A DNA stretch of 54,121 nucleotides from Gemmatimonadales bacterium (GTDB lineage: Bacteria; Gemmatimonadota; Gemmatimonadetes; Gemmatimonadales; GWC2-71-9). Shown here piece after piece: positions 1 to 54,121 of the stretch. The notes under the pieces are model-generated. The model saw only the letters and a list, made by a program, of their open reading frames with translations. It was not told the origin of the DNA and ran no database searches. The DNA lies in NCBI GenBank assembly GCA_036379675.1, contig DASVGF010000051.1, forward strand, positions 1 through 54,121. Reading direction: 5' to 3'. The translations under genes were made by a program, and so were the position numbers. Numbering within the stretch: the stretch's first letter is position 1; each line of letters opens with the position of its first letter.

Positions 1-3
1 GCG

Positions 4-1167
4 TTGACCCGGATGTCCACCATGGTGGCTGCCGTGGCCTGGCCCACCCGCGCTGGGACTGCCACTCTGCGTCCCGAGCCAGACGCCCTCTCTGCGGCAC
101 CAGCGCAGCATGTCCGTAGGATCGCGACCGAGGAAGCGTTCAGCATTCCTGAGGTGTCGGAGGCGCTGCGTGAAGTCGTGCGGCGGGGTGGGGCGAGCCT
201 GGATCTTAAACTCCTGCGCCTTATCTACGACCCCCCTCGAGATGCCTCACCGAATGCTCCACCAGTCGGTCCGACCGGGGTCAACCGGGATTCGCTGGCC
301 CAAACCTTACTTCCGCGCCTCCTCGACGTTGACGTGGCGCGGCTGGCCGATATGGACGCCAATGGCGTCGATATGCACCTCCTCTCGCTGGGAATGCCGG
401 GCGTCCAGATGTTCCAGAGGGACACGGCCATCGCACTGGCGCGCCTCTCAAACGATCGCTTAAGTGAAGCCGTGCGCCGTCATCCCACCCGATTTGCTGG
501 TCTGGCGAGTTTTGCTCCGCAAGATCCGCGTGCAGCAGCAAAGGAAATGGAACGGGCAATCAATATGCTCAGGCTCAACGGCTTCCTCGTCAATTCTCAT
601 ACCCAGGGCGTCTATCTTGACGAACCCCGCAGCTGGCCCATCCTCGAGGCCGCCGAGGCGCTCGGAGCACCGCTATACATTCACCCCCGCGCACCATCCG
701 ACGGCATGGCGGCCCCCTTCGGGGACTACCGCATGGAGGGGGCGATCTGGGGGTATGGTGTCGAGGCCGGGACACACGCGGTGCGCCTGATGTTGAGTGG
801 CGTCCTCGACCGGTTTCCCCGGCTTCGCGTCGTTCTTGGTCATATGGGAGAGGCCCTGCCATTCTGGCTCTGGCGACTCGATTACATGGCGGCACCGGGG
901 TCGCGCGCCGCCCTCAAGAACCAGCTCAAGCCGAGCGAATACCTTCGCCGCAACTTTGCGATCACAACCAGCGGGGTTGAGGACCCGCTCGTGCTCCGGT
1001 TCTGCATCGATAAGCTCGGCATTGAGAGCATCATGTGGGCGATCGACTATCCCTATCAGCCCACGGCGCCGGCCGTCGCCTTTCTTGAATCGGCGTCTCT
1101 ATCGGAACAGGAGCGGGCGCAGATCTCCTCTCGCAACGCCGAGCGGATCTTCCAGATCTCGGCATGA
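4..1167 (+). CDS. Amidohydrolase-2 family protein (ACMSD/LigW-like decarboxylase/hydrolase); cassette-borne; 5' end may lie off-window
   Basis: 387-aa ORF with RRIATEEAF N-terminal metal-site region, HPRAP and GHMGE motifs typical of PF04909-type amidohydrolases. Frame is open to position 1. Followed by attC at 1214. Confidence 0.7.
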   Translation: MTRMSTMVAAVAWPTRAGTATLRPEPDALSAAPAQHVRRIATEEAFSIPEVSEALREVVRRGGASLDLKLLRLIYDPPRDASPNAPPVGPTGVNRDSLAQTLLPRLLDVDVARLADMDANGVDMHLLSLGMPGVQMFQRDTAIALARLSNDRLSEAVRRHPTRFAGLASFAPQDPRAAAKEMERAINMLRLNGFLVNSHTQGVYLDEPRSWPILEAAEALGAPLYIHPRAPSDGMAAPFGDYRMEGAIWGYGVEAGTHAVRLMLSGVLDRFPRLRVVLGHMGEALPFWLWRLDYMAAPGSRAALKNQLKPSEYLRRNFAITTSGVEDPLVLRFCIDKLGIESIMWAIDYPYQPTAPAVAFLESASLSEQERAQISSRNAERIFQISA

Positions 1168-1213
1168 AGGGGCAAACGCGGCGGCACTGAGGACCGACAT
1201 CGCGCAGGCTGAT

Positions 1214-1354
1214 GCCTAACCCGCGCATGCAGCCGACGGGCCGAATGCGTCCCGGGGCTCCGCCCGGGCGCAGCGTCCCGTGAGGACGCTCCCGAACGAA
1301 GGGTTGTGTGGGCGCGAGCTCGAGGGCCCGCAGCTGATGCGCGGTCCGTTAGGC
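1214..1354 (+). repeat. attC site, long type B (141 bp)
   Basis: R'' GCCTAAC 1214-1220, R' GTTAGGC 1348-1354. Arms CCCGCGCATGCAGCCGACGGGCC / GGGCCCGCAGCTGATGCGCGG are imperfect inverted repeats. Same subtype as 2284-2425. Confidence 0.85.
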
Positions 1355-1381
1355 AGTCCCTCCGTGGAGTGAGACGCCCGT

Positions 1382-1741
1382 ATGGCCGACGAGCCGATCG
1401 CCCAACAACTGGTTACGCTCCGCAGGCTGCTCGATGAATTCGACGGCCGCCTGGCGCGCACTCCCATGGCCCCAGTGGGACTTGAGGACCTTAAGGGCAC
1501 GGTCGACACCCTGCGCACGAACATGTGGGCCATCCTCTCTGCCGGACACGGAGCTTTCGCACCGGTTCGGGTGGAACGTCTGAAGCTCCGCCGCGCCATC
1601 GAAGGCCTTAAGGCGATTCGCGCCAGCCTCACTACATCCGGGGCCGGTGCGCTCCACCCCGAGCACATCGAGCTCCAGCTCATTGCGCGGGAGCTCGCCG
1701 AACAGATCGGCAAGCTGGAGAAGTCTGGAGGGGCTACCTAA
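1382..1741 (+). CDS. Hypothetical cassette protein (119 aa, predicted helical)
   Basis: ORF starts 28 nt after R' and its TAA stop (1739-1741) sits inside R'' of the next attC. No family recognised. Overlapping minus-strand ORFs judged GC shadows. Confidence 0.6.
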   Translation: MADEPIAQQLVTLRRLLDEFDGRLARTPMAPVGLEDLKGTVDTLRTNMWAILSAGHGAFAPVRVERLKLRRAIEGLKAIRASLTTSGAGALHPEHIELQLIARELAEQIGKLEKSGGAT

Positions 1742-1837
1742 CAAGCGCATGCAGCTGGCGGGCGCTTCAATGCTAAGGAAGGTTAGATAGTGTCCAAAAC
1801 GGGCAAGTCGCCGCAGCCGATGCGCGGTCCGTTAGGC
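1736..1837 (+). repeat. attC site, type A (102 bp)
   Basis: R'' ACCTAAC 1736-1742, R' GTTAGGC 1831-1837. AAGCGCATGCAGCTGGCGG / GTCGCCGCAGCCGATGCGCGGTCC arms. Conserved loop AAGGAAGGTTAGATAGTG. Confidence 0.9.
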
Positions 1838-1851
1838 AGCCATGACCATTT

Positions 1852-2289
1852 ATGCATGCTGGCATTCTGAAGGCTTTCTTCTTGGGCCAGGCCACGGCCA
1901 CCGAGCTGTCACGGGATTTGGACGTCATTTGGGAGCCATCCGGATCCCGGTCCCGTTCTCGACGGTTCGTCTTTGAGGATCTCGACGAGGATTTCGAGAT
2001 TTATCCCGACCACCTCGTCAGGGTTTGCGACGCTGTTCTCGCAGGCGAAATCGAGGCCCCGAAGCTCGAAGGAGTGGGTGCAGCCCTGTTCACATCCGAT
2101 CACTTCACTTGGGGTGAAGAAGGTGCAGAGGCGGAGAGGGTCGCGCAAACGGTCTCCGACTGGGTAGATCCAGAGATTAACTTTGATCTAAATCTTGAAA
2201 CTACTCAGAAGTTTCGGCATCGGCTTCTTACAGGCGAACACCTTTTTACGCCGGCGGACTGGTGGATGTCGGTGCACCGGCCTGCCTAA
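1852..2289 (+). CDS. Hypothetical cassette protein (145 aa, acidic)
   Basis: ORF starts 15 nt after R'. TAA stop 2287-2289 lies inside R'' GCCTAAC. No family recognised. Confidence 0.6.
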   Translation: MHAGILKAFFLGQATATELSRDLDVIWEPSGSRSRSRRFVFEDLDEDFEIYPDHLVRVCDAVLAGEIEAPKLEGVGAALFTSDHFTWGEEGAEAERVAQTVSDWVDPEINFDLNLETTQKFRHRLLTGEHLFTPADWWMSVHRPA

Positions 2290-2425
2290 CCCGCGCATGC
2301 GGCCGACGGGCCGGAAGGGGCGCCAGCCTCCGCTCGGCCACAGCACGCCCGGAGCGCGCTACGGAACGTAGATTTGTGTGCGGGCCAGCTTGAGGGCCCG
2401 CAGCTGATGCGCCATGTCGTTAGGC
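2284..2425 (+). repeat. attC site, long type B (142 bp)
   Basis: R'' GCCTAAC 2284-2290, R' GTTAGGC 2419-2425. Left arm CCCGCGCATGCGGCCGACGGGCC and right arm GGGCCCGCAGCTGATGCGCC as in 1214-1354. Confidence 0.85.
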
Positions 2426-2433
2426 CGACTGCG

Positions 2434-2691
2434 CTATCGATACACATCGCGGCGGTGGCCGACTTTTACGACAAGCACGGCCCTCATCTGATCGTCGACG
2501 CTGTAGACGACTCGGTAGTCGCCCTGCCGGACTCGGTACTGGTCCTGGCCCGAGAGCTTCTCGCAGCCGTGCGGCCGAGGCTCCGAGGCGAGCGCCTCGA
2601 TGCGAGAGATGATCCTTCTGCGGTCTTTGATGGGAAGCGCTTCCAGCTCTTTGGCGGCGGAAGGCTTGATGAGCAAGCTATAGCTTGCCAC
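2434..2691 (-). CDS. Type II toxin, RelE/ParE family
   Basis: 85 aa. Pattern Y.L.I...A.KEL..LP......I...I..L...P.P.G..KL.G...YR.R.GDYR..Y.......V.V..VGHR..VY typical of RelE/StbE/ParE toxins. Overlaps the upstream antitoxin by 14 nt. Confidence 0.88.
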   Translation of the reverse strand: MASYSLLIKPSAAKELEALPIKDRRRIISRIEALASEPRPHGCEKLSGQDQYRVRQGDYRVVYSVDDQMRAVLVVKVGHRRDVYR

Positions 2692-2938
2692 GCCGTTTCA
2701 GATCCTTGAGGACCTCCGCGAAGGCGAGGCTCGGCTCTCCGGCACGGTCCTCAAAGGCAGCGAGGTCTTCGCTGTCCTCCGCGAGGCTCTGGCGGACGGC
2801 AACGTTGACGAGCTCTGAGAGCGAGCGCTCGGTTTCCGCCGCCTTCACGCGAAGGGCCTTATGAAGGCTCGGATCGAAATAGACGGTGGCCCGCTTCGGG
2901 GCACGCTTGCGAGTAGGCATGCCCAAAACTAACGTCAT
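2678..2938 (-). CDS. Antitoxin, ribbon-helix-helix (CopG/Arc-like)
   Basis: 86 aa. ATVYFDPSLHKALRVKAAETERSLSELVNVAVRQSL is a beta-strand-helix-helix DNA-binding signature with an acidic C-terminal tail. True start may be Met7 (2920). Confidence 0.75.
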   Translation of the reverse strand: MTLVLGMPTRKRAPKRATVYFDPSLHKALRVKAAETERSLSELVNVAVRQSLAEDSEDLAAFEDRAGEPSLAFAEVLKDLKRRGKL

Positions 2939-2952
2939 AGCGCTATAACGTC
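2930..2952 (-). promoter_or_regulatory. Candidate operator of the TA cassette (direct repeat TAACGTCA x2 around ATAGGCTAT palindrome)
   Basis: TAACGTCA at 2930-2937 and 2945-2952 flank ATAG-G-CTAT, immediately 5' of or overlapping the antitoxin start on the minus strand. RHH antitoxins autoregulate through such repeats. Confidence 0.3.
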
Positions 2953-2963
2953 AAAAGGGCAGC

Positions 2964-3065
2964 GGGCTAACAAGCGCATGCAGCCGACAGGCGCTTCAGG
3001 TCTATTGGAAAGTAGGATGGTGCGCAGGCCGGCAAGTCGCCGCAGATGATGCGCGGTCCGTTAGG
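2964..3065 (+). repeat. attC site, type A (102 bp)
   Basis: R'' GGCTAAC 2964-2970, R' GTTAGGC 3059-3065, canonical arms AAGCGCATGCAGCCGACAGG / GTCGCCGCAGATGATGCGCGGTCC. Confidence 0.9.
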
Positions 3066-3082
3066 CCGCTTCAAGGGCATCC

Positions 3083-3685
3083 ATGACCTGGGTAAAGTTC
3101 TTCGCGGCACCTGAGGATTTTCCCCCACTGCTCGAACGCTTTCTCGCCGGGGAGCGTCGTCTCTTTGAGGTTTACTCCGAGCCTGGTCACCACGCTCGCG
3201 AGTTCGCCACTCCTGCTGCCACTCGTTCTCTGTCCCTTGGCCTGGATCCCGCTGGCAGTGGCGTTGCGCTCCACCTTGGGTTGTGGGTCCCGAACGTGAT
3301 GCCAAGGCCCCACGTGCGCCGCATCGAGTTACGCGGCCCTAAATTCCCGCCCGGCAGCTGGCGGGAGACGGTCGAGGGGTGCGGTCTCTTCTGGCTTCAG
3401 ACTGGCGGCCTCTATGAAGACGCCGTTACTGCCTCCGCTATCGGCTGGTTTACGCAGCGTGCGGCTGCTCGGCAGTGCATGGTTCAGCCTGGCCCCGACA
3501 TGGTGGATTGGAAGGCTCACTGGGCCCTGGCGCAGGCGCTCAAGCGCTTCGTTCAGCAGGAGCTCGCCGCGGCGTCTGCTGGACCACACCCGGTCTTGCC
3601 GGACGCCCTCAAACGTCACCGTGACGGCAGCCGGCTCATCGCAGGTCTCGGGACCAAGCAGGAATTCCGCGTGGAAGCGGCCTAA
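3083..3685 (+). CDS. Hypothetical cassette protein (200 aa)
   Basis: Starts 18 nt after R'. TAA stop 3683-3685 lies inside R''. No family recognised. Confidence 0.6.
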   Translation: MTWVKFFAAPEDFPPLLERFLAGERRLFEVYSEPGHHAREFATPAATRSLSLGLDPAGSGVALHLGLWVPNVMPRPHVRRIELRGPKFPPGSWRETVEGCGLFWLQTGGLYEDAVTASAIGWFTQRAAARQCMVQPGPDMVDWKAHWALAQALKRFVQQELAAASAGPHPVLPDALKRHRDGSRLIAGLGTKQEFRVEAA

Positions 3686-3780
3686 CAAGCGCATGCAGCT
3701 GGCGGGCGCTCAGGTCAAAGGAACGTAGGATAGTGTCTATAGGGGGCAAGTCGCCGCAGCTGATGCGCGATCCGTTAGGC
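3680..3780 (+). repeat. attC site, type A (101 bp)
   Basis: R'' GCCTAAC 3680-3686, R' GTTAGGC 3774-3780. Loop CAGGTCAAAGGAACGTAGGATAGTG. Confidence 0.9.
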
Positions 3781-3846
3781 CGATGTCCAACCAGGTGGCT
3801 CTAATCTGGGTTTGTGCCCCAAGGAAAGGAGAGGCGACCGAGTGCC

Positions 3847-4404
3847 TTATCGGCTCCTGACGTTTGGATCAGGCTGGAACGTCACAAAGCCCCCGAGGGT
3901 CCAGCTGACTCCGCTATCGCGTGAGCGCTCGATCAATTGTTCGTACCCCGCCCCACGGGGACGCCAGGTAAGGCGTACCTGAATCGGGACGCCTCTGTCC
4001 AAGCGGGTTCGGAGGAAGCGCCACTCGGCAGCGTCCGGTCGTCCCTCGTAGACCTGGGAGTTCAGCTGGTCATCGACATAGTGCACCATCCAGCGCTGAG
4101 TGGGAGCATCGTACGCCCGTATGACCTTCGCGGTGAAGAGCACCTGGTCATCTTTGACCGCTTGCCAGTGCTCCTCGAAGGCGCAGCGACCAAACAGCGA
4201 CTGACTGTGCACCTTCATGAGGGCGTCCAACACGGTATCACGGCCGGAGACACTATAGCTGCGGCCCTGCCAGTGGCCTTGAAGGAACGCCATAGTCTTG
4301 GCAAGCGAGTCGGCGCACGCGGGCGTGGGTGAGGATTGCGCGTGGGCGGCGCCGCCGACAGTGGAGAGTAGCGCGAGGAGAAGAAGCGCGACCGAGGGAC
4401 GCAT
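3847..4404 (-). CDS. Secreted protein of unknown function (reverse-oriented cassette ORF)
   Basis: Met at 4404 gives MRPSVALLLLALLSTVGGAAHAQ, a signal peptide with an AHA-Q cleavage site. The longer 217-aa ORF start is unlikely. Orientation is opposite to the array. Confidence 0.6.
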   Translation of the reverse strand: MRPSVALLLLALLSTVGGAAHAQSSPTPACADSLAKTMAFLQGHWQGRSYSVSGRDTVLDALMKVHSQSLFGRCAFEEHWQAVKDDQVLFTAKVIRAYDAPTQRWMVHYVDDQLNSQVYEGRPDAAEWRFLRTRLDRGVPIQVRLTWRPRGAGYEQLIERSRDSGVSWTLGGFVTFQPDPNVRSR

Positions 4405-4469
4405 GGGAACTCGTGGGAGAGCTTCCCCCTCTACGGCCCAGCATGGGATAAAGTTTCGTGGGCTGCACG

Positions 4470-4495
4470 GCCTAACCCGCGCAACCAGCGGTGCA
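4470..4495 (+). repeat. attC remnant (left half only, type B-like)
   Basis: GCCTAACCCGCGCA is identical to the first 14 nt of the type B sites. No matching right arm or GTTRRRY before the next ORF. Confidence 0.5.
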
Positions 4496-4520
4496 TTCAA
4501 CTCGGAGCAGACTCGTCGCG

Positions 4521-5081
4521 ATGGGACTCTTGACCTTCAGCATCAACGTCACCCTCGACGGTTGCGTCGACCACCGGGAGGGAATCGCCGACGACGAGAC
4601 ACACGATTTCTTCACCCGTCTCATGAACGAGCGAGGGGCGATGCTGTGGGGTCGTGTCACCTACGAGATGATGGAGAGCTACTGGCCGGCGGTCGCTCGC
4701 GGCGACGAGAAGGCGCCGCCGGCGATGCGCGAGTGGGCGGTCAAGCTTGAGGCCAAGCCGAAGTACGTCGTTTCGTCGACGCGAACGGACTTCCCGTGGA
4801 CCAACAGCCACCGCATTGTCGGCGACTTGCGCACGAGCGTGCAGAAGCTCAAAGACGCTACCCCTGCCGGCGTGCTCCTCGGTAGCGGTAAGCTGGCGAC
4901 CGAGCTGGACCGGCTGGAGCTGATCGACGAGTACAGGTTTCTCCTCCACCCCAGGGTCGCCGGTCACGGACCGACCCTGTACCAGAGCGGGCTGCCCAGC
5001 ACGCGACGGCTCGAGTTGGTCTCGGCGACGCCGCTCCGCAATGGCGCCGTCGCTATGCACTACCGACGCGGGCGCGGTTAA
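4521..5081 (+). CDS. Dihydrofolate reductase family protein (RibD C-terminal domain type)
   Basis: MGLLTFSINVTLDG... start, GRVTYE, KYVVSST and LLGSG motifs typical of PF01872 reductases. TAA stop 5079-5081 lies inside R'' of a short attC. Confidence 0.75.
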   Translation: MGLLTFSINVTLDGCVDHREGIADDETHDFFTRLMNERGAMLWGRVTYEMMESYWPAVARGDEKAPPAMREWAVKLEAKPKYVVSSTRTDFPWTNSHRIVGDLRTSVQKLKDATPAGVLLGSGKLATELDRLELIDEYRFLLHPRVAGHGPTLYQSGLPSTRRLELVSATPLRNGAVAMHYRRGRG

Positions 5082-5139
5082 CAACGGGTTGCAGCGGACG
5101 GTCCACCCCGCAGCCCGCCGCTGAGCCCGGGCGTTAGGC
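5076..5139 (+). repeat. attC site, short type C (64 bp)
   Basis: GGTTAAC 5076-5082 ... GTTAGGC 5133-5139. Arms AACGGGTTGCAGCGG / CCGCTGAGCCCGGGCGTT pair imperfectly. Sequence is unrelated to types A and B. Confidence 0.7.
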
Positions 5140-5203
5140 GGCTACGAAACCAATTTAGGAATCCACATGGGCCTCTCTCTGGCTGTCAGAAGGGCGGCCT
5201 TCG

Positions 5204-5533
5204 GTGCAACGGTCTTGTCCCTGCTGGGCTCGAGCGGCCCAACTCCACAGCGACGATTTTCAACTGATCAACCCCCTGGGCGGAGTGCTGTCGAAAGAGC
5301 AGTACCTAGGCGGCATCGGCTCCGGGCAGATTCACTATTTGTATTGGGAACCTGAAGCAATCGCGGTCCGAGTGTATGGCGACGCTGCGGTGATCCGATA
5401 TCGGTCACAGCTGGAAATCGTCGTCCAGGGTCATCACATCCCGCGCCAGCAGTACTGGCATACTGACCTTTATGAGCGGCATGGCGCAGAGTGGCGAGTC
5501 GTGTGGTCGCATGCGACCGCGGCCCCGTCTTGA
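5204..5533 (+). CDS. SnoaL-like / DUF4440 (NTF2-fold) protein, possibly 5'-truncated
   Basis: LHSDDFQLINPLG..L.KEQYL..I.SG.......E......VRVYGDAAVIRYR ... WRVVWSHAT matches the DUF4440 pattern. Only ~109 aa from a GTG start, so the N-terminal helix appears short. Confidence 0.6.
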   Translation: MQRSCPCWARAAQLHSDDFQLINPLGGVLSKEQYLGGIGSGQIHYLYWEPEAIAVRVYGDAAVIRYRSQLEIVVQGHHIPRQQYWHTDLYERHGAEWRVVWSHATAAPS

Positions 5534-5553
5534 GGACGGGCTCGCGGATCACC

Positions 5554-5654
5554 GTCTAACACGCGCATGCAGCTGATGGCCGCTTCAGGTTTAGGGCACG
5601 TCGAATAGTGCGCAGGCTGAGGAGTCGCCGCAGCTGATGCGCAATCCGTTGGGT
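5554..5654 (+). repeat. attC site, type A (101 bp), R' GTTGGGT
   Basis: R'' GTCTAAC 5554-5560, R' GTTGGGT 5648-5654, arms ACGCGCATGCAGCTGATGG / GTCGCCGCAGCTGATGCGCAATCC. Confidence 0.85.
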
Positions 5655-5676
5655 GGTCGCATTTAGGATTAGACCG

Positions 5677-6129
5677 ATGTGGCCCTGCCGCGTTATATGC
5701 ATCCTCGCACTAAGCGCCTGCGCGCGGCAGCCAGAGCCCGAAACTAGCCCTGCGCTCACCTCCCACGGAGCCGCAGCACTAGCGGTGCTCCAGCGGGGCG
5801 ACTCGGGCAATGGTCCCTTGATCGTGGTCACCACAAAGCCCGTCCCACTCTTGGAGCAGGATCTCTCCGTGTTGGCGGCCGATAGTGTATGGCTGTGGCA
5901 ATCCGATAACCCATATGGCGGACAGCGTCGTTTCTCGGTGCTGCCAGATTCTTACTACGTGCTGCTGGACTTGCGGGAGATCGGGAACTCAGGTGATACC
6001 GCCTGGACCTTTACTGCCATGCTGGAGCGGTGTCCGGGATGGCCATGCCACGAGGAATACAGAATCCGGGTACGGCGGGATAGCGCTGGCTTCGTTCCTG
6101 ATTGGGTCCGGCTGCTGACCATAGAGTGA
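5677..6129 (+). CDS. Lipoprotein of unknown function
   Basis: MWPCRVICILALSAC has a lipobox LSAC. ATG at 5677 chosen over the GTG at 5653, which overlaps R'. Confidence 0.65.
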   Translation: MWPCRVICILALSACARQPEPETSPALTSHGAAALAVLQRGDSGNGPLIVVTTKPVPLLEQDLSVLAADSVWLWQSDNPYGGQRRFSVLPDSYYVLLDLREIGNSGDTAWTFTAMLERCPGWPCHEEYRIRVRRDSAGFVPDWVRLLTIE

Positions 6130-6137
6130 TTTTGGCC

Positions 6138-6235
6138 CCCTAACAGACGCACGCAGCTGGCGGCGCTTCACTCCAAGGAACGTTAGATAGTCCGCGAGCA
6201 GCCCTATCGCTGCAGCTGATGCGCGAGCCGCCGGG
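6138..6235 (+). repeat. attC site, type A, with mutated crossover box (GCCGGGC instead of GTTAGGC)
   Basis: R'' CCCTAAC 6138-6144. Right arm CGCTGCAGCTGATGCGCGAGCC is followed by GCCGGGC (6229-6235) where GTTRRRY is expected. Confidence 0.75.
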
Positions 6236-6256
6236 CCGACAGGATACAGGAGCAAC

Positions 6257-6760
6257 GTGCATACGGGTCGGATAAAGTACAGCTTCTTGATCGCGGCTCT
6301 CCTTGCGTGTCATCACCGTAAGGAATATGAGCGCGACTCAGTCGCGCCGGTCCGTTATCGTGGCCCCCCAGTGCCATCCAGTTCCCCATCGGCGAGCAGG
6401 ACTACAGGAGCGTTGGTGGGCGCGGTTTATGATTGCGGGGGGCACCCACTGGCTGCCGTGCTATTGAACGCGCGTCGCTATGGGGTCGATTCAGAGAGCG
6501 CCCCTGACAGCCTCGCTCAGCTTGTGGATTCAACCTTTGCAACCACTCCCCTCAGACCAGGAAGGTGGGATCTCACCTTTCGTGCGCTCGGTTACGCGAC
6601 TCGCTCGATCGCGGTAACTATTGATTCAGGTGCCATCGATACCCTGATGGTCCAGTTGAATGAGAGTTCGCTCGCAATCGGCGATTGCGTTTGCGCCAAC
6701 GGGGACTTCGGGTCGCAGTGCTGTAAGCCGGTGATCACGCGCGTGTGCGATGTTCCATAA
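6257..6760 (+). CDS. Lipoprotein with carboxypeptidase-regulatory-like (CarboxypepD_reg) beta-sandwich domain
   Basis: LIAALLAC lipobox. GALVGAVYDCGGHPLAAVLL...LRPGRWDLTFRALGYATRSIAVTI resembles the CarboxypepD_reg fold pattern. GTG start. Confidence 0.55.
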   Translation: MHTGRIKYSFLIAALLACHHRKEYERDSVAPVRYRGPPVPSSSPSASRTTGALVGAVYDCGGHPLAAVLLNARRYGVDSESAPDSLAQLVDSTFATTPLRPGRWDLTFRALGYATRSIAVTIDSGAIDTLMVQLNESSLAIGDCVCANGDFGSQCCKPVITRVCDVP

Positions 6761-6798
6761 AACGTCTGGGTGCGATTACGGGGTCGGGAAGCGCTGCG

Positions 6799-6815
6799 GC
6801 CCAACAAGCACACCG
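6799..6815 (+). repeat. Possible attC left-half remnant between two ORFs
   Basis: GCCCAACAAGCACACCG compared with consensus GCCTAACAAGCGCATGC (13/17). No right half. Confidence 0.3.
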
Positions 6816-6824
6816 TCACCTCCC

Positions 6825-7844
6825 ATGATCATGACCATCCTTCATCGTGCAGTCCTGCCGCTCTGCTTCATGATCTTGACCAGCTGTCCTTCACCGAGGC
6901 TCGATCCCACTCCCGTCGCCCAGCCGGAGCCAAGTCGGCACGAGGGGTATGTCGACGCCGGCGCCGGCGTAACGCTCTTTTATCGGTTGGTTGGCGACGC
7001 AAACCCGGATACGGTCATAATTCTCCATGGTGGGCCCGGATTGACGATGGAGTACTTGGCCGGCGACCTCAGACCGCTCGCGGCGCACCATACGCTCCTT
7101 TTCTACGATCAACGAGGCGCTGGCCGTTCTTCACTCGTCAGTGATTCCGCTGCCCTTGATGGACAGCGCTTCGCAGAGGACTTGGAGGCAGTACGGCAAC
7201 ATTTCGGACTCCAGACGGTGACCCTGCTCGGTCACTCGTGGGGCGCTGGGGTCGCCGCGTTGTATGCGGCCCGGTATCCCGACCGGATTGAACGCCTCCT
7301 CATCGTGGACGGGATTCCGCTGCGAGCGGAGGGGCTTGTCCAGGCCTTTCAGGAGTTGGCGGCCCGGCGAGACAGCACAACGCGGCAACAGATGGCGAAG
7401 TGGATGGAGCTTAGGCGCGCCAACCCTGGCGATGTCGCCGCATGTCACGCCTACTATGTGTTATGGTTCCGCCCGTTCGTCGTGGATCCCACCGCGTTGA
7501 GCCGCAGCCGGGGCGACTTCTGCGCGGGCACCACGGAATCTCGGCGCAACAAGATTCTCAGTGTCGACCGATACGTAGCCGCCTCGCTCGGCAGTTGGGA
7601 CTGGCGGCCGGCGCTTCGACGAGTGAACGCCCCGACGTTGATCATTCACGGAGCCGCTGATCCGCTGCCCGTCGCCAGTGCCCGTGAGTGGGCGGCTGCT
7701 CTGCCCGATGCTCGGCTCCTGTTGCTTCAAGGAGTCGGCCACTTTCCGTACCTCGAGACGCCGGATGCCTTCTTTACTGCTGTCGACACGTACTTGCGTG
7801 GCTCCTGGCCGCAGGGCGCCGAGCCCGCGAAGTCGACGCCGTAA
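6825..7844 (+). CDS. Alpha/beta hydrolase lipoprotein (proline iminopeptidase-like)
   Basis: MIMTILHRAVLPLCFMILTSC carries a lipobox. HGGPG oxyanion motif, GHSWG nucleophile elbow and C-terminal GHFP histidine motif are present. Confidence 0.85.
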   Translation: MIMTILHRAVLPLCFMILTSCPSPRLDPTPVAQPEPSRHEGYVDAGAGVTLFYRLVGDANPDTVIILHGGPGLTMEYLAGDLRPLAAHHTLLFYDQRGAGRSSLVSDSAALDGQRFAEDLEAVRQHFGLQTVTLLGHSWGAGVAALYAARYPDRIERLLIVDGIPLRAEGLVQAFQELAARRDSTTRQQMAKWMELRRANPGDVAACHAYYVLWFRPFVVDPTALSRSRGDFCAGTTESRRNKILSVDRYVAASLGSWDWRPALRRVNAPTLIIHGAADPLPVASAREWAAALPDARLLLLQGVGHFPYLETPDAFFTAVDTYLRGSWPQGAEPAKSTP

Positions 7845-7854
7845 TGTGGTCGCG

Positions 7855-7897
7855 GCCTAACCGGCGCTTGGATCTGGCGGCGCGGGTAGGATATTAC
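7855..7897 (+). repeat. attC remnant (left half plus part of loop)
   Basis: GCCTAACCGGCGCTTGGATCTGGCGGCGCGGGTAGGATATTAC parallels consensus GCCTAACCAGCGCATGCAGCTGGCGGCGC..GTTAGATAGTGAC. No right arm. Confidence 0.6.
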
Positions 7898-7914
7898 ATG
7901 ACTACTGAGCAGCA

Positions 7915-7965
7915 GCCTAACAGGCGCATGCAAGTGGCGGCGCTTCAGGTTTAAGGAACACAGGG
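7915..7965 (+). repeat. attC remnant (second left half plus loop start)
   Basis: GCCTAACAGGCGCATGCAAGTGGCGGCGCTTCAGGTTTAAGGAAC, then similarity ends. No GTTRRRY before the next ORF (a weak GTTACCG at 7989). Confidence 0.65.
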
Positions 7966-7997
7966 CGCATTTCTTTCTTGAAGGGCTGGTTACCGCT

Positions 7998-8468
7998 TTG
8001 TACCTCTGGGTCAAGCTTCTCCACGTGGCCGCGGTTGTCGCCTTCCTCGGCAATATTACTACGGGTCTCTTCTGGCATGCCCATGCCGCCCGCACTCGTG
8101 ACCCCCGGCTACTCGCGCATGCGGTCGACGGCATCATCCGGAGTGACCGCCTTTTCACCATTCCGGGTGTCATCGTGATCATCGTAACCGGTGCCGTTGC
8201 AGCGGTTATCGGTGGGTTTCCGATCCTGCGGACTCCTTGGATCCTGTGGTCCTTGGTGCTGTTCGCCGTGTCGGGGCTGGTTTTCGTGTTGCGCGTCGCG
8301 CCCCTCCAGGTCCAGCTCCGAGCTCTTGCGCAGGCTGGGGTTGAACCGGGCGTATGGGATTGGGAACGCTACAAGCGCCTGGCGCGCACCTGGGAGCTGT
8401 GGGGCGCTGTTGCGTTGCTTACGCCCATGGCTGCCCTGGTCCTGATGGTACTCAAGCCGAGCTTCTAG
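7998..8468 (+). CDS. DUF2269-like integral membrane protein
   Basis: 156 aa, four hydrophobic helices. N-terminal LWVKLLHVAAVVAFLGN pattern as in DUF2269. TTG start. Confidence 0.55.
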   Translation: MYLWVKLLHVAAVVAFLGNITTGLFWHAHAARTRDPRLLAHAVDGIIRSDRLFTIPGVIVIIVTGAVAAVIGGFPILRTPWILWSLVLFAVSGLVFVLRVAPLQVQLRALAQAGVEPGVWDWERYKRLARTWELWGAVALLTPMAALVLMVLKPSF

Positions 8469-8483
8469 GAGTGCGCGCCAGGT

Positions 8484-8584
8484 GCCTAACAAGGGCATGC
8501 AGCTGGCGGTCGCTTCAGATCAAAGGAACGTCGGATAGTGTGCATGCGGCCAAGTCGCCGCAGCTGATGTGCGGTCCGTTCGGC
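8484..8584 (+). repeat. attC site, type A (101 bp), R' GTTCGGC
   Basis: R'' GCCTAAC 8484-8490, R' GTTCGGC 8578-8584. Loop CAGATCAAAGGAACGTCGGATAGTG. Confidence 0.88.
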
Positions 8585-8755
8585 AGCGTCGGAGATCAAA
8601 CAGCATCGCTTTGCGTCGGCAGAGCCACAAAGCTGTCGCATCTCAGACAGGTTCCACCCCATTCCCATTTCCGGGTCGGGCGCTACGTTCTTTTTATCCC
8701 CACACACGATCCAGTTACCGGTGCCGCCGACCGGAACCGGCCAGTAGGAGGTCCT

Positions 8756-9871
8756 ATGAAGCCCGCTATGCCCTACCGGGTTCTTGCCCTCTCGCTCCTT
8801 GCGCTGCTGCTGGCGATCCGGCCGGGTGCCGCACAGGGCCGGCTCGCCCTTGGAGTCGCAGCTGGTCCCTCGCCCTATGATCTCGCGGGCACCGGTACCG
8901 GCACCTCCGGAGCCGCGCTCCTGGCCTGGCGGCCGGTCCGCGGTCTGGTGGTGGAGCCCGGCGTTACGGTCTTCAGCTATGTCAGCCAGTTCGGCACACG
9001 CACCAGCCTCCTCTTTCCCGAGCTCAGCGTCCAGGGGGAGCTGGTGCGCGGTTCTTTTCGTCCTTTTATCGGCGGCGGAGCTGGCTCCTCGTTCGGTCTC
9101 CAAGGCGAAGGTGAAATAGCCCTGACACTGCACGCGGTGGGCGGCGCGCGCGTCGACCTCAGCGATGCATGGTCTCTGCTCGGCGAGATGAGGATACGGG
9201 CGGTTCGTCCCTGGACCGGGAACACAGTCGATTTCCTGTTCGGTGTCAGCCGACGGCTTCAGCAGTTCGTGGGGAGACCCGCCGGCCCGACCTATCTTCC
9301 TGCTGTGCCGGTGGACCGTTCCCCAGTGGACCCAGGTCGGTTCGAGCTGGCAGGGCACCTGGGCGTGCATGTGGACCGGCCTGCGGAGGCCGATCGGGTG
9401 GTCACCGACAGAGGTGCGGCGATGTACGCCACAGCGGGTGAGGCGAGCGCCTTCTCGGCACGGCTGGGGTACTGGCTACGTCCCGCACTGGGCCTTCAGT
9501 TTGGTGTGAGTCACTCCTCCAACGCGGCCTGGGAGGGCTCGACGCCGATTCCTCCTCCTGGTTTCGCCAACCGCACCACGTACCTGAGCGCCCGCGGCGT
9601 GGTTCGCACATCGCCGGTGCGGCCCCTGCATCTGTTCGCCGCGGCGGGGCCCGCTCTCATGCTGTATGGCGGGACGGGCGAGAATCTCCGGACCAGAGAT
9701 GCGGATCTGGGTGGTGTACTGGACGTAGGCGCTCGACTGCGCATGACCCCCTGGCTAGGGGTAGAGCTGGCATTGAGCAATTACTTCTACGGCTCACAGT
9801 ATCGGGACGAAGGGAGTGTTTTCCGGCACGACCTGCTGATCTTGCCGGGGCTGGTCTTCTCTTGGAACTAG
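8756..9871 (+). CDS. Exported protein, two outer-membrane beta-barrel-like modules
   Basis: GGAGG RBS 8745-8749, ATG 8756, signal peptide MKPAMPYRVLALSLLALLLAIRPGAAQ. Alternating hydrophobic beta-strand pattern. The upstream 134 aa of the track ORF run through attC and are rejected. Confidence 0.65.
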   Translation: MKPAMPYRVLALSLLALLLAIRPGAAQGRLALGVAAGPSPYDLAGTGTGTSGAALLAWRPVRGLVVEPGVTVFSYVSQFGTRTSLLFPELSVQGELVRGSFRPFIGGGAGSSFGLQGEGEIALTLHAVGGARVDLSDAWSLLGEMRIRAVRPWTGNTVDFLFGVSRRLQQFVGRPAGPTYLPAVPVDRSPVDPGRFELAGHLGVHVDRPAEADRVVTDRGAAMYATAGEASAFSARLGYWLRPALGLQFGVSHSSNAAWEGSTPIPPPGFANRTTYLSARGVVRTSPVRPLHLFAAAGPALMLYGGTGENLRTRDADLGGVLDVGARLRMTPWLGVELALSNYFYGSQYRDEGSVFRHDLLILPGLVFSWN

Positions 9872-9921
9872 AGCGCAACGTCTCCTGCGCGTCCAGCTAA
9901 AGTCGTGTGATCGCTGCCGCT

Positions 9922-10023
9922 GCCTGACAAGCGCATGCATCCGATGGCGCGTCACCTCCAAAGGAAGGATAGGATTGTGCCCAAGCGGAGAAGCCGCCGC
10001 AGCTGATGCGCGGTCCGTTAGGC
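9922..10023 (+). repeat. attC site, type A (102 bp), R'' GCCTGAC
   Basis: R'' GCCTGAC 9922-9928, R' GTTAGGC 10017-10023, arms AAGCGCATGCATCCGATGG / GCCGCCGCAGCTGATGCGCGGTCC. Confidence 0.88.
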
Positions 10024-10047
10024 CGATCGCACGATTGAGGAGGAAGC

Positions 10048-10419
10048 TTGACTTCAGCCCCGTCGTCTCCATGCGGCCCGCTCGCGGTGCTGTTCCTACT
10101 GCTGACCGGCTGCTACACCTGGCAACCGTACGAGCACGGACCACTGCTGATAGCGGGTGAGTCCCTACCACACAATCTGCGAGCCACACGACGCGACAGT
10201 ACTCAGGTCACTGTAACTGCACCCTTCCTTCGGTCGGATACCCTCTTCGGGCATCTCGACGGGGATACTGTTGCGGTTCCTGTTCCCGATATTGCTAGAG
10301 TGCAGCGGCTGGGCTTTAGCACCGTACGGACCTTGGGACTAGTGCTCGTCCCGGCTGCGGCTTTGGGGTTGACATATCTGATCGTCTGTGGGGAGCGTGG
10401 CTGCGAGCCACAGTACTGA
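10048..10419 (+). CDS. Lipoprotein with C-terminal TM helix; paralog of 16634-16978
   Basis: LLLTGC lipobox. Shares CYTWQPY, PFLRSDTLFG, DTV.VP and RTLGL motifs with the ORF downstream of lspA. TTG start. Confidence 0.7.
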   Translation: MTSAPSSPCGPLAVLFLLLTGCYTWQPYEHGPLLIAGESLPHNLRATRRDSTQVTVTAPFLRSDTLFGHLDGDTVAVPVPDIARVQRLGFSTVRTLGLVLVPAAALGLTYLIVCGERGCEPQY

Positions 10420-10430
10420 CTGTGGCAACG

Positions 10431-10530
10431 GCCTAACCAGCGCATGCAGCTGGCGGCGCTTTAGGTCTAAGGAACGTTAGATAGTGACAGTACTTAGAAG
10501 TCGCCGCAGCTCATGCGCGGTCCGTTAGGC
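10431..10530 (+). repeat. attC site, type A (100 bp), closest to consensus
   Basis: R'' GCCTAAC 10431-10437, R' GTTAGGC 10524-10530. Loop TTTAGGTCTAAGGAACGTTAGATAGTG 10460-10486. Confidence 0.92.
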
Positions 10531-10576
10531 TGCACGAGCAGCTGTCCGCCACTTTAACCTGAGCGGGGCCTCGGCA

Positions 10577-11035
10577 ATGATGCGCCTCAACTCTCGTGGC
10601 AGGAGCGGCCTTATCGTTTTAGCCCTTCTCCTTGCCTGTGGCGACTCGCCCTATGAACCGACACCGGGGCAGCTCGTCGGCGAGTTTAGCGGCCGGGCTG
10701 GCCAGGACTTGCAGACTTACGACCTCTTCCTTGCCATCGACGAGGTTGCCGACTCAGTGCGGGGGCTGTGGAGTCTCGCCTTCGTGACAACCTGTGCGAC
10801 CCACGACGGTCCGTTGAGCGGGACGCTGCATGGCGACCAGCTCCGGCTGCGCCTGCGACCGGACGAGGCGTACGAGGCCACCTTCGACCTGACCGTGCGC
10901 GTGCTTCCTGGCGATAGCGTACTGAGCGGAGGCTTGACTGTGGTGGCGGTGGGCACCGAACCCCTCTGCTTTGACGACTTCGCGTCGATCAGACTGCATC
11001 AGGGTGAGGTGGACGGTCTGCCGCTTGGGCGCTGA
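10577..11035 (+). CDS. Lipoprotein of unknown function
   Basis: MMRLNSRGRSGLIVLALLLAC has a positively charged n-region and LLAC lipobox. Confidence 0.65.
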   Translation: MMRLNSRGRSGLIVLALLLACGDSPYEPTPGQLVGEFSGRAGQDLQTYDLFLAIDEVADSVRGLWSLAFVTTCATHDGPLSGTLHGDQLRLRLRPDEAYEATFDLTVRVLPGDSVLSGGLTVVAVGTEPLCFDDFASIRLHQGEVDGLPLGR

Positions 11036-11046
11036 GGCTGTGTGCA

Positions 11047-11144
11047 GCCCAACAAGCGCATGCAGCCGACGGCCGTTCAGGTTCAAGGGAACGTTGGATT
11101 GTCCGCAGTCGAAAAGTCGTCGTAGCTGATGCGGTCCGTTTGAC
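11047..11144 (+). repeat. attC site, type A (98 bp), R'' GCCCAAC / R' GTTTGAC
   Basis: GCCCAAC 11047-11053, GTTTGAC 11138-11144. Arms AAGCGCATGCAGCCGACGG / GTCGTCGTAGCTGATGCGGTCC. Confidence 0.82.
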
Positions 11145-11155
11145 GCCAGGGAGAC

Positions 11156-11596
11156 GTGATGACGGTCAAACGCATGGACAACGTCGGTATCGTGGTCGAA
11201 GACCTCGATGCTGCCATTGAGTTTTTCACCGCGCTGGGCCTCGAGCTTGAGGGGCGTGCCCCGATCGAAGGAGACTGGGCCGATGGCGTCACTGGGTTGC
11301 GCAACATGCGGGTCGAGATTGCCATGCTGCGTACGCCCGACGGTCACGGCCGGCTTGAGATGTCCCGATTCTTCGCACCGCCTGTGGCCGCCGATCACCG
11401 CAGCGCCCCGGTGAACGCTCTCGGTTACTTGCGCGTCATGTTTACTGTGGAGGACATCGACGATACGCTCGCCCGGCTCGGCCCACGGGGCGCGAAGCTC
11501 GTCGGCAAAGTGGTCCGGTACCAAGACACCTATCGGCTCTGCTACATCCGGGGCCCCGAGGGAATCCTCATCGGGCTGGCCCAAGAGCTTCGATAG
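11156..11596 (+). CDS. VOC family protein (glyoxalase/bleomycin-resistance/dioxygenase fold)
   Basis: MDNVGIVVEDLDAAIEFFTALGLEL ... GYLRVMFTVEDIDDTLARL ... YIRGPEGILIGLAQ shows two beta-alpha-beta-beta-beta modules typical of VOC proteins. Confidence 0.8.
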   Translation: MMTVKRMDNVGIVVEDLDAAIEFFTALGLELEGRAPIEGDWADGVTGLRNMRVEIAMLRTPDGHGRLEMSRFFAPPVAADHRSAPVNALGYLRVMFTVEDIDDTLARLGPRGAKLVGKVVRYQDTYRLCYIRGPEGILIGLAQELR

Positions 11597-11622
11597 CCAT
11601 GGGCGGTGAATAGGAGCAGAAC

Positions 11623-12105
11623 GTGCATCGCTGGTGGGCCGTAGCTCTCGTGATCATCCTCTACCCGCCAGCGGCATCGCTTGCTGGTCAGGAACCCCAT
11701 GTCGCACCTAACGCTCCCTCGGACCGGCCTGTTCGCGTGACCGAGCAGGAACAACGACAGCGGCTCGAGGCCGCTTTGACGCCGTACGTCGCACAGGCTC
11801 GAGCGACCTTTCCTAACGCCAAGGCTCGCTATCTCCGAGGACTTCCAGCAGGCCAGAGTTTCTTCGTAACCATCAAGCTCCGCGACCAGGCGGGGCGTAG
11901 CGAAATGGTCTTCCTCGCGGTAGACAGTCTGGCTCGAGACATCTTTGGCCGAATCTGGAACCAGATCCACGTGGTCCACGGCTACCGGTTGCGTGATCGG
12001 CATGCGGTGGCCGAGCACGAGGTTCTGGATTGGCTCATCACGAAGCCGGACGGCTCGGAGGAGGGGAATGTGGTGGGGAAGTTTCTGGACACCTACCGGC
12101 CATAA
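11623..12105 (+). CDS. Exported protein, DUF2314-like
   Basis: Signal-like N-terminus MHRWWAVALVIILYPPAASLAGQ. FFVTIKL....E.VFLAVD....IFGRIWN......GYRLRD......EVLDW resembles DUF2314. No attC separates it from the VOC gene. Confidence 0.45.
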   Translation: MHRWWAVALVIILYPPAASLAGQEPHVAPNAPSDRPVRVTEQEQRQRLEAALTPYVAQARATFPNAKARYLRGLPAGQSFFVTIKLRDQAGRSEMVFLAVDSLARDIFGRIWNQIHVVHGYRLRDRHAVAEHEVLDWLITKPDGSEEGNVVGKFLDTYRP

Positions 12106-12127
12106 GTGCGCGGGCAGATGGCTTGCA

Positions 12128-12160
12128 GCCTCACAAAGGCATGCGGCTGACGCTTCAAGG
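12128..12160 (+). repeat. attC remnant (left half only)
   Basis: GCCTCACAAAGGCATGCGGCTGACGCTTCAAGG compared with GCCTAACAAGCGCATGCAGCTGGCGGCGCTTCAGG. Right arm absent. Confidence 0.6.
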
Positions 12161-12178
12161 CGAAGGAGTGGGCCTCAG

Positions 12179-12625
12179 ATGATTCTTCCACTTGGAGGCG
12201 GGGCGAAACTGGTCAGGCTTCTGCCGCCCGGCATTGTCGCTGTTACGATTCTTGCGTGTTCGGATTCGCCCTCGGAGCCGAGGTTCGAGCCCTGCCCTGG
12301 CGAGGCGGTGACGATGGAGGTCAGCGCCGGGCTGACACCACTGTTTACGTGGACCCCTGCCTGTGGCATGGCGTTCCTCGAAGTCTATCCTGCCGCCGGC
12401 GGCAGCGCCCTGTGGACAGTCTATGCGGAGTCGGGTGCGGGTCCGGAGAATCCAATCCCTTCGGGTGTTCGGTACGGTACCACCCCATTGCGTGGTCATA
12501 CGGTCGCCGGGCCCCAGCCGCTGCAAGCAGGCGACTCATATCGCGCTCGCGTCAGTCGCATGCTCTGTGACCAAGGGGCGCTCTGCACTCTCCAGCACGC
12601 GGGTGACGCGTCCTTTCAGCCGTAG
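12179..12625 (+). CDS. Lipoprotein of unknown function
   Basis: ATG 12179 gives MILPLGGGAKLVRLLPPGIVAVTILACSDS (lipobox ILAC). The longer track ORF from 11945 overlaps the previous gene and the attC remnant. Confidence 0.6.
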   Translation: MILPLGGGAKLVRLLPPGIVAVTILACSDSPSEPRFEPCPGEAVTMEVSAGLTPLFTWTPACGMAFLEVYPAAGGSALWTVYAESGAGPENPIPSGVRYGTTPLRGHTVAGPQPLQAGDSYRARVSRMLCDQGALCTLQHAGDASFQP

Positions 12626-12643
12626 TCCACCAGGCCCTGGTGC

Positions 12644-12683
12644 GCCTCACAGGCTGCTGCAGCTGGCGGACGGCCCGTTAGCC
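12644..12683 (+). repeat. attC site with internal deletion (40 bp)
   Basis: GCCTCAC 12644-12650 + AGGCTGCTGCAGCTGGCGGACGGCCC + GTTAGCC 12677-12683. Left and right arms are fused at the shared GCAGCTG and the loop is missing. Confidence 0.6.
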
Positions 12684-12691
12684 CGTTCGTC

Positions 12692-13363
12692 TTGACAGTA
12701 TCGGGGCAGCTCCACCAATTGGACCACGATCAGGAGCCGACGACTGCGGTACGCCATTATAACCCTCGATGCTGTCCGGGATTCCAAGTGGAGGACCTTC
12801 GCTACGAGCTGAGCGCGCGCGATGAAATCTCCTTTGTCAATGAGGAATGGTTTCGTTTCGCCCGGGCCAACGACGGAGAGTCTCTTCGCGCCGGCCAGAT
12901 CCTGGGTCGCCCCCTGTGGGATTTCATCGGTGACATGGAGACCCGACAGATTTACCGTCTCCTCCACCGGCGCGTGCGGGAGAACGGCACGCCGGTGCGG
13001 CTCTGCTTCCGATGTGACGCCCCTGACCGGCGCCGGCTCCTAGAGCTCGACATCTCCGCAGGGCCGGAACGCGGGTTGATCTACCGCGTCCGCACCTTGG
13101 GGGAACGAGAACGTCAACCAGTGCCGCTCCTGGAACCACAACGTCCACGCTCAGAGCATTTTGTGACCATCTGCGCGTGGTGCGAGCGAATCGCAGTGCC
13201 GCCTCACGGGTGGCTGGAGATTGAGTCGGCCATCGCGGTGCTGCCGCTGCTGGCCGAGCCCCGTCCCCCGCAGCTGACCCATGGCGTCTGCGAGGTGTGC
13301 GTTCAAGCTCTTCACGCCGCGCTCGGCGAAGAGCCCGTTAGGGCCGTGTTGGGTCAACTGTAG
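12692..13363 (+). CDS. PAS-like protein with C-terminal Cys-rich motif (CAWC...HGVCEVC)
   Basis: ISFVNEEWFRFARANDGE...GRPLWDFI resembles a PAS core. C-terminus is ICAWCERI....GWLE....THGVCEVC. Start uncertain (TTG 12692 or GTG 12788). Confidence 0.5.
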   Translation: MTVSGQLHQLDHDQEPTTAVRHYNPRCCPGFQVEDLRYELSARDEISFVNEEWFRFARANDGESLRAGQILGRPLWDFIGDMETRQIYRLLHRRVRENGTPVRLCFRCDAPDRRRLLELDISAGPERGLIYRVRTLGERERQPVPLLEPQRPRSEHFVTICAWCERIAVPPHGWLEIESAIAVLPLLAEPRPPQLTHGVCEVCVQALHAALGEEPVRAVLGQL

Positions 13364-13365
13364 TC

Positions 13366-13419
13366 CGAAGTGAGAAGCGGCTCAGGAAGTCGCCGCCGCT
13401 GATGCGCGGCCCGTTCAGG
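13366..13419 (+). repeat. attC remnant (loop end plus right half)
   Basis: AAGTCGCCGCCGCTGATGCGCGGCCCGTTCAGG matches the consensus right arm, with R' GTTCAGG at 13413-13419. No R''/left arm. Confidence 0.65.
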
Positions 13420-13468
13420 CCGACCACGGAAGGAGAAGGCGATCACTGTCAGCGCGGCTGCTCCCGGC

Positions 13469-14164
13469 GTGCGGGCGTGTGTCTTTGACGCCTACGGCAC
13501 GCTACTTGACTTGGCCTCTGCGGTAGACCCCCACAGAGCAGCGCTGGGCGAGACGGCACCCCGGCTCCTTGCGCTCTGGCGGGCGAAGCAGCTGGAGTAC
13601 ACCTGGCTGCGCACCCTTATGGAACGCCACGCCGACTTCGCCCGGGTGACCGAGGAGGCGCTGGAGTACGCCTGTGCGGCGCTCGACATCCGGGACTTGC
13701 CGCTGCGCCGCAGCCTCCTGACAGGCTTCCTCGAGCTGGCCGCCTATCCCGATGCAGCGCAGATGCTCCGGCGCCTGCGGGCGAGAGGGCTGCGCACCGC
13801 GGTGCTCTCGAACGGCACGCCTGCCATGCTCGAGCAAGCCTTGACGCAGGCGGGCCTCGCCCCGTTGCTCGACAGCGTGCTCTCCGTCGAGACCGTCGGG
13901 TTCTACAAGCCGAGTCCTCGCGTCTATCACTTCGCTGCCGAGACGCTCGAGCTCGAGATCGGGGCGCTGTTGTTCGTCAGTGCCAATGCGTGGGATGCGG
14001 CTGGCGCGGCGAGCGCGGGGCTGCGGGCAGTCTGGGTCAACCGCGCCGGTGCGCCGGCCGAGCGACTCCCAGCAGGCCCGGCGTTCACCCTGCGAACGCT
14101 GGGTGAGGTGCCTGCCCTTCTCGGCGGGGGCCCGGAGGGGCCGCCGGGGCCTGTGGCGGCCTAG
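13469..14164 (+). CDS. Haloacid dehalogenase type II (HAD superfamily)
   Basis: FDAYGTLLD nucleophile motif, WR.KQLEYTWLR, LSNG, FYKP and SANAWDAAGA motifs characteristic of L-2-haloacid dehalogenases. TAG stop 14162-14164 lies inside GCCTAGC. Confidence 0.85.
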   Translation: MRACVFDAYGTLLDLASAVDPHRAALGETAPRLLALWRAKQLEYTWLRTLMERHADFARVTEEALEYACAALDIRDLPLRRSLLTGFLELAAYPDAAQMLRRLRARGLRTAVLSNGTPAMLEQALTQAGLAPLLDSVLSVETVGFYKPSPRVYHFAAETLELEIGALLFVSANAWDAAGAASAGLRAVWVNRAGAPAERLPAGPAFTLRTLGEVPALLGGGPEGPPGPVAA

Positions 14165-14241
14165 CCCACGCATGCTTCCGACGGCGCTTTGGTTACTTAG
14201 GATCGGAGGATAGCGCGCAGGGTCAGACGAATGACTAAGGC
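14159..14241 (+). repeat. Degenerate attC (R'' GCCTAGC, R' position CTAAGGC)
   Basis: Left arm CCACGCATGCTTCCGACGGCGCTTTGG and loop TTAGGATCGGAGGATAGCG are recognisable. The right arm is eroded and GTT is replaced by CTA. Confidence 0.55.
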
Positions 14242-14331
14242 CTAGACCGGCCGGAGCTCACGGGCGCTCTACTTTGAGGAAGCACTGACGCGCGATCGTC
14301 AGGCCGACGCGACGATACTGGCGGAGGGGTA

Positions 14332-14832
14332 ATGAGGCGGTGGCAACGGTGGGCTGCCCTCACTCCACTCGCCCTGGGACTCGGCCCCTGGGCGGCTGCG
14401 GCCGCCCAGACGACGTTCTATGCCGGGGCTGGCTTTGGCTACACGGCAGTGGTGGACGGCGGCCTGGGCAATCGACAGGGCAGCCGAAACTGGTTCGGCA
14501 TGGTAGGTCTGGAGAGCGGGGGCCCTGTAGGCGGCCGCCTGGAAGGTGCGGAAACCATGAGCCGGCTGTGGCTGAGTGCCGATCTGACCTACCGGCTGAG
14601 TGCCCGTGATCGACAAGTGCGTCCCTACGGGGTGATCGGTGGCGGGTTCGTGCTGGACCTGTCGGAATTGGATCCACTGCTCACCCTCGGGGCGGGACTT
14701 CGGGTACAGGCCGGGCGCCTCATCTTTCTGTTCACCGAGGCGCGGCTCCAGTGGGTGCCCAGCATGCCAGCCACATCGGGGGAAGCTAGGCTCGTTCTGC
14801 CGCTCATCGCTGGACTCGGGATCGGCTACTGA
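14332..14832 (+). CDS. Small outer-membrane beta-barrel-like exported protein
   Basis: Signal peptide ...LGPWAAAAAQ, alternating beta-strand pattern, C-terminal ...AGLGIGY aromatic end. Confidence 0.6.
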   Translation: MRRWQRWAALTPLALGLGPWAAAAAQTTFYAGAGFGYTAVVDGGLGNRQGSRNWFGMVGLESGGPVGGRLEGAETMSRLWLSADLTYRLSARDRQVRPYGVIGGGFVLDLSELDPLLTLGAGLRVQAGRLIFLFTEARLQWVPSMPATSGEARLVLPLIAGLGIGY

Positions 14833-14838
14833 GTCGCC

Positions 14839-14887
14839 GCCTCACAAGCGCATGCGGCCGCCGGGCTTCATCGATAAGGAATGTCGG
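14839..14887 (+). repeat. attC remnant (left half plus loop start)
   Basis: GCCTCACAAGCGCATGCGGCCGCCGGGCTTCATCGATAAGGAATGTCGG, then similarity ends. Confidence 0.65.
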
Positions 14888-14917
14888 TTGAAACCTGCAT
14901 CGGACCCCGAGCATTCA

Positions 14918-15496
14918 ATGCAAACCGAGCACCTGACTCGCGAGGACCTGGTTTCGGCACTATCGGCTGCGGAAGTGGACGTTGCAGACTTCTTCGCCTC
15001 GCTCACTCCAGACGAGCTTGTTTTGCGGGTGGAGAACGCCTGGACCGCTGCCGAGCAGCTCGCCCATCTCAACGCTGCCGTGAGTGCGGTGGCGAGGGGT
15101 TTTGCAGTTCCGCGGATTATCCTGCGTCTTCGATTCGGTCGGGCCCGGAGCTCCGGACGTAGCTACACGGCACTACGGGACGATTATCGTGCCCGGCTGG
15201 CGGCCGGTGGTCGGGCTTCCGGGCCGTTCGTTCCCAATCGCCATGATCTGCCGACGTCACAGGGTGAAGCGCGTCGCCGTGACTTGCTCGCACGTTGGCA
15301 CAGGGTAAACAATCGGCTTCAGAAGGCGCTCGAGTCGTGGAACGAGCAGGCTCTGAATACGATCCGGCTGCCTCATCCCTTGCTGGGGAAGATCACCGCT
15401 CGGGAGATGATCTACTTCACGTTGTACCACGCCAAGCACCACGTGACTGCGACCAAGAAACGGCTGCCACGCTTCACCGGGTCAAGTGCCGGCTGA
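14918..15496 (+). CDS. DinB family protein
   Basis: ATG 14918. WTAAEQLAHL near the N-terminus and FTLYHAKHH near the C-terminus fit the DinB/YfiT-type four-helix metal-binding His pattern. TGA stop 15494-15496 lies inside GGCTGAC. Confidence 0.6.
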   Translation: MQTEHLTREDLVSALSAAEVDVADFFASLTPDELVLRVENAWTAAEQLAHLNAAVSAVARGFAVPRIILRLRFGRARSSGRSYTALRDDYRARLAAGGRASGPFVPNRHDLPTSQGEARRRDLLARWHRVNNRLQKALESWNEQALNTIRLPHPLLGKITAREMIYFTLYHAKHHVTATKKRLPRFTGSSAG

Positions 15497-15520
15497 CAAG
15501 CGCATTCAGCCGATAAGCAG
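15491..15520 (+). repeat. attC remnant (left half only)
   Basis: GGCTGACAAGCGCATTCAGCCGATAAGCAG compared with GCCTAACAAGCGCATGCAGCCGAC. Confidence 0.55.
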
Positions 15521-15547
15521 CAAACCACCCTGTGCTGGGAGGCCAGC

Positions 15548-15916
15548 GTGAAACGACCACTGACAGGAATGATACTGGCGCTCACCAGCCTCCCGGCTTG
15601 CAGCGAGCGGGAGGCGACTCGCGATCCCGGGTCTTCTCACGCTGCCGAGGCGGTACCCCGATTGGATTCCGCCAAGGTGCCGGCCGATCTGCGGGATCTC
15701 GTGCCGTACGCGCAGCGCTGGGGGATCGGAGATGATGTCGCCCGCTCAGCGCGGGTTCGGAAGGCCACCGACGCCGAACGATCCGAACTGCGCGCGGCCT
15801 TTGGCCCGCGGCAGGCGCGGATCACAGCCTGGCTCGATTCCTTTGGACCGGGAGCAATGCCGGAGGAGGCGGCGGCCTTCATGTACACCCAGCTTGCCAT
15901 CGAGGAAATGCCCTAG
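15548..15916 (+). CDS. Lipoprotein of unknown function
   Basis: MKRPLTGMILALTSLPAC has a lipobox-like LPAC. GTG start. Confidence 0.55.
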   Translation: MKRPLTGMILALTSLPACSEREATRDPGSSHAAEAVPRLDSAKVPADLRDLVPYAQRWGIGDDVARSARVRKATDAERSELRAAFGPRQARITAWLDSFGPGAMPEEAAAFMYTQLAIEEMP

Positions 15917-15945
15917 GACGCGGCAGGCAGCGGGGATGTCACCCG

Positions 15946-16018
15946 GCCGCTAGCCGCCGGCCCGCTGGTACTCCATTTTCCAGAATTCCCCCGCCAGAGC
16001 GTGAAGCGGCCGTTAGCC
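15946..16018 (+). repeat. Degenerate attC (right half well conserved)
   Basis: GCGTGAAGCGGCCGTTAGCC (R' GTTAGCC 16012-16018) parallels GCTGATGCGCGGTCCGTTAGGC. The left part GCCGCTAGCCGCCGG is only weakly similar to GCCTAGCC-type R''. Confidence 0.45.
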
Positions 16019-16091
16019 AGTACAACGTGCGGAGGATGACAAACACGGAACGGCGCACATTCTCGAAGGTGCCATATTCCGGGATGTTGAC

Positions 16092-16589
16092 GTGTCTCCT
16101 AAAGTACGGTCGTTCTGGCCACTCCTGCTGAGTGTGCTCCTGACCGATTGCGCGACCAAGCAGTTCGCCATCGAGCGCCTCGCGCCGGTTGCCACACCGC
16201 ACGAGGTGCTGGGAGACTGGGTCAGACTCGTCCTTGTTTATAACCGCGGGGCGGCCATGGGTCTTTCCCTGGGATCCTGGGCTCGACCGCTCCTGGCGGT
16301 GGTCACGGTGGCGATGCTGGGGCTCTTGTGGGTGTGGTATCGGCGGACCAGGCGGCGGGATTGGATGACGGCGGCCGCACTGGGGCTGATCGCGGGCGGG
16401 GCGCTGGGGAATCTGCTGGACCGCCTGCGGTGGGACCGGGGGGTGGTGGACTTCATCGACATTGGCTGGGGATCGGTTCGCTTCTGGACTTTCAATGTGG
16501 CCGATGTCGGCATCACCTGCGGTGCCCTGTGGCTGGCGTGGCGACTGAGCCGCCGTCAGGCCGAACCACCTGAGCCGGCTGCGGTCTGA
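16092..16589 (+). CDS. lspA: Lipoprotein signal peptidase (signal peptidase II)
   Basis: LLTDCATKQ (conserved D/K), NRGAAMG, GGALGNLLDR, VVDFID and FNVADV motifs align with E. coli LspA. GTG start. TGA stop lies inside GTCTGAC. Confidence 0.9.
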   Translation: MSPKVRSFWPLLLSVLLTDCATKQFAIERLAPVATPHEVLGDWVRLVLVYNRGAAMGLSLGSWARPLLAVVTVAMLGLLWVWYRRTRRRDWMTAAALGLIAGGALGNLLDRLRWDRGVVDFIDIGWGSVRFWTFNVADVGITCGALWLAWRLSRRQAEPPEPAAV

Positions 16590-16608
16590 CCAGCGAGGCC
16601 GGTTGGGC
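16584..16608 (+). repeat. Possible minimal attC relic after lspA (GTCTGAC-N11-GTTGGGC)
   Basis: An RYYYRAC-like heptamer contains the lspA stop and is followed 11 nt later by GTTGGGC (the same R' variant as 5648). Too short to fold as a functional attC. Confidence 0.25.
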
Positions 16609-16633
16609 CGAGCCCGAAATCGGTGGAGGATTC

Positions 16634-16978
16634 ATGCGGTCATGGAACGCCTGGTTTCTCGCAGGTCTCGCGCTCTTTCTGGGAAGCTGCACCTACTGGG
16701 AGCCCTATGCTCCACTCGCATCTACGGGTCCATCACCGGACTTGCCGTCTTCACTCCAGGTCGTATCCGACACCGGCTCACCCCTGCTGCTCACCGAGCC
16801 ATTTGTCAGGGCCGACACCCTCTTCGGCCGCACCGGTCGGGACACCGTGCGGCTTCCGCTCCACCAGCTGCGTGAAGTACAGCGTCAACGGGTACATGGA
16901 TTGCGGACCCTCGGCTTGATTGCAGGCGTGGGCGCGGTATGGATCACTGTAGGGCTGTACGGTGGCGGGCTGGAATAG
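16634..16978 (+). CDS. Lipoprotein with C-terminal TM helix; paralog of cassette ORF 10048-10419
   Basis: LALFLGSC lipobox. CTYWEPY, PFVRADTLFG, DTVRLP and RTLGL motifs are shared with the cassette protein. Confidence 0.7.
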   Translation: MRSWNAWFLAGLALFLGSCTYWEPYAPLASTGPSPDLPSSLQVVSDTGSPLLLTEPFVRADTLFGRTGRDTVRLPLHQLREVQRQRVHGLRTLGLIAGVGAVWITVGLYGGGLE

Positions 16979-17003
16979 GTCACGGCGCATGGAACTGGGA
17001 GGG
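16977..17003 (+). repeat. Possible attC left-half relic
   Basis: AGGTCAC-G-GCGCATG-GAACTGG-GAGG compared with GCCTCAC-AA-GCGCATG-CAGCTGG-CGG. It starts at the stop codon of the preceding ORF. Confidence 0.3.
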
Positions 17004-17007
17004 GATC

Positions 17008-17391
17008 ATGGAGACTGTGGACCGTGCGTTCGGGTGGCTGCTGATCGTCGGAGGGGTCCTGCATGCGATCGGCTCATGGACGGGTTACAGGACTACGCCC
17101 GAGACGCTCCTCTGGGCCCTCGCGGGCTCGCTGGCGGCCCTGCTCGTGGCCGCGGTCAACCTGCTGCGGGCGGGCCGGCCGGGCGACCTTCCGCTGGCGT
17201 GGGTGAGCCTTGGCGGATCCGTCGCGTGGATGGCGGTGGCCCTCGGCTTCGGGATCGTGATCGGGAACCTCCTCGACCCTCGCGCGCTGATCCATATGCT
17301 CAACGCGCTGGTTCTGGCGGGGATGAGCCTGCGTACGGTCGGGCGTGCGAAAAAGGGGGCGCAGTATCCCCGAGGGCGCGGCGGAACCTGA
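17008..17391 (+). CDS. Integral membrane protein of unknown function
   Basis: GGGAGGGG RBS then ATG 17008. Four predicted hydrophobic helices. Confidence 0.55.
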   Translation: METVDRAFGWLLIVGGVLHAIGSWTGYRTTPETLLWALAGSLAALLVAAVNLLRAGRPGDLPLAWVSLGGSVAWMAVALGFGIVIGNLLDPRALIHMLNALVLAGMSLRTVGRAKKGAQYPRGRGGT

Positions 17392-17542
17392 ATTTTCTGC
17401 GGGCGCGGTAGCGTGCCAGGTGAGTGGTCTGCCAATACTGAGTCGCCCTCCTTCCACTTAACCGGGCCCTAGCCGTCCCCGCATAGCCTCTTCAGATTTC
17501 GAGCAGCCTGATCCTGTGTTTGGCAGCGTGGAGCCGCGTTGG

Positions 17543-17899
17543 ATGACCGTGAGCGCAAGCTTCAGAGCCTTCGTCCTCGAACAACTCGCCCGTGAGGTTC
17601 AGGGCATCCGCGGGCGGAACATGTTCGGCGGGGTGGGGATCTACAGTGGGGAGCTTTTCTTTGCGCTGATTGCCGATGACTCCCTGTACTTCAAGGTAGA
17701 CGAATCGAATCGGCCGGAGTTCGAGGCCAGAGGCATGGGTCCCTTTCAACCGTACGGCGAAGACGGCGAGGTGATGCAATACTACCGTGTGCCCGAGGAT
17801 CTGCTCGATGACCCCGAAGTGTTGGGCCAATGGGCTGAGAAAGCGATCAGTGTGGCACGCCGTGCCCGGCGCGGGCCTCCTCGCCGGCGCGGCGCCTGA
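17543..17899 (+). CDS. TfoX N-terminal domain protein
   Basis: MFGGVGIYSGELFFALIADDSLYFKVD....EF...G..PF......G.....YY.VP matches the TfoX_N pattern. Confidence 0.7.
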   Translation: MTVSASFRAFVLEQLAREVQGIRGRNMFGGVGIYSGELFFALIADDSLYFKVDESNRPEFEARGMGPFQPYGEDGEVMQYYRVPEDLLDDPEVLGQWAEKAISVARRARRGPPRRRGA

Positions 17900-17935
17900 G
17901 TGTCAGGAAACCGGCAGAACAGGAAGGAAGCCTCG

Positions 17936-18589
17936 ATGGTTCCAGCACGCGAAGCCCTCGCCCGGCTGCGGGAAGGGAACCTCCGGTTCGCTTCGAACGT
18001 CGGTGGCTCCCATCCATACCCGGCTCACGTGCGGCGGGCCGAGCTGGCCTCCGGCCAGCAGCCGTTCGCCATCATACTCGGCTGCTCGGACTCGCGGGTG
18101 CCGGCCGAGATCGTGTTCGATCAGGGATTGGGCGACCTTTTCGTCATTCGCGTTGCCGGCAACATCGTGGCCCCCTCCCAGGTCGGCAGCGTCGAGTTTG
18201 CCGCCGCCCGGTTCAATACCCGGCTGGTGGTAGTGCTGGGACACTCGCAGTGCGGCGCGGTCCTGGCCACGCTGGAAGAGCTTCAAAGGCCGACGGAGAA
18301 CCAGTCTCGCAACCTGCGGGCAATCGTCGATCGGGTGCGCCCCTCCGTCGAGGGGCTGCTGGCAACCGGACTACGGCACGATCTGGACGCCCTCATGCCG
18401 CACGCGGTTCGGGCTAACATCCGCGCATCCGTCAACCACCTGCGCCACGGCTCCGAGGTGCTGGAGCAGCTGATTCAGGACGAAGGCCTGCGCGTCGTCG
18501 GCGCCGAGTACTCACTGGAAACCGGCGTGGTGGACTTCTTCGACGGCGCTCCCGCAATTGAAGGCGTGTCGGTTCTCGAGGAGGCGTAG
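17936..18589 (+). CDS. Beta-class carbonic anhydrase
   Basis: CSDSRVPAEIVFDQGLGDLFVIRVAGN and VVLGHSQCGAV zinc-ligand motifs. AGGAAGG RBS upstream of ATG 17936. Confidence 0.88.
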   Translation: MVPAREALARLREGNLRFASNVGGSHPYPAHVRRAELASGQQPFAIILGCSDSRVPAEIVFDQGLGDLFVIRVAGNIVAPSQVGSVEFAAARFNTRLVVVLGHSQCGAVLATLEELQRPTENQSRNLRAIVDRVRPSVEGLLATGLRHDLDALMPHAVRANIRASVNHLRHGSEVLEQLIQDEGLRVVGAEYSLETGVVDFFDGAPAIEGVSVLEEA

Positions 18590-18602
18590 CGGCTCGGCTC
18601 GG

Positions 18603-19208
18603 ATGAGACACCCCGAGCTCCGGACCGAGCTGCTCGAGCTTGCCGCGCACGACCTGCGAGTACGATCGGAGATCGCGTCAGCCGGCCAGCTGAGCCAGGC
18701 CGGGTATCATCCGCAAATGCAGGAGGTACACCGCCGCAACGCCGAGCGGCTCCGTGCCATCCTTGCCCGCCACGGGTGGCCCGACGAGGACATGGTCGGT
18801 CCCGATGGGGCCGAGGCCGCGTGGCTCATCGTCCAACATGCCATCGGCGATCCCGCGCTCCAGCGCCAGTCGCTGGAGCGCGTGCAGCGCGCAGCGAGCC
18901 TGGGCGCGGTGCCGGGCTGGCAGGCCGCGTTTCTGGAAGACCGGATCAGGTTCTTCGAGGGCCGACCCCAGCTTTACGGGACCCAATTCGACTGGGACGA
19001 GTCGGGCCAGCTGAGCCCGGCACCCGACATCGAAGATCCCGCTGGAGTGGACGCCCGCCGGCGGTCCGTTGGGCTGGAGCCGCTGGCAGAGGCGACACGC
19101 CGGCACCGGGAGCGGGCGGCGATCGACAACGAGCGCCCCCCCGCAGATCCTGCCGCCCGGCGGCGCGAGCTGGAAGAGTGGGCCCGCCGGGTGGGCTGGC
19201 GCCGCTAG
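18603..19208 (+). CDS. Conserved hypothetical protein (DUF6624-like)
   Basis: L.E....D...R ... N...L..I....GWP....VG..GA.AAWL.VQHA ... AFLEDR......Q.YGTQ pattern. Assignment by memory only. Confidence 0.45.
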   Translation: MRHPELRTELLELAAHDLRVRSEIASAGQLSQAGYHPQMQEVHRRNAERLRAILARHGWPDEDMVGPDGAEAAWLIVQHAIGDPALQRQSLERVQRAASLGAVPGWQAAFLEDRIRFFEGRPQLYGTQFDWDESGQLSPAPDIEDPAGVDARRRSVGLEPLAEATRRHRERAAIDNERPPADPAARRRELEEWARRVGWRR

Positions 19209-19229
19209 GCGCTTCGCCGAGGAGTCGCC

Positions 19230-19538
19230 ATGCATCTGGTCCAGCTTCTCCTGCCGGTTCGCGACGAGTCGGGCCGGCCCTTCCCCCGGAAGCTGTACGA
19301 TACGCTGGTTGATGAGCTGACCGACCGGTTTGGCGGCGTGACGGCCTACACCCGGGCTCCGGCCTCCGGCCTGTGGGAAGAGAACTCGGGACGGACGGTG
19401 CGAGACGACGTGGTCGTCTACGAGGTCATGGCCAACCAGCTCGATGAGAGATGGTGGAAAGCGCTGCGAACCCGCCTGGAGAAGGCATTCGATCAGGATG
19501 AGCTGGTTGTGCGGGCCCATGAAATACGCCGGCTGTAA
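19230..19538 (+). CDS. Hypothetical protein (102 aa)
   Basis: Clean ATG ORF with plausible composition. No family recognised. Confidence 0.5.
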   Translation: MHLVQLLLPVRDESGRPFPRKLYDTLVDELTDRFGGVTAYTRAPASGLWEENSGRTVRDDVVVYEVMANQLDERWWKALRTRLEKAFDQDELVVRAHEIRRL

Positions 19539-19571
19539 CCTCCCCCTTTTCCCACCAGCAACGAGGGATTC

Positions 19572-19979
19572 TTGCCAAGCAACCTGTTCGAGCTCACGGT
19601 TGGCATCGCGATCGGAGTGCTCGCGGCCTGGGTGTGTTTCCTGGTCTGGAAGGTGGGGTATACCACCCGCATCCGGGAGGATGCGGTTCAGCGCAGCCAG
19701 GCGATAACGGCGGGGAAGGTCCACGAGCAGCTGATTCCCTATCTCCCCGTGTTTCCCTACAACCCGAAGGACGTCCGGTTTCTCGGCAGCCCGGTGGATC
19801 TGGTGGTGTTTGACGGGCTGTCGGAAGGCCGGTTGGACCGCATCGTCTTCGTTGAGGTCAAGACCGGCGGCTCCGGCCTGACCATCCGTGAACGATCCGT
19901 GCGGGACGTCGTTCGCGCTGGGGAAATCGACTGGGAGGAGCTCCGCGTGCCCCGTCCCGTTGCCAGCGGCGCGGCGTGA
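19572..19979 (+). CDS. Membrane-anchored Holliday-junction-resolvase-like endonuclease (COG4741-like)
   Basis: N-terminal TM helix. GSPVDLVVFDG......IVFVEVKTGGS.L..RE resembles the archaeal Hjc/PD-(D/E)xK core. TTG start. Confidence 0.5.
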   Translation: MPSNLFELTVGIAIGVLAAWVCFLVWKVGYTTRIREDAVQRSQAITAGKVHEQLIPYLPVFPYNPKDVRFLGSPVDLVVFDGLSEGRLDRIVFVEVKTGGSGLTIRERSVRDVVRAGEIDWEELRVPRPVASGAA

Positions 19980-20004
19980 CCAGCCTTTCGTAGATGGAGG
20001 ACTC

Positions 20005-20763
20005 ATGCTTCGATACTCTCTCGCCGTCCTGACACTGTCGGTCGCCGGCGTCCACCTGGCGCAGGAGCCGGAGCTGCTTCGACGCGCCAGGATGGTCCGG
20101 ATGTCCTCGCTGGATTCCACGCTTCCGGCTGTCTCCCTCGAGCGTTGGCTGCTCCAGCAGGCAGCGGGGGCGGGCGCGAAGGTTGAGTGGGAGGTCAACG
20201 ACTGTGGTGAGGGTGGCGACGGGCTGGCGGCACCCACCTGCGTGGAAGGCCGGGTCCAAGTGGCCCCCGATACCGCCGCCTACCTCAGCCTGATCGTGGC
20301 CGGTACCGATGGGGAATCGGGCAGACCGGAGATCTGGTCGCTGCATGCCACTGAAGGAAGGGCCGTCACCACCTTCCAGAGCCTTCCGGCTTGGGCGGCG
20401 TACCTTCGCCGAGACCCGCGACGCCAGGTGTTCGTGGCCGAGAGCAGCTTCGCGGCCAGCATGGCCCGTCGCGACCTCGAGGCCTTTGCGGCCTTTGTCT
20501 CGCCCGAAGCGGTCTTCTTCGCCGATACGGCGGTGCTGCGCGGCCGCGACCGGGTCGTCGAGGGCTGGCGGCGGTTCTTCGTGGGCCCGGCCCCCTTCTC
20601 CTGGAAACCCGACGTCATCGAGGTGCTCCCCTCGGGCAAGCTCGCGATCAGCAACGGGCCCGTCTTCGATCCAGCCGGCAAGAAGATCGGCAGCTTCAGC
20701 TCGATCTGGCGCCGGGAGCCCGATGGCCGCTGGCTGATCATCTTCGACAAGGGCTGCGCCTGA
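20005..20763 (+). CDS. Exported protein with C-terminal SnoaL-like/DUF4440 domain
   Basis: GGAGG RBS, ATG 20005, signal peptide MLRYSLAVLTLSVAGVHLAQ. The C-terminal FVSPEAVFF....LRGRD.V..GW ... GRWLIIFDKG has the NTF2-like pattern. Confidence 0.6.
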   Translation: MLRYSLAVLTLSVAGVHLAQEPELLRRARMVRMSSLDSTLPAVSLERWLLQQAAGAGAKVEWEVNDCGEGGDGLAAPTCVEGRVQVAPDTAAYLSLIVAGTDGESGRPEIWSLHATEGRAVTTFQSLPAWAAYLRRDPRRQVFVAESSFAASMARRDLEAFAAFVSPEAVFFADTAVLRGRDRVVEGWRRFFVGPAPFSWKPDVIEVLPSGKLAISNGPVFDPAGKKIGSFSSIWRREPDGRWLIIFDKGCA

Positions 20764-21108
20764 GTGTTCGTCCGCATCTGGAAGTTCCACGTGCATCCCG
20801 GCAGGAACCACGAGTTCGAGGCCGCCTATGGGCCTATCGGACCCTGGACCCGGCTCTTTGAGCGGGTAGCCGGCTATTGCGGCACCGAGCTCCTGACTGA
20901 CGCCGGCGACGCGAATACCTACTTCACCATCGATTGGTGGGAGAGCGCGGAGGCATGGGCCGCGTTTCTGCGGGCGTGGGGTGAAGACTATGCCGCGCTT
21001 GATCGGCGTTGCGAGGGGCTGGCGCTTTCAGAAATGGAGGTGGGAGAGTTCCAGGGGCTCGGGGCCTCCGACCCGGCGTGCCAGAAGTTGCGAAACACGA
21101 TCGAATAG
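20764..21108 (+). CDS. Antibiotic biosynthesis monooxygenase (ABM)-like protein
   Basis: MFVRIWKFHV..G....FE..Y ... YFTIDWWES.EAW..F has the ferredoxin-like ABM pattern. GTG start abuts the upstream stop. Confidence 0.55.
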   Translation: MFVRIWKFHVHPGRNHEFEAAYGPIGPWTRLFERVAGYCGTELLTDAGDANTYFTIDWWESAEAWAAFLRAWGEDYAALDRRCEGLALSEMEVGEFQGLGASDPACQKLRNTIE

Positions 21109-21121
21109 CGAAGCGGGTGTC

Positions 21122-21158
21122 GGGCTGGTTGCTGAAGCCTTCCGGCCAAGGCCAGCCC
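21122..21158. terminator. Hairpin between convergent genes (no U-tract)
   Basis: GGGCTGG (21122-21128) pairs with CCAGCCC (21152-21158), with an inner CCTT..AAGG hairpin. Located between the ABM (+) and LVIVD (-) genes. Confidence 0.25.
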
Positions 21159-21206
21159 GCCACCGAACAAATTCACCTTCCTCTGGGTCTCAACCCTTCC
21201 GACGCG

Positions 21207-23210
21207 TCAGCTCCGGGCCAGTCTCGGCGCCGCGGCCAGCTTTCTTACCGCATTGGCCAGCAGACGAGTCTTTGCCGGATCCTTGGCGCCCGCGGCTTCG
21301 GTCTCCAGACGCGTCGCCAGGGCGGCCAACGCCTTGCTCCGCTCGGCGTCGGAGGCCTTTTCGGCAGCGGCCAGGGCGGCCCGGAACTCGGCGATTCGAC
21401 CCGCGTCCAATCCCTTCGACCGCTCCAGCTGATCCAGATAGGCTCGGGGGACGGAGAACGTGGCCGGCCAGACCAGCTTCGGCTGTCCCTGGACGTTCAG
21501 ATACTCCAGCTTCACCGAGCGGGCCGCATCGATCTCGTTCTGGCTGACCAGCCCGCTTGGCACCAGCTCCAGAATGTCCAGCCCGCGGGAGATCTCGGAG
21601 CTGACGATGACGCCGTTGTACCAGTACGCCGACCACGAGCCGCCGCCCTCCATCCGGGTCGAGTCCACCGGCCCCCGGTCGAAGTAGGCGATCTCTTTCG
21701 GCTGCTTGGGATCAGTCCAGTCGAACACCGAGATGCCGCCCTGGTACCAGGCCTGCACCATCACGTCGCGGCCGGGGATCGGGATCAGCGACCCGTTATG
21801 GGCCACGCAGTTCTCCTGCGGCGTCTGCGGGGCCGGCAGCTTGTAATAGCTCTGGAACTGCATCTTCCGGTCGCGGGTGAGGGTGAAGATGGCATCCGCT
21901 CCCCACTCCCGCTTGTCCGTGCTGCGGCACTTGGGCTGGCTGCCGCCGCCCCACTCATCGGAAAAGAGGATCTTGGTGCCGTCGTTGTTGAACGTGGCCG
22001 AGTGCCAGTAGGAGAAGTTCGAGTCGGCCACGGCGCCGATGCGGACCGGCTGCACCGGGTTGCGGATGTCGAGCAGGAGGCCATAGCCGCCGCAGGCGCC
22101 GCCGGCCAGCCCGATGGCCGGGTAAACCGTGATGTCATGGCACTGGGTCGGCCCGGCATTGGAATCGGGCATTTCGGCCATGTACGTCTTCATTTCGGCC
22201 TCGATGATTCCCGGCAGCGCCCGCCGCAGGGTGGAGCTGTCCGTTGAAGTCGGGGCGCCGGTTCCGTTGCGGGCCTTTACGATGCTGTCCAGCAACATCG
22301 CGGTCCACTGCGGATTGATTAACTGTTCCTCCCCATGGATCATCGCGGTGAATCCACCGTGAGCCTTGGCCTCAGCCAATGCCTTTTCCGCCGCAACCTT
22401 GTCCTCCGGTGCGTCGCCGTGCTCCGGCGGCGCCACCAGACCCTCGAAAATCCTGGGCGAGCTGACGATCGCCGCCTGCTCCGGATGGGCCAGCGGCACC
22501 TTGATGACCTCGATGCGGAACAGCGCCGAGTTGGGATCCTTCGGCGCACGCACGCAGCCGGGCATCTCGTTGGGCGACCGCACCTGCGACGATCCCGAGA
22601 TGTAGACGTAGACGTTCTCCCGGTCCTTCGGATCCACCAGCACCGTGTGGGTATGCGAGCCCCGGCAGGTCTGCACGTTGCCCACGTTCCGGGGCCGGGT
22701 GATGTCGGTGATGTCGAAGATGCGGATGCCCCGCAGCCGGTCCTTGCTCACCGTGTCCTGCACGCCCTCCACCCCGCAATCCAGCCGGGCTGCGAGATTC
22801 TCGCCCGACACGAAGAGCAGATTCTTGTAGACCGAAACGTCGCTCTGGGAGGCGGGACAGACGTGGGCCGCTTTCAGGCTGGGCCGGCGCGGGTTGGAGA
22901 TGTCCCACACCTGGTAACCGTTGTAGTTGCCCTGGATTGCGTAGTTCCCGGTAAAGGCCAGGTCGGAGTTGGTGACGTCCAGGAACTGGTCCGGCGGCGG
23001 CGTCTTGGAGAGCACGCGCAGATTCCACACCGCTTCCGCGGCATCCATCTTCCCGGCCCGGAGACCCACCCGGGGATCCGGATTTGGAGCTGCCGTAGAC
23101 CGGTGAGCGCTCGGGGCCGGAGTACCGTCCGAGCCCGACGAGGTGGAGCGGGCACAGGCCGCGCCGGCGAGGAGGGCGAGTATCAACGGCAACTTCAGTA
23201 CGGATACCAT
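21207..23210 (-). CDS. LVIVD-repeat beta-propeller protein (COG5276-like), exported
   Basis: Signal peptide MVSVLKLPLILALLAGAAC. Repeated YKNLLFVSGE, HTHTVL, CHDITVY, HSATFNNDGT and AWYQGGISVFDW blades. Confidence 0.7.
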   Translation of the reverse strand: MVSVLKLPLILALLAGAACARSTSSGSDGTPAPSAHRSTAAPNPDPRVGLRAGKMDAAEAVWNLRVLSKTPPPDQFLDVTNSDLAFTGNYAIQGNYNGYQVWDISNPRRPSLKAAHVCPASQSDVSVYKNLLFVSGENLAARLDCGVEGVQDTVSKDRLRGIRIFDITDITRPRNVGNVQTCRGSHTHTVLVDPKDRENVYVYISGSSQVRSPNEMPGCVRAPKDPNSALFRIEVIKVPLAHPEQAAIVSSPRIFEGLVAPPEHGDAPEDKVAAEKALAEAKAHGGFTAMIHGEEQLINPQWTAMLLDSIVKARNGTGAPTSTDSSTLRRALPGIIEAEMKTYMAEMPDSNAGPTQCHDITVYPAIGLAGGACGGYGLLLDIRNPVQPVRIGAVADSNFSYWHSATFNNDGTKILFSDEWGGGSQPKCRSTDKREWGADAIFTLTRDRKMQFQSYYKLPAPQTPQENCVAHNGSLIPIPGRDVMVQAWYQGGISVFDWTDPKQPKEIAYFDRGPVDSTRMEGGGSWSAYWYNGVIVSSEISRGLDILELVPSGLVSQNEIDAARSVKLEYLNVQGQPKLVWPATFSVPRAYLDQLERSKGLDAGRIAEFRAALAAAEKASDAERSKALAALATRLETEAAGAKDPAKTRLLANAVRKLAAAPRLARS

Positions 23211-23222
23211 GTTCGATCCCGG

Positions 23223-23900
23223 TTAGGGTGTGAGCGCGGCGAGCATCTTCTCCATCCGCGCGATTTCGGTGGATTGGTCGACGCTGACATCATTGGCGAA
23301 CTTGAACACGGTCTCGTCCTGAGCTGCGCCGGGCGAACCAAACAGGTCCTTCACCATGTCCACGGCGCCGCGGTGGTGCTGGATCATCAAAGTCAGGAAA
23401 AGGCGGTCAAACTCGTGGCCCCTCGCCTGATCCAGCTCCTCGAGTTGCGCCCTGGAGAGCATTCCGGGCATCGGCATTCCGTGCCCGGCATGGTCGTGCC
23501 CGGAGCCCGAGTGCTCCATGGTCATGCCGCTGCCGGGGAGCTCGGGCACCGGCTTCCCCCGGTCCCCCAGCCACCGCTGCATCGAGGCGATCTCGTCCTG
23601 CTGGGCGTTGATGATCCGTTCGGCCAGCACTCGCACGGACGGGCTGGCGCCATGGGTCGGCGCCCAGCCGGCTATCACGATAGCCTGGGCGTGATGGCCG
23701 ATCATATGTGACATGAACCGAACGTCCGCCTCGGTATAGGGATAGCGGCCGGCGCCGGATGCCGACGTTGCCCCGGGAGCGGTGCCGTGACGGGCCGGCT
23801 CGGGAGTGGTTCGGGGGCCCCGGGAGCCGGTGCCGCAGGCCGTCAGGCTGGATGCAACTACCAGGGTTATCACGGTAAGTCGGGGGCATGAGCTTGTCAT
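23223..23900 (-). CDS. DUF305 domain protein (exported, His/Met-rich metal-binding type)
   Basis: Two copies of the F...MI.HH..A motif (FMSHMIGHHAQAI, FLTLMIQHHRGAV). His/Met-rich linker HSGSGHDHAGHGMPMPGM. Lipoprotein-like LTAC. Confidence 0.75.
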   Translation of the reverse strand: MTSSCPRLTVITLVVASSLTACGTGSRGPRTTPEPARHGTAPGATSASGAGRYPYTEADVRFMSHMIGHHAQAIVIAGWAPTHGASPSVRVLAERIINAQQDEIASMQRWLGDRGKPVPELPGSGMTMEHSGSGHDHAGHGMPMPGMLSRAQLEELDQARGHEFDRLFLTLMIQHHRGAVDMVKDLFGSPGAAQDETVFKFANDVSVDQSTEIARMEKMLAALTP

Positions 23901-24024
23901 ATATGATAGATACCACGATCGGCCGCACGGTTGGTACCCGCCGATTGGAGCACCGCGCCGGACCTCCCTACGGCCAGGGGAGAAGCATGGTTTCCGGCGC
24001 GGGCGGCGCGGCTAGCTTAAAGGT

Positions 24025-24642
24025 ATGGCGTCCCCTGTCTGGACCGTGGGCCATTCGACTCATTCGCTGGAAAAGTTTCTCGATCTTCTTGCCGCTCATC
24101 GGGTCGAGGCAGTCGCCGACGTCCGCCGGTACCCAGGGAGCCGGCGGTGGCCTCACTTTGCCCGAGAGGCTTTGCGCCAGAGCCTGGAGCATCGCGGGCT
24201 GGGATACGAGTGGATGCCGGAGCTGGGCGGCCGGCGCGAGCCGCGGCCGGATTCCCCTAACACCGCCTGGCGGAACGCCGGCTTCAGGGGCTACGCCGAT
24301 TACATGGCCACGGATGAATTCGCGAATGGGCTTTCCCGGCTCGCGTCCATGGCGGAGGGCCTCCGGACGGCCATCATGTGCGCGGAGGCAGCCTGGTGGC
24401 GGTGCCACCGGGGGCTCATCGCCGACGCGTTGCGCTGGTCCGGCTTCGAGGTCGGCCATATCATGGGGCCGGGAGCCCTCATTACTCACCCCTACACCTC
24501 GGCGGCGCGGATAGAAGGGGGGCTGCTCACCTATGCCCCGCCCGCGCAGCCCGATCTATTCGACAAGGAGACGAACGATGTGCCGGAACATCAAGCGGCT
24601 GCGACGCCCCAACGAGGAGCCCACCGACCAGGAGCTGCATGA
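24025..24642 (+). CDS. DUF488 family protein
   Basis: VWTVGHSTHSLEKFLDLL....V..V.DVR..P.SR and CAE..WW.CHR motifs typical of DUF488. Confidence 0.75.
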   Translation: MASPVWTVGHSTHSLEKFLDLLAAHRVEAVADVRRYPGSRRWPHFAREALRQSLEHRGLGYEWMPELGGRREPRPDSPNTAWRNAGFRGYADYMATDEFANGLSRLASMAEGLRTAIMCAEAAWWRCHRGLIADALRWSGFEVGHIMGPGALITHPYTSAARIEGGLLTYAPPAQPDLFDKETNDVPEHQAAATPQRGAHRPGAA

Positions 24643-24802
24643 CGCGGCTCTCCAGTTCGTGCGCAAGATCAGCGGCTTCAACGCACCCTCCAAGGCCAAT
24701 GAAGCGGCCTTCGACCAGGCGGTTCGGGAGGTGGCCGAGGCAGGCCGGACCCTGTTCCAGTCGCTGCAGGTTCGGCCGGCGGCGCACGCATCCAGCCACT
24801 GA
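24578..24802 (+). CDS. DUF2277 family protein
   Basis: MCRNIKRL.....PT..E...AALQFVRKISGF..PSKANE.AF..AV is the DUF2277 signature. Overlaps the DUF488 3' end by 65 nt in another frame. Confidence 0.75.
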   Translation: MCRNIKRLRRPNEEPTDQELHDAALQFVRKISGFNAPSKANEAAFDQAVREVAEAGRTLFQSLQVRPAAHASSH

Positions 24803-24816
24803 TTAAGCTTCCCCGC

Positions 24817-26361
24817 ATGGAAAGCCCCGAGACCAGCTTCCTCGAGCGTCTCCGCCAGGCCACCGAGCTGCTCGAGGCCATCGTTGCCGACCGCGCCTTG
24901 CTCGCGGACGTACCGGCCGACGATCGTCAGCGCCTGCTGCAGGCCTCCGGCCATGTGTACGCGCCGGATGCCGTGGCCCGCCGCCAGCTGGTGCGGGCGA
25001 GCGCCCGCCGACGGAAGGCGGAAAAGATCGAGCGGGAAGACCGGGCTCTCAACGGGACCGGCATCCGGACGCTTCGCCGGCAAACGGTGTTTACCACCCC
25101 GAACGTGTTTCCGCCCGAGGCATTTGAGCAGGAGGAGGTTGCCGAGCCGGAATTCCGCGAAGTGATCGAGCCGCAGCACTGCTACGTCTGCAAGCAGAAG
25201 TTCACGGTCCTGCACCACTTTTACGACCAGATGTGCCCGCCGTGCGCCGCCTTCAACTACGCCAAGCGCACCGAGTTGGCCGACCTTCGGGGACGGGTGG
25301 CCCTCCTGACCGGTGGCCGGGTGAAGATCGGCTACCAGGCCGGGATCAAGCTGCTGCGCTCCGGCGCGCACCTGATCGTCACCACCCGTTTTCCTCGGGA
25401 CTCCGCGATGCGCTACGCCGCCGAGCCCGACTTCGCCGACTGGGGCCACCGGCTCGAGATCTATGGGCTGGATTTGCGCCATACCCCGAGCGTGGAGGCC
25501 TTTTGCAGGGAGCTGGAGGCCACCCACGAACGGCTCGATTTCATCATCAACAACGCCTGCCAGACCGTGCGCCGCCCACCCGAGTTCTACGAGCACATGA
25601 TGGAACGGGAGACGGCCGCCTTGAAGTTCATGCCTGAGCCTGCCCACCGGCTCCTGGGGGCCTACGAAGGCTGGCGCGGCGCCCACCTCCATCCTACTGG
25701 TGGCGACGCAACCGTGCCGGCGGTCTTCGAGCGCCGCCTCCCCAGCATTGCCGGGCTGGCTCATCCGGCCGAGCTGTCCCAGGTGCGGCTGCTGCCGGAG
25801 GAAAACGGCTCGCGGAGGCACCTGTTTCCTGAGGGGCGGCTGGATCAGGACCGGCAGCAGGTGGACCTGCGGGAGCGGAACTCGTGGCGAATGCTCCTGG
25901 CCGATGTGCCCTCGGTCGAACTGATGGAGGTACACCTGGTCAACGCCATCGCCCCCTTCATCCTGAACGCCCGGCTCAAGCCGCTCATGCTGCGGGCGCC
26001 GGGGCGCGACCAGCACATCGTCAACGTGTCCGCCGTCGAAGGCCAGTTCTACCGGAATTTCAAGACGACTCGCCACCCCCACACCAACATGGCCAAGGCC
26101 GCGCTCAACATGATGACCCGGACCGCCGCCGCGGATTACCACAGCGATGGGATCCACATGAACAGCGTGGATACCGGCTGGGTGACCGACGAGGATGCGG
26201 TCGAGCTGGCCGCGCGGAAGACCGCCGAGCACCGGTTTCATCCGCCGCTCGACATCGTGGACGGCGCCGCCCGGATCGTGGACCCGATCATCGCCGGCAT
26301 CAACTCCGGCCACCACGTGTGGGGCAAGTTTCTGAAGGACTACCAGCCGACGGACTGGTAA
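24817..26361 (+). CDS. SDR family oxidoreductase (long form with N-terminal extension)
   Basis: VALLTGGRVKIGY Rossmann motif, IINNACQTV and an MAKAALN (Y-less variant/K) region. The 680-aa antisense ORF is judged a GC shadow. Confidence 0.75.
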   Translation: MESPETSFLERLRQATELLEAIVADRALLADVPADDRQRLLQASGHVYAPDAVARRQLVRASARRRKAEKIEREDRALNGTGIRTLRRQTVFTTPNVFPPEAFEQEEVAEPEFREVIEPQHCYVCKQKFTVLHHFYDQMCPPCAAFNYAKRTELADLRGRVALLTGGRVKIGYQAGIKLLRSGAHLIVTTRFPRDSAMRYAAEPDFADWGHRLEIYGLDLRHTPSVEAFCRELEATHERLDFIINNACQTVRRPPEFYEHMMERETAALKFMPEPAHRLLGAYEGWRGAHLHPTGGDATVPAVFERRLPSIAGLAHPAELSQVRLLPEENGSRRHLFPEGRLDQDRQQVDLRERNSWRMLLADVPSVELMEVHLVNAIAPFILNARLKPLMLRAPGRDQHIVNVSAVEGQFYRNFKTTRHPHTNMAKAALNMMTRTAAADYHSDGIHMNSVDTGWVTDEDAVELAARKTAEHRFHPPLDIVDGAARIVDPIIAGINSGHHVWGKFLKDYQPTDW

Positions 26362-26373
26362 GAGACCTGGCTC

Positions 26374-26526
26374 ATGAGCGGATCTTCCCCCCAACCGGCT
26401 TCCTTCGAGCTCACCCGCGAGGTGCGGCCGGAGGACATCGACGAGCCCGGCCACGTCGGCATCGTTGTCGTTCCGCGATGGATCCAGGACGCTGCCACGT
26501 CCCGCGGGTTGGCTGGAGCGCCCTGA
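26374..26526 (+). pseudogene. Possible remnant of a 4HBT-type thioesterase (50 codons)
   Basis: ELTREVRPEDIDEPGHVGIVVVPRWIQDAA resembles the N-terminal V...ED.D..GHV.N..Y motif of hotdog thioesterases. The ORF stops after 50 codons. Confidence 0.2.
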
Positions 26527-26530
26527 GACC

Positions 26531-26941
26531 ATGCTCCCCTGGTTCCAGGATCGCTTTGCCGAGCAGCTTCGCGAGTATGAGGATCGCAATCCGGCCATGG
26601 CCGCCCTTATCCGGCGGCTGGAGGTTATCTACCTCTTTGGCACCATCGGGATAGAAGCGGTTCTCAAGCCCGATGGACGTGTCCTGGTCATGGTGGACGA
26701 GCACTTCGACCAGCCCTTCCCACCGGTCGAGCCGGCCTGGCGTCCGGCCAGCGACCACGAGCGCACCGCCGCGCTCGTCATTGCAGGGCGGCGAATTCCC
26801 GAGGTTGCCGAGCTGCTGCCGCGCCGCCCCTCCAATGCCACCACCTGCCCGGTGTGCCGGGGCAAGGGGTGGCTGGTTCAGGAGGTGGTGTGCATGGACT
26901 GTGGTGGCCTCGGCTGGACCAGGCCCCGGAAGCCGGCTTAA
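26531..26941 (+). CDS. Hypothetical protein with C-terminal CxxC...CxxC zinc-ribbon
   Basis: ATG 26531. C-terminus is CPVCRGKGWLVQEVVCMDCGGLGW. Confidence 0.5.
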   Translation: MLPWFQDRFAEQLREYEDRNPAMAALIRRLEVIYLFGTIGIEAVLKPDGRVLVMVDEHFDQPFPPVEPAWRPASDHERTAALVIAGRRIPEVAELLPRRPSNATTCPVCRGKGWLVQEVVCMDCGGLGWTRPRKPA

Positions 26942-27570
26942 AGGCCGGCTGTCCCCGGCCGGGTAGTGGATGGCACTCCCCAGTACCGCCGCAGCGAGCT
27001 GATGATCACCGGCAGCCCCCGGAAGACGCAGAAGGCCACCGCCGTCCACGCGAGGACCCGCACAATCGCCATAATGCTCGGAACGGCGGCGGCAACGTCG
27101 GGAAAGCCGGCCAGCGCCTGAGCCAGGGCCAGGCCACAGAACGTCAACACTTTCGTGACGGCGTAACCGGTCCGCATCCAGGTCGAGCCCACCAGAAATC
27201 TTCCGAGAGCCGTTCGGTGTTGCTCGAAGGGCGCCGTCCCCTGGCCTACCCCGATGCTCCGGAGCGCGTCGGTCAGCGTCGTACGCGTGATGATGATGAT
27301 GGGGATGGCCACCGGAATCATCTCCAGGTCGGCAAAGCACACCCAGAGCACCAGCTCGTAGGTCCGGTCGGCCGCGATGTCCAGCACGCTGCCGAACAGG
27401 CTGGTCTGGCCCGTCCGGCGGGCCACCATCCCGTCCACCGTGTCCAGCATGAGCCCCACAAAGAGCAGCCCCACGCCGGCGAGCCGGGCCGGGGGAGAGC
27501 CCTGGTACAGGATCAGCACCGTGACCAGCAACAGGGGGAAGCGCGAGATGGTAATCCAGTTGGCTAGCAT
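26938..27570 (-). CDS. CDP-alcohol phosphatidyltransferase family protein
   Basis: DTVDGMVARRTGQTSLFGSVLDIAADR equals the D(x2)DG(x2)AR(x8)G(x3)D(x3)D motif. ATG at 27570. Confidence 0.85.
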   Translation of the reverse strand: MLANWITISRFPLLLVTVLILYQGSPPARLAGVGLLFVGLMLDTVDGMVARRTGQTSLFGSVLDIAADRTYELVLWVCFADLEMIPVAIPIIIITRTTLTDALRSIGVGQGTAPFEQHRTALGRFLVGSTWMRTGYAVTKVLTFCGLALAQALAGFPDVAAAVPSIMAIVRVLAWTAVAFCVFRGLPVIISSLRRYWGVPSTTRPGTAGL

Positions 27571-27583
27571 CGTCGGTTCCCTC

Positions 27584-29326
27584 TCACTTGGCTTTGCCGA
27601 GGAACAGCCTCCCTTGCCAGCCTCGCACCCGGATCGAGTCTCCCTGGAGCCTGCCATTGATCGACTCGAGCGCCAGCACCGCGCGCCGGGTGGGCGACCT
27701 CGCCTCGAGCCGGAGGCGGTCTGCGGCGACGCTCCATGACTGCGCGCTATCCTGCACTTGTGCGGCGAGCCGACCGAGGTCGAAGACGAGCGTGTCGGAC
27801 CCGGCTCTCACACGGGCGATGCCAGTGGCGGTGTCGAACCGGACCCGTACCGAATCGCCACCGGCGACGAGCGTGGTCGTATCCCCCGCTGACACGTTCA
27901 GCATCCACTCGAGCCCCGAGATCGGCGTAGCGGAATGGCGGGCGGCGTTGAGGTGCACATACCCCTCGTCTGACATGGCAAATCGGGGAACGTAGCGGAG
28001 GCCCGCCCTCTTCAGGATCCGGGTAGCCGCCTGGTCCCGCAGTGTCGGCGAGTCCGGCAGTGAATCCCAGTTCAATGGCTCGAGCTTGGAAGGAAAGGCT
28101 GCTGCGACCTGACGGCGTGCGCCATGCTCCAGCAGGAACCGCAATGCCGCGCTGGCCTCCCGCTCGCGATTGGCCTCATCGCTCTGACTGATGAGACGAG
28201 CCAGCCGCCTCCCCTGGCTTGCAACCGAGAGACTGGTGACGCTCAGCGGTCCGTAGGCGGTCAGCAGAAGTAATGCGGCCAGCGTCAAGGGAATCGGCCT
28301 GATCCCGGCCCGCGGCCGCAGGGTGTAGCTCAGCGCGATCCCCAGCAGCCACAGGCCCAGCAACACGCCGAGCAGGCGTAGCTCCGTCCAGCCGTAAGGA
28401 AGGACCCTCTTCCAGAAGGCCAGGAGCAACACGACCGCGGCCGGAATCAGGCCGATGAAGAGCCCCCGCGAATAGGTCCGGATCCAGCCCTCTCCCGGCT
28501 CGTTCCGAAGCGGATGGACCAGAAGGAAGCCCAGGAGCCCGGCCACGGCGACGCTGGTGACCAGCCAGCCGATCCACCCCGAGGGCCACTCGCCACCCAG
28601 GATGATCTTCACCAGGTAGGCGAGGAGCATGGCCAGGTAGACGAAGACGAGCGGCGTGAGGATGTACTGGGCGAAGACCTTGAGGACGCGGGGATAGCTG
28701 GTATCACTGGCCAGCCGTCCCATGCCACGGGGGACCTCAGCGAGAAAGATCCATGTGTTCAGCACGAAGACGACGACGATCCAGAGCCTGGGGTAAACTT
28801 CCTCGGGAACATGCACCCCGAAGAGCTGGTCCAGAGCCACGATCGCAATCGCCAGCCCCGCGAACAGGACCGCCGAGAAGACGGCTGCCCGCAGAATCCC
28901 GAGAAACAGCCGCCGATTGTATTGCCAGAAGGCGCGGCTCTCGTCGCGGCCCAGGAACGGCAGGACCGCCACCAACAGGTGCAAGCCGGCGCTGAGCTGC
29001 AGGTAACGGATGACCTCGTGCTTGCGCTCCGGGCCGGGCCAGACCAGGTAGAACACCAGAAGGAGCACCACGCCGCCGGCGTTGAGCGCCGCCTTCCGGC
29101 CGGGGGTCCATCCCCGTTCTTCGGCAAACAGTGTCAGCGCCAGCGTGAGGGGAATGCCCAGCGCGACGGCCATCCCGATGCGGGCCAGCTCATCGGCATT
29201 GGCGGGCCGGGCGGTGCCCTGCAGGGCCGCGGCGGCGGCAATGACGGCGGCGGTTAACGTCCAGGGAAACCGGAACAGGACCTCCCTGGCCTGGTGGGCC
29301 AGGGTCTCGAGCGAGGGGAGTCGCAT
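27584..29326 (-). CDS. Polytopic membrane protein (DUF4153-like) with C-terminal soluble domain
   Basis: 580 aa, ~10 hydrophobic helices followed by a ~200-aa hydrophilic C-terminus. Family assignment tentative. Confidence 0.55.
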   Translation of the reverse strand: MRLPSLETLAHQAREVLFRFPWTLTAAVIAAAAALQGTARPANADELARIGMAVALGIPLTLALTLFAEERGWTPGRKAALNAGGVVLLLVFYLVWPGPERKHEVIRYLQLSAGLHLLVAVLPFLGRDESRAFWQYNRRLFLGILRAAVFSAVLFAGLAIAIVALDQLFGVHVPEEVYPRLWIVVVFVLNTWIFLAEVPRGMGRLASDTSYPRVLKVFAQYILTPLVFVYLAMLLAYLVKIILGGEWPSGWIGWLVTSVAVAGLLGFLLVHPLRNEPGEGWIRTYSRGLFIGLIPAAVVLLLAFWKRVLPYGWTELRLLGVLLGLWLLGIALSYTLRPRAGIRPIPLTLAALLLLTAYGPLSVTSLSVASQGRRLARLISQSDEANREREASAALRFLLEHGARRQVAAAFPSKLEPLNWDSLPDSPTLRDQAATRILKRAGLRYVPRFAMSDEGYVHLNAARHSATPISGLEWMLNVSAGDTTTLVAGGDSVRVRFDTATGIARVRAGSDTLVFDLGRLAAQVQDSAQSWSVAADRLRLEARSPTRRAVLALESINGRLQGDSIRVRGWQGRLFLGKAK

Positions 29327-29424
29327 CGAATCTCCTATCAGCGGCAGGGGGACGGTTGCCGCCGTATCTTAACCCGGATGAACTTTGGATGAGGCTGAGC
29401 GACCGGTCTGAGGGAAACGGACGG

Positions 29425-30003
29425 ATGCGGGCAGACGACCTCGAAGGGATCCTGACTTTCCTCCGGGCGGCGGAGCGGCTGAAGATCCAGACGCGCAGCG
29501 GCTGGACGTCGACCGGGCAGGCCGAGAGCGTGGCGGAGCACACCTGGCGGCTCTGTCTGATGGCGATGCTCCTCTATGGCCACACCCCGGGGATCGATCT
29601 CGGCCGGCTGCTGCGGATGTGCCTCATTCACGACCTCGGCGAGGCTATCGGCGGCGACGTTCCGGCGCCGGCGCAGCAAGCGGGAGCGAGCAAAGCCGGC
29701 CAGGAGCGGGCCGACCTCCTCGAGCTGACGGCTTCCCTGCCGCGGGGCCTGCGGGACGAGATTGTCGGACTGTGGGACGAGTACGAGAGCGCCGCGTCTC
29801 CCGAGGCCAGGCTCGCCAAGGGGCTCGATAAGCTGGAAACGATTCTGCAGCACACTCAGGGGCAGAACCCGCCCGACTTCGATTACGCCTTCAACCTGGC
29901 GTACGGCCGGCAATACACCGGCACTGATCCCGTTATGGCCGCTCTCAGAGCCAGGCTCGACGAGGAAACCTCCCGGCGGGCCCGGGGCGAAGAGGGGAGC
30001 TGA
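29425..30003 (+). CDS. HD domain protein (YfbR-like 5'-nucleotidase family)
   Basis: RSGW......ESVAEHTWR and CLIHDLGEAIGGD (H...HD...D) metal motifs. Confidence 0.75.
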   Translation: MRADDLEGILTFLRAAERLKIQTRSGWTSTGQAESVAEHTWRLCLMAMLLYGHTPGIDLGRLLRMCLIHDLGEAIGGDVPAPAQQAGASKAGQERADLLELTASLPRGLRDEIVGLWDEYESAASPEARLAKGLDKLETILQHTQGQNPPDFDYAFNLAYGRQYTGTDPVMAALRARLDEETSRRARGEEGS

Positions 30004-30004
30004 G

Positions 30005-30547
30005 ATGGACGCTGTCCGGTCGGTGCTGATCCGGCGCGGGAGGCCGGATGAGGCGGGCGCGCTGGCCGCGTTCGGCGAACGGGTATTCCGCGAGGCCTTT
30101 GCCGCCCAGAATCGGGCCGCGGATCTGGAGATGTACATCGGGAGGGCCTACGGCCACAGCCAGCAGCTGGCCGAGCTCAACGATCCTGACGTGACCACCC
30201 TGGTGGCAGAGGTGGAAGGCAAACTGGCCGGGTTCGCCCAGGTTCGGCCGGGGGAAACTCCCCCGTGCGTTCCTGGCCCGGCGCCGATCGAGCTGTGGCG
30301 GTTCTATGTGGACCGCCCGTTTCAGGGTATGGGGGTGGCGGGGAGGCTGATGCAGGCGGTCGTCGAGTCGGCCCTCGCGCGGGATGCCAGAACCCTGTGG
30401 CTGGGCGTGTGGGAGAGGAACCCGCGAGCCCAGGGGTTCTATCGCAAGTGTGGATTCGTGGATGTCGGCAAGCACGCCTTCGTGCTCGGCAGCGATATCC
30501 AGACCGACCGGGTGATGGCCCGGCCGCTGGTCTCTTTCCCCTCCTAG
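30005..30547 (+). CDS. GNAT family N-acetyltransferase
   Basis: RFYVDRPFQGMGVAGRLM (Q/RxxGxG/A acetyl-CoA motif) and FYRKCGF. Confidence 0.8.
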   Translation: MDAVRSVLIRRGRPDEAGALAAFGERVFREAFAAQNRAADLEMYIGRAYGHSQQLAELNDPDVTTLVAEVEGKLAGFAQVRPGETPPCVPGPAPIELWRFYVDRPFQGMGVAGRLMQAVVESALARDARTLWLGVWERNPRAQGFYRKCGFVDVGKHAFVLGSDIQTDRVMARPLVSFPS

Positions 30548-30610
30548 GCCGCCGGTCTACCTTTTCTGTCCCTGGCAGCCTCCGCTCACCCTCTTGCCCC
30601 TCCCGGCCAC

Positions 30611-31369
30611 ATGGACTGGATAAGCAACCCCGAAGCGTGGATCGCGCTGGCCACGCTCACTGTGCTGGAGATCGTACTCGGCATCGATAACGTGGTCTTT
30701 ATCTCCATCCTGGCCGGCAAGCTGCCGCGCGACCAGCAGAACAAGGCGCGGCGGATCGGGTTGGGGCTGGCGATGCTGATGCGCATTCTCCTTCTCCTCT
30801 CCCTCACCTGGATCATCAAGCTCACCGCTCCGCTGTTCACGGTGCTGGGCGAAGAGATCTCGGGGCGCGACCTGGTGCTGATCGTTGGAGGCTTGTTCCT
30901 CCTGTTCAAGAGCACCCGTGAGATCCATGAGCGGCTGGAAGGCGAGGAGGGGCATGGGTCCGGCCGGGTCGCTCCTTCATTGGCCAGCGTGCTGATCCAG
31001 ATCATGCTGCTGGACATCGTCTTCTCCCTCGATTCAGTCATCACGGCGGTCGGGATGGCCGAGGACGTGGGGGTCATGATCACGGCCGTGGTGGTGGCGG
31101 TGGCCTTCATGATGCTCTTTGCCCGTCCGATCAGCGAGTTCGTGGATCAGCATCCCACGGTGAAGATGCTGGCCTTGAGCTTCCTGCTGCTGATCGGCAT
31201 GGCGCTCATCGCCGAGGGCCTGGATCTGCATATTCCGAAGGGCTACATCTACTTCGCCATGGCGTTCTCGGTCGGCGTGGAGCTGCTGAACCTCAGGATG
31301 CGCAAGCGCAAGGCGGAAGCGATCAAGCTGCGCCGCCCCTATGTTCCGGGCGAAGGCGGAGCGGCATAG
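30611..31369 (+). CDS. TerC family integral membrane protein
   Basis: LEIVLGIDNVVFISIL and LLDIVFSLDSVITAVGM show the duplicated TerC motif. Confidence 0.85.
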   Translation: MDWISNPEAWIALATLTVLEIVLGIDNVVFISILAGKLPRDQQNKARRIGLGLAMLMRILLLLSLTWIIKLTAPLFTVLGEEISGRDLVLIVGGLFLLFKSTREIHERLEGEEGHGSGRVAPSLASVLIQIMLLDIVFSLDSVITAVGMAEDVGVMITAVVVAVAFMMLFARPISEFVDQHPTVKMLALSFLLLIGMALIAEGLDLHIPKGYIYFAMAFSVGVELLNLRMRKRKAEAIKLRRPYVPGEGGAA

Positions 31370-31388
31370 AGCATAGGAGGAAGCGTCG

Positions 31389-31619
31389 ATGGAGTTCGAG
31401 GCACGTCTCAAGCCGGAGCACCGGCGTGATCATCCCGACCTGAGCGGCTACAAGTGGTACCCGGTAGTCCCGCTCTGGCCCGGCCTCACGGAGCGGACCC
31501 GGAACATGTCGGGCCAGCGGCTGGCCCGGCTGAAGACTTCGCAGGATTACATGATGATTCGGGCCGACCACCTGGAGTTCAGGGTCAAGGGATCCGGGGA
31601 GAACGAGGCCACTGGCTAG
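31389..31619 (+). CDS. Hypothetical small protein (76 aa)
   Basis: ATG ORF. No family recognised. Overlaps the probable start region of the next gene. Confidence 0.35.
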   Translation: MEFEARLKPEHRRDHPDLSGYKWYPVVPLWPGLTERTRNMSGQRLARLKTSQDYMMIRADHLEFRVKGSGENEATG

Positions 31620-32670
31620 ATTCCCGGCTCTCGGCCTTGCCGTGGTGCTGGCAGCATGTAGCGAGTCGAAGCCCCCGGCTCCCCCGGTGGAGCTGGCCCG
31701 GGGGGGCGACACCGTCTCCACCAACTTCGCGGCAGTTACCGACGCGGTGTGGCTCGGGGGCAGCCGCTGGGCGGTGATTGCCCCCAGCAACGAAGCCGTA
31801 GGGATCGTGGACTTCTCCGATCACCGCTACCGCCCCCTGGGCGCCAACCGGTCGAAGGAGCTCCGCAACCCGGCAACGGTCTTCCGCGCCGGTGACACAC
31901 TGTACGTGGGCGACTGGGGGCTGCGCCGTATCAGCCTCTGGACACCTGCTGGGAGGCTGGTGGGCTCCGCGCCCACCGCCGATGCGGTGAGGGGCACGCT
32001 GCCGCGGGCTCGCGACAACGCAGGCCGGTTCTACCTGGACCTCTACCCCAGGCCCGGGCCCGACGGGAGCGGCAACCGCGACTCCGCCGCCATCGTCCGC
32101 ACCGATCCCCGATTCACCCGGGCCGACACCGTGGCCCGGCTTGCCCCGCTCGACATTGCCGAGGTGACGGGAGACGCGGGACGCCGCTTCGAACGCCGCG
32201 TGTTCGGGGGGGCCGACGAGTGGGGTGTCCTGCCGGATGGCTCCATCTGGATCGCGCGGGTCTACGGGAACCGGGTGGACTGGCGGTCCCCCGACGGCAC
32301 GTGGACCCGGGGGCAGTCTCTCCCCGACCGCGTGCTCGAGGTTACTCGCTATGACCGGGAGCTTTTCATCCGGGGCTTTCCGCCGGAGCTGCGAGGCACC
32401 GCTCAGGACCTGCCGTTCGCTCCCCTGAAGCCGCCGTTCGAATCCGGATTCACCAGCGCGACCGGAGAGGTCTGGTTGGAGAAGAGCCGCGCGCCGGCGG
32501 ACTCTGCCCGCGCGTACCACGTGGTGGACCGCAATGGCCGCCTGATTCGCGAGGTCCGTTTACCCGGGCAGGGCCGGATTCTCGGGGTGGGCGCCGACGC
32601 CGCGCTGGTTGCCGAATCAACCAACGACGGGACCCGCCTCGTCCAGGTCCCCTTGCCTTCGATCAACTGA
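31612..32670 (+). CDS. Lipoprotein, tandem paralog 1 (beta-propeller-like); start codon uncertain (CTG 31612 or GTG 31642)
   Basis: Frame encodes ARFPALGLAVVLAAC (lipobox LAAC), but the only canonical start (GTG 31642) lies inside it. Shares W.AR..GNRVDWR.PDG.WT with 32682-33794. Confidence 0.6.
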   Translation: MARFPALGLAVVLAACSESKPPAPPVELARGGDTVSTNFAAVTDAVWLGGSRWAVIAPSNEAVGIVDFSDHRYRPLGANRSKELRNPATVFRAGDTLYVGDWGLRRISLWTPAGRLVGSAPTADAVRGTLPRARDNAGRFYLDLYPRPGPDGSGNRDSAAIVRTDPRFTRADTVARLAPLDIAEVTGDAGRRFERRVFGGADEWGVLPDGSIWIARVYGNRVDWRSPDGTWTRGQSLPDRVLEVTRYDRELFIRGFPPELRGTAQDLPFAPLKPPFESGFTSATGEVWLEKSRAPADSARAYHVVDRNGRLIREVRLPGQGRILGVGADAALVAESTNDGTRLVQVPLPSIN

Positions 32671-32681
32671 GGAATGCCAGA

Positions 32682-33794
32682 ATGAAGCTCGTCTTCTCCT
32701 TGAGCACCGTCACCCTCGCTGCGGCGGTGGGATGCACCAGAGCTGAAAGCCAGAGCGCCGTCACGCTCGATGCCACGCTGGCGGCCTCATATGGCGCCGT
32801 GAGCAATGTGGTGGAGCTGAAAGACGGCCGGGTGGCGTTTGCCGATACGAGGGACAAGCTGTTCCTGACCGGAGACCTCAAGAGCGGCAAGGTGGACACC
32901 CTCGGCAGCCGGGTTGACTCGCTCAAGCCGGGGGGGCCCGTAGGCCAATACAAGTTTCCCGGCTGGGTAGCGCATCTGGGAGGCGATACGGTCGCCCTGG
33001 TGGATTTCAGCGTGCTCCGCACGACCCTGTGGACCGAAAAGGGCAAGCCGCTGGGCGTCCTCCCCATCCTCGGCGTGGCGGGTGAAACCCCGGTGTTGCT
33101 GTACGATTCCGTGGGCCACGGGTACAAGATCGACTATCAGGCGATGTTCGGGCGCGGCGCCCCGGGCCGGGTGCTGCAGACGGATAGCATTCCCGTGCTC
33201 CGCATCCGCCTCAAGGGCGGCAAGGTGGACACCGTCGCAATGCTGGCCGGCCCGGAGCTGGGCGACGCGACCTTCGGCGAGCAGGTGCAGCAGGCGGCCA
33301 AGGTCTTTGCGCCCAACGACCACTTCGGGGTCCTGGGCGACGGCACCGCGTGGGTGGCGCGCGGGCATCAGAACAGGGTGGACTGGCGGGCGCCGGATGG
33401 GAGCTGGACCCAGGGAAAGGCGCGGGAGTACCCCAGGGTGCCGGTAACCCAGGCCGACCGGGACCGGGTCCTGGCCCAGGTGCGGGAGCAGGGGAAGCAG
33501 TTCGGCATGCCGCAGGAGCTGAAAATCGTCTACCCCTTCGCCGAGACCAGGCCTCCGTTCGACTTTGCATTGGGCCGGCCCAACGGCGAAGTCTGGCTCC
33601 AGCGGCCGCGGAGCCAGGAGGACGCGCCCCTGGTGTATGATGTGGTGGATCGCCGGGGCGAGTGGCGGCGCGCGGTTACCTTCCCGAAGGGGGCCACGCT
33701 CGCCGGGTTCGGGGCCAACGATGCGGTCTATGCGGTGATCAAGGGCGGGGACGGCAAGCGTACGGTGGGGCGGTATAAGGTCACCTCTCACTAG
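32682..33794 (+). CDS. Lipoprotein, tandem paralog 2 (beta-propeller-like)
   Basis: MKLVFSLSTVTLAAAVGC lipobox. WVARGHQNRVDWRAPDGSWTQG, EVWLQRPRS and YDVVDRRG motifs parallel the upstream gene. Confidence 0.7.
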   Translation: MKLVFSLSTVTLAAAVGCTRAESQSAVTLDATLAASYGAVSNVVELKDGRVAFADTRDKLFLTGDLKSGKVDTLGSRVDSLKPGGPVGQYKFPGWVAHLGGDTVALVDFSVLRTTLWTEKGKPLGVLPILGVAGETPVLLYDSVGHGYKIDYQAMFGRGAPGRVLQTDSIPVLRIRLKGGKVDTVAMLAGPELGDATFGEQVQQAAKVFAPNDHFGVLGDGTAWVARGHQNRVDWRAPDGSWTQGKAREYPRVPVTQADRDRVLAQVREQGKQFGMPQELKIVYPFAETRPPFDFALGRPNGEVWLQRPRSQEDAPLVYDVVDRRGEWRRAVTFPKGATLAGFGANDAVYAVIKGGDGKRTVGRYKVTSH

Positions 33795-34516
33795 TCCAAA
33801 ATCGGTGGCTGGTCTCCCGGCGGAGTGTTGGGCCCACCTCCATCGCTCCGACGCCGGTCGCGCCGCTGACCTTCCTCGTACCAGCGTCGGGTGATTTCGC
33901 CGGCCAGCTCGCGATTCCCCAGCCCGAAGGCCAGTCCCACCGCCAGGGCCGCCGCGCCGAGGATGAGGGTGAAGGCGGCCGTGACGATCTCCTCCGCAAC
34001 CCCCACCTGCTGCAACGCCATGAAGATCGAGATCACGATCACCGCCCCCTTGGCCACCTTGGCCACGGTCGGCACCCCGGCGACGCTGCCTGCGGACGCC
34101 ACGATCACCCCTCGCACGAACTCGCCCACGATGATGCCGAGGATCACGATCACGATGGCGGCGATGAGGGTAGGAATGAACGCGAGCATCAGCCCGAACA
34201 TCTCGTTGATGCTTTCCAATCCCAGGGCCGTGCTGGCGAGGAGAATGACCACCAGCATCACCAGCCAGAACAGCAGCTTGGTCAGCGCGCGGACCGGGTC
34301 CAGGCGGGAGCCGGTGCGGACGACCGCCTGATCGAGCCCCCCTGCCGATGCCATCCGGTTGAAGTCGAGCCGCTTGAGCGTATCATCGGCCCAGCGCTGG
34401 ATCTGCTTCGCGAGGAAATAGCCGGTGAGGAGGATGACGGCCGCGCCCACGAGGGCAGGCAGCACGTGGCCGATCTGCTCCGCGCCTATCAGGATCCGCT
34501 GCCAGAGTTCGTTCAC
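33791..34516 (-). CDS. Membrane protein with conserved-TM-helix repeats (mechanosensitive-channel-associated type)
   Basis: GTG 34516 overlaps the upstream stop (GTGA). Repeated helix-plus-short-amphipathic units. Basic/Pro-rich C-terminal tail. Confidence 0.55.
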   Translation of the reverse strand: MNELWQRILIGAEQIGHVLPALVGAAVILLTGYFLAKQIQRWADDTLKRLDFNRMASAGGLDQAVVRTGSRLDPVRALTKLLFWLVMLVVILLASTALGLESINEMFGLMLAFIPTLIAAIVIVILGIIVGEFVRGVIVASAGSVAGVPTVAKVAKGAVIVISIFMALQQVGVAEEIVTAAFTLILGAAALAVGLAFGLGNRELAGEITRRWYEEGQRRDRRRSDGGGPNTPPGDQPPILD

Positions 34517-35550
34517 GGTGAAACCTCGATCACGAGTTTGCCCATCTGCTCGCCCCGCTGCAGCCGCTCGAGGGCCGCAAGTGCCTCCGCCAGCGGCACC
34601 GTCCGGTCGATCACCGGCCACAGCTCTCCCTGCGCCGCGAGGGCTACGATCTCGGCGTACTCCCGGCGGTTGCCCAGCGTGGATCCCATGATGCTCCACT
34701 GCCGCCAGAAGAGCCGTCTGAGATCCAGGGAAATCATCGGTCCTGTCGTCGCTCCGCAGATCACCAGCCTGCCCCCGCGCCGCAGGGCGCGAAGCGAGTG
34801 CTGCCAGCTCTGTTCCCCGACGCTGTCCACCACCACGTCGGCCCCACGGCCACCGCTGTGCTTCCGGACCTCGGCCACCACGTCTGCTTCACGATGGTTG
34901 AGCAGGACGTCCGCGCCCAGCGCACGTGCCGCTTCCAGCTTGGCATCTGATCCGCTGGTGACGATGGTCTGGAGTCCGATCATCCGGGCAATCTGAAGGG
35001 CGGCCAGCGCCACCCCGCCGCCGATGCCCCAGATCAACACCGTCTCGCCCGGCTCCGCCCGGGCCCGGGTGACGAGCATTCGCCAGGCGGTCAACGTGGC
35101 CAGCGAAAAGGAAGCGGCCTGGGGCCAGGGCATTCTTGCCGGCACCGCCGCGAGATTGGCAGCGGGGACCACGATGTACTCCGCCGCCGTGCCGCCACAG
35201 TGCTCCCCTATGACCCGGAGCCCGTCGCAGAGGGACTCCTCGCCGGCTTGGCAGGCGTCACATTCGCCACACGAGAGCGCCGGGTTGATCATGACCCGGT
35301 CGCCGGGGCGGAACCCGGAAACCTCCGACCCCACCTCCTGCACCAGGCCGGCGCCGTCCGTCCCGATCACGTGGGGAAAGCTGTGAGTGGCTCCCGGGAG
35401 ACCCGAGGTGACGAACAGATCGAGGCGATTGAGGCCTGCAGCCTTGACCCGCACCAGTGCCTGGCGAGGCGACTGAATCGCCGGCTGAGGCAACTCCTGT
35501 ACCTTGAGATGCTCCAGCCCTCCGGCGGCAACCAGGGTCAGCGCCTTCAT
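34513..35550 (-). CDS. Zinc-type alcohol dehydrogenase / quinone oxidoreductase (MDR superfamily)
   Basis: MKALTL..., GTDGAG..VEVG, C..C..C..G structural-zinc loop (CGECDACQAG) and IWGIGGGVA nucleotide motif. Confidence 0.85.
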   Translation of the reverse strand: MKALTLVAAGGLEHLKVQELPQPAIQSPRQALVRVKAAGLNRLDLFVTSGLPGATHSFPHVIGTDGAGLVQEVGSEVSGFRPGDRVMINPALSCGECDACQAGEESLCDGLRVIGEHCGGTAAEYIVVPAANLAAVPARMPWPQAASFSLATLTAWRMLVTRARAEPGETVLIWGIGGGVALAALQIARMIGLQTIVTSGSDAKLEAARALGADVLLNHREADVVAEVRKHSGGRGADVVVDSVGEQSWQHSLRALRRGGRLVICGATTGPMISLDLRRLFWRQWSIMGSTLGNRREYAEIVALAAQGELWPVIDRTVPLAEALAALERLQRGEQMGKLVIEVSP

Positions 35551-35563
35551 CGGTGCAGGTACT

Positions 35564-37747
35564 TCAGAATGAGGGGGTAAGAATCTGCTCGCCTGACTTG
35601 AGCGGAACGGGCACGGGCGGGCTTCCCGTCGCCGTAGATTGCAAGAAGAGACTGAATTCCACCCGGCCTCGGGCTGCATCCGCAATGCGGCCTACGACGT
35701 AGGCCAGGCGGTCGCCGTCGCGGGACACGGCCAGCGCCGAGATCGGCTGTTCGGTCTGCAGGATCGATGTGGTCTTGGAGCCTCCCATCGCCAGCCGCAG
35801 GATTTTGGATCCTTTCGATCCGCCGCCACGCTCCACCGCAAAGGCCAGATCGCCGTTGGGGAAGAATCGCGGGCTCGCCTCACGCACCGAAGTACGCGTT
35901 ATCCGCCGCGGATTGCTGCCATCGATGCCCATCGAGTAGAGCTCCTGATTGCCATCGCGGGCCGAGACGAATGCGATGGTGCGCCCGTCGGGGGACACGG
36001 CCGGAGAGTGGTTGCCTCCCGGGGTGGCGGTGAGCACGACCTCACTGCCGTCCAGCGAAATGATGGCGATCTGGGTGCCGGTCCCGCGGGTCGAGGTGTA
36101 GACGATGCGGGTCCCGTCCGGCGTCCAGAACGGGTCGCCCTCGTTCCTCGGATCGGTGGTCAGCCGGCGCAGGTTCTGCCCATCGGCGTCCATGAGGTAG
36201 AGGTCGAAGTTGCCACCCCGGTTGGAGCTGAAGGCCACGCGGGTACGATCGGGAGACAGCGACGCCTGGATGTTGGTAGCGGTATCCGTCAGCAGCGGCA
36301 TCAGGGTGTGGGGACCGGTGACCCGGATCTGGTAGATCCCGTAGCTGCCCCCGCGGCTGGAGCTGAGGAGCAGGTCGGCGGTGACGATTACGTCGGCCCT
36401 GGCGCTCTTGCCCCACGGCGTCGTTGCGGTCACCGCCGCACGTCCCGGACCGACCCCTTCCACCACCCCACCCTCCCTGGCCAGCGCCACGTCCGGACGG
36501 TCGGAGCTCCACCGGACTGCGGGCGCCTTCCCCACCTCCCCGCCCGGTGCATCCCGAAGAATCGCCGCCAGGGTGGTGCGCTGGCCAATGGCGAGACCGG
36601 CGCGCTCCGGCTGCACCCCGATCTCCCCGGCGGTGACCTCGATGGTCCACACTGCCGGCCGTATGCCTGCGGTTCGAGCCGTGAGCGTAGTCGTGCCGAG
36701 GGTCCTGGGTGTGAGCATCCCGGAGCCGGGATCGAATGAGGCCACCGCGGTGTCGGCCAGCTCCCAGGTGACCCGGGCTTCCGGGATGGAAGTTGAATCG
36801 TCGGCTTCGGCCACGGCGGTGAACCGGCGACTGGAGCGAAGCGGGACCTGGATGGGGCCGGCACTCGGCTGCGGTGAGACGACGAGCGCCGCCGGGTCCC
36901 GGTGAACCGTCACCGGGATCCGGCGCTCCAGCGAGAGACCCGACGCGATGACCTCGGTCTTGCCCGCGCCGTGGGCGCGCACGATGCCGGTAGGGCTCAC
37001 GCTCGCCACGCTGGAATCGCTCGAGCGCCACTGCACCAGACCGCGGAGCTCGCGGTTCCCCTGGCTCGGAACCAGGGCACGCAGAGTGTCCACCTCGCCC
37101 GGAGCAAGGTTCAGCGACTGCCGCGAAAGGACGTACTCGGGGGGAGAAACCGTTACGGTCAGAGTAGCCACCAGCTTGCTGCCGGATGAGGCCTCGATCA
37201 CCGCCCGGCCAGGCGCGACGCCAGTGACCACGCCTCCGGTGTCTACCGTGGCGATCTCGGGATTCCGCGAGATCCAGGTCACCCTCCCCACCAGGGCCGG
37301 GCTTCCATCCTCCCGGACCGCCCGCGGGGTCACGCGTACGTTTTCGCCCGGGAAGAGACTGGCGCCGGCGGGGTCGAGAGTCAGAGAGGATACCGGCTGG
37401 GCTCGGGCGCCCGGAGGACTGCCGGTGATAAGCACCGCCATGGAGGCCCGCCTACCGCCGGTCCGCGCTTCGATCTTGGCCAGACCGGGGTTGACCCCGA
37501 CGACCGTCCCGTCCTTCCGGACCTGGGCGATCATCGTGTCCGAGCTCCAGAAGGTGAACTTGGCCGCGGCGATCAGGTTGCCGCGCGCGTCGAACGCGGT
37601 GGCGAACAGGGCCTGCTTCTGGCCCAGCCCCAGGGTCATGGTTTCCGGGGTAATCTGGACTTCGGCAACGGTCGGAGCCTGGGCCAGAGCGCCGTCGGGC
37701 CATGTTGCAAGTCCCAGCCCCAGGAGCAGATAGGTGGGTGTCCACAC
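35564..37747 (-). CDS. Exported protein: ~5 bacterial Ig-like (Big_2) domains plus TolB-like PD40 beta-propeller
   Basis: Repeated ...V.V.P....L..G....L.A...D..G......V.W.SS....A.V...G.V.G...G.A.I.A modules, then SPDG..IAF, G..ELY and DG PD40 repeats. Start uncertain (GTG 37747 or 37795). Confidence 0.75.
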   Translation of the reverse strand: MWTPTYLLLGLGLATWPDGALAQAPTVAEVQITPETMTLGLGQKQALFATAFDARGNLIAAAKFTFWSSDTMIAQVRKDGTVVGVNPGLAKIEARTGGRRASMAVLITGSPPGARAQPVSSLTLDPAGASLFPGENVRVTPRAVREDGSPALVGRVTWISRNPEIATVDTGGVVTGVAPGRAVIEASSGSKLVATLTVTVSPPEYVLSRQSLNLAPGEVDTLRALVPSQGNRELRGLVQWRSSDSSVASVSPTGIVRAHGAGKTEVIASGLSLERRIPVTVHRDPAALVVSPQPSAGPIQVPLRSSRRFTAVAEADDSTSIPEARVTWELADTAVASFDPGSGMLTPRTLGTTTLTARTAGIRPAVWTIEVTAGEIGVQPERAGLAIGQRTTLAAILRDAPGGEVGKAPAVRWSSDRPDVALAREGGVVEGVGPGRAAVTATTPWGKSARADVIVTADLLLSSSRGGSYGIYQIRVTGPHTLMPLLTDTATNIQASLSPDRTRVAFSSNRGGNFDLYLMDADGQNLRRLTTDPRNEGDPFWTPDGTRIVYTSTRGTGTQIAIISLDGSEVVLTATPGGNHSPAVSPDGRTIAFVSARDGNQELYSMGIDGSNPRRITRTSVREASPRFFPNGDLAFAVERGGGSKGSKILRLAMGGSKTTSILQTEQPISALAVSRDGDRLAYVVGRIADAARGRVEFSLFLQSTATGSPPVPVPLKSGEQILTPSF

Positions 37748-37868
37748 GGGCAGGCCGCGGCAGGCGCGGCCCCGGTCGCTGGGGGCGGGTTTCACCGAAT
37801 CGTTGAGTCCACAAAAATGGGATGAAGTGCGGTAATTATAGCGCACACAACGGGCTGCCGCATATGCC

Positions 37869-37898
37869 TTGCACAAGCTTTGAGGACGTGCATGTTAT
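37869..37898 (+). promoter_or_regulatory. Candidate sigma70-type promoter for 37978 gene
   Basis: TTGCAC (37869-37874), 18 nt spacer, TGTTAT (37893-37898) in a locally AT-richer divergent intergenic region. Confidence 0.25.
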
Positions 37899-37977
37899 AG
37901 GGTCTCGTTAGTGGCGGGCGCGGGAGCGCCTCGACCGGCGGCGGGTGGCGCCGCACATGCGCTTGGAGGGAGCGAAG

Positions 37978-38385
37978 ATGGCCGAGCTTCATTATATGGA
38001 GATGGGCTGGTCCGGCTCAGGCTGGATGGATCCGCTGCCGATGGAGAACACCCCCGCTCCGGCTCCCACCTCCAGACCTTCATCCTTCGATGACTTCAAT
38101 GAGCCCGCAGCGGCTCGCCCCCGTCCACCCGCGCGGAAGAAGAGCGCCAGGAAGAGCGCGAAGAAGAGCAGCTCCCGCAAGTCGGCCAAGCGCTCCAAGG
38201 GAGCCAAGAAGTCGGCGCGTAAAGGCGCCAGGAAGGCGGCCAAGCGCGGCGGCCGGAAGACGGCGCGGAAATCAGCCCGAAAGAGCGCCCGGAAGTCCAC
38301 CAGGAAGAGCGCCCGGAAGACCGCCAAGCGGGGCCGGTCCACCGCGCGCAAGCGGGCCAAAAAGGGCGGCCGGCGTCGCCGCTAG
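37978..38385 (+). CDS. Lys/Arg/Ala-rich histone H1-like basic repeat protein
   Basis: GGAGGGA RBS, ATG 37978. ~45-aa acidic/aromatic N-terminus, then ~90 aa of KSARK/KSAKK/RKTARK repeats ending GGRRRR. Confidence 0.55.
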   Translation: MAELHYMEMGWSGSGWMDPLPMENTPAPAPTSRPSSFDDFNEPAAARPRPPARKKSARKSAKKSSSRKSAKRSKGAKKSARKGARKAAKRGGRKTARKSARKSARKSTRKSARKTAKRGRSTARKRAKKGGRRRR

Positions 38386-38394
38386 TGGCTCCGA

Positions 38395-40251
38395 CTAGCC
38401 CTCGTCCTTCAGGCGGGCGAGGGCTGCGGCACAGTTGATCAACGCAATGTGGGTAAAGGCCTGGGGGAAATTCCCCAGAAACTCTCCCGTGGCCGGCTCG
38501 ATCTCTTCCGAATAGAGCCCGACGTGATTGGCGTGGCGTAGCATCCGGCGGAAAACCCGCTCGGCTCGTTCCCGCTCGCCGATCATTGCCAGTGCCTGCG
38601 CCAGCCAGAAGGTGCAGATCGAAAAGGCGCCTTCCTCTCCCTCCAGCCCATCCGGGTGACGGTACCGGTAGACCAGCTCGCCGTCCACGGTGGTAAGGTC
38701 CCGCGCGATGGCATGGACCGTACTGTGGACCCGGGGATGGTTCCAGGGAAGAAACCGAAACATGGGAATGGCCAGGGCGGCCGCATCCAGCGCATCACTG
38801 CCGTACGACTGGACGAACGATTGGCGCTCCTCGCTCCAGCCCCGCTCCATGATCTCAGCGTGCAGGACGTCGCGGGCCGTTTGCCAGGCCGCGGTGTCGC
38901 CATCGAGACTGAGCTCCTCGGCCATCCGCACCCCGCGGTCCAACGCCACCCAGCTCATCACCTTGCTGAACACGTAGTGGCGCACCTCGCCGCGCACTTC
39001 CCAGATGCTCGAGTCGGGCAGGTGCCAGTTCCGACTCACCCAGTCCACCAGCCCCCGCAGCACCCGCCAGGTGCCCTCGGTCATCTCGTGATTCCGGCGC
39101 CAGATGTCGGCGGTCTCCATGACCTCGCCGTACACATCCAGCTGGAGCTGGCCGACGGCGCCGTTGCCCACCCTGACCGGCTGCGACCCGTAGTACCCGG
39201 TGAGGTGATCGAGCTGGCGTTCGATCAGATCTCGTCGCCCGTCGATGCCGTACATGATCTGCAGGTGGCCGCCGCCCTCGTGCCGGCAGACCTTCTTGAG
39301 GAACCGCATGAAGTGGTCCGCCTCGCGGTGGTGGCCCACGGCGTCGAGGGCGGCCAGCGTAAACGCGGCGTCGCGGAGCCAGACGAAGCGATAATCCCAG
39401 TTGCGCATGCCGCCGATGGTCTCGGGGAGCGAGGTGGTCGGCGCGGCGATCATGGCGCCGGTCTCCGCGTGGGTGAGCAGCTTGAGCGCCAGGGCGGACC
39501 GTTTCACCATGCCGCGGTAGGGCCCGCGGTACTTCACGCCCGACGACCACTTCTGCCAGAACGCCGCCGTGTCGTCCAGCTTGCGGGCGCTTTCGTAGCG
39601 GTCGACCGGGTGGATGTCGTCGTCATCGTACCGCAGGACCAGCCAGCGCTCTTCCCCTTTTTCCAGGTGGAACCGGGTGGTGGCCATGGACTGCTCGACG
39701 ACCCAGTCGAACGGCTTCGCGCTGGAGAGGGTGAGAACCTGGTCGGTGCGGTCGGTCGCGAAGAGGCCGGCGCGAAGGAGCTCGAGGCGCGTGGTCCGGG
39801 CCCCGTACTCGAACCGCGGCATGAACACCATATCGAGGGCCAGACGGCCCCGGGTACCGCGCAGGCGCCGGTGAATCTCCGGATGGGGACCCGTAGGACG
39901 GCCGTCCTGGGCCACCGGCATGAAATCGGTGACCGTGACGATGCCGTCGTCAGCGGTCCGGAAGGTGGTCTCGAGGATGTTGGTGCGCGGCAGGTAGCGC
40001 TGGGTGGAGGTGTATTTCTCCGCCGGCCGGATCGACCAGGTGCCGCCGCGTTCCGGGTCGAGTAGCGCCGCGAATACGCTCCCGCTGTCGAACCGCGGCA
40101 GACAGCACCAGTCGATGCCGCCGTCCAGGCCCACGAGCGCAGCCGTGCGCATGTCGCCGATCAGTCCGTAGGAGGAGATCGGCTGCTGTCGAGCTGTGCC
40201 GCTGCGCCGGGCGGTGGCATCGGCCAGCGCCTGGGGCTGGACTTCAGTCAT
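38395..40251 (-). CDS. Glycoside hydrolase family 15 protein (glucoamylase/trehalase-like)
   Basis: YGLIGDMRTAALVGLDGGIDWCCLPRFDSGSVFAALLD N-terminal signature, alpha/alpha-toroid catalytic region with WLRDA and WE motifs. Confidence 0.85.
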   Translation of the reverse strand: MTEVQPQALADATARRSGTARQQPISSYGLIGDMRTAALVGLDGGIDWCCLPRFDSGSVFAALLDPERGGTWSIRPAEKYTSTQRYLPRTNILETTFRTADDGIVTVTDFMPVAQDGRPTGPHPEIHRRLRGTRGRLALDMVFMPRFEYGARTTRLELLRAGLFATDRTDQVLTLSSAKPFDWVVEQSMATTRFHLEKGEERWLVLRYDDDDIHPVDRYESARKLDDTAAFWQKWSSGVKYRGPYRGMVKRSALALKLLTHAETGAMIAAPTTSLPETIGGMRNWDYRFVWLRDAAFTLAALDAVGHHREADHFMRFLKKVCRHEGGGHLQIMYGIDGRRDLIERQLDHLTGYYGSQPVRVGNGAVGQLQLDVYGEVMETADIWRRNHEMTEGTWRVLRGLVDWVSRNWHLPDSSIWEVRGEVRHYVFSKVMSWVALDRGVRMAEELSLDGDTAAWQTARDVLHAEIMERGWSEERQSFVQSYGSDALDAAALAIPMFRFLPWNHPRVHSTVHAIARDLTTVDGELVYRYRHPDGLEGEEGAFSICTFWLAQALAMIGERERAERVFRRMLRHANHVGLYSEEIEPATGEFLGNFPQAFTHIALINCAAALARLKDEG

Positions 40252-40333
40252 TGCCAAAGTATAAGTCCGGCGTAATGGAACTTGCATCACCACGGCGACC
40301 GGCCCACCTTCCAGCACCCTTTCACTGATCGCT

Positions 40334-40804
40334 ATGCGTGTCTCCGTCCTCATCGTGGCGGCTGCTCTCGCGGCCTGCCGGGCTTCAGGCCAGCCCTCAG
40401 CGGCACCGGTGACCAGCCCCGACGCAGGCTTGAAACCCCAGATTACCGCCCAGCTCAGCCGGGCCGCCGGCGACTGGAATCGGGGTGACCTCGACGCCTT
40501 CCTGTCCGACTATGCGCCCGACAGCACCACGACCTTCGTGGATGGCTTCCGCTCGCGCCGCGGCTTCGCCTGGATCCGGGAGCATTACGCACCCCGCTTT
40601 ACCGGCCAGGCGCGCCGGGATAGCCTCCACTTCGAGGAAATCGAGACCCGGGCCCTCGGCCCCTCGTTTGCGCTCGTGACCGCCCGGTTCATTCTCGAGC
40701 GAGGCGGCCGGACCACCGCGAGCGGCCCGTTCACCCTCGTCATGGAGCGCCGGCCCGAAGGCTGGAAGATTCTTCACGACCATTCATCCAGTGATCCGCG
40801 TTAG
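40334..40804 (+). CDS. Lipoprotein with SnoaL-like/DUF4440 domain
   Basis: AAALAAC lipobox. AAGDWNRGDLDAFLSDYAPD ... GWKILHDHSS has the NTF2-like pattern. Confidence 0.65.
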   Translation: MRVSVLIVAAALAACRASGQPSAAPVTSPDAGLKPQITAQLSRAAGDWNRGDLDAFLSDYAPDSTTTFVDGFRSRRGFAWIREHYAPRFTGQARRDSLHFEEIETRALGPSFALVTARFILERGGRTTASGPFTLVMERRPEGWKILHDHSSSDPR

Positions 40805-40824
40805 CCGCCCGGGCCGGTAGCGCC

Positions 40825-41748
40825 ATGTCGCTCGATCGTACCGAGCCACTCACCGCTCCGGGCAGCACCCAGGAGGCTATCGAGCGGCTGCGGCTGTACT
40901 TTGCGGCGACCACCACCCGCCAGGGCATCCTCGCGCGCCAGGCGCTGGGGGAGCCGGCGCCCGGAGACGAGCTGCTGGGCCAGCGGCTGGCAGACGATAT
41001 GCGGGCCGAAACCCGGATGGATGGGAGCATCGCAGGAGCCGTGGTCCCTACCATCTGGCGCGCTCACGAGCTGCTCGACCTCGGATGCGACGGGGGTCAG
41101 GCCGGGACGGGGCGGGTAATGGGCTGGATTCTTCAGCTGCAGGGCAAGCCAGGAGCATTCAGCGAAGGCTGCAGCGCCCCGCGCCACGCCCATCGTACCT
41201 GCCAGCATTTCATCTCGGGGTTCTTTTCGCCCGCGCCGCCAGGACAGCGGCTCACCCCGGTCATGCTGCCCAACGGGAAGGTATTCCGGGCAGAGCCGGC
41301 CGCCCGGTTCGCCATCAGCTGCATGGCTCTGCGCGCGGCGCTCCGGGCGCGAATGGAAGACCGGCCCGAGGTCCGGCAGCACCTCCTGGGACTGCTGCAG
41401 CTCCAGGAACAGTGGGAGGACTGGGACGGGTACTTTTCCGCGGATGCGATAATCGCCGGCATCCACGCGCTGGCGTTCGCGCCGGAGCCCCATCGCGCCG
41501 GGCTGCCCCGGCTGGCGTCAATTGTGGCGGCCAATCAGGCGGCCGACGGTACCTGGCCCCACGCCGACCTGTTCCACACCCTGGAGGCCCTGCGCGCGCT
41601 GAGCTCCGCCGAGGCCCACACCGCGGTTCGCCGGGCCGTGCCCGCCCTGTTGGCGCGGCAACGGATCGACGGTAGCTTCGGCGCAACCGCCCAGCAGGAG
41701 CGGGCCCTGATAGCGCTGCGCGCGCTGCTCTGGTCGGAAAGGGACTAG
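40825..41748 (+). CDS. Prenyltransferase/squalene-cyclase-like alpha/alpha-toroid repeat protein
   Basis: Repeated Q..DGS/T motifs (RMDGSIAG, QAADGTWPH, QRIDGSFG). Its stop TAG abuts the selD ATG (TAGATG). Confidence 0.45.
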   Translation: MSLDRTEPLTAPGSTQEAIERLRLYFAATTTRQGILARQALGEPAPGDELLGQRLADDMRAETRMDGSIAGAVVPTIWRAHELLDLGCDGGQAGTGRVMGWILQLQGKPGAFSEGCSAPRHAHRTCQHFISGFFSPAPPGQRLTPVMLPNGKVFRAEPAARFAISCMALRAALRARMEDRPEVRQHLLGLLQLQEQWEDWDGYFSADAIIAGIHALAFAPEPHRAGLPRLASIVAANQAADGTWPHADLFHTLEALRALSSAEAHTAVRRAVPALLARQRIDGSFGATAQQERALIALRALLWSERD

Positions 41749-42822
41749 ATGAGCGGCAAGCCGATCGACCAGAAACCGAGGATCAGATTGACCGCGCTGT
41801 CGCACGGCGCCGGCTGAGCCTGCAAGCTCGGCTCGGCCGACCTGGCGCAGGTCCTGCGCCTTCTGCCCAGCGTAAAGGACCCCCGGGTCCTCATCGACGC
41901 CGCCAGCAAGGACGACGCCGCCGTCTTTGTCTTGTCTCCCGAGCGCGCGCTGGTGGCCACGGTCGACTTCTTCACCCCTATCGTCGACAACCCTGCCTCG
42001 TGGGGCGCCATCGCGGTCGCCAACGCCCTGAGCGACATCTATGCGATGGGGGCCACGCCGCTCTTCGGCCTCAACCTGGTGGGATGGCCCCGCGAGCAGC
42101 TACCCATGGAGATGCTGGGCGAGGTGCTCCGCGGCGCCGCCGAGGTGGCGGAGCGGGCCCGGTGTCTCGTTCTCGGGGGCCACACCATCGATGCGGTCGA
42201 GCCCACCTTCGGCATGGCCATCATCGGCGACGTGCATCCCGACGGGATGCTGACCAACGCCGGTGCGTGCGCCGGTGATGTGCTGGTGTTGACCAAACCC
42301 ATCGGGACGGGAATTCTGGCCACCGCGCTCAAGCGGGACGCACTGATCGAGGCCGGCATGGCCGAGGCGGTGCGATCCATGACCACGCTGAACGACGGCG
42401 CTGCCCGGGCGGCGTTGCGGGTGGGAGTCAGCGCGGCCACCGATGTCACCGGCTTCGGACTGATCGGCCACCTGACCAATATGCTCGAGGCCAGCAAGGT
42501 GGCGGCGGAGATCGCGTTCGAGGCCATTCCCATCCTGCCCCACGCCCGGAACCTCGCCTCGCGCGGCATCGTCCCGGGCGGCACCGAGCGCAACCTCCAG
42601 GCGGCCACCCAGGTGGAATGGTCTCCCGAGATCGGACAGGCCGACCGCTACCTCTGCGTGGACGCCCAGACCTCCGGCGGCCTGCTGCTGGCGGTGCCGG
42701 CGGAGAACGAGGCGGCCCTGGTCAGCGCGCTGAAGGAAGAGCGCACCCCGGCGGCCGCGGTGATCGGTAGGGTTGTCGCCGGCAAGGCGGGACAGGTCAG
42801 AGTCACCCGCAAGCTCGGCTAA
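41749..42822 (+). CDS. selD: Selenide, water dikinase (selenophosphate synthetase) with in-frame UGA = selenocysteine at codon 23
   Basis: From ATG 41749: MSGKPIDQKPRIRLTALSHGAG-TGA(41815-41817)-ACKLGSADLAQVL..., colinear with E. coli [25 protein letters not shown] (Cys17). The rest (track ORF 41932-42822) has DDAAV, VDFFTPIVD, SDIYAMG, GGHTID, TDVTGFGL and GGTERN motifs. Confidence 0.85.
41828..41859 (+). promoter_or_regulatory. Candidate SECIS region downstream of the selD UGA
   Basis: Alternative GC hairpins 11-45 nt after UGA: UCGGC-UCG-GCCGA (41828-41840), GACCUG-GCG-CAGGUC (41839-41853) and GCGCAG-GUC-CUGCGC (41845-41859). No proper SECIS model was run. Confidence 0.35.
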
Positions 42823-42829
42823 AGCGAAT

Positions 42830-43078
42830 GTGTTGTCTGAGGAGCTCCTCCTAGTGCCGCCAATTCGCTGGACAGCCCAAAGGATGGACCAGCTCGAGAG
42901 CGCCGCCCGGCGCGGCCTCCGGGTGGCGCTCGACCGTCGTGGCACCGAGTACATCGTGGTGGCGTTGCGGGTAACCTCGGTGGATCAGCACGATGCGCTG
43001 GTTGCCCGGCTCCCCATGACCGGAGAAGAGCTCACCTTCCGGCTCGACGACATCTCGAGCTTTCAGGTGATCGAGTGA
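42830..43078 (+). CDS. Hypothetical small protein (82 aa), translationally coupled to rnhA
   Basis: GTG 42830 after the selD stop. Its stop overlaps the rnhA start (GTGA at 43075-43078). Confidence 0.45.
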   Translation: MLSEELLLVPPIRWTAQRMDQLESAARRGLRVALDRRGTEYIVVALRVTSVDQHDALVARLPMTGEELTFRLDDISSFQVIE

Positions 43079-43689
43079 GCGTGGTGGCCGTCGTACACCT
43101 CGATGAGAGCTGCCTCGGCAACGGACGGGATGGGGAGAACGCAGGCGGCTATGCCGGCCTCATCGAGGTACGGACGCGTTCGCAGATCCAGCGGCGGGAC
43201 TTCTACGGGCACTCGCCGGCCACCACCAACAATCGGATGGCCCTCACCGGTGCCACCCGCGCGCTGGAGCTGCTCGGCGGTAAAGGGGCCCGGCTGCACG
43301 CGCTGATGGTGTCGGACTCGGAATACCTGGTCAAAGGAATGCGTATGTGGGTGACTGGCTGGCAGGCGCGGGGCTGGAAGCGGGCCGGCGGCCCCATCGA
43401 GAACCTCCAGCTCTGGCAGGACCTGGTCGCGGCAGCCGGCAAGCATGACTTGCAGTGGGCCTGGGTCCGCGGGCATGCGGGCCACCCGAAAAACGAGTAC
43501 GTGGATATGCTCGCGGTGGCGGCGGCACGGGAGCAGACGAGCACACCGGGAGCGGTGGAATCAGGCTTCCTGCAATGGCTCGCTGGGAAACTCGCAAAGG
43601 GCAAATACCTGGAGTACGACCCCGACAGGGAATTCGACCAGCTGGCGCAAAGAGTCGCTGCCGGCGAGTCATTTCCGCTGGCGATATGA
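43075..43689 (+). CDS. rnhA: Ribonuclease HI with ~55-aa C-terminal extension
   Basis: DESCLGN, TNNRMAL, SDSEYLV, GW..RGWK and WAWVRGHAGHPKNEYVD align with E. coli RNase HI catalytic D/E/D/D motifs. Confidence 0.88.
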   Translation: MSVVAVVHLDESCLGNGRDGENAGGYAGLIEVRTRSQIQRRDFYGHSPATTNNRMALTGATRALELLGGKGARLHALMVSDSEYLVKGMRMWVTGWQARGWKRAGGPIENLQLWQDLVAAAGKHDLQWAWVRGHAGHPKNEYVDMLAVAAAREQTSTPGAVESGFLQWLAGKLAKGKYLEYDPDREFDQLAQRVAAGESFPLAI

Positions 43690-43690
43690 C

Positions 43691-43735
43691 TCACTCCAGC
43701 TCACCTCTCACCTCTCACCTCTCACCTCTCACCCC
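43691..43735. repeat. Tandem heptamer repeat (TCACCTC)x4.9
   Basis: TCACTCC-AGC-TCACCTC TCACCTC TCACCTC TCACCTC TCACCC between convergent rnhA and the 43722-44582 ORF, whose stop lies in the repeat. Confidence 0.9.
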
Positions 43736-44582
43736 GGATGGCGTAGCTCGCCATCACCCTGCCGGTCACCGCATCGCCCGGCGCGCCGTAGATCTGCCCG
43801 CTCAGGGCCAGTCGGCCTCCCGGGCTCCAGGTAGCGCCTCCGAACAGCGCCGCCTGAGTCAGGTCTACCTCGACCTTTCGATTGTCGGTCTCGCCGAATT
43901 GATCGGTGAAGTTCACCTGGAATCGCGGGTGGAGCAGGTTGAGCCCTCCCCCCACGAATGGTCGTACCCGTCCCTCAGCCAACGGCCAGGATAGCGTGCC
44001 TTCCAAGCCGAAGATGTTGGGGTGATAGCGGTCGTCCGACCGGGTTCCCTGGTAACACACGCTCGCCGGGTCCTGCAGCGCCTCGTCGTTACAGGTGATC
44101 GGAGCGCGAATACGGCCAATGGTGCCGTGCGCTCGAAGGGTCATCAGCGCCCGCCGGCCCAGCGGAAACGGCCGCTGGACGGAGAGGCCTACCAGGTTGG
44201 CCTTCACATCGTTCAATGGAATGGGCGGCACCCAGCTCGCTTCGAGCATCAACCCCGCCGGAAGCTCGACCGATACTCGGGGGCGGGGAAAGGCAAACAG
44301 CAGATCGGTGTTCTCGGGACCTTTGCCAGGCCGGCAGGTCGTGGGGGTGCGGGTCTCCTCGTCGATGTTGGGCAGGTAGGTGACCTCGAGCGCAAGCCGG
44401 ACCCCGCCCGGCATCGGGATCAGCGGCGCCCCGGCTACCGAGTAGGCCAGCGGCACGGACAGCTCGGCAAAGAGCTGCGCTTCGTTCGAGGTCTTGGAGG
44501 GGAAGCAGTCGGGCAGCTGGCCCCAGGCAATAGCCGGGAGCAGCAGGAGGCCCGCGCCCGGGCCGGCGGTCAAGCCACGCAT
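43722..44582 (-). CDS. Exported/outer-membrane beta-barrel-like protein of unknown function
   Basis: Signal peptide MRGLTAGPGAGLLLLPAIAWGQ. Beta-rich alternating pattern. Confidence 0.55.
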   Translation of the reverse strand: MRGLTAGPGAGLLLLPAIAWGQLPDCFPSKTSNEAQLFAELSVPLAYSVAGAPLIPMPGGVRLALEVTYLPNIDEETRTPTTCRPGKGPENTDLLFAFPRPRVSVELPAGLMLEASWVPPIPLNDVKANLVGLSVQRPFPLGRRALMTLRAHGTIGRIRAPITCNDEALQDPASVCYQGTRSDDRYHPNIFGLEGTLSWPLAEGRVRPFVGGGLNLLHPRFQVNFTDQFGETDNRKVEVDLTQAALFGGATWSPGGRLALSGQIYGAPGDAVTGRVMASYAIRGER

Positions 44583-44597
44583 CCTCGGGTCCTTTGC

Positions 44598-44626
44598 TTG
44601 ACAGTGGGTTAGGCGACCTCTAACCT
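44598..44626 (+). promoter_or_regulatory. Candidate sigma70-type promoter for 44659 gene
   Basis: TTGACA (44598-44603), 17 nt spacer, TAACCT (44621-44626), 32 nt upstream of the GTG start. Confidence 0.35.
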
Positions 44627-44658
44627 GCGTTCCACATCGCCTTTCCGCGAGGCTACGA

Positions 44659-45276
44659 GTGACCGAGGTGGAGCGCCTCTTCCGTCAGATCGTGCGGAAT
44701 CTGTCCGCCACCGATCCCTCACGGCTGCGCCGCCCGCTTGCCCTAGGCGACATCCGCGATCGCATTGTGCCGTATCGCACCAGCCGGCGGCCGCTCGAGC
44801 TGGAGAGCAGCGAGGACTACGAGCTGGCGCTCATCCGGCTGTGTGCCGGCGAGGGCGGCTTCGCGCGGACCGAGCCGGCCGAAGCCCGCGCGGAGCTCCA
44901 GGCCGAGGTCACCAGCCCCAACCCGGACCTCGGTATCCTGAGAAAATACGGCGACGCGATGGTGTCCCTCGAAGCGAGCCTGGTTGCCCACGCGCTGGAT
45001 CCCGTCCCCGACCGGGCTTTCGCTCCACCGGACCACCCGGTTCCGCGGATCGAGATAGGAGAGCCCATCATGGCGCCGGTGGCGTCGCCGGAAGAGGCGG
45101 CTCCCCCTCGCTGTTCCCACTGCAAAGGCAAACTGCCCCGCCGGCGACCTGCCAATTTCTGTCCTCACTGCGGCCGGAGCCAGGCGCTGACTCACTGCCC
45201 GGTATGCGAGGAGGAGGTCGAGGCCGGATGGCGTCACTGCGTGAGCTGCGGCTACCTGATCGGCGACGGGCCATAA
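44659..45276 (+). CDS. Protein with C-terminal double zinc-ribbon
   Basis: C-terminus CSHCKGK...FCPHCG...HCPVCEEEV...HCVSCG holds four CxxC pairs. GTG start. Confidence 0.6.
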   Translation: MTEVERLFRQIVRNLSATDPSRLRRPLALGDIRDRIVPYRTSRRPLELESSEDYELALIRLCAGEGGFARTEPAEARAELQAEVTSPNPDLGILRKYGDAMVSLEASLVAHALDPVPDRAFAPPDHPVPRIEIGEPIMAPVASPEEAAPPRCSHCKGKLPRRRPANFCPHCGRSQALTHCPVCEEEVEAGWRHCVSCGYLIGDGP

Positions 45277-45298
45277 CCCGGGTCGCTATATTTCTCGC

Positions 45299-46507
45299 GT
45301 GTCCCAACCCCACTCGAATTCCGTCGTTTTTCTCTCCGGCGTTCGCACCGGTTTCGGCTCCTTCGGCGGCACGCTGAAGGACCTCTCGGCCACCGACCTT
45401 GGGGTCATCGCGGCCCAGGGCGCCCTGAGCCGTGCGAGCGTGCCCGCCGAAGCCGTGGATCACGTCGTCTTCGGCAACGTGCTCCAGACGTCGGCCGATG
45501 CCATCTATCTCGCCCGCCACATCGGCCTCCGATCGGGCCTCCCGGTGGACACCCCCGCGCTCACGGTCAACCGCCTGTGCGGCTCCGGTTTCGAGGCCGT
45601 GATTCAGGCGGCGCAGCAGATTGTGCTGGGCGAGTCGCAGGTCGTCCTGGCCGGGGGGACCGAGTCGATGAGCCAGGCGCCCCACGTGGTTCGGGGTGCG
45701 CGCTGGGGCCTCAGGCTCGGTCCCCCCGCGCCGCTCGAAGACAGCCTGTGGGAGGCGCTGCGAGATCCCGGCTGCGGACTCTCCATGGCGGAGACAGCGG
45801 AGAGGCTGGCGGAAAAATACCGGATCGGGCGCCAGGCAGTGGACTGCTACGCGGCACGCAGCCAGGCCGCCGCCGCCGCCGCGTGGGACTCGGGTGCCTT
45901 CGCCGACGAGGTCATCCCCGTCCCGATCAAGAATCGGAAGACCGGCCAGACCGACAGCTGGATGGCCGACGAGCACCTGCGCCGGGGGACCACGGTGGAG
46001 GGGCTGGCCAAGCTGGCCCCCTACTTCAAGAAGGACGGCGTGGTGACGGCCGGGAACGCGTCAGGTATTTGCGATGGGGCCGCCGCGCTGGTGCTGGCCT
46101 CCGAGCGTTTTGCGACCGAACGCGGTGTGCGCCCGCTGGGCCGCCTCGTGGCCTGGGCCAGTGTCGGTGTCGAGCCGGCCCTCATGGGGATCGGCCCCGC
46201 GCCGGCCTCCCGGAAGGCGCTGGCCCGCGCCGGCCTGAAACTCGACGACATGGATCTCGTCGAAGTGAACGAGGCGTTCGCCGCCCAGTACCTGGCCGTC
46301 GAGCAGGAGCTCGGGCTCGACCGCGAGCGGACCAATGTGGAGGGTGGGGCGGTGGCCATCGGCCACCCGCTGGGAGCGAGCGGGGCACGGATCACCCTGC
46401 ACCTGCTGCATGCGCTGCGGCGGACCGGAGGTCGTTATGGGTTGGGCAGCGCCTGCATCGGTGGCGGGCAGGGGGCGGCAGTGGTGGTCGAAGCCTTTTC
46501 CGGGTGA
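45299..46507 (+). CDS. Acetyl-CoA C-acetyltransferase (thiolase II)
   Basis: VNRLCGSGFEAV active-site Cys, NEAFAAQ, GGAVAIGHPLGASG and CIGGGQG motifs. Confidence 0.92.
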   Translation: MSQPHSNSVVFLSGVRTGFGSFGGTLKDLSATDLGVIAAQGALSRASVPAEAVDHVVFGNVLQTSADAIYLARHIGLRSGLPVDTPALTVNRLCGSGFEAVIQAAQQIVLGESQVVLAGGTESMSQAPHVVRGARWGLRLGPPAPLEDSLWEALRDPGCGLSMAETAERLAEKYRIGRQAVDCYAARSQAAAAAAWDSGAFADEVIPVPIKNRKTGQTDSWMADEHLRRGTTVEGLAKLAPYFKKDGVVTAGNASGICDGAAALVLASERFATERGVRPLGRLVAWASVGVEPALMGIGPAPASRKALARAGLKLDDMDLVEVNEAFAAQYLAVEQELGLDRERTNVEGGAVAIGHPLGASGARITLHLLHALRRTGGRYGLGSACIGGGQGAAVVVEAFSG

Positions 46508-46515
46508 GCTGAGCC

Positions 46516-47382
46516 ATGGATCTCGCAGTCGGGGCGCTGGCGTTCGCGGTGATCTACTCGTTCCTCAGCATGCGGGTCCTGCGTCAGTACGAGCGGGGGG
46601 TCGCCTTTTTCCTGGGCCGCTACTGGGGCACCAAGGGCCCCGGGCTCATCTTCCTGCCGGCCGGCTTCGCCAGTCAGAAGCGGGTCTCGCTCCGAATCTC
46701 AGCCGTCGATATCCCGCCCCAGGACGTGATCACCCGTGACAACGTATCGGTCAAGGTCAACGCGGTGCTGTACATGCGGGTGAGCGAGCCGGCCAAGGCG
46801 GTGATCGAGATCGAGGACTATATGTATGCCACGAGCCAGCTGGCCCAGACCACACTGCGCTCCGTGCTGGGCGAGGTGGAGCTGGACGAGCTGCTGTCCG
46901 ATCGGGAGAAGATCAACGCCGTGCTCAAGAAGATCATCGACGAGCGCACCGAGGCCTGGGGTATCGAGGTCTCCGCGGTGGAGGTGAAGGACGTGGACCT
47001 GCCCGATCAGATGAAGCGGGCCATGGCGCGGCAGGCCGAGGCCGAGCGCGAGCGCCGGGCCAAGGTGATCAACGCTCAGGGCGAGCTCCAGGCCTCCGAG
47101 ACCCTGGCGCAGGCGGCCCGGCAGCTGGCCACCGAGCCTACCGCATTGCAGCTCCGCTACCTCCAGACGGTCACCGAGATCGCGGCCGAGAACAACTCGA
47201 CCACCATCTTTCCCATTCCGATGGAGCTCTTCCGTCCTTTCCTGGCCCCGCCCGCGGCGCCCGGCCCCAGGGCCGTAGGATCGGCTGAGCCGTCCGGACC
47301 CGCCCTGCCCGCGGCCGACATCTCATCGCTGATGTCCCAGCTCCGCATCCAGGCCGCCGCCAAAGACCCTGCGCAGGAATAG
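46516..47382 (+). CDS. SPFH/band-7 (stomatin-like) protein
   Basis: N-terminal [36 protein letters not shown], coiled-coil [13 protein letters not shown]. Confidence 0.88.
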
Positions 47383-47383
47383 C

Positions 47384-48220
47384 ATGGCCGAGGGCAACGG
47401 ACCCGCGCGGATCGATCGAGCCGCGCTTGAACGGATCATTCAGCGGGCGGCCGAGCTGCAGACCGCTGAGCACGAGATCGGCGACAGCATGACCTCGGAC
47501 GAGCTGATGGCGCTGGGCCGGGAGGTCGGGATTCCGGGCCGCTATCTCCAGCAGGCCATGCTCGAGGAGCGCACCCGGCTGGGCACCGTGGGGGCCACGG
47601 GCCTGGTCCAGCGGGTGGCCGGTCCGGGCCAAATTACGGTTCAGCGCGTGGTGGCGGGCGAGCAGGACTCGATCGAGCAGAACCTGCTTCGCTGGATCGA
47701 GCACAATGAGCTGTTCTGCGTGCAGCGGCAGAAGCCAGGACGCATCACCTGGGAGCCGATCGGCGGCATCCAGGCCGCCATCCGCCGTTCCACCGCCGCG
47801 CTGGGCTCGGGCAAACGGCCGTTCATGCTTTCGCGCGCAGCCACCGTGTCGGCCACGGTGGTTCCGCTCGAGCCCGGCTACGCCCACGTGACGCTGACCG
47901 CCGATACCAAAAACCTCCGGAACGAGTACGTCGCGGCGGGATCACTCCTTGCCGGGGCCGGCGTGGGCGGCACCGCCATCCTCGTTGCCCTGGGCGCTCT
48001 GCTGCCGCTGGCGCTCCTCCCGTTGCCGGTGGCCTTCGGCTTCGGGTATGGCATCCTCAGGCGCTATGGCCCGGTCGTGGCCCGCATTCATCTGGGCCTC
48101 GAGCGGGCGCTCGACTTCCTGGAGCAAGGCAATCCGAAGGCGCACCACCAACTCCCCGACCGCTCCGCCGGGATCCTCGGCCTTCTGGCGGACGAAGTGC
48201 GGAAGGCTCTGAAATCGTGA
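47384..48220 (+). CDS. Hypothetical membrane protein (soluble N-domain plus 2 C-terminal TM helices)
   Basis: ATG 2 nt after the SPFH stop. Hydrophobic hairpin AGSLLAGAGVGGTAILVALGALLPLALLPLPVAFGFGYGIL. Confidence 0.55.
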   Translation: MAEGNGPARIDRAALERIIQRAAELQTAEHEIGDSMTSDELMALGREVGIPGRYLQQAMLEERTRLGTVGATGLVQRVAGPGQITVQRVVAGEQDSIEQNLLRWIEHNELFCVQRQKPGRITWEPIGGIQAAIRRSTAALGSGKRPFMLSRAATVSATVVPLEPGYAHVTLTADTKNLRNEYVAAGSLLAGAGVGGTAILVALGALLPLALLPLPVAFGFGYGILRRYGPVVARIHLGLERALDFLEQGNPKAHHQLPDRSAGILGLLADEVRKALKS

Positions 48221-48229
48221 CCGCGCGCC

Positions 48230-49135
48230 ATGACTGACATCGAGAAGGTGGGCGTAGTCGGCTGCGGGCTCATGGGGAGCGGCATTGCCCAGGTCGCGGC
48301 GTGTGCGGGGTTCCCCACCAAGGTACACGACGTCGCCGAGTCATACCTGGCCAAGGGACGAGCGGGAATAGTGAAATCGCTCGGCCGGATGATGGAGCGC
48401 GAGAAGATCACGGCCCAGGTGCGGGACCAGGCGCTGGGACGGCTGAGCTTTGTCACCGATCTCACGGCCCTCAGCGACTGCGACATCGTTATCGAGGCCG
48501 TCACCGAAGATCTCGAGCTCAAGAATCGGCTGTGGCGCGAGCTGGACCGTGCCTGCGCACCCGGGACGATCTTTGCCTCCAATACCTCGAGCCTCACCAT
48601 CGCGTCCATGGCCGCGGCTACCCGGCGGGCCGACCGCTTCGTGGGCCTCCACTTCTTCAATCCGGTTCCGATGATGCCGCTGGTCGAGGTCGTCCGCGCC
48701 TCCAGCACCAGCGCGGAGACGTTCGACCGGGCCTTCGCCTTTGCCGCGGCCCTCGGAAAGGAGCCGGTGGCGGCGGTGGACAGCCCGGGCTTCATCGTGA
48801 ACCTCCTGCTGGTTCCCTTCCTGCTGGACTCGGTTCGGGCGCTGGAACGGGGGGCCGCGTCCACCGTCCACCTCGACCGCGCCATGCAGCTCGGCTGCGG
48901 CCACCCCATGGGCCCGCTATCGCTGATGGACTTCATCGGACTGGACACGGTCGTCCGCATTGCCGACATCATGTTCGAGGCCTACGGCGACAGCCGGTAT
49001 GCCGCGCCGGCCCTGCTCCGCCGGATGACCGAGCAGGGACTGCATGGCAAGAAAAGCGGGAAGGGGTTTTATGATTACTCAGCTGATCCACCAAGACCGG
49101 TCGACCTCATCCAGCAGGTACGCAGTAAGCGGTAA
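48230..49135 (+). CDS. hbd: 3-hydroxybutyryl-CoA dehydrogenase
   Basis: VGVVGCGLMGSGIAQV Rossmann motif, SNTSSL, HFFNPVP and GFIVNRLL-like (GFIVNLLL) motifs. Confidence 0.9.
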   Translation: MTDIEKVGVVGCGLMGSGIAQVAACAGFPTKVHDVAESYLAKGRAGIVKSLGRMMEREKITAQVRDQALGRLSFVTDLTALSDCDIVIEAVTEDLELKNRLWRELDRACAPGTIFASNTSSLTIASMAAATRRADRFVGLHFFNPVPMMPLVEVVRASSTSAETFDRAFAFAAALGKEPVAAVDSPGFIVNLLLVPFLLDSVRALERGAASTVHLDRAMQLGCGHPMGPLSLMDFIGLDTVVRIADIMFEAYGDSRYAAPALLRRMTEQGLHGKKSGKGFYDYSADPPRPVDLIQQVRSKR

Positions 49136-49194
49136 GCGGTGAGAGGGCCCTGCCCATCACCTCCCGCTCACCTCTTGCCGCTTACCGCTCACGC
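49124..49194. repeat. Heptamer-built inverted-repeat element (copy B)
   Basis: Left arm AGTAAGC GGTAAGC GGTGAGA GGG. Right arm CCCGCTCACCTCTTGCCGCTTACCGCTCAC (49163-49192). AGCGGTAAGCGG (49128-49139) is the perfect complement of CCGCTTACCGCT (49179-49190). Contains the hbd stop. Confidence 0.85.
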
Positions 49195-49207
49195 TTCTGG
49201 AGAAGAC

Positions 49208-49795
49208 ATGCTCGGCTACGACTGGCCCCGTCTCCACGCCCTCCTGAACGACTTCCCGGCCGCCCTGCTGGTCACGGCGGTCCTGTTCGACCTGATCGGG
49301 CTCGCCACCCGCCGTCCCGGATTCCGCCAGGCAGGTTTCTGGACTATGCTGGCGGGCGGGGCAGGTGGGGTCGTAGCTGTGCTCTCCGGACTGCAGGCGG
49401 AAGATCACATCGCCCACGGCGACGCGGTTCATCGGGTCATGGAAACCCACGAGCAGCTCGGCCTCATCACGCTCGGTATCTTTGGCGTGCTGATCCTGTG
49501 GCGCATCGTGCGGGAGAAGCGCATGGCGAGCGGCGAGCGGGTCGCCTCGTTTCTCTTTTCGCTGGCGGGTGTCGGGGTCCTCATCGCCACCGGCCTGTAC
49601 GGCGGCCGGCTGGTATTCGAGCATGCCGCCGGCATCGGCACGCCCGTCCTGCAGGCTGAGCTCCAGGAGCGTACCCGGGACCATCACCACGAAGCCGGCG
49701 GGGGACACGAGGCGCCCACGGTCCCCGATTCGGCCGCGGCGCCGGCGCCGGCGGGGCACGTCGATCCCCCCGGTACGCCGCCGCACACCCACTGA
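49208..49795 (+). CDS. DUF2231-like membrane protein with His-rich C-terminus
   Basis: ATG 49208. LHALLNDFPAALLVTAVLFDL pattern, four TM helices, tail DHHHEAGGGHE...PPHTH. Confidence 0.5.
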   Translation: MLGYDWPRLHALLNDFPAALLVTAVLFDLIGLATRRPGFRQAGFWTMLAGGAGGVVAVLSGLQAEDHIAHGDAVHRVMETHEQLGLITLGIFGVLILWRIVREKRMASGERVASFLFSLAGVGVLIATGLYGGRLVFEHAAGIGTPVLQAELQERTRDHHHEAGGGHEAPTVPDSAAAPAPAGHVDPPGTPPHTH

Positions 49796-49797
49796 CT

Positions 49798-50316
49798 ATG
49801 CGCAGTCTCTGGCTCCTCAGTATCGGGCTGGCGGCCGCGTGCCAGCCTACTACGAACCGCCCCGCGGTGGTACCGCGCCCGGAGGCGGTGGGCCAGGAGC
49901 TCCGGCTCTCGCGGCGGGAAGCCACCCAGCGTCTTGCCGCGGCCCTCAGGGCTGACACCATTCCGATTCGCAGAGTGGAGCTTCGGGACGGATATATGGA
50001 AAGCCCCTGGTTCGACGCGCGCACCGGGCGGCCCACCAACCGGCGGCCGGTTGGATCGGGTGTGGTGAAGATTCGCGCCTGGGCGGACCCCGCCCGGCCC
50101 GGCAGCAGCCGTCTCACTGTGGAGACTCTCTATCAGCCGCTGGCGGATCCGTCCTTACCTCACCGCGAGCTGGAGCAACTGGTCCCGGCCGACCACCGGG
50201 TGGCCAGGAAGGTCACCGCGGTCCTGGCAAGGATGGCCGAACGCTACGGAGCACCACCTCCGCCCCAGCCCGAGGAGCCGCGGGCGGTGCAACCGAGCGA
50301 GACCAACCCCGAATAA
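49798..50316 (+). CDS. Lipoprotein of unknown function
   Basis: MRSLWLLSIGLAAAC has lipobox LAAC. Confidence 0.55.
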   Translation: MRSLWLLSIGLAAACQPTTNRPAVVPRPEAVGQELRLSRREATQRLAAALRADTIPIRRVELRDGYMESPWFDARTGRPTNRRPVGSGVVKIRAWADPARPGSSRLTVETLYQPLADPSLPHRELEQLVPADHRVARKVTAVLARMAERYGAPPPPQPEEPRAVQPSETNPE

Positions 50317-50318
50317 AA

Positions 50319-50345
50319 AGCCCGGCGACAAGGCCGGGCTTTTTC
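50319..50345. terminator. Rho-independent terminator (bidirectional)
   Basis: AAAAAGCCCGGC-GACAA-GCCGGGCTTTTT: 8-bp GC stem flanked by an A-tract and a T-tract between convergent genes. Confidence 0.8.
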
Positions 50346-50375
50346 GTTGTCCTCTCGAGCGGGCCGTCGTGTTTT

Positions 50376-51170
50376 CTAGGCCACGTACGCCCGCACCCAC
50401 TCCTCGAACTGTCCCAGGTTGAGAGCCGCGTCCTTGCAGGGGCCGGAGGGCAGGGTCATCGTGAGACCCAGTACCGGAATCTTACCCGCGACGTCGTGCA
50501 GGCCGCTCACCATGTCCCGCTCACACGCCACTGCCACCACGGCCCGCGGCCGCCGCTCGCGAATCACCCGGCGCGCCAGCTGACCGCGCGTGGCCACGAA
50601 GACCGGAACGCCGTAGCGCCCGGCGATTCCCAGAACTCCGTCGAGCGTCTCCTTGGACAGGCACCGGGGAATGAGCACCAGCAGCTCGCCCTGGCCCACT
50701 TTCCGTCCACGCCTGACCGCGAGGGCGTTGTACACCTTCACCGCCGCGTTCTCCACCCAGTCGCGCCGGCCGAACTGATCGGCGACCCGGGAGGTCAGGC
50801 GCATGAGCCGGAGGAACGGCCCCCGCTCGCCCAGCCGTTCGGGCAGGAGCGGCCGGCGAAGCTCATAAGAGAGGAAGATCAGGCTCCACCAGAGCCAGAC
50901 CACCGCCGCACCGGCGAGCAGGGAGCCCCACAGGATCCCGGGTACCGACCGGTGGATCCCACCGAGACGGGGTGCCAGCAGGAAGAGAGTCAGCGCCAGG
51001 GCCCCGAGCCCCACTGTCAGGGTAACGGCGGACCAGGCGAAGAAGAGGGCGGGCGGGGAATCGTAGTTTCCCTGGTTGGGCAGGGGCTTGCCGTTCCACT
51101 CGTCCCACTCGTGGCCCAGCCGTCGATCCACATCGATATGAATGAGTTGAGCGCGGGTGCCTTCAGCCAT
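50376..51170 (-). CDS. DUF116 family membrane protein
   Basis: N-terminal TM helices. LLVLIPRCL ... AVVAVACERDMVSGL ... LPSGPCKDAALNL resembles DUF116. ATG at 51170. Confidence 0.55.
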   Translation of the reverse strand: MAEGTRAQLIHIDVDRRLGHEWDEWNGKPLPNQGNYDSPPALFFAWSAVTLTVGLGALALTLFLLAPRLGGIHRSVPGILWGSLLAGAAVVWLWWSLIFLSYELRRPLLPERLGERGPFLRLMRLTSRVADQFGRRDWVENAAVKVYNALAVRRGRKVGQGELLVLIPRCLSKETLDGVLGIAGRYGVPVFVATRGQLARRVIRERRPRAVVAVACERDMVSGLHDVAGKIPVLGLTMTLPSGPCKDAALNLGQFEEWVRAYVA

Positions 51171-51199
51171 AGGCTGTTGAAGATACTTATCTTTCGACG

Positions 51200-52864
51200 A
51201 TGCTGCCTCCTCCGGAAATCCGCGGTATCTATCGGACCGATGTGAGAGCCCGGGCAGCATATGCCGAAGGGGCGGGCATCTACCGCATCGTCCCCCAGGC
51301 GGTTTGCCTGCCCGCCGATTCCGCGGACCTGCAACAGCTCGTGACTTGGGCCGCCGAGCACCGCGTGGCCCTCGTGCCCCGCGGCGCCGGCAGCGCCATG
51401 GCCGGAGGCAACGTGGGGGACGGCGTGGTCGTGGACCTCACCAGGCTGGCGCAGCGGCCGATTCAGATAGACGCCATGGCGCCCCGGGCTGTGGCCGGCT
51501 CGAGCGTAACGCTTGCTGAGCTCAATGCGGCAGCGGCTCGGTACGGACTCCGCCTGCCTCCCGATCCCTCGAGTGGCCGGTGGGCAACGTTAGGCGGGAT
51601 GCTCTCGACCAATGCCGCGGGCGCCAGATCCGTCCGCTATGGGAGCGTTCGCCGGTGGGTCGAGGGCCTGACGATGGTGACGGCCGACGGCGAAGCCGTG
51701 GAGCTGCGCCGGGGTGACACCAGCGCTGCCGGCCAGAGCTCGGCGGCCCTCACCCGCTTCAGTCGCGACGTCGCGCCGGCGATCCGGCAGTCCGCCCAGC
51801 TCATCGCCGCCCGGTTCCCTCACACCCGGAAGAACTCTTCGGGCTACGCCCTGGATGCCTACCTCGGCTCCGGCGATGTGCTGGACCTGATCATCGGCTC
51901 CGAGGGCACCCTCGGCATCGTCTCCCAGATCGACTGGCGGTTGGACGCCGTTCCGCCTTTTCGGGCCGGGCTTCGGGTGCATCTCGCCTCGCTCGATCGC
52001 CTCAGCGACGTGGTCCGAGCGCTTCAACAATGCGAGCCTTCCGCGCTGGAGCTGCTGGACCGGACGTTTCTCGAGCTTGTCGGGGCCGAGAGCTGGGGCG
52101 GGCCCGCCGGCGGCTTCGTTCCCGAGGCCATCCTGCTGGTCGAGCTGGAGCGGAGCGACCCCGAAGCGCTGCGGCAGGTGTTGGCCGGCGCGTCCGAAGG
52201 TATCCAACGCTGGGCAACCTCCATCGAAACAGCATTCTCACCCCCCCAGGCGGAGCGGCTGTGGGCCATCCGCCATGCGGCGAGTCCCATTCTCGCCGGC
52301 CTTCCCGAGGATAGGCGGTCGCTCCAGGTGATCGAGGATGCCTGCGTGCCCGTTGATCGAATGACTGAGTACATCCGGGCCGTTCGCCGCGCGGCGTCGG
52401 AGCGCGGGCTTTCGGTGGTGATGTTCGGCCACGCCGGCGACGGCCACCTCCATGTCAACCTCCTTCCAGAGCTGGCCCGCCCCGACTGGGAAGTGGCCGT
52501 CGCCCGCCTGCTGGAGGAGGTAACCGCGGTGGTTGTCCAGCTTGGCGGCACACCCTCGGGGGAGCACGGCGACGGAAGACTTCGAGCCAGCCTGCTCGAG
52601 CAGGTGTATGGGCCGGAGATCGTGGACCTGTTCCGCCGTACCAAGGCCGCGTTCGATCCACTCGGAATCCTGAATCCCGGGATTGTGCTTCCTTCCTGTA
52701 CCGGGGCTGGCGCCGGGGCGCCTGCGATCAGCCGCCTCAAGGTCGGCCCCGGCGCCGCCCCTCTACCGCCCGACATTGAGCGCGGACTCCGTGAGATCGA
52801 GGTAACGGGGGGATATCTGAGGTCCAGGCTGGAGCTGGCTGGGGAGCTGGGAGCTGGGAGCTAG
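51200..52864 (+). CDS. FAD-binding oxidoreductase (GlcD/D-lactate dehydrogenase-like)
   Basis: VALVPRGAGSAMAGGNV FAD-PCMH motif and GTLGIV. C-terminal GHAGDGHLHVN and GEHGDGRLR motifs. Confidence 0.85.
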   Translation: MLPPPEIRGIYRTDVRARAAYAEGAGIYRIVPQAVCLPADSADLQQLVTWAAEHRVALVPRGAGSAMAGGNVGDGVVVDLTRLAQRPIQIDAMAPRAVAGSSVTLAELNAAAARYGLRLPPDPSSGRWATLGGMLSTNAAGARSVRYGSVRRWVEGLTMVTADGEAVELRRGDTSAAGQSSAALTRFSRDVAPAIRQSAQLIAARFPHTRKNSSGYALDAYLGSGDVLDLIIGSEGTLGIVSQIDWRLDAVPPFRAGLRVHLASLDRLSDVVRALQQCEPSALELLDRTFLELVGAESWGGPAGGFVPEAILLVELERSDPEALRQVLAGASEGIQRWATSIETAFSPPQAERLWAIRHAASPILAGLPEDRRSLQVIEDACVPVDRMTEYIRAVRRAASERGLSVVMFGHAGDGHLHVNLLPELARPDWEVAVARLLEEVTAVVVQLGGTPSGEHGDGRLRASLLEQVYGPEIVDLFRRTKAAFDPLGILNPGIVLPSCTGAGAGAPAISRLKVGPGAAPLPPDIERGLREIEVTGGYLRSRLELAGELGAGS

Positions 52865-52971
52865 CAGGTGGAAGCGGAGGTGGCGCTCAGGTTCCTTATG
52901 CTCGTGATGAGGATATCTTTTCCGCTCGTCGCTCCTGGCCCTTGGCTCCCAGCTCCCGGCTCCCAGCTCTC
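52827..52971. repeat. Inverted repeat of GGGAGCT heptamers flanking an ~80-bp core (copy D)
   Basis: Left GGAGCTGGCTGGGGAGCTGGGAGCTGGGAGCT (52830-52862, inside the oxidase 3' end). Right GGCTCCCAGCTCCCGGCTCCCAGCTC (52944-52969, just before the thyX ATG). Confidence 0.85.
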
Positions 52972-53724
52972 ATGGAAATCATCCGCACCCCCACTGTAAC
53001 CCTGATCGCCCGTCCCCAGTTCATCGAGCCCGCCCACCTGCCGGTTCAGTGGAAGGGCCAGTCGAGCGATGGGGAGCGGATCGCCGAGTTCGCGGGCCGG
53101 CTCTGCTACATGAGCCAGCACAACCCCGCGGGCCGGACCACGGCCGAGTACCTCCGCAACATTCTCAGTCAGGGCCACGGCTCGGTCTTCGAGCACAGCA
53201 CGTATGTCATGCTGATCGAGGGGATCTCGCGCTCGTGCAGCCACGAGCTGGTGCGGCATCGGGCCGGCTTCGGCTACTCCCAGCTTTCCCAGCGGTATGT
53301 GGACGAGTCGCATGCCGCCTTCGTCATGCCTCCGGCCATCATGGGCGATCCGGCGGGCGAGTCCGAGTGGACTCGGCAGGTGGAGGGGGCGCAGGCGGCC
53401 TATGTAGCCTCCGTCGAGCGCTTGATGACCCGCTATGAGTGGGTGGAGGACAAGGTCCATCGGCGGAAGATGGCGCGGGAGGCGGCGCGGAGCGTCCTCC
53501 CCAATGCCACCGAAGTAAAGATCGTCGTGAGCGCCAACGTGCGGGCCTGGCGAACGATGCTCGAGCTTCGCCTGGGAGAAGGGGCGGAGCTGGAGATCCG
53601 ACGGATGGCCGTGGCCTGTCTCAGGGTGCTTCAGCAGGAGGCGCCGGCTCTCTTCGCCGACTTCGAGATCTATCAATCTTCGGAGGGAGGCGAGGCGGGT
53701 CGGGTAGGATTTCATAAGGTCTGA
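52972..53724 (+). CDS. thyX: FAD-dependent thymidylate synthase
   Basis: ThyX signature SCSHELVRHRAGFGYSQLSQRY (RHRxxSxxxxSQR). ATG 52972. Confidence 0.9.
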   Translation: MEIIRTPTVTLIARPQFIEPAHLPVQWKGQSSDGERIAEFAGRLCYMSQHNPAGRTTAEYLRNILSQGHGSVFEHSTYVMLIEGISRSCSHELVRHRAGFGYSQLSQRYVDESHAAFVMPPAIMGDPAGESEWTRQVEGAQAAYVASVERLMTRYEWVEDKVHRRKMAREAARSVLPNATEVKIVVSANVRAWRTMLELRLGEGAELEIRRMAVACLRVLQQEAPALFADFEIYQSSEGGEAGRVGFHKV

Positions 53725-53728
53725 ACTA

Positions 53729-53852
53729 CGGTAAGCGGTGAGCAGTACGCGGTGAGAGGGAGGTGCGAATGCAATGACCCTCCAGGGCCCGGACGAAGGG
53801 GGTCGTTCGATGCTGGGGACCCCCGCTCACCTCTTACCGCTTACCGCTCACC
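53729..53852. repeat. Heptamer-built inverted-repeat element (copy C, long core)
   Basis: Left GGTAAGC GGTGAGC AGTACGC GGTGAGA GGGAGG. Right arm CCCGCTCACCTCTTACCGCTTACCGCTCAC (53822-53851) matches copy B at 29/30 positions. The core contains nested hairpins (GGGGTC...GACCCC). Confidence 0.85.
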
Positions 53853-53941
53853 GGAAAACTCGATCCGACTTTTTCCCCAAAAACTATTGTGGTCCCAAAA
53901 ACTTTTTCTTACCTTAGATGCCATCGAAGCTCACTCGTCTC

Positions 53942-53969
53942 GGCTCGTCTCTCGCAGACGGCCTTTTTT
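53942..53969 (+). terminator. Rho-independent terminator-like hairpin plus T6
   Basis: GGC-T-CGTCT CTCGC AGACG GCC followed by TTTTTT (53964-53969), downstream of a 70-bp AT-rich patch. Confidence 0.5.
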
Positions 53970-54121
53970 GTAGAGGAAGCCTTTGGCAGTTCGGATCGGA
54001 CTCGCCTTCAATCTCAAACCTGCGGCGCCGGCTAGTCCAGCCGGGGCGAATCGCGATTCCCCCTCGACCACCGAGGCAGCCAACCGGGGATATCGCTCAG
54101 ACCTCCAGCAACCCGATCTCT

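Follow-up and report, generated by a model that had tools for sequence, protein, structure and literature searches.

The analysed stretch of DNA (54,121 nucleotides, hereafter the window) begins with a long series of short ORFs separated by imperfect palindromes, and continues to the right with 36 kb of ordinary metabolic genes. Between position 1 and ~17,900 there are 12 complete attC sites, all on the + strand like the remnants of such sites, of which at least 12 were found; a short ORF precedes each site (Table 1). Nine of the complete sites are ~100 nt long, two belong to a subtype with a longer loop, and the 64-nt site at 5076-5139 is of a different type (covariance model E = 1.5e-4). The covariance model was trained on the window's own sites, with the 64-nt site and all sites of relatives outside the training set. 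Canonical R boxes are present in 9 of the 12 complete sites. In seven cases the stop codon of the ORF lies inside R'' (ORF ends 1741, 2289, 3685, 5081, 14164, 15496 and 16589), exactly the number given in the first-pass annotation, whose count of 13 intact and at least 10 eroded sites was also about right; besides the complete sites and the remnants, one site (12644-12683) is internally deleted. Its estimate of ~22 cassettes was too low, the count here being about 25-27. The ORF-after-site pattern it described stands, with the next start codon usually 12-47 nt past R' rather than 12-30 nt. Likewise, the repeats placed at 1214-16018 are real and their right limit is not, since remnants extend to ~17.9 kb, taking in lspA and TfoX_N; cassette-derived genes probably run on to that point.

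Table 1. Cassettes of the array with their attC sites and remnants; every site lies on the + strand, and bit scores and E-values refer to the site unless Pfam is named.
Unit	Range	Strand	Content	Evidence and remarks
Cassette 1 (cut at window edge)	1..1354	+	Amidohydro_2 gene 22-1167; complete long-loop attC 1214-1354 (141 nt)	Pfam E 2.4e-38; attC nhmmer E 5e-9
Cassette 2	1355..1837	+	ORF 1382-1741 (119 aa, no family), stop in R''; complete attC 1736-1837	109.6 bits
Cassette 3	1838..2425	+	ORF 1852-2289 (145 aa, no family); complete long-loop attC 2284-2425 (142 nt)	nhmmer E 4.5e-7
Cassette 4	2426..3066	-	Toxin-antitoxin, ParE 2434-2691 and RHH antitoxin 2678-2938, minus strand; complete attC 2965-3066 on +	Pfam ParE_toxin E 4e-12, RHH
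Cassette 5	3067..3780	+	ORF 3083-3685 (200 aa, no family); complete attC 3680-3780	110.1 bits
Cassette 6	3781..4492	-	Secreted protein 3847-4404, minus strand; left-arm remnant 4470-4492 on +	Signal peptide; remnant GCCTAACCCGCGCAACCAGC, 2 mismatches to left-arm motif
Cassette 7	4493..5139	+	RibD_C / dihydrofolate-reductase-family gene 4521-5081; complete 64-nt attC 5076-5139	Pfam E 2.8e-14; GC3 0.85
Cassette 8	5140..5654	+	DUF4440 gene 5204-5533; complete attC 5554-5654	102 bits; gene possibly frameshifted relative to ATG 5167
Cassette 9	5655..6236	+	Lipoprotein ORF 5653/5687-6129; complete attC 6138-6236 (R' degenerate)	82.7 bits
Cassette 10	6237..6815	+	Lipoprotein ORF 6257-6760; left-arm remnant GCCCAACAAGCACAC 6799-6815	Remnant by eye only
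Cassette 11	6816..7964	+	Alpha/beta hydrolase 6825-7844; left-arm remnants 7855-7883 and 7915-7964	Pfam E 8.9e-28; nhmmer E 0.3 and 3e-9; remnants 60 nt apart, direct repeat D1
Cassette 12	7965..8584	+	DUF2269 membrane protein 7998-8468; complete attC 8484-8584 (R' = GTTCGGC)	110.4 bits
Cassette 13	8585..10023	+	Secreted, outer-membrane-protein-like protein 8756-9871; complete attC 9922-10023 (R'' = GCCTGAC)	93.5 bits
Cassette 14	10024..10530	+	Lipoprotein 10048-10419; complete attC 10431-10530	106.5 bits
Cassette 15	10531..11144	+	Lipoprotein 10577-11035; complete attC 11047-11144 (R' = GTTTGAC)	85.3 bits
Cassette 16	11145..12169	+	VOC/glyoxalase 11156-11596; secreted 160-aa ORF 11623-12105; left-arm remnant 12128-12169	Pfam; nhmmer E 5e-3; possibly two fused cassettes
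Cassette 17	12170..12683	+	Lipoprotein 12179-12625; internally deleted attC 12644-12683 (GCCTCAC...GTTAGCC, 40 nt)	Covariance model E 0.019
Cassette 18	12684..13419	+	ORF 12692-13363 (no family); right-arm remnant 13383-13419	nhmmer E 1e-5, profile positions 65-97
Cassette 19	13420..14221	+	HAD hydrolase 13469-14164, stop in R'' GCCTAGC; left-half remnant 14159-14221	Pfam E 8.9e-25; nhmmer E 4e-5
Cassette 20	14222..14889	+	Secreted 166-aa ORF 14332-14832; left-half remnant 14839-14889	Signal peptide; nhmmer E 4e-7
Cassette 21	14890..15513	+	DinB_2 protein 14918-15496, stop in R'' GGCTGAC; left-arm remnant 15491-15513	Pfam E 1.5e-11; nhmmer E 0.37
Cassette 22	15514..16018	+	Lipoprotein 15548-15916; degenerate attC ending GTTAGCC 16012-16018	
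Cassette 23	16019..16608	+	lspA, signal peptidase II 16092-16589, stop in GTCTGAC; collapsed attC 16584-16608 (R'' GTCTGAC, R' GTTGGGC)	Pfam Peptidase_A8 E 1.2e-34
Cassette 24	16609..17000	+	Lipoprotein 16634-16978; weak left-arm remnant ~16979-17000 (AGGTCACGGCGCATGGAACTGG)	Remnant by eye
Last one or two cassette-derived genes (probable)	17001..17899	+	Membrane protein 17008-17391 (GC3 0.84; array membership uncertain); weak attC-like stretch 17456-17544 (RYYYAAC...GTTRRRY pair); TfoX_N 17543-17899	TfoX_N Pfam E 2.6e-28

The repeats are strongly clustered and oriented. GCCTAAC/GTTAGGC occurs 18 times against ~3 expected, with 16 of the 18 inside 1214-10530, and the left-arm motif AACNNGCGCATGCRGC, allowing up to 2 mismatches, gives 16 matches against 2.1 expected, every one on the + strand and inside 1218-15510. 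Motif, covariance-model and profile searches found no attC site among the core genes at 18-54 kb. The sites start with RYYYAAC and end with GTTRRRY, and the fold outlined in the first-pass annotation was borne out: a 6-7 bp R stem, an unpaired spacer of 2 nt versus 5 nt, a 6-bp GCGCAT L stem, and single bulged bases around CAGCTG. Across 150 sites, 94.8% of the paired cells form pairs; sliding the partner columns lowers this share to 20-43%. The two bulges lie on the AAC-bearing arm of the + strand. Counted along the minus strand from the R'' end they occupy positions 16 and 23, at distances of 8 and 15 nt from the R box, and 6 bp of stem separate them. This matches the bulge geometry of attC (PMC5027507, PMC7439510), except that C takes the place of the usual G as the bulged base at position 16. 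Because the family is so conserved in sequence, there is next to no covariation between paired bases, and the structural assignment is founded on conserved palindromy together with geometry. The repeats have every structural feature of attC sites that is testable here.

Imperfect, intergenic, highly conserved palindromes with little covariation could also be REP/BIME-like terminator hairpins or MITE-like miniature transposable elements, unrelated to integrons. However, all copies share one orientation within a single 18-kb block, and the 36 kb of core genes are free of them. The repeats terminate in the core and inverse-core motifs of integrons, their bulges fit attC, and no Rfam family matches them. 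In relatives the same family abuts integron integrases, and where genomes are compared, homology breaks off at the edges of cassettes. Orientation, clustering, core motifs, bulge geometry, IntI association and border breaks together largely refute this explanation, which we regard as scarcely credible. It is very probable that the first ~18 kb of the window are a genuine integron gene-cassette array, belonging to a lineage of chromosomal integrons that is typical of Gemmatimonadales. The window itself probably comes from this order, an assignment based on the attC family and the shared cassettes.

The quality of the attC sites falls from left to right (rho = -0.51), and a relative with intI at a known position shows the same decay (rho = -0.59). 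The last complete site is that of cassette 15, and most of the sites to the right lack one arm, usually L'-R'. Partial sites were sought with a local nhmmer profile for which other genomes supplied most of the sites. It detected those at 7915-7964, 14839-14889, 13383-13415, 14159-14221 and 12128-12169, and more weakly those at 7855, 12646 and 15492. Further remnants, at 4470, 6799, ~15905-16018, 16584-16608, ~16979-17000 and 17456-17544, were recognized by eye.

As for the cassette contents, no Pfam family matches about half of the products, as against the "most" of the first-pass annotation. Its description of the GC content as host-like holds only roughly: cassette GC3, at 0.72, is clearly below the core value of 0.83 (p = 8e-8). 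The lipoproteins of cassettes 14 and 24 are paralogues (38% identity, E 1e-15). As far as comparison between genomes shows, the cassettes are the unit of exchange, because homology stops at their borders and homologues of lspA and TfoX_N are flanked by attC elsewhere. For example, 15516-15923 (cassette 22) shares 91% nt and 90% aa identity with a cassette between two intact attCs in related locus L042, and the homology begins one base past the upstream attC of that locus. The VOC cassette (16) is 85% identical in nt to L012, again with homology beginning at the R' boundary. Cassette 2 shows 85% nt identity to L005, where it adjoins an attC, and the toxin-antitoxin cassette 87.6% to L092, beside an attC. 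At the protein level, the ORF of cassette 18 shares 65% identity with L074, beside an attC, and the lipoprotein of cassette 24 shares 41% with L013, just upstream of an attC. The homologues of lspA in L078 and of TfoX_N in L017 (68% aa identity) are attC-flanked cassettes.

Two ORFs have matches of a different kind: at 83-87% nt, the RibD_C ORF of cassette 7 matches replicons of Variovorax and Deinococcus and the VOC ORF of cassette 16 those of Paraburkholderia and Deinococcus, these replicons being large plasmids or chromids. Such matches would suit a mobile integron, borne by a plasmid or a transposon, instead of a sedentary one in the chromosome. But they extend over individual ORFs only (2-3% of the query), and those replicons yielded no attC of the family. 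Moreover, ~25 cassettes with near-identical attCs are typical of sedentary integrons, no transposase, relaxase or replication gene was seen in the 36-kb right flank, and related arrays lie within contigs of 0.2-2.5 Mb. A mobile integron is therefore very improbable, and the chromosomal context, also proposed at first pass, is supported by the metabolic genes on the right.

The near identity of the sites raises another concern. Among the attC copies, column identity averages ~82% and exact stretches are long, the window starts inside the array, as is typical for assembly breaks at repeats, and it is absent from the reference genome collection searched. The cassette order might thus be wholly or partly an artefact, in which cassettes of different strains were threaded through near-identical attCs, leaving an array real in kind and chimeric in content. 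Against this, an independent Logan contig (SRR25158495) matches 2669-3709 at 99.9%, cassette-attC-cassette junctions included. The eroded distal sites are unique in sequence and cannot cause misjoins, and the decay gradient is orderly from left to right. We consider a chimeric order unlikely.

No intI, attI or Pc was found in the 54,121-nt window. The + strand is the top strand because the bulged bases share the AAC arm on it, following the rule that assigns the top strand from the bulge arm (PMC5027507). The polarity, with intI to the left, follows from the upstream position of intI in all seven related loci in which it was found and from the rightward drop in attC quality. The bulge arm, these loci and the decay all agree with the first-pass polarity, and placement of intI/attI left of the array is supported. 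An integrase may exist in this genome, outside the window; its existence, like recombination activity and the mode of cassette expression, is inferred. Each unit would consist of a promoterless ORF followed by its attC, whose minus strand would be the recombinogenic bottom strand. When single-stranded, this strand would fold into a hairpin with R box, unpaired spacer, L box and two bulged bases, to be recognized by the integron integrase (IntI). IntI would use attC x attC recombination to excise cassettes and attI x attC recombination to insert them at attI. The platform, if it still exists here, would lie left of position 1. With its complete sites, the left 11 kb may still be open to mobilisation by IntI, whether in cis or in trans. 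Further right, the remaining 7 kb are fossilised: the sites that have lost an arm can no longer fold, and the HAD, DinB, lspA, TfoX_N and lipoprotein genes have become fixed parts of the chromosome. The ParE/RHH cassette, which is reversed, probably keeps the array stable.

A two-arm pattern search retrieved related arrays mostly from Gemmatimonadales MAGs. With the covariance model, 221 sites of the same ~100-nt family were found at E <= 1e-10 in these loci and the window, and the largest related array has 38 detected co-oriented sites over 35 kb of one contig. The idea that no genome carrying this attC family has intI is contradicted by the intI sequence in seven related loci. Two of these integrases are full length, scoring 423 and 422 bits with TIGR02249 (cutoff 265) with the IntI-specific insert covered. 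However, most related arrays on long contigs have no intI within 2-7 kb upstream. In several of them, such as CAVVWJ010000002.1 (7.2 kb), CAWBVP010000007.1 (3.9 kb) and CAVSTR010000004.1 (3 kb), the stretch upstream of the first recognizable attC gives no IntI match. The array may accordingly be a CALIN (a cluster of attC sites that lacks an integron integrase), separated from its integrase or outliving it, inert or mobilised only in trans, with intI missing just left of position 1 and perhaps from the entire genome. More than one separate array is present in several MAGs, L009, L028, L056 and L023 contain intI fragments or weak remnants, and the distal sites of the window are decayed, all of which would fit. 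On the other hand, the left end of the window is still within the array, and the left 11 kb retain the 12 complete sites with their mostly canonical R boxes, which points to an array that is still maintained or was until recently. In addition, intI heads the array in the seven related loci, and elsewhere cassettes with attCs of another type upstream might escape the family-specific profile. We consider a CALIN a serious alternative, with somewhat less than an even chance of being correct.

An integron array of this type is already known and is common to many soil Gemmatimonadales genomes. In the relatives, intI, its stop codon, a conserved attI-like stretch of ~65 bp and the cassettes follow one another on a single strand; the attI-like stretch ends exactly at AGTTAGGC, beyond which the sequences diverge. 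In all seven loci intI is co-oriented with the attCs. Unlike integrons with a divergent intI, these relatives thus have the known "inverted integrase" layout.

The left part of the window has the structure of a sedentary chromosomal integron's cassette array, and its repeats are attC sites. The heptamer GCCTAAC and its complement occur 18 times in the window against about 3 expected, and 16 of these lie in one left block (see table). The left arm AACNNGCGCATGCRGC, with up to two mismatches allowed, gives 16 matches against 2.1 expected, all on the + strand. Nine sites of ~100 nt align with a mean column identity of 82%; two others, of 141-142 nt, have the same arms and a longer loop, and one of 64 nt is unrelated to the window's other sites. 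A covariance model was trained on the nine ~100-nt sites, so that their recovery is by construction; the 64-nt site is independent of this training and scored E = 1.5e-4, and a search of the window from 18 to 54 kb gave no convincing site. A local nucleotide profile, for which most of the sites came from other genomes, found eleven full-length sites in the window as well as half-sites with statistical support and weaker ones, and further remnants were recognized by eye. The model and the profile served as substitutes for the generic attC model of IntegronFinder; attC is absent from Rfam, and the window gave no Rfam match at gathering thresholds. Enrichment, strand bias, alignment and both searches agree that the repeats described in the first-pass annotation are real, and the seven ORFs that it had described as ending within R'' were confirmed from the ORF coordinates. 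The R'' and R' motifs, RYYYAAC and GTTRRRY, are both exact in half of the 12 complete sites; in the others one box is off by one or two bases, or R' is lost. Since most sites deviate by one base, a strict RYYYAAC...GTTRRRY regular expression finds only six of them, and a generic repeat finder misses the sites because their arms are bulged. When 150 family members are taken together, the consensus reads GCCTAAC ... GTTAGGC.

Coordinates of the features discussed, in the window unless another locus is named
Feature	Locus	Position	Remark
GCCTAAC or complement, 16 of 18	window	1214-10530	
Left-arm matches	window	1218-15510	
64-nt attC	window	5076-5139	
Site with R' lost	window	6138-6236	
Half-sites, statistical support	window	7915, 12128, 13383, 14159, 14839	local profile
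Half-sites, weaker	window	7855, 12646, 15492	local profile
Remnants seen by eye	window	4470, 6799, ~15905-16018, 16584-16608, ~16979-17000, 17456-17544	
Two left-arm remnants	window	7855-7964	60 nt apart, ORF-free between; empty or collapsed cassette, or local duplication
One-armed remnant	window	12128-12181	conserved loop motif AAGGAG a few nt upstream of ATG 12179; leftover half-site may be ribosome-binding site of next gene
Right arm only	window	13383-13419	
Collapsed to R'' plus R'	window	12644-12683, 16584-16608	
Logan contig match	window	2669-3709	SRR25158495, 99.9%
RibD_C ORF	window	4520-5075	
DUF4440 cassette	window	5140-5654	signal-peptide-like ATG 5167; domain ORF 5204-5533
VOC ORF	window	11144-11589	
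Cassette shared with L042	window	15516-15923	
Same	L042	1861-2268	
lspA	window	16019-16608 (whole cassette)	
lspA homologues	L078	956-1692	
Membrane protein	window	17008-17391	
TfoX_N gene	window	17456-17899 (with the weak stretch before the gene)	
TfoX_N homologue	L017	4553-5131	
Candidate attI	L024	4757-4822	
intI fragment, 43 aa	L009	7139-7267	
Arrays or array ends facing apart	L078	1-2700	attC on minus strand 533-633, on plus strand from 956; fragments of lspA and DUF4440 mirrored about ~780; inverted duplication or assembly artefact

In general, attC sites are recombined by an integron integrase as folded single-stranded DNA. They have a variable terminal loop and a total length of 57-141 bp, and the complete sites of the window are 64-142 nt long. 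In single-strand and consensus folding, the + strand site, GCCTAAC-AA-GCGCAT[G]CAGCTG[G/A]CGG ... loop ... CCGCAGCTG-ATGCGC-GGTCC-GTTAGGC, forms an R stem of 6-7 bp, an unpaired spacer of 2 nt against 5 nt and an L stem of 6 bp, followed by a bulge, a stem of 5-6 bp, another bulge, one more stem and a loop of ~45 nt. A hairpin with R and L boxes parted by an unpaired spacer, usually of 5-6 nt per arm, is a criterion of attC (PMC5027507). Over 150 sites, 94.8% of cells remain paired, a share that drops to 20-43% with the partner columns slid; sequence conservation within the family is so strong that covariation is almost nil and cannot support the fold. In the + strand it is the AAC-bearing arm that has the bulged bases, and in the minus strand the arm opposite AAC; their position relative to the AAC arm is the published criterion that tells top from bottom strand (PMC5027507). 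The + strand as the recombined strand was thus rejected, since its bulges share the arm of AAC. On the minus strand the bulges fall at positions 16 and 23 from the R'' end; 8 and 15 nt separate them from the R box and a stem of 6 bp separates them from each other, and this position and spacing match the canonical geometry (PMC5027507; PMC7439510). Extrahelical base 16 is C in 149 of the 150 family sites; base 23 is apparently T in ~40% of sites, the remainder having mostly C, a call that is ambiguous for the GG variant, in which either G could be bulged. The usual extrahelical bases of attC are G and T (PMC7439510), and C16 and the 2-nt spacer arm are unusual details of this family.

The family is also found in other genomes. 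An exact two-arm pattern, scanned over one genome per species, matched 92 stretches, most of them in Gemmatimonadales MAGs; the window itself is absent from this collection. The covariance model detected 221 sites at E <=1e-10 in the pattern loci and the window. Pattern matches in Clostridiales, Nitrospirota, Brocadiaceae and other non-Gemmatimonadales mostly had no model score and were taken as chance. One exception is a 1.6-kb contig binned as Chloroflexota, the score of which equals that of family members; the others are lower-scoring related arrays in Kouleothrix, Roseiflexaceae, Acidobacteria and Dehalococcoidia, with 25-48 bits in L014 (Kouleothrix aurantiaca), L008 (Roseiflexaceae) and L077 and L089 (Acidobacteriota). 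Related arrays sit inside contigs of 0.2-2.5 Mb, and in one of the contigs, CAVUMU010000005.1, 38 sites were detected over 29-64 kb. The related arrays run in a single orientation and some are headed by intI, which disfavours REP/BIME or MITE repeats, elements scattered over the intergenic regions of a genome in both orientations and unlinked to an integrase, as an explanation; in the window, too, the sites form a single block in one orientation, with none in 36 kb of core sequence, and this explanation is very unlikely.

By tblastn with IntI1, homologues were found in seven loci. Three of them, in L037, L024 and L077, have 53-56% identity over 315-316 aa, and the others are partial or fragmentary; a Gemmatimonadales IntI as query gave the same seven loci and a few more fragments. 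The full-length proteins of L024 and L037, both Gemmatimonadales loci, match TIGR02249 'integron integrase' with 423 and 422 bits (cutoff 265) over the whole model, including the IntI-specific insert ...KYPRAGSSWPWQWVFP.... The IntI of L077 is 55% identical to the Gemmatimonadales IntI and is also co-oriented with its array. In all seven loci with intI sequence, intI lies upstream of the attCs in the same orientation, and its 3' end faces attI. This co-oriented layout is called the 'inverted integrase group' where PMC3575428 cites Boucher et al. 2007, and the structure type is recognized by IntegronFinder 2 (PMC13323075). The lineage of the array uses this layout. About 65 nt after the intI stop are conserved in four Gemmatimonadales loci (L024, L037, L019 and L056) and end exactly at AGTTAGGC, past which the four sequences diverge completely. 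Such conservation followed by divergence is expected of an attI with crossover at G|TT and differing first cassettes, and the stretch at the 3' end of intI is a candidate attI. If the platform still exists, the window array would continue leftward from position 1 with further cassettes, followed by the conserved stretch ...GGTCCACTTACTAGTTAGGC and then the 3' end of a + strand intI.

A complete integron has, beside its array, an intI that encodes a tyrosine recombinase with the IntI-specific additional domain, and at the head of the array attI and the promoter Pc. Within the window, tblastn with IntI1 and the Gemmatimonadales IntI found no IntI-like sequence, and no attI stands at the head of the array, which runs past the left edge. 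Placement of the intI side to the left, as in the first-pass annotation, is backed by three independent lines, namely the bulge position, the layout of relatives and a gradient of decay. Profile scores in the window drop from left to right (rho = -0.51, p = 0.025), no complete attC is left beyond 11.2 kb, and in a relative with known intI position the model scores fall away from intI (rho = -0.59, p = 2e-4). In most distal remnants L'-R' is gone, while the R''-L'' arm survives with part of the loop; one consists of the right arm only, and two sites have collapsed to R'' plus R'. Since the distal remnants are predicted to be unable to fold, their cassettes would be fixed.

The main rival is that the array lacks an integrase and is a CALIN, a cluster of attC sites lacking an integron integrase (Cury et al. 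2016). Operationally, a CALIN is two or more attC sites with no integron integrase up to a few kb from either end. In the part of the cluster that the window covers there are at least 12 attCs and no intI, whether inside the array or on its right side; the left end of the cluster is off the window. Many related arrays have no intI nearby. Most arrays in long-contig relatives have 2-7 kb of IntI-free sequence upstream of the first recognizable site (L011, L057, L076, L032 and others), one locus (L009) has an intI fragment just upstream of the first attC of its array, and several MAGs bear two or more separate arrays. On account of these IntI-free upstream regions, multiple arrays and intI fragments, the chance of an intact intI directly upstream of the window is put at about one half. 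Leftward extension by exact look-ups of four window proteins gave only one 1,043-bp Logan contig, from a run (SRR25158495) that contains this population at 99.9% identity. The content of the window is the same under the integrase-bearing and the integrase-less readings.

The assignment to a sedentary chromosomal integron, already suggested in the first-pass annotation, is supported by the core metabolic flank, by about 25-27 cassettes, where more than ~20 make a long array, and by the 82% mean column identity of the nine ~100-nt attCs. The right flank encodes thiolase, 3-hydroxyacyl-CoA dehydrogenase, GH15, TerC, an MscS-like channel, an AIR-synthase-related protein and others, and is ordinary chromosome; a tRNA scan of the window found no tRNA. 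A plasmid or mobile integron was rejected after comparison with PLSDB, which gave only two single-ORF matches, on large replicons. The RibD_C ORF matches a Variovorax replicon at 86.8% nucleotide identity and a Deinococcus plasmid at 82.9%; the matches of the VOC ORF are a Paraburkholderia replicon (86.8%) and a Deinococcus plasmid (82.6%). The homology (L175-L178) is limited to the ORF and stops at the cassette borders, and no attC of this family was found on the matched replicons. Recent cross-phylum movement of the two genes is suggested by these identities. On one Deinococcus plasmid, four genes of the RibD_C family stand in tandem with a VOC gene, the Paraburkholderia gene copy is flanked by a 25-nt direct repeat with the core CAGCGTTACGATCG, and a weak right-arm-like stretch, GATGCGCGGTCC (E 0.38), lies just after the Variovorax gene.

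Comparison with other arrays of the family points to the cassette as the unit of exchange. One window cassette is 91% identical to a cassette of L042 that lies between two intact attCs, and the homology in L042 begins one base past the end of the upstream attC. The VOC cassette has 85% identity with L012 from the very end of R' onwards; identity is 88% between the ParE/RHH cassette and L092, and 85% between cassette 2 and L005. The lspA gene is flanked by attC remnants, and its homologues in L078, a Gemmatimonadales MAG locus, are attC-flanked cassettes; thus this enzyme of lipoprotein processing, as a rule a housekeeping one, moves about as an integron cassette. The lspA cassette sits in an array with eight predicted lipoprotein ORFs. 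The left block of the first-pass annotation stands, and its right end moves from 17,003 to ~17.9 kb, since the TfoX_N gene located there has a homologue (68% amino acid identity) in L017 that is a cassette with an intact attC on either side. In front of the window TfoX_N gene, and overlapping the start codon of this gene, is a weak RYYYAAC...GTTRRRY stretch. The carbonic anhydrase gene begins 37 nt past TfoX_N with no attC between, and is with moderate confidence the first non-cassette gene.

About half of the ~28 cassette ORFs have a Pfam match, namely Amidohydro_2, ParE, RHH, RibD_C, DUF4440, alpha/beta hydrolase, DUF2269, glyoxalase/VOC, HAD, DinB_2, signal peptidase II, TfoX_N and two weak ones, and about half have none. 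Ten family-less cassette proteins matched no anti-phage defence family in PADLOC. A lipobox is predicted in eight ORFs, that of the alpha/beta hydrolase being read by eye, and a Sec-type signal peptide in four more. In the DUF4440 cassette, a signal-peptide-like start is out of frame with the domain ORF, which suggests a frameshifted pseudogene; its homologue in L055 likewise aligns in two frames. Median GC3 is 0.72 in the cassettes against 0.83 in the core (window 1-17899 vs 17937-54121, p = 8e-8), and overall GC is 63.7% against 67.4%; exceptions in GC3 among the cassettes are RibD_C (0.85), HAD (0.84) and the membrane protein (0.84). The amidohydrolase of cassette 1 has homologues of 57-81% amino acid identity in 80 soil metagenome loci (L095-L174). 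None of these loci has this attC family or IntI, and they are ordinary chromosomal homologues different from this array, so that this gene family is usually not cassette-borne.

Reviews list integrons outside Proteobacteria, and Gemmatimonadota have been named among the integron-bearing phyla (PMC8618304); no description of their attC sites or arrays was found in the searchable literature. Notable variations at the sequence level are C16, the 5/2 spacer, a site sequence conserved across the order and erosion that leaves one arm. It is possible, if rather unlikely, that the family is a distinct functional variant, marked by C16, the 5/2 spacer and an intI 3' end abutting attI. If so, the integrase would have co-evolved different contacts for strand choice, cassettes may be transcribed by read-through from intI, one-armed erosion would be a regular route by which cassettes are fixed, including the extra lspA and TfoX_N, and the 83-87% matches to genes of Betaproteobacteria and Deinococcus would mark recent cross-phylum traffic in the cassette pool. 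The array leaves the picture of how integrons work unchanged. Together with its relatives, the window provides a well-defined order-wide attC family, a reference integrase and an attI-like site, and it illustrates well an array in transition, with one part predicted to be mobilizable and another that is fossil. Uses include taxon-specific attC models, host assignment of cassettes from soil metagenomes and the study of cassette fixation.

Among known systems, the inverted integrase group is matched by the co-oriented intI of seven related loci, and the attC polarity of the window fits it; the differences are that no platform is seen in the window and that the attC is a Gemmatimonadales-specific ~100-nt repeat. 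The superintegron of Vibrio cholerae is the textbook sedentary chromosomal integron, and it shares with the window a long chromosomal array, near-identical long-loop attCs of 100-140 nt (VCRs), mostly unknown-function cassettes with interspersed toxin-antitoxin cassettes, stop codons in R'' and bulges on the arm opposite the bottom-strand AAC. However, intI is divergent in Vibrio and co-oriented in the relatives, and the distal third of the window array is eroded. The sites differ as well: the bulged bases of this family are C/C or C/T, where G and T are typical (PMC7439510) and VCR2 itself has three, G16/T20/T24 (PMC5027507), and the spacer is 5/2 nt against the usual 5-6 nt per arm (PMC5027507). 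Class 1 mobile integrons share the recombination logic, and the IntI of relatives is 53-56% identical to IntI1 over 315 aa, but these integrons have short arrays, diverse short attCs, a divergent intI1, resistance cassettes and carriage on transposons or plasmids; neither resistance cassettes nor such carriage was seen in the window array. The chromosomal integrons of Xanthomonas, described by Gillings and colleagues in 2005, are said to have lineage-specific attCs and frequent decay of intI and attC that leaves cassettes fixed. They resemble the window in chromosomal arrays, lineage-specific attCs and decay, and differ from it in phylum, attC family and intI orientation.

Follow-up and report, generated by a model that had tools for sequence, protein, structure and literature searches.

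The window analyzed here, a stretch of 54,121 nt that constitutes an entire contig (C51) of a Gemmatimonadales assembly (2.78 Mb in 268 contigs, 80% complete), contains an array of integron gene cassettes and two genes for small, mutually similar lipoproteins, one of them within the recognizable array and the other past its last detectable attC site. A preliminary description of the locus had proposed that this pair represents either a cassette that was duplicated and fixed at the array end or a chromosomal gene family that feeds cassette genesis. The question is where the second gene came from, i.e., whether it is a copy of the first, an ordinary gene that lies next to the array, or a cassette of separate origin that has lost its recombination sites.

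The two genes and their products

Both open reading frames are present on the forward strand as described:

10048..10419, + strand, cassette gene for P0001 (123 aa), TTG start 5 nt 3' of a GAGGAGG Shine-Dalgarno sequence, clade A
16634..16978, + strand, probable fossil cassette gene for P0002 (114 aa), ATG start after a GGAGG Shine-Dalgarno sequence, clade B

P0001 and P0002 have the same architecture and align with 40/104 identities (38%) and 54% positives (BLASTP, E=2e-17), in agreement with the 35-40% identity that had been estimated by eye. All motifs quoted earlier were found, namely CYTWQPY/CTYWEPY after the lipobox, PFLRSDTLFG/PFVRADTLFG, RTLGL and a C-terminal hydrophobic helix. When all six frames of the 2.78-Mb assembly were searched with P0002, only P0002 itself and the P0001 gene (E=2.1e-13, 42% identity) were returned, i.e., the host genome contains exactly two family members; the E value is far below the limit set in advance for non-significant similarity (E > 0.01 in a genome-sized search). 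Judged by these alignments, the 123-aa and 114-aa products are homologous, and paralogs of each other.

A lipoprotein signal was found in both proteins, with the lipobox LLTG-C in P0001 and FLGS-C in P0002, the cysteine of which is invariant in an alignment of 46 sequences; both are predicted to be lipoproteins, i.e., substrates of Lgt and LspA. An AF2 model of P0002 based on the 46-sequence alignment (mean pLDDT 81.8) comprises a signal helix (residues 2-17), six strands that form a small barrel (residues 20-87) and a helix (residues 89-109) that corresponds to the hydrophobic C-terminus. The predicted topology is a periplasmic barrel of ~65 residues with an N-terminal lipid, a C-terminal transmembrane helix and a cytoplasmic tail of 4-9 residues. 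The best Foldseek matches were Hfq/Sm proteins and designed SH3 barrels (E=0.03-0.1, target-normalized TM-scores 0.5-0.7), and the putative lipoprotein 2k57 was matched as well, all within E 0.03-0.14; no match at E<=0.001 was obtained in the PDB, and the viral models yielded nothing useful. No family of Pfam or NCBIfam was matched up to E=0.1, and no PDB sequence matched the family profile up to E=5.

Cassette array and integrase

A cassette was defined as an open reading frame followed by its own attC site (an R''-L''-loop-L'-R' imperfect hairpin with RYYYAAC / GTTRRRY cores), with the R' end of the preceding site upstream. A screen for R''/R' pairs with ungapped arm complementarity returned only an odd 60-nt site (5078-5137). 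Because extrahelical bases defeat ungapped arms, such a simple hairpin screen misses sites, and half-site matching and a covariance model were used instead. Direct repeats and half-site matching delimited a family of imperfect palindromes of ~100 nt (some ~146 nt) on the + strand, which start with GCCTAAC and end with GTTAGGC, and the covariance model (R1) was built from 11 of the window's own sites. R1 reported 11 strong sites from 1212 to 11146, all of one type and on the + strand, and about six weak ones (5074, 7913, 12126, 12600, 14157 and 14837). The last detected attC is the weak site at 14837-14936; beyond 14936 no convincing attC was found in the window by R1, and the remaining contigs of the host genome contain no sites of the R1 type. 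No Rfam family matches the sites of the window. R1 was trained on the array of the window and may miss other types of attC, which makes the calls of 'no attC' at the other loci mentioned below weak ones. Because of assembly gaps, these site counts apply to the window and may not cover the whole array of the genome.

The 10048 gene is flanked by two strong sites:

9920..10026, + strand, attC 5' of the 10048 cassette (R1 95.7 bits, E=2e-23; R'' CCTGAC..., R' GTTAGGC at 10017-10023; also seen in the half-site matches)
10429..10533, + strand, attC of the 10048 cassette itself (R1 107.7 bits, E=1e-26; R' GTTAGGC at 10524-10530)

The cores that flank the cassette are CCTGAC/CCTAAC and GTTAGGC. With its own attC after the open reading frame and the R' end of the preceding site upstream, the 10048 gene is a bona fide integron cassette, complete and ~507 bp in length.

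An OMP-like beta-barrel gene adjoins the P0001-type gene both in the window (8756-10419) and in a Gemmatimonadales MAG (L010, 4842-6342), with 70% and 58% amino acid identity. The spacer between the two genes is occupied by the attC at 9920-10026 in the window and measures 13 nt in L010, the surroundings of which (ABM, DUF4440, thioesterase, GNAT and HAD genes) are cassette-like, with spacers of 10-20 nt and without attC. The L010 locus looks like a fully fossilized array segment or a two-cassette unit that was co-inherited.

The sole integron integrase of the assembly is intact and located on a 2.9-kb contig, C157 (TIGR02249, 419 bits), where a putative attI (GTTAGAC) and then a first cassette, cut off by the end of the contig, lie 3' of intI. 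In this segment (C157:1297-2918) intI is co-directional with the first cassette, an HNH-like ORF, and not divergent as in classical integrons; the GTTAGAC lies ~300 nt past intI and may be the attI crossover. No overlap between C157 and the window was found in the assembly; it is plausible that the integrase of C157 belongs with the array of the window. The homogeneous attC sites (11 strong ones of one type), together with a flank position that is common to the array and to its counterpart in a syntenic relative (L007), characterize the array as a sedentary chromosomal integron. Related Gemmatimonadales genomes contain several arrays each, with R1-type attC sites numbering at least 62 in G139, at least 70 in G059 and at least 32 in G395; the scoring covered 150 candidates in each genome.

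Distal end of the array

The region around and beyond the 16634 gene contains the following features:

16092..16589, + strand, accessory lspA (signal peptidase II; Peptidase_A8, E=1.2e-34; TIGR00077, 83.9 bits)
17008..17391, + strand, gene for a 127-aa membrane protein, starting 29 nt past the P0002 stop; last variable gene before the flank
17516..18589, + strand, TfoX_N and beta-carbonic anhydrase genes (Pfam), chromosomal flank at the distal array end, 82% and 79% identical at the nucleotide level to L007 12831-14068

The 16634 gene does lie directly 3' of lspA, as had been reported. It had also been placed just outside the recognizable array; it is situated past the last detectable attC, but still inside what appears to be the decayed tail of the array. 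Five small genes on the same strand (for a DinB_2 protein, a 122-aa lipoprotein, LspA, P0002 and the 127-aa membrane protein) fill the interval from the last weak attC to TfoX, and no homologs of these five were found at the corresponding place in L007. There the attC sites are intact almost to the flank, the last one (12264-12401) lying 430 nt before TfoX. Because the syntenic L007 keeps attC near TfoX and lacks the five tail genes at this place, the variable region of the window is taken to reach ~17.5 kb and not to end with the last visible attC, which would place P0002 within a decayed tail rather than outside the array.

At 14840-14864 and 15492-15516 the 5' halves of attC sites are present alone, with the next gene starting immediately after each of them. 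Together with the remnant at 16985-16997 (see below), these segments suggest loss of the 3' half at most of the distal sites of the window.

Boundaries of the 16634 gene

At the 16634 gene R1 scored at most 10.5 bits, and only attC remnants are present, 16 nt from a 3' end and 13 nt from an L'' arm; the gene is accordingly classed as a former rather than a present cassette:

16593..16608, + strand, remnant of an attC 3' end, GCGAGGCCG-GTTGGGC, R' core at 16602-16608; candidate 5' boundary of the former P0002 cassette
16985..16997, + strand, remnant of the downstream attC (L'' arm), GCGCATGGAACTG; R'' box and whole 3' half gone

These motifs fall exactly at the two flanks of P0002. The pattern of the first matches six times in the window (0.00 expected), the other five matches being attC 3' ends, and that of the second eight times (0.05 expected), the other seven being attC 5' halves; both patterns were drawn up after the relics had been seen, so that these chance expectations are flattering, and the position and order of the relics weigh more than the counts.

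A BLASTN comparison of the window with L007 gave three matching blocks only, corresponding to the P0002 gene, TfoX and the carbonic anhydrase. The P0002 block (window 16602-16981 versus L007 7969-8348, 76% nucleotide identity) begins with the GTT in the R' core of the attC that precedes the gene in L007 and ends 3 nt past the stop codon. Regarding the 5' side, the 44 nt that precede the ATG (GCGAGGCCGGTTGGGCCGAGCCCGAAATCGGTGGAGGATTCATG in the window, GCGCGGTCCGTTAGGCCGAGCGCGGAGTCGGTGGAGGATTCATG in L042, which holds the closest ortholog) are identical in 37 of 44 positions and take in the terminal 9 nt of the attC stem, the R' core and the leader of the cassette; 5' of this stretch the similarity to L042 is gone, and the stop codon of lspA is found there. 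Regarding the 3' side, the sequence after the P0002 stop is TAGGTCACGGCGCATGGAACTGG in the window versus TAGG(C/T)C..ACGGAGCGCCGGCCTAACAAGCGCATGCAGCTGG in the orthologs, i.e., ACGG and the L'' arm are retained in the window, whereas the R'' box is missing, as is all of the attC 3' of the arm.

Orthologs in other arrays

In a large protein collection 30 relatives of P0002 (45-83% identity) and 16 relatives of P0001 (50-91% identity) were found; the two sets do not overlap, and no Pfam domain was detected among their members. Back-translated pattern scans of public genome and metagenome collections yielded one locus each. The DNA context of several relatives was searched with R1, and the question raised earlier, whether other homologs carry attC sites, was answered in the affirmative for orthologs of both copies, in other Gemmatimonadales arrays and with the same type of attC. 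Regarding P0002, an ortholog in L007 (74%; 8001-8345) lies between attC sites at 7831-7978 and 8362-8470, and one in L043 (73%; 1762-2103) between sites at 1634-1739 and 2121-2227; the closest relative (83%, L042) is followed directly by an attC at 414-517, on a contig that begins inside the preceding attC. Regarding P0001, an ortholog in L009 (P0038, 78%) is located between attC sites at 2799-2903 and 3309-3396. The neighbors of the attC-flanked orthologs differ from locus to locus, both for the 16634 type (L007, L042, L043 and L044) and for the 10048 type (L009 and L013/L059), and both types, as far as these contexts indicate, circulate as cassettes with the same type of attC as in the window.

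In L044 (792-1516) and L045 (1205-1929) an attC was seen on the 5' side only, and the P0002-type gene is followed 17 nt on by a DUF1801 gene; this arrangement looks like a two-gene cassette that arose via loss of the intervening attC. In another genome (G257:C31:48390-49251; L013/L059) a P0001-type copy of 55% identity lies in one cassette and a third, more distant member of the family in the cassette next to it, each with attC sites on its flanks. The presence of deeply diverged paralogs together in one array, as in the window and in G257, is thus a recurring pattern.

Around the clade A and B members without attC in L048, L062, L010, L050 and L049, nothing convincing in the way of relics was found. 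L008, where a clade-B member is one of 29 small ORFs on the same strand, showed no conserved repeats and no convincing R1 match.

Phylogeny and selection

Trees were calculated from 77 family members, and then from 83 with the long forms described below included, as quick IQ-TREE runs on few alignment columns, in which many forks are unresolved. P0001 belongs to clade A (n=21, SH-aLRT 96-97) and P0002 to clade B (n=30, SH-aLRT 99); the two clades are grouped (SH-aLRT 92) and nested within more divergent members. The sister of P0002 is P0003, which is attC-linked, and P0002 is nested among P0004, P0007 and P0008, all of them attC-flanked; P0003, P0004 and P0007 are among the relatives of P0002 with attC flanks. 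Since P0001 and P0002 are only 38% identical, fall into different clades and each have orthologs of 74-91% identity in other arrays, they appear to belong to an old family carried by cassettes and to have been acquired independently of each other.

The dN/dS ratio of P0002 versus its cassette orthologs is 0.07-0.45 and that of P0001 versus P0038 is 0.26. Because of the former values P0002 is considered to have evolved under constraint, and the gene, which is intact, is evidently under purifying selection.

Origin of the 16634 gene

The 16634 gene is probably a fossil cassette that lies in the decayed tail of the array and was acquired independently of the 10048 cassette; in the lack of an intact attC on either side, we infer its cassette past from the relics and the orthologs. 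The proposed course of events is as follows. The window would show the distal portion of an integron array in the chromosome of a soil Gemmatimonadales bacterium, and both lipoprotein genes would have entered this array as separate cassettes that belong to two old sister clades. The 10048 cassette is still complete, and its excision by the integrase would presumably be possible in principle. In the old distal tail, deletions would have cut the upstream attC of the 16634 gene to its last 16 nt and the downstream attC to a short arm, and thereby joined the gene to the accessory lspA on its 5' side and to the small membrane-protein gene on its 3' side. The 16634 gene would no longer be excisable and would be inherited as an ordinary gene, kept intact by purifying selection.

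A chromosomal source was considered as well, i.e., that the 16634 gene is an ordinary gene beside the array and that the cassettes of clade B were made from it or from its orthologs. This is unlikely. It would account for the missing intact attC and would agree with the chromosomal distribution of the wider family across the class, and the main observation in its favor comes from a congeneric genome, G245, in which a clade-B member without attC is located 1.2 kb 5' of the same carbonic anhydrase. That copy could mark an ancestral chromosomal position, but it is only 41% identical to P0002, compared with 85% amino acid identity for the adjoining carbonic anhydrase. A clade-B pseudogene with two in-frame stops lies ~17 kb past the distal end of an array of at least 30 sites in G139 (G139:C4:154784-155104; L049); although its position could be read in the same way, it is the dead fossil counterpart of the intact gene of the window, and the copies of G245 and G139 fit repeated fossilization at array ends. 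A source gene would not be expected to keep an attC end and a cassette leader on its 5' side and an attC arm on its 3' side, nor to lose its homology to the cassettes exactly at the cassette boundaries. Moreover, P0002 is nested among attC-flanked genes and not basal to them, and L007 has other genes at the position in question, its ortholog being a normal cassette 4.5 kb upstream. As far as the 16634 gene itself is concerned, the earlier proposal of a chromosomal gene that feeds cassette genesis is thus not supported, in view of the attC relics and of the attC flanks of the closest relatives.

The neighborhood of lspA raises a further possibility, compatible with the fossil-cassette origin, namely that the accessory LspA processes the lipoprotein and that selection rather than neutral decay removed the attC between the two genes. 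The lspA of the window is a second genomic copy, 54% identical to the housekeeping lspA over the comparable C-terminal part (the latter gene is split over two contig ends, C87 with ileS, a dksA-like gene and the lspA N-terminus, and C139 with the lspA C-terminus and rluD), and the lipobox protein begins 44 nt after it. Such a functional pairing is improbable, since at ~40 other family loci no lspA was found within 1.5 kb and since erosion has affected all attC sites of the distal 6 kb, not only the one between lspA and P0002. The adjacency of the two genes is best explained by loss of the attC between neighboring cassettes. As a trait of the family, adjacency to lspA was rejected, no other locus showing it. 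Nor was a homolog of the 127-aa membrane protein found beside other family members; the neighbors of P0002 are shared with no homolog, as expected for cassettes, which shuffle.

Duplication of the 10048 cassette in place, followed by fixation of the copy at the distal end of the array, is the least credible of the proposals and can be set aside, since the shared array, strand and architecture and the frequency of paralogous cassettes in large arrays (PMC1382264) are outweighed by an identity of only 38%, by closer orthologs (74-91%) of each gene in the arrays of other organisms and by the long branches between two clades with SH-aLRT values of 96-99, so that any duplication is older than the spread of the two clades and happened outside this array; fixation at the array end is the part of the earlier proposal that is retained.

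The wider family

Within the order, 401 genomes were searched with the family profile, and 121 contained a match. A sample of 301 genomes drawn from the whole phylum yielded 93 with a match, among them members of further orders of the class Gemmatimonadetes, and none of those listed is from outside this class. Scores above 100 bits (clades A and B) were confined to the genus of the window and one other genus. The attC-linked clades occur only in two genera of one family, and at least three separate attC-associated groups are seen on the tree. Members outside arrays are found in G059 (4 copies), G032 (10-11 copies) and G153 (7 copies), none of them on contigs or at positions with R1 attC; in G059 the family copies lie away from attC although there are at least 70 R1-type sites elsewhere in the genome. 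Two congeneric pairs of loci (L025/L031 and L019/L021) have flanking genes around the copies in common.

At least 11 genomes encode a long form of ~530-545 aa, the N-terminus of which is the same lipobox-barrel-TM module. Over ~500 residues the long forms compared (n=7) share 41-66% identity, and a conserved gene is located 3' of the long form in every comparison, which spans two families of the order. In the long-form loci (L055 and L063-L068, e.g., G391:C6:60688-60999) the module is followed by a domain of ~380 aa without a Pfam match. These comparisons indicate that a core gene passed on by vertical descent includes the lipobox-barrel-TM module as well. From the long form one may speculate, by analogy, that the barrel is a periplasmic binding or sensing module.

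The family as a whole appears to be mostly chromosomal and class-wide in the Gemmatimonadetes, with the cassette clades nested inside it. Owing to this nesting, the idea of a chromosomal family that feeds cassette genesis retains some substance at the level of the family, where a link between chromosomal genes and cassettes seems reasonable. That the family is a traceable case of repeated cassette genesis from resident genes is offered as a tentative reading, rather doubtful at present. If the direction from chromosome to cassette were true, the integron of this lineage would have repeatedly made cassettes from host genes, and the family would provide matched 'before' and 'after' sequences for the attachment of attC to genes. 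How cassettes originate is an open question (Cury et al. 2016, PMC4889954), and the homogeneity of attC sites within arrays has been taken to suggest local cassette creation (Cury et al. 2016, PMC4889954); a family with both core chromosomal and cassette forms is a reasonable place to study it.

Comparison with known systems

Integrons have already been recorded in Gemmatimonadota (PMC8618304). Paralogous cassettes and attC erosion are both known, and none of the processes described here is new in kind; the window is a well-resolved example of them in a little-studied phylum and in an unnamed protein family. It offers a base-by-base record of the loss of mobility, in which the leader was kept, as was the crossover core of the attC 5' of the gene, and the rest was lost while the gene remained, to judge from its substitutions, under purifying selection. 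Comparison with the syntenic L007 also corrects the boundary of the array to ~17.5 kb.

The two proteins resemble SH3/Sm-like lipoproteins of the YgdI/YgdR (DUF903) type (PDB 2k57), in which a lipobox is followed by a small beta-barrel of ~60 residues, and 2k57 is among the Foldseek matches. They differ from this type by the absence of any Pfam, NCBIfam or PDB sequence match, by a weak fold match (E ~0.03-0.14) and by the additional C-terminal transmembrane helix. Given the missing sequence match and the weak fold match, membership in YgdI/YgdR (DUF903) is not supported.

For decaying chromosomal integrons, such as those of Xanthomonas, loss of attC sites, fused cassettes and the fixation of cassettes have been described. 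The window is like these in that recombination sites were lost, cassettes were fixed and genes without attC are found at the far end. The same features liken it to CALIN elements (Cury et al. 2016, PMC4889954). Unlike decayed integrons and CALIN elements, the host has an intact integrase gene, the proximal attC sites of the window are near-perfect and the decay is confined to the distal tail.

In Vibrio arrays, ~25% to >44% of the cassettes are paralogous (Boucher et al. 2006, PMC1382264). As in the sedentary chromosomal integrons of Vibrio, members of one family are present in the window as separate cassettes of a large array with homogeneous attC sites. Unlike in Vibrio, the host is a soil member of the Gemmatimonadales, and the copies are deeply diverged (38% identity) rather than near-identical repeats, one of the two having become a gene without an attC.

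Follow-up and report, generated by a model that had tools for sequence, protein, structure and literature searches.

Layered loss of attC sites in a soil Gemmatimonadales bacterium, at the probable integrase-distal end of its chromosomal integron array

Sedentary chromosomal integrons, such as the Vibrio cholerae superintegron and the ilvD-linked integron of Xanthomonas, are long one-directional arrays in which every small, promoterless gene has behind it an attC site of about 100 nt, drawn from a homogeneous, lineage-specific family. They include reverse-oriented toxin-antitoxin cassettes and occupy a chromosomal location that is fixed in relatives. Cury et al. (2016) recognized them by more than 19 attC sites or by presence in all genomes of a species, and suggested that single or degraded attCs come from genetic degradation of cassettes (PMC4889954). 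The term CALIN denotes two or more clustered attCs that have no integron integrase within 4 kb of them. In class 1 integrons, with their fused cassettes and 3' conserved segment (qacE-delta-1/sul1), partial or total attC loss joins two intact genes, and the final cassette can no longer leave its distal position (PMC8876359, PMC4670013). CRISPR arrays offer an analogy only: units are added at one end, the oldest stand at the opposite, leader-distal end, and the terminal repeat is typically degenerate, whereas the machinery is unrelated, and integron units carry genes and are open to excision as well. Loss of attC sites and fused cassettes are thus known already, and the locus clearly exemplifies a process that has been put forward before for integrons, not a new system or mechanism.

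We analyzed a 54,121-nt stretch of DNA (the window) using two covariance models, R1, trained on the window's own attC sites, and R2, trained on relatives' sites alone (contigs L167 and L082), which were in agreement. Every attC-type match fell within the interval from 1214 to about 17000 and on the + strand; scanning the window gave none on the − strand and none from 17 to 54 kb. The working part of the cassette array, as delimited by covariance-model scores (zone A, 1..11144, + strand), holds 12 full attCs, at 1214-1354 (R2, 53 bits), 1736-1837 (98 bits), 2284-2425 (50 bits), 2965-3066 (95 bits), 3680-3780 (103 bits), 5076-5139 (a short foreign-type site, 33 bits), 5554-5654 (94 bits), 6138-6236 (62 bits), 8484-8584 (98 bits), 9922-10023 (80 bits), 10431-10530 (94 bits) and 11047-11144 (60 bits; 81 bits by R1), together with attC stubs at 4471, 7856 and 7915, all on the + strand. 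The ends of 11 aligned sites shared the consensus GCCTAAC ... GTTAGGC, with AAC and GTT near-invariant, in keeping with the R'' RYYYAAC and R' GTTRRRY ends expected of an array. RNAalifold gave a consensus hairpin of 22 pairs, including R''/R' and L''/L', with an extrahelical G at column 16, and bottom-strand DNA of the sites at 1736, 3680, 10431 and 5076 folded into the expected attC hairpin (R box, unpaired central spacer, L box with extrahelical base, variable loop). No compensatory changes were observed in this hairpin, the family being too uniform. The 12 sites, spread over 11 kb, all face the same way, and ORF stop codons often fall within R'', in line with the co-oriented sites, each behind a short and mostly promoterless ORF of the same strand, that characterize a cassette array. 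As in other chromosomal integrons, there is a reverse-oriented toxin-antitoxin cassette (2434..2938, − strand), consisting of a ParE toxin gene (2434-2691; Pfam ParE_toxin, E = 4e-12) and a likely antitoxin gene (2678-2938).

Unlike the described sedentary integrons, this array has a Gemmatimonadota host, its integrase is out of view, and its far end holds a long series passing from attC relics to no trace at all, which as a polar feature was not described in the integron literature searched. No integrase was found in the 54,121-nt window, and the array extends beyond the first nucleotide of the window, so that its upstream part is out of view; the relatives' contigs also all begin inside the array, with intI and attI out of view. 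The orientation of attCs and ORFs suggests which end is proximal and where attI would lie. The visible part of the array totals 12 intact sites and about 12 relics. With 12 attCs and no integrase in the window it resembles a CALIN, although its integrase-proximal end lies outside the window.

The first-pass annotation had proposed a gradient of attC decay, with 12 full-length sites up to 11.1 kb and almost none intact from 11.6 kb onward. R2 likewise returned 12 sites scoring at least 33 bits (33-103), all at or before 11144. Beyond that position scores were at most about 18 bits, which is noise level (about 15 bits for R2, from position 29156 on the − strand); the highest were 18.1 (14159), 15.4 (12601-12683), 14.6 (12128) and 11.6 (14839). 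Scores fell with position overall (Spearman rho = -0.64, p = 3.8e-4), as the proposed gradient implied, but there was no trend within the first 15 sites (rho = -0.05), and scores thus drop abruptly at 11.14 kb and then trail off through fading relics instead of declining smoothly. Some of the proximal sites, about a quarter (3 to 5 of 15), are also damaged, and by alignment the last full attC (11047-11144) is damaged already, with R' = GTTTGAC and a 2-nt deletion in L'. The locus thus has three layers: intact sites to 11.1 kb, relics from 11.1 to 17.5 kb, and no trace from 17.5 to 21.1 kb.

The middle layer (zone B, 11145..17515, + strand) contains 11 co-oriented intact genes (in order VOC, DUF2314-like, d2, d3, HAD, d5, DinB, d7, LspA, lipo2 and a membrane protein), and its attCs are relics or absent. 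Half-site weight-matrix scanning, for which the null maximum was 10.5 for left halves over 87,000 positions and 3.5 for right halves, gave left halves at 12128, 12644, 14159, 14839 and 15491 with scores of 17.5-28.1, and the surviving part of each relic was verified by junction alignment to the family consensus. The relic at 12128..12165 (left-half score 24.0; 14.6-15.5 bits; R'' = CCTCAC) retains the left arm and some of the centre, its right arm being deleted, and that at 14838..14890 (left-half score 28.1; R'' = CCTCAC) retains the left arm and centre, while at 15491..15513 only a 21-nt left-arm stub is left (22.6). Conversely, the relic at 13356..13420 has the centre and right arm, with a 1-nt insertion in R', and lacks the left arm; its right half, at 13388, scored 28.3. 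An internal deletion at 12644..12683 joins R'' to L'/R' within about 40 nt. At 14158..14290 there is a full-length, heavily mutated attC (left-half score 22.4; 16-18 bits) with legible left arm and centre and a right arm scrambled by substitutions and insertions, and folding of this site gave no hairpin. All of these are on the + strand. Accordingly, the left halves noted earlier at 12128, 14839 and 15491, the right half near 13366, the 40-bp deleted site at 12644 and the mutated R' near 14235 (now assigned to 14158..14290) were borne out. A possible, very weak right-arm trace lies upstream of lspA (15985..16020, + strand), ending in CCGTTAGCC; its alignment is near noise and it is doubtful.

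Two VOC and DUF2314-like gene pairs had also been reported to lack a site between them. One such pair was found, a VOC/glyoxalase gene (11156-11596) and, 26 nt downstream on the + strand, a gene that is only weakly DUF2314-like (11623-12105; Pfam, E = 0.07), with no attC trace at the junction, where the alignment score is at noise; the other site-free ORF pair (6257-6760/6750-7844) is proximal, in zone A. Decay across zone B is not monotonic, since the VOC|d1 junction, closest to the last good site, is without any relic. Partial or total attC loss affects 10 zone B junctions and 4 zone A junctions, as in fused cassettes and fixed distal cassettes. Compared with class 1 integrons, where one or two genes are involved, about 18 consecutive genes are affected here, on a chromosome and with comparative evidence of stepwise fixation. 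The mode of erosion was chiefly deletion of one arm, not the slow point decay that the idea of gradual erosion had implied.

Cassettes enter an array only at attI, and their exit needs a working attC on each side. We consider it probable, at roughly 0.7, that the window contains the integrase-distal part of a large chromosomal integron array, which belongs to a soil Gemmatimonadales bacterium and was shaped by a ratchet acting on the terminal site. Under this reading, attI would be placed upstream of the window, and the region past the last working attC would be locked in. Each damaged terminal site would lock one more cassette, so that the block could only grow. Locked sites, by then useless hairpins, would be lost mainly through deletion of one arm or of the whole site, a decay that may well be neutral, with flanking genes spared; gaps would then shrink and base composition would approach the host's. 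Damaged internal sites would fuse neighboring cassettes into units that could still be excised, and damage should therefore build up visibly at the far end only, in layers ordered by age. Distance from attI, to which the fixation of cassettes had been attributed, thus gives way to the more economical cause that nothing past the last working attC is excisable.

The outermost layer (zone C, 17516..21108, + strand), delimited by Pfam matches and synteny, is a fixed block co-oriented with the array and encodes TfoX_N, beta-carbonic anhydrase, DUF6624, a 102-aa protein, Endonuc_Holl, DUF4440/SnoaL and ABM; no attC signal was found in it by R1, R2 or half-site scans. It is bounded by the conserved chromosomal flank gene p667 (21207..23210, − strand), encoding an LVIVD-repeat protein, whose orthologues (72-94% identical, in many Gemmatimonadales contigs) served to anchor orthologous loci; nucleotide identity of the flank to relatives is 85-91%. 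The same locus bears an array in contigs with p667 identities of 92-94%, and three of these share zone C synteny: ABM, Endonuc_Holl, carbonic anhydrase and TfoX in L081 (94%), these plus DUF4440 and the 102-aa gene in L082 (93%), and ABM, DUF4440 and Endonuc_Holl in L083 (92%) before the contig ends. Only DUF4440 is common to L086 (81%) and only ABM to L085 (78%), so the synteny is nested, with the genes nearest the flank common to the deepest relatives. By contrast, no zone B genes were found in the relatives' loci besides lipo2 and d2 fragments, and in the two nearest relatives to hand zone B is as lineage-specific as zone A; the organisms in the Logan runs are either this strain or about 90% similar to it, with none intermediate. 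The expectation of conserved distal and variable proximal cassettes hence held for 17.5-21.1 kb but not for 11.6-17 kb. The array can in part be read as a time axis, in its polarity and relative ages, to which nested synteny, third-position GC content (GC3), gap lengths and terminal degradation in relatives all point, although the eroded 11.6-17 kb is itself lineage-specific. The block is also not frozen, as DUF6624, DUF4440, the 102-aa gene and d2 fragments come and go between relatives. Identity to L081 is 78-82% for TfoX, carbonic anhydrase and Endonuc_Holl but 91% for the flank, indicating replacement or recombination within the block.

Selection might instead have stripped attC hairpins that block transcription or translation, producing co-expressed operons whose layers reflect usefulness, not age. 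The genes of zones B and C are all intact, deletions spared coding sequences, and the median intergenic gap falls to operon-like values (131 nt in zone A, 73 nt in B and 0 nt in C), all of which fit such adaptive fusion, as do the translationally coupled fused cassettes of class 1 integrons (PMC8876359, PMC4670013). Yet relics of 20-130 nt persist where clean removal would be expected, and the fixed block of relatives contains d2-like pseudogene fragments and gene losses, which also makes the earlier view of distal cassettes as domesticated conjectural, although the genes are intact in the window. Moreover, the nested synteny matches age, as does mean GC3, which rises from 0.70 (A) through 0.74 (B) and 0.79 (C) to 0.84 in core genes (Spearman rho = 0.52, p = 0.003), although the pairwise contrasts are weak (A versus B, p = 0.18; B versus C, p = 0.085). 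We therefore regard adaptive fusion as unlikely.

The whole array could also be a decaying, integrase-less CALIN, its sites failing at random and its polarity due to chance. The lack of a visible integrase and the damaged proximal sites would agree with this, but all 12 intact sites fall in the first 15 of 23 sites (p = 3.4e-4), and the same polarity was seen in L167, L082, L110 and L109. L167/L081 has 14 good sites followed by a degraded terminal one (26.9 bits, GTT to GTG), and L082 has 3 good sites and then two lineage-specific genes without sites. L110 passes from intact sites to half-site relics (7392-10420) and on to a site-free tract of some 6 kb in which + strand genes are tightly packed; L109 and L102 resemble it in their terminal degradation. 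In addition, relatives' attCs scored 87-112 bits under the window's own model, in genomes whose flanks differ by 9-15%. Such conservation points to purifying selection on the sites that work, and so to an integrase that is active in the lineage; as the array runs off the window and the relatives' contigs, the lack of intI that defines a CALIN may be only apparent here. Chance decay of this kind thus appears quite improbable.

It is more improbable still that the genes of zones B and C are of ordinary chromosomal origin, with relics that are stray secondary-site insertions or chance matches, even though the GC3 of zone C is core-like, no attC signal occurs there, and integrases are known to mediate insertion outside att sites (bioRxiv 10.1101/2022.09.11.507474). 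The relics score far above the null, on one strand, and all stand at gene junctions. The lipo2 gene (16603..17004, + strand) has the boundaries of a true cassette of L081 (blastn, 76% identity over 16602-16981), which sits there between attCs of 37.5 and 97 bits; the R' core (GTTGGGC, 16603) marks the exact start of the homology, which stops just past the stop codon, the upstream attC being deleted and the downstream one reduced to a 20-nt left-arm trace (16984-17004). In L120, L100 and L134, TfoX forms a cassette with an intact attC on each side. Both genes being bona fide cassettes in other arrays, the locked genes are of cassette origin. Furthermore, the 831-kb contig L084, with the 77% p667 orthologue, has neither array nor zone C block. 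An assembly artefact, with half sites made by repeat collapse or chimeric joins, is hardly credible: the sequence comes from a MAG, assemblies break at repeats and relatives' contigs start within arrays, but Logan contigs assembled independently from the likely source run cross every zone B junction with 0-1 differences, and contigs from two runs of other studies also match.

With the ratchet as our preferred reading, the locus offers a readable comparative record of cassette fate, in which sites are deleted and genes become packed and host-like, some then decaying, and it records a large integron array in the little-studied phylum Gemmatimonadota. Programs based on attC would end the array at 11.1 kb, leaving out 18 genes of cassette origin, about 10 kb in all, and the terminal-site ratchet would supply a simple rule for closely related genomes with chromosomal integrons. 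More tentatively, and with the odds slightly against it, arrays in general may act as one-way conveyors into the chromosome, through irreversible terminal attC loss one cassette at a time, giving an age-ordered far end and a general, uncounted route to operon-like genes. Site-free tracts of small co-oriented accessory genes, 6-10 kb long, were also observed beside arrays in this lineage and in the unrelated contigs L110 and L102.

Small genes on the plus strand ran nearly throughout from the first base to about 21.1 kb, and GC content across the window was 62 to 69%. Up to 11.1 kb, a repeat about 100 nt long (about 140 nt in two copies), starting with GCCTAAC and ending with GTTAGGC, lay between the genes. 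Alignment of the copies revealed the canonical attC hairpin, in which R and L boxes of 6 bp each are separated by an unpaired spacer and followed by an extrahelical G and a further stem, and several copies formed this same hairpin upon bottom-strand DNA folding. Every attC copy and fragment in the window was carried on the plus strand; a search of both strands gave no match from 17 to 54 kb and none on the minus strand. Since the window begins within a cassette (position 1 falls inside an amidohydrolase gene), the array is cut at this end, and by the established integron model intI and attI would lie upstream of position 1. The array included a reverse-oriented cassette with ParE and an antitoxin (2434-2938, minus strand), and ParE/Unstab_antitox and BrnT were found at 168-676 and 10834-11118 in the array of a relative, L167; toxin-antitoxin cassettes are likewise known for sedentary chromosomal integrons. 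Furthermore, a short attC of another type (64 nt, 5076-5139, GGTTAAC ... GTTAGGC) lay 3' of a RibD_C gene whose GC3 of 0.84 was far higher than that of its neighbors, and this cassette was probably captured from the pool of another integron.

The first-pass annotation had proposed that attC sites decay gradually with distance along the array, over 11597-17003, and that this decay forms a time axis. Rfam lacks an attC family and matched nothing in the window, and we therefore built our own covariance models: R1, from 11 sites of the window itself, and, against circularity, R2, built solely on two related contigs (16 sites). The two models agreed. With R2, twelve sites scored 33 to 103 bits, every one of them at or before 11144, while the best scores beyond this point (18.1, 15.4, 14.6, and 11.6 bits) were at the level of noise (best false match, 15.1 bits). 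The loss of attC sites beyond 11.1 kb was thus borne out; all 12 intact sites fell within the first 15 of the 23 sites, which has a probability of 3.4e-4 by chance. Bit score fell with position over all sites (rho = -0.64), as proposed, but no trend was seen over the first 15 (rho = -0.05), and the pattern is therefore not a smooth gradient but a step at 11.14 kb, beyond which relics fade. The intact part of the array (zone A, 1-11.1 kb) had flaws of its own, with stubs at 4471, 7856, and 7915, a site-free junction at 6760/6750, and a mutated R' in two full-length sites (6138 and 11047).

Beyond the step, in zone B (11.1-17.5 kb), half-site weight matrices gave scores of 17.5 to 28.1 for left halves at 12128, 12644, 14159, 14839, and 15491 (null maximum, 10.5) and 28.3 for a right half at 13388 (null maximum, 3.5), showing that the fragments noticed at first reading are real. 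Each junction was then aligned to the attC consensus. The relics at 12128 and 14839 retained the left arm and center, the one at 12644 carried an internal deletion, 13356-13420 retained the center and right arm, and 14158-14290 was full length with a scrambled right arm. At 15491 a stub of 21 nt was left, followed by a doubtful trace at about 16000, an R' core alone at 16603, and a left-arm trace of 20 nt at 16984-17004; no remnant could be aligned at the junctions between the VOC gene and d1 (a weakly DUF2314-like gene, 11623-12105) or between a membrane-protein gene and TfoX. Decay across these junctions was not monotonic, and intact sites could not be told apart from relics by minimum-free-energy z-scores. 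Left-only relics outnumbered right-only ones (about 7 versus 2), but this asymmetry was not significant and was not repeated in two non-orthologous arrays, L109 and L110. The half sites are not assembly artifacts: in the run that is probably the source, independent Logan contigs spanned every zone B junction with 0 to 1 differences, and contigs from two other studies also matched these junctions.

Of the five left-arm relics in the distal part, three (12131, 12647, and 14842) had the inverse core CCTAAC changed to CCTCAC, destroying the conserved AAC. This recurrence was only marginally unlikely by chance (P of about 0.04 by our own estimate) and could reflect a mutational hotspot, shared descent, or selection against recombination. 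The VOC/glyoxalase cassette (11153-11654) had 3 to 5 times the depth of its neighbors in several soil runs, and variants of it, 90 to 95% alike, ran into differing downstream sequence, indicating that this cassette is common and shared among several organisms. An LspA (lipoprotein signal peptidase) gene lay amid the former cassettes at 16092-16589; it was missing from the locus in relatives and is presumably an accessory second copy.

The train of small plus-strand genes continued to 21108 by GC3-based frame analysis. A 519-aa minus-strand open reading frame at 18678-20237 had no homologues, and the GC3 analysis, which gave the true plus-strand genes, showed it to be a spurious antisense frame. 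In this last stretch (zone C, 17.5-21.1 kb), TfoX_N, β-carbonic anhydrase, DUF6624, a 102-aa protein, Endonuc_Holl, DUF4440/SnoaL, and ABM followed one another on the plus strand, abutting or overlapping, and neither the covariance models nor the half-site matrices detected any attC signal. TfoX is a cassette gene, since in three of the 80 loci (L120, L100, and L134) yielded by a metagenome scan anchored on it, it was flanked on both sides by intact same-family attCs. The β-carbonic anhydrase (17900-18589) was 71 to 86% identical to proteins in contigs (L001-L080) labelled as Gemmatimonadota, Acidobacteriota, Planctomycetota, Proteobacteria, and other phyla, each time in a differing context; in L059, same-family attCs lay a few kilobases off, and L024 carried a weak one 480 nt upstream. 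This gene looks widely transferred and is possibly cassette borne.

Composition and spacing also changed along the array. Mean GC3 was 0.70 in zone A, 0.74 in zone B, 0.79 in zone C, and 0.84 in core genes, and median intergenic gaps were 131, 73, and 0 nt in zones A, B, and C, respectively. GC3 climbed with position (rho = 0.52, P = 0.003, 31 genes) and differed between zones A and B combined and zone C (P = 0.008), while contrasts between adjacent zones were weak (A versus B, P = 0.18; B versus C, P = 0.085).

For comparison with orthologous loci, carbonic anhydrase was unsuitable as an anchor (80 loci from many phyla, no synteny). Instead, we used p667, an LVIVD-repeat protein gene in the chromosomal flank (21207-23210, minus strand), which is the first minus-strand gene past the train and has hundreds of orthologues, and compared six contexts. 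In the closest (L081/L167; p667 94% identical, flank 91% at the nucleotide level), attC-free ABM, Endonuc_Holl, carbonic anhydrase, TfoX, and SnoaL_2 genes were followed by one degraded attC (26.9 bits; its left arm was scrambled and GTT had become GTG) and then by 14 good attCs (37 to 112 bits) up to the contig end. L082 (p667, 93%) had ABM, DUF4440, Endonuc_Holl, the 102-aa gene, carbonic anhydrase, SnoaL_2, and TfoX, then two site-free lineage-specific genes and three good attCs. L083 (92%) had ABM, DUF4440, and Endonuc_Holl before the contig ended, L086 (81%) had DUF4440 only, L085 (78%) only an ABM gene that was 51% identical, and L084 (77%, an 831-kb contig) had unrelated genes and no array. 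Genes nearer to the flank were thus common to deeper relatives, which agrees with the prediction of an age-ordered fixed block. The good attCs of L081/L167 enclosed a reverse 989-aa Ser/Thr kinase-TPR gene (L167 3238-6207, minus strand), which is either a cassette of unusually large size or an insertion within a cassette.

None of the zone A or B genes of the window were found in the relatives' loci, with two exceptions. The lipoprotein gene lipo2 (16634-16978) had a homologue in L081 (76% identical) that lies between two attCs as a true cassette; homology began exactly at the R' core and stopped just past the stop codon, indicating that both flanking attCs were deleted in the window. The d2 gene (12179-12625) was represented by frameshifted fragments between TfoX/SnoaL_2 and carbonic anhydrase (L081rc 8192-8409; L082rc 3580-3687), while in the window it is intact, 5 kb further in, and the TfoX/carbonic anhydrase junction carries no such fragment. 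Genes of the fixed block therefore decay too. Moreover, zone C was 78 to 82% identical in L081, versus 91% for the flank, and its genes were gained and lost among relatives. Conservation of distal cassettes, expected alongside variable proximal ones, was seen in the block nearest the flank but not in zone B, which in the closest relatives available was just as lineage specific as zone A. Sequencing runs other than the source yielded the same strain, at low depth, or else organisms of about 90% similarity, with no intermediate relative. At least eight runs (X2-X9) of several studies contained low-depth contigs with 0 to 1 differences from window 20800-27000 and 10400-17900, indicating a widespread, nearly clonal strain; exact sequence look-up of three window proteins found none on record.

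Excision requires a working attC on each side of a cassette, and DNA past the last working attC would therefore be locked. Each loss of a terminal attC would add one further cassette to the locked block, while loss of an internal attC would merely fuse cassettes that stay excisable; the locked attCs would then vanish, chiefly through deletion. We infer that such terminal-site locking caused the layering, and it is likely the last working attC, rather than distance from attI as such, that decides. Our results thus confirm the erosion itself and support its initial interpretation in part: a time axis fits the nested sharing and the layers, but not in its simple form, given that zone B is lineage specific, its decay non-monotonic, and zone C not static.

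It is established that losing all or part of an attC can fuse cassettes and that class 1 integrons have a fixed distal end, qacE-delta-1/sul1 (PMC8876359, PMC4670013), and Cury et al. suggested that stray attCs stem from genetic degradation of cassettes (PMC4889954). In the integron literature searched, which included Treponema, Vibrio, and Xanthomonas studies and was incomplete in coverage, no explicit polar decay series was found. With its comparative documentation, the window offers a good example, from a little-studied phylum, of a process that is already known. Similar layering was seen in three non-orthologous arrays. In L110, good attCs ended at 6969, a weak site plus three relics of half sites followed up to 10420, and then came about 6 kb of abutting, site-free small plus-strand genes; L109 had two right-half relics past its last good attC, and L102 about 5 kb of packed plus-strand genes past its last attC.

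Follow-up and report, generated by a model that had tools for sequence, protein, structure and literature searches.

A probable fossil integron cassette encoding lipoprotein signal peptidase in the decayed distal part of a Gemmatimonadales cassette array

The window analysed here, that is, the whole 54,121-nt stretch, is a contig of a Gemmatimonadales MAG and carries a cassette array on its plus strand. The intact part of this array (1214..11144, + strand) comprises about 12 attC sites of either ~100 nt or ~141 nt, each spanning from R'' (GCCTAAC) to R' (GTTAGGC). The sites were picked up as direct repeats, and alignment of nine of them gave a consensus hairpin with the canonical R''-L''-L'-R' architecture; a covariance model trained on nine intact attCs from the window scored the intact sites at 82-111 bits. 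Pfam and lipobox scans revealed cargo comprising a ParE/RHH toxin-antitoxin pair in reverse orientation, a glyoxalase, DinB, RibD_C and lipoproteins, with 7 lipoprotein cassettes in the window. The array continues past the left end of the window, where the first ORF (4-1167) encodes an amidohydrolase. As neither an integrase nor an attI was found within the window, the array cannot be claimed to belong to a complete integron. An Rfam search of the window at gathering thresholds returned zero matches.

Past position 11144, only relics and partial attC sites were found. Using position weight matrices (PWMs), nhmmer and the covariance model, we delineated a zone of decayed sites (12128..15514, + strand) containing left halves at 12128, 14159, 14839 and 15491, a collapsed attC of 40 nt at 12644-12683 and a right half at 13349-13419. 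Their PWM scores exceeded those of all null positions and nhmmer E-values ranged from 0.003 to 6e-6, with each site remaining below 18 bits under the full covariance model.

Further along the same strand lies lspA (16092..16589, + strand), which encodes a lipoprotein signal peptidase II of 165 aa. Its product matches the Pfam family Peptidase_A8 (PF01252) over its full length, with E = 1.2e-34. The score of 120 bits lies above the curated cut-off of 25 bits, and the match extends from position 2 to position 139 of the 142-position profile. In the NCBI record of the contig, the locus tags VF252_02670 and VF252_02680 flank lspA. The catalytic aspartates of LspA, a family A8 peptidase, reside in N-x-x-D-R and F-N-x-A-D motifs, and the translation carries GNLLDR and FNVAD. 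Comparison with six relatives yielded dN/dS values of 0.12-0.20, indicating purifying selection. Judged from its sequence, the enzyme is intact and would most likely act as an extra lipoprotein signal peptidase. The gene is co-oriented with the one-directional array; upstream of it on the plus strand, the same attC family is represented by some 12 intact sites and no fewer than 6 relics. It is directly preceded by a gene for a predicted lipoprotein of 122 aa (lipobox LPAC; 15548..15916, + strand; identified by ORF calling and lipobox scan) and followed by one for a predicted lipoprotein of 114 aa (lipobox LGSC; 16634..16978, + strand). A sigma-70 promoter scan of 15400-17600, based on a model that is uninformative for Gemmatimonadota, reported none.

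The first-pass annotation had proposed that attC-like relics bracket lspA, and all motif strings it quoted do occur in the sequence. Upstream of the gene, GCGTGAAGCGGCCGTTAGCC occupies 15999-16018 and includes GTTAGCC at 16012-16018. At the 3' end, the stop codon TGA (16587-16589) sits inside GTCTGAC (16584-16590), which is followed 11 nt later by GTTGGGC (16602-16608). The string beginning with AGGTCAC after the neighbouring gene is present as AGGTCACGGCGCATGGAACTGG, but it spans 16977-16998 rather than extending to 17003. GTTGGGC had been described as a variant also used at 5648, where the sequence actually reads GTTGGGT. Stop codons within R'', in turn, are indeed common in the array: of 19 further left arms that were listed, 14 carry TAA, TGA or TAG at this position.

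General attC models did not recognize any of these motifs. With filters off and at E <= 10, the covariance model gave no match at any of the three sites, its sole match nearby being at 15922-15962 (E = 9.7), and arm PWMs as well as arm and whole-site profile HMMs left all three unreported even at E <= 1000. Local alignment of the spacers to the consensus, with random segments as the null, resulted in P = 0.72 upstream of lspA, 0.61 downstream of it and 0.14 after the next gene. Random scores under an attC model had been named in advance as an outcome that would speak against a cassette origin, and all three motifs did score as random. This pattern is what one would expect if lspA were a native housekeeping gene, the first chromosomal gene past the array, accompanied by motifs arising by chance in GC-rich DNA; the presence of a single lspA within the 54-kb window fits the same explanation. 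We consider it improbable, however, on the evidence of related loci set out below. The attC-model test itself appears too blunt here, because the sites would have lost their middle through deletion, and general attC methods would be blind to them because an internal deletion of ~76 nt cannot be bridged.

To begin with, the genes most similar to the window lspA (72-88% identity) are delimited by strong attCs that belong to the same family, and their neighbours differ from case to case, which argues against a native chromosomal gene. Most of the related contigs, labelled L0xx, are short metagenome fragments with unassigned taxonomy. In L056 (88%), lspA (724-1236) lies between attCs at 590-690 (115 bits) and 1231-1334 (89 bits), and in L024 (85%) an attC at 503-603 comes immediately past the lspA stop. 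An upstream attC and a downstream left arm accompany the gene in both L057 (79%) and L025 (72%), while in L022 and L023 (75%) the gene is preceded by an intact attC and its 3' end shows a perfect match to L' over 15 nt. A collapsed 40-nt attC is found at lspA in L043 (79%), and attCs on both sides of it in L033 (55%). As a discrete, attC-bounded unit in differing flanks, lspA thus occurs in L056, L024, L057, L025, L022/L023 and L033. Among the nearest relatives for which DNA was available, L056, L024, L057, L025 and L022 hold complete or near-complete lspA cassettes whose neighbours differ on both sides.

The first-pass annotation had suggested a phylogeny to distinguish a native from an acquired gene. 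When this analysis was run, the window LspA fell inside a 24-member clade that holds all attC-bounded lspA found, where it adjoins L024, L018 and L056; the cassette lspA of L033 represents a separate lineage. Other Gemmatimonadota carry lspA in a tight ABM-lspA-DUF411 block, and these genes form a different clade that is only 55-60% identical to the accessory clade of the window. The window gene is therefore not the ordinary housekeeping copy, as which it had initially been described, and we infer that a second, canonical lspA exists elsewhere in the genome. Two clade members lend the native-gene explanation some support, since these close homologues lack recognisable attCs and lie beside ordinary genes: L018, with an overlapping epimerase-lspA-GNAT arrangement, and L021, in which lspA adjoins an M17 peptidase gene. 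We read the absence of attCs in these two contigs as further decay, although it could be the chromosomal ancestral state.

A tblastx synteny comparison with GTDB relatives was drowned in GC-rich noise, the only real matches being lspA and ABM. We also considered a rearranged native ABM-lspA operon of the kind seen in L002 and L006, starting from the ABM gene at 20764-21108. This arrangement was unsupported; in L058, too, the array closes with the conserved ABM gene (91% identity), and there it has no adjacent lspA.

The comparison with relatives also clarified the sequence at the 3' end of lspA, which corresponds in position to an attC that has collapsed to 25 nt (16584..16608, + strand), composed of R'' GTCTGAC, 11 nt and R' GTTGGGC and devoid of the L''-loop-L' middle. 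In alignments, the window GTCTGAC falls into the same columns as R'' in the intact attCs of L056, L024 and L025, and as R'' in L043. On the other side, window positions 16602-16636 match 26 of 35 positions of L058 8703-8737, that is, the R' and leader of the orthologous lipoprotein cassette, a value equalled by 0 of 64,174 null positions. This similarity begins at the GTT of R', just upstream of which only 1 of 9 positions agrees. Both the stop-codon heptamer and the R' with its leader thus match attC-core positions in relatives, contrary to what chance motifs beside a native gene would predict. The 25-nt site is identical at 18 of 25 positions to the predicted deletion product, a collapsed attC, and none of 64,194 null positions equalled this score, the model of the collapsed attC having been defined after the site had been seen. 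R'' would have been kept because the heptamer contains the stop codon, and R' because the next cassette starts there.

The R''-like and R'-like heptamers are both there, in the correct order and orientation, and short natural attCs exist in relatives, for example a 62-nt site in L033 (3812-3873, 60 bits). One might therefore suppose that the 25-nt site is a working minimal attC and that lspA can still be mobilised. We regard this as very unlikely: the site has no L''/L' arms, no more than 4 of the 7 positions of its R'' and R' are complementary, and it escaped the unfiltered covariance search. It also forms no hairpin and folds no better than shuffled sequences (z = -0.69), as holds for the relic sequences in general. 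IntI recognises the folded bottom strand of attC with its extrahelical bases, and these bases cannot form at the 25-nt site. A foldable R''-L''-loop-L'-R' site follows lspA in the orthologues of L056, L024, L025 and L033; at the same place, the window gene has the 25-nt remnant only.

The gene after the 25-nt sequence has a cassette counterpart in the close relative L058. Here, the homologue of the 114-aa lipoprotein gene (8735-9079, 74% identity) has an R' before it and an intact attC of 95 bits after it (9098-9197), and the cassette sits in a live array with 11 strong attCs. The window gene thus appears to be the next fossil cassette. Behind it, an L'' relic, GGCGCATGGAACTGG (16984..16998, + strand), lines up with AGCGCATGCAGCTGA, the L'' of the 95-bit L058 attC. 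The relic agrees with the consensus L'' core in 12 of its 15 nucleotides, and the probability of one or more such matches arising within the 29-nt spacer is P = 0.0036. With it, tests that were restricted by position or drew on orthologues support two of the three motif sites. This L'' core is the only part of the neighbour's attC that is securely kept, the R'' region being apparently deleted or decayed and the remainder of the site gone. AGGTCAC, previously taken for the R'' of this site, probably is not one, as the alignment with L058 suggests a deletion of ~21 nt that removed the R'' region.

Beyond this gene lies a run of cassette-type genes without attCs (17008..21108, + strand; assigned by Pfam and by gene order in L058), which encode a 127-aa membrane protein, TfoX_N, a beta-carbonic anhydrase (CA), DUF6624, a 102-aa protein, Endonuc_Holl, a DUF4440 protein and ABM. 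L058 keeps the order TfoX_N, CA, Endonuc_Holl, ABM at 80-91% identity; the two distal arrays differ by whole genes, and a fragment of a cassette lies between the TfoX and CA genes. Only then does the conserved chromosomal flank begin, with a convergent gene for a 667-aa protein (21207..23210, - strand) followed by DUF305 and DUF488 genes, which are 94%, 88% and 94% identical to their L058 counterparts and in the same order. Based on this synteny, the fossil array would end at ~21.1 kb. That the genes past lspA are cassettes in L058, and that the conserved flank starts only at 21.2 kb, is difficult to reconcile with a native lspA at the border of the array. We further considered lspA as a marker of the chromosomal flank, given that the last strong attC of L022/L023 ends just before it, and rejected this option because attCs follow lspA in L056, L024 and L025 and live cassettes lie downstream in L058. 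The earlier proposal that the array once included lspA and its neighbour therefore holds, given the attC-bounded clade, the cassette relatives and the cassette status of the 114-aa gene in L058, but the fossil array reaches far past the end then suggested.

Less clear is where the lspA cassette has its 5' boundary. A possible attC right-arm relic (15989..16018, + strand), which ends with the R' GTTAGCC (16012-16018), was located by local alignment to orthologues and, if real, may mark this boundary. Four orthologous upstream attC and leader sequences align best here; P is 0.002 for the one from L022, whereas the remaining three give values of 0.24-0.31. The right half of an attC, initially called clearly readable, is thus present as a string, but its identity as attC is only weakly suggested. 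Neither the covariance model nor PWM or HMM searches detected this motif, and a leader profile of lspA cassettes found no match upstream of the window gene. L060 and L061, two contigs that contain attC fragments of the family found in the window, harbour homologues of the preceding 122-aa lipoprotein gene (80-89% identity). In L059, L060 and L061, no attCs flank the gene, which lies inside multi-gene blocks and hence does not help to fix the upstream boundary.

Together, these observations make it highly probable that lspA is a fossil integron cassette, lying in an old section of a chromosomal cassette array on the side away from the integrase. The distal attCs have decayed, a change that would have come about mostly through internal deletion of their hairpin-forming middle, with the lspA attC shrinking to 25 nt and that of the neighbouring lipoprotein cassette to its L'' core. 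The distal cassettes would thereby have become non-excisable and lost their mobility, and may now be fixed chromosomal genes. Across relatives, the 3' end of lspA provides a visible decay series (intact, degenerate, collapsed, CDS-fused and erased), which may be viewed as stages of cassettes turning into ordinary chromosomal genes. The direction of change could in principle be the opposite, with an originally chromosomal lspA clade recruited into cassettes several times and the window representing the pre-cassette state. In line with this, no mechanism for the origin of cassettes is known, and the separate lineage of the L033 cassette lspA implies that lspA has more than once become, or diverged as, a cassette. 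Still, we assign recruitment a very low probability: the window copy has R''-like and R'-like cores exactly at the cassette boundaries, its neighbour an L'' relic, decayed attCs lie on both sides of it within the array, and its nearest relatives are attC-bounded.

As a fossil array, the locus resembles sedentary chromosomal integrons, such as the Vibrio superintegron, and CALIN, which are integrase-less clusters of attC sites (Cury et al., as summarised in PMC8618304). It shares with them a one-directional array of small, unrelated and mostly promoterless genes, each followed by an imperfect inverted repeat with RYYYAAC/GTTRRRY cores and a conserved hairpin, as well as typical cargo (toxin-antitoxin, glyoxalase, DinB, RibD_C, lipoproteins). 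It differs in that its cargo includes a lipoprotein signal peptidase, that its distal part has lost recognisable attCs over ~10 kb (11.1-21.1 kb), and that the window holds no integrase. Owing to this loss, standard attC detection would end the array well before lspA. The general attC models applied to the window miss these ~10 kb, so attC-based surveys can understate array length. Integrons of Gemmatimonadota are already on record (PMC8618304), and our literature search found no paper describing lspA as an integron cassette. The system is thus known, and its new cargo would be a core envelope-biogenesis enzyme in an under-studied soil phylum.

A comparable situation exists in ISPpu12-like transposons of resistance islands, which carry pbrR, a cation efflux gene, lspA and tnpA, for instance in AbaR1 of Acinetobacter baumannii (PMC1326220). 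There, too, an extra lspA, separate from the housekeeping gene, resides on a mobile genetic element; the vehicle is a transposon with metal-resistance genes, whereas the window lspA is of the attC-bounded cassette type. What such an accessory copy might confer is suggested by E. coli, in which more LspA leads to higher tolerance to LspA-targeting antibiotics such as the globomycin analogue G0790 (PMC7482066), albeit through unstable laboratory amplification of the native gene and not through a cassette copy. Globomycin and myxovirescin are described as natural LspA inhibitors (PMC6952399), and exposure to such compounds is a plausible selective reason for soil bacteria to keep an accessory lspA. 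By this analogy, we tentatively put forward, as a possibility we would not favour over its negation, that the cassette lspA clade serves as a mobile defence gene, as processing capacity for the many lipoprotein cassettes, or both. In the first case, integrons would shuffle a signal peptidase II that is either additional or insensitive to inhibitors among soil Gemmatimonadota, which it would protect from natural antibiotics that target LspA, such as globomycin and myxovirescin. Given the effect of extra LspA on inhibitor tolerance in E. coli, the cassette is a candidate natural resistance determinant, which bears on LspA inhibitors under development. In the second case, it would supply capacity for unusually numerous lipoprotein cassettes, of which the window alone holds seven.

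The left 21 kb of the window, a 54,121-bp contig of one Gemmatimonadales MAG (P0001; GC 60-70%), form a plus-strand integron cassette array. Direct-repeat analysis and arm searches defined repeat units starting with GCCTAAC (R'') and ending with GTTAGGC (R'), and nine copies of approximately 100 nt showed 82% mean column identity when aligned. Their consensus folds as a classical attC, with R'' and R' pairing over 7 bp, L'' and L' forming a stem that carries a bulged base, and an asymmetric spacer left unpaired. The cargo (HAD hydrolase, DinB, RibD_C, glyoxalase, DUF2269 and a ParE/RHH toxin-antitoxin pair) is typical for cassettes, and the array extends past the left end of the window, where ORF 4-1167 encodes an amidohydrolase. 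No integrase was found within the 54,121-bp window; integrons are on record for Gemmatimonadota, and the literature already has a category, CALINs, for attC clusters that lack an integrase (PMC8618304). The ParE toxin and RHH antitoxin genes (2434-2938, minus strand) lie in reverse orientation within the array, and ParE and BrnT toxin cassettes are also carried by L058, a locus of a close relative. Two attC size classes, of about 100 and 141 nt, occur side by side in the same arrays; the longer class (window 1214-1354 and 2284-2425; L058 8569-8711; also in the relatives' loci L033 and L025) scores poorly with a model built from the shorter one (10-16 bits in the window). The shorter sites (window 1736-11144) share a conserved loop motif, AAGGAACGTTAGATAGTG (for example, 1774-1792), which looks like a ribosome-binding site followed by a GTG start.

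The first-pass annotation had read three motifs around lspA (16092-16589, plus strand) as attC relics and proposed that lspA and its downstream neighbour were once cassettes. A covariance model built from the nine intact attCs, scanned over the whole window with filters off, scored these sites at 82-111 bits, the last one ending at 11144, and gave no match above 18 bits beyond that point. Arm position weight matrices (PWMs) together with arm and whole-site profile HMMs revealed a further trail of half-sites (12128, 12644-12683, 13349-13419, 14159, 14839 and 15491); the left arm at 15491-15514 was the last relic to reach significance. None of the three motifs was reported by the covariance model, whose nearest match lay at 15922-15962 (E = 9.7), or by the PWMs and HMMs even at E <= 1000, and local alignment of the three spacers to the consensus yielded P = 0.72, 0.61 and 0.14. 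By the first-pass annotation's own criterion, general attC models hence score all three at chance, which speaks against the proposal. The observation was nevertheless partly confirmed, as all quoted strings are present, although the last motif ends at 16998 rather than 17003 and position 5648 reads GTTGGGT, not GTTGGGC. For two of the three motifs, validation came from position-restricted tests and from the way they correspond to intact sites of relatives.

In this lineage, lspA circulates as an attC-bounded cassette. A large protein collection contained a close clade (P0001-P0022) with 66-87% identity to the window's LspA; the genomic contexts recovered for it each differ from the others, and many contain attCs of the window's own family. 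At L056 (88% LspA identity), lspA (724-1236) lies between attCs at 590-690 (115 bits) and 1231-1334 (89 bits), with its stop codon inside R''. An attC (503-603) begins at the base after lspA in L024 (85%), followed by two more; L057 (79%) and L025 (72%) have an upstream attC, scoring 76 bits in L057, and a left arm downstream. L033, a separate lineage at 55% identity, has an attC on each side of lspA within an array of at least ten. Elsewhere the site is eroded: L043 (79%) retains a collapsed 40-nt attC (168-207) after lspA; in L022/L023 (75%), lspA starts 43 nt after the end of an intact attC and the gene's 3' end holds AGCTGATGCGCGGTC, which matches the L' arm perfectly over 15 nt; in L021 (80%) only CCGTTAGAC is left at the corresponding place; and in L018 (84%) the stop codon is gone and almost nothing of the attC remains. 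Taken together, these contexts show attC decay in successive stages at one gene's 3' end.

The window's copy derives from this attC-bounded clade, and its boundaries retain core fragments only. Its coding 3' end (GCTGCGGTCTGAC) aligns base for base into R'' of L056 (GCTGCCATCTAAC) and L024 (GCTGCCGCCTAAC), with 24/31 and 25/31 identities, respectively, over the last 31 nt. This makes GTCTGAC at the lspA stop the R'' left over from the cassette's attC, a heptamer presumably retained for the stop codon it contains. The 25-nt site as a whole (16584-16608) matches, ungapped, 18 of the 25 bases of GCCTAAC-AAGCGC|GGTCCGTTAGGC, the product expected if a consensus attC loses everything between its two GCGC repeats; none of 64,194 null positions was as good, a figure that is indicative only, as the model was set after seeing the site. 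Collapsed 40-nt attCs in both the window (12644-12683) and L043 (168-207) indicate that internal deletion recurs in this attC family. The relics fold no better than shuffled sequence; in contrast, the L056 attC forms a long imperfect hairpin.

The downstream side was compared with L058, whose array is live (11 attCs, 89-114 bits) and whose flank genes match those of the window at 88-94% identity. This locus carries a homologue (74% identity) of the 114-aa lipoprotein gene following lspA (16634-16978). Ahead of the gene, L058 reads GTTAGGC-CGAGCGCAAGTGCAACGGAGGATTCATG and the window GTTGGGC-CGAGCCCGAAATCGGTGGAGGATTCATG, identical at 26 of 35 positions, a level reached by 0 of 64,174 null positions. 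Just upstream of GTT, the canonical cassette crossover point, similarity is absent (1/9 positions), as fits the upstream cassettes, which differ: L058 has DUF3303 there, the window lspA. Together, the match and its abrupt end identify GTTGGGC (16602-16608) as a true R'. After the lipoprotein homologue, L058 has an intact 95-bit attC (9098-9197), with whose L'' (AGCGCATGCAGCTGA) the window's GGCGCATGGAACTGG (16984-16998) aligns; this core matches 12 of 15 consensus positions (P = 0.0036 within the 29-nt spacer). The L'' half of the proposed site thus stands, whereas AGGTCAC is probably not R'', since the window lacks some 21 nt relative to L058, among them the R'' region. In the same alignment, the start of a 127-aa ORF (ATG 17008; 16999-17020) corresponds to the loop motif, so this ORF may begin in attC-derived sequence.

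Upstream of lspA, the motif proposed as an attC right half (15989-16020) is the best local alignment site for all four orthologous upstream attC-plus-leader sequences, with P = 0.002 against L022 but P = 0.24-0.31 against the other three, weakly supporting a putative attC remnant. Directly after R', lspA cassettes share a conserved leader, CAGCAGCGCGA(C/G)CATCG (L056 691-723, L057 2872-2926, L025 536-582, L022 2805-2847), which might serve as a signal for regulation or translation and has no match upstream of the window's lspA. The 122-aa lipoprotein family preceding lspA (window 15548-15916; L059/L060, L061) is conserved and very widespread, with over 100 clusters whose identity is 70-89%; the contig of one member was assigned to Thermoanaerobaculia (Acidobacteriota), which points to inter-phylum transfer or to faulty binning.

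L058 and the window share the gene order TfoX_N, carbonic anhydrase, Endonuc_Holl, ABM, a convergent 667-aa gene, DUF305 and DUF488, with DUF6624, a 102-aa protein and a DUF4440 protein as whole genes extra in the window. Between TfoX_N and carbonic anhydrase, L058 holds a fragment (13926-14143) homologous to the C-terminal third of the window cassette at 11945-12625, which looks like the remnant of a lost cassette. Whole-gene presence or absence in an otherwise collinear series is a mark of cassette turnover, and it places the end of the array-derived region at about 21.1 kb, with the flank starting at 21207. In L058 the run of intact attCs comes up to about 1 kb ahead of TfoX; in the window it breaks off 10 kb short of the array end. 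An HD-domain 5'-deoxynucleotidase gene (29356-30003) has a homologue (81% identity) in L018 (12204-12773); it lies 12.8 kb 3' of lspA in the window and 1.7 kb 3' in L018, the interval being heavily remodelled between lineages.

Overall, the attC-bounded relatives and the core fragments matching intact sites support the interpretation of lspA and its neighbour as former cassettes, and we consider it very probable that the window's lspA is a fossil integron cassette. Hairpin-prone attCs far from attI would have been lost through internal deletion, leaving genes in the decayed part immobile. The gene itself, the sole lspA in the window, encodes a Peptidase_A8 protein (Pfam, 120 bits) with GNLLDR and FNVAD motifs, and its dN/dS of 0.12-0.20 against six clade members shows that it has been kept functional. 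In a neighbour-joining tree, it falls within the close clade beside L024, L018 and L056; the sister group is of the ABM-operon type. There, in L002 and L006, lspA sits in a tight block (NTF2-like gene, ABM, lspA, DUF411) with no space for an attC, which we take as the ordinary chromosomal lspA of the phylum. GTDB representative genomes, the source of L002 and L006, contained only distant relatives (42-60% LspA identity), none with an attC of the window's family within 10 kb of lspA. As L058 has no lspA beside its lipoprotein cassette or elsewhere in the 19 kb compared, and as the cassette clade is separate from that of the ordinary gene, a canonical lspA probably resides elsewhere in the organism's genome. 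In three Gemmatimonadaceae MAGs, lspA is present as a tandem pair (L003 10001-10980, L004 10001-10983, L005 9968-10968), each copy being 47-54% identical to the window's LspA. The ABM-domain gene directly precedes lspA in the ordinary operon (L002 5245-5544, L006 818-1099), and the fossil array of the window ends with a homologue of it (44% identity; 20764-21108), 4.2 kb 3' of lspA; this may be coincidental or may hint at the origin of the cassette lspA.

Mobile lspA is known from an ISPpu12-like transposon on the AbaR1 island (PMC1326220), and full-text literature searches found no paper describing it as an integron cassette; the novelty lies in the cargo type and the clear decay series inside a known system, not in a new kind of system. 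A crude lipobox scan predicted seven lipoproteins among the array ORFs, including both lspA neighbours, the same number as in the first-pass annotation. An extra LspA could add processing capacity for such lipoprotein-rich cargo or could protect against LspA-targeting antibiotics; in E. coli, higher lspA copy number confers more tolerance to a globomycin analogue (PMC7482066).
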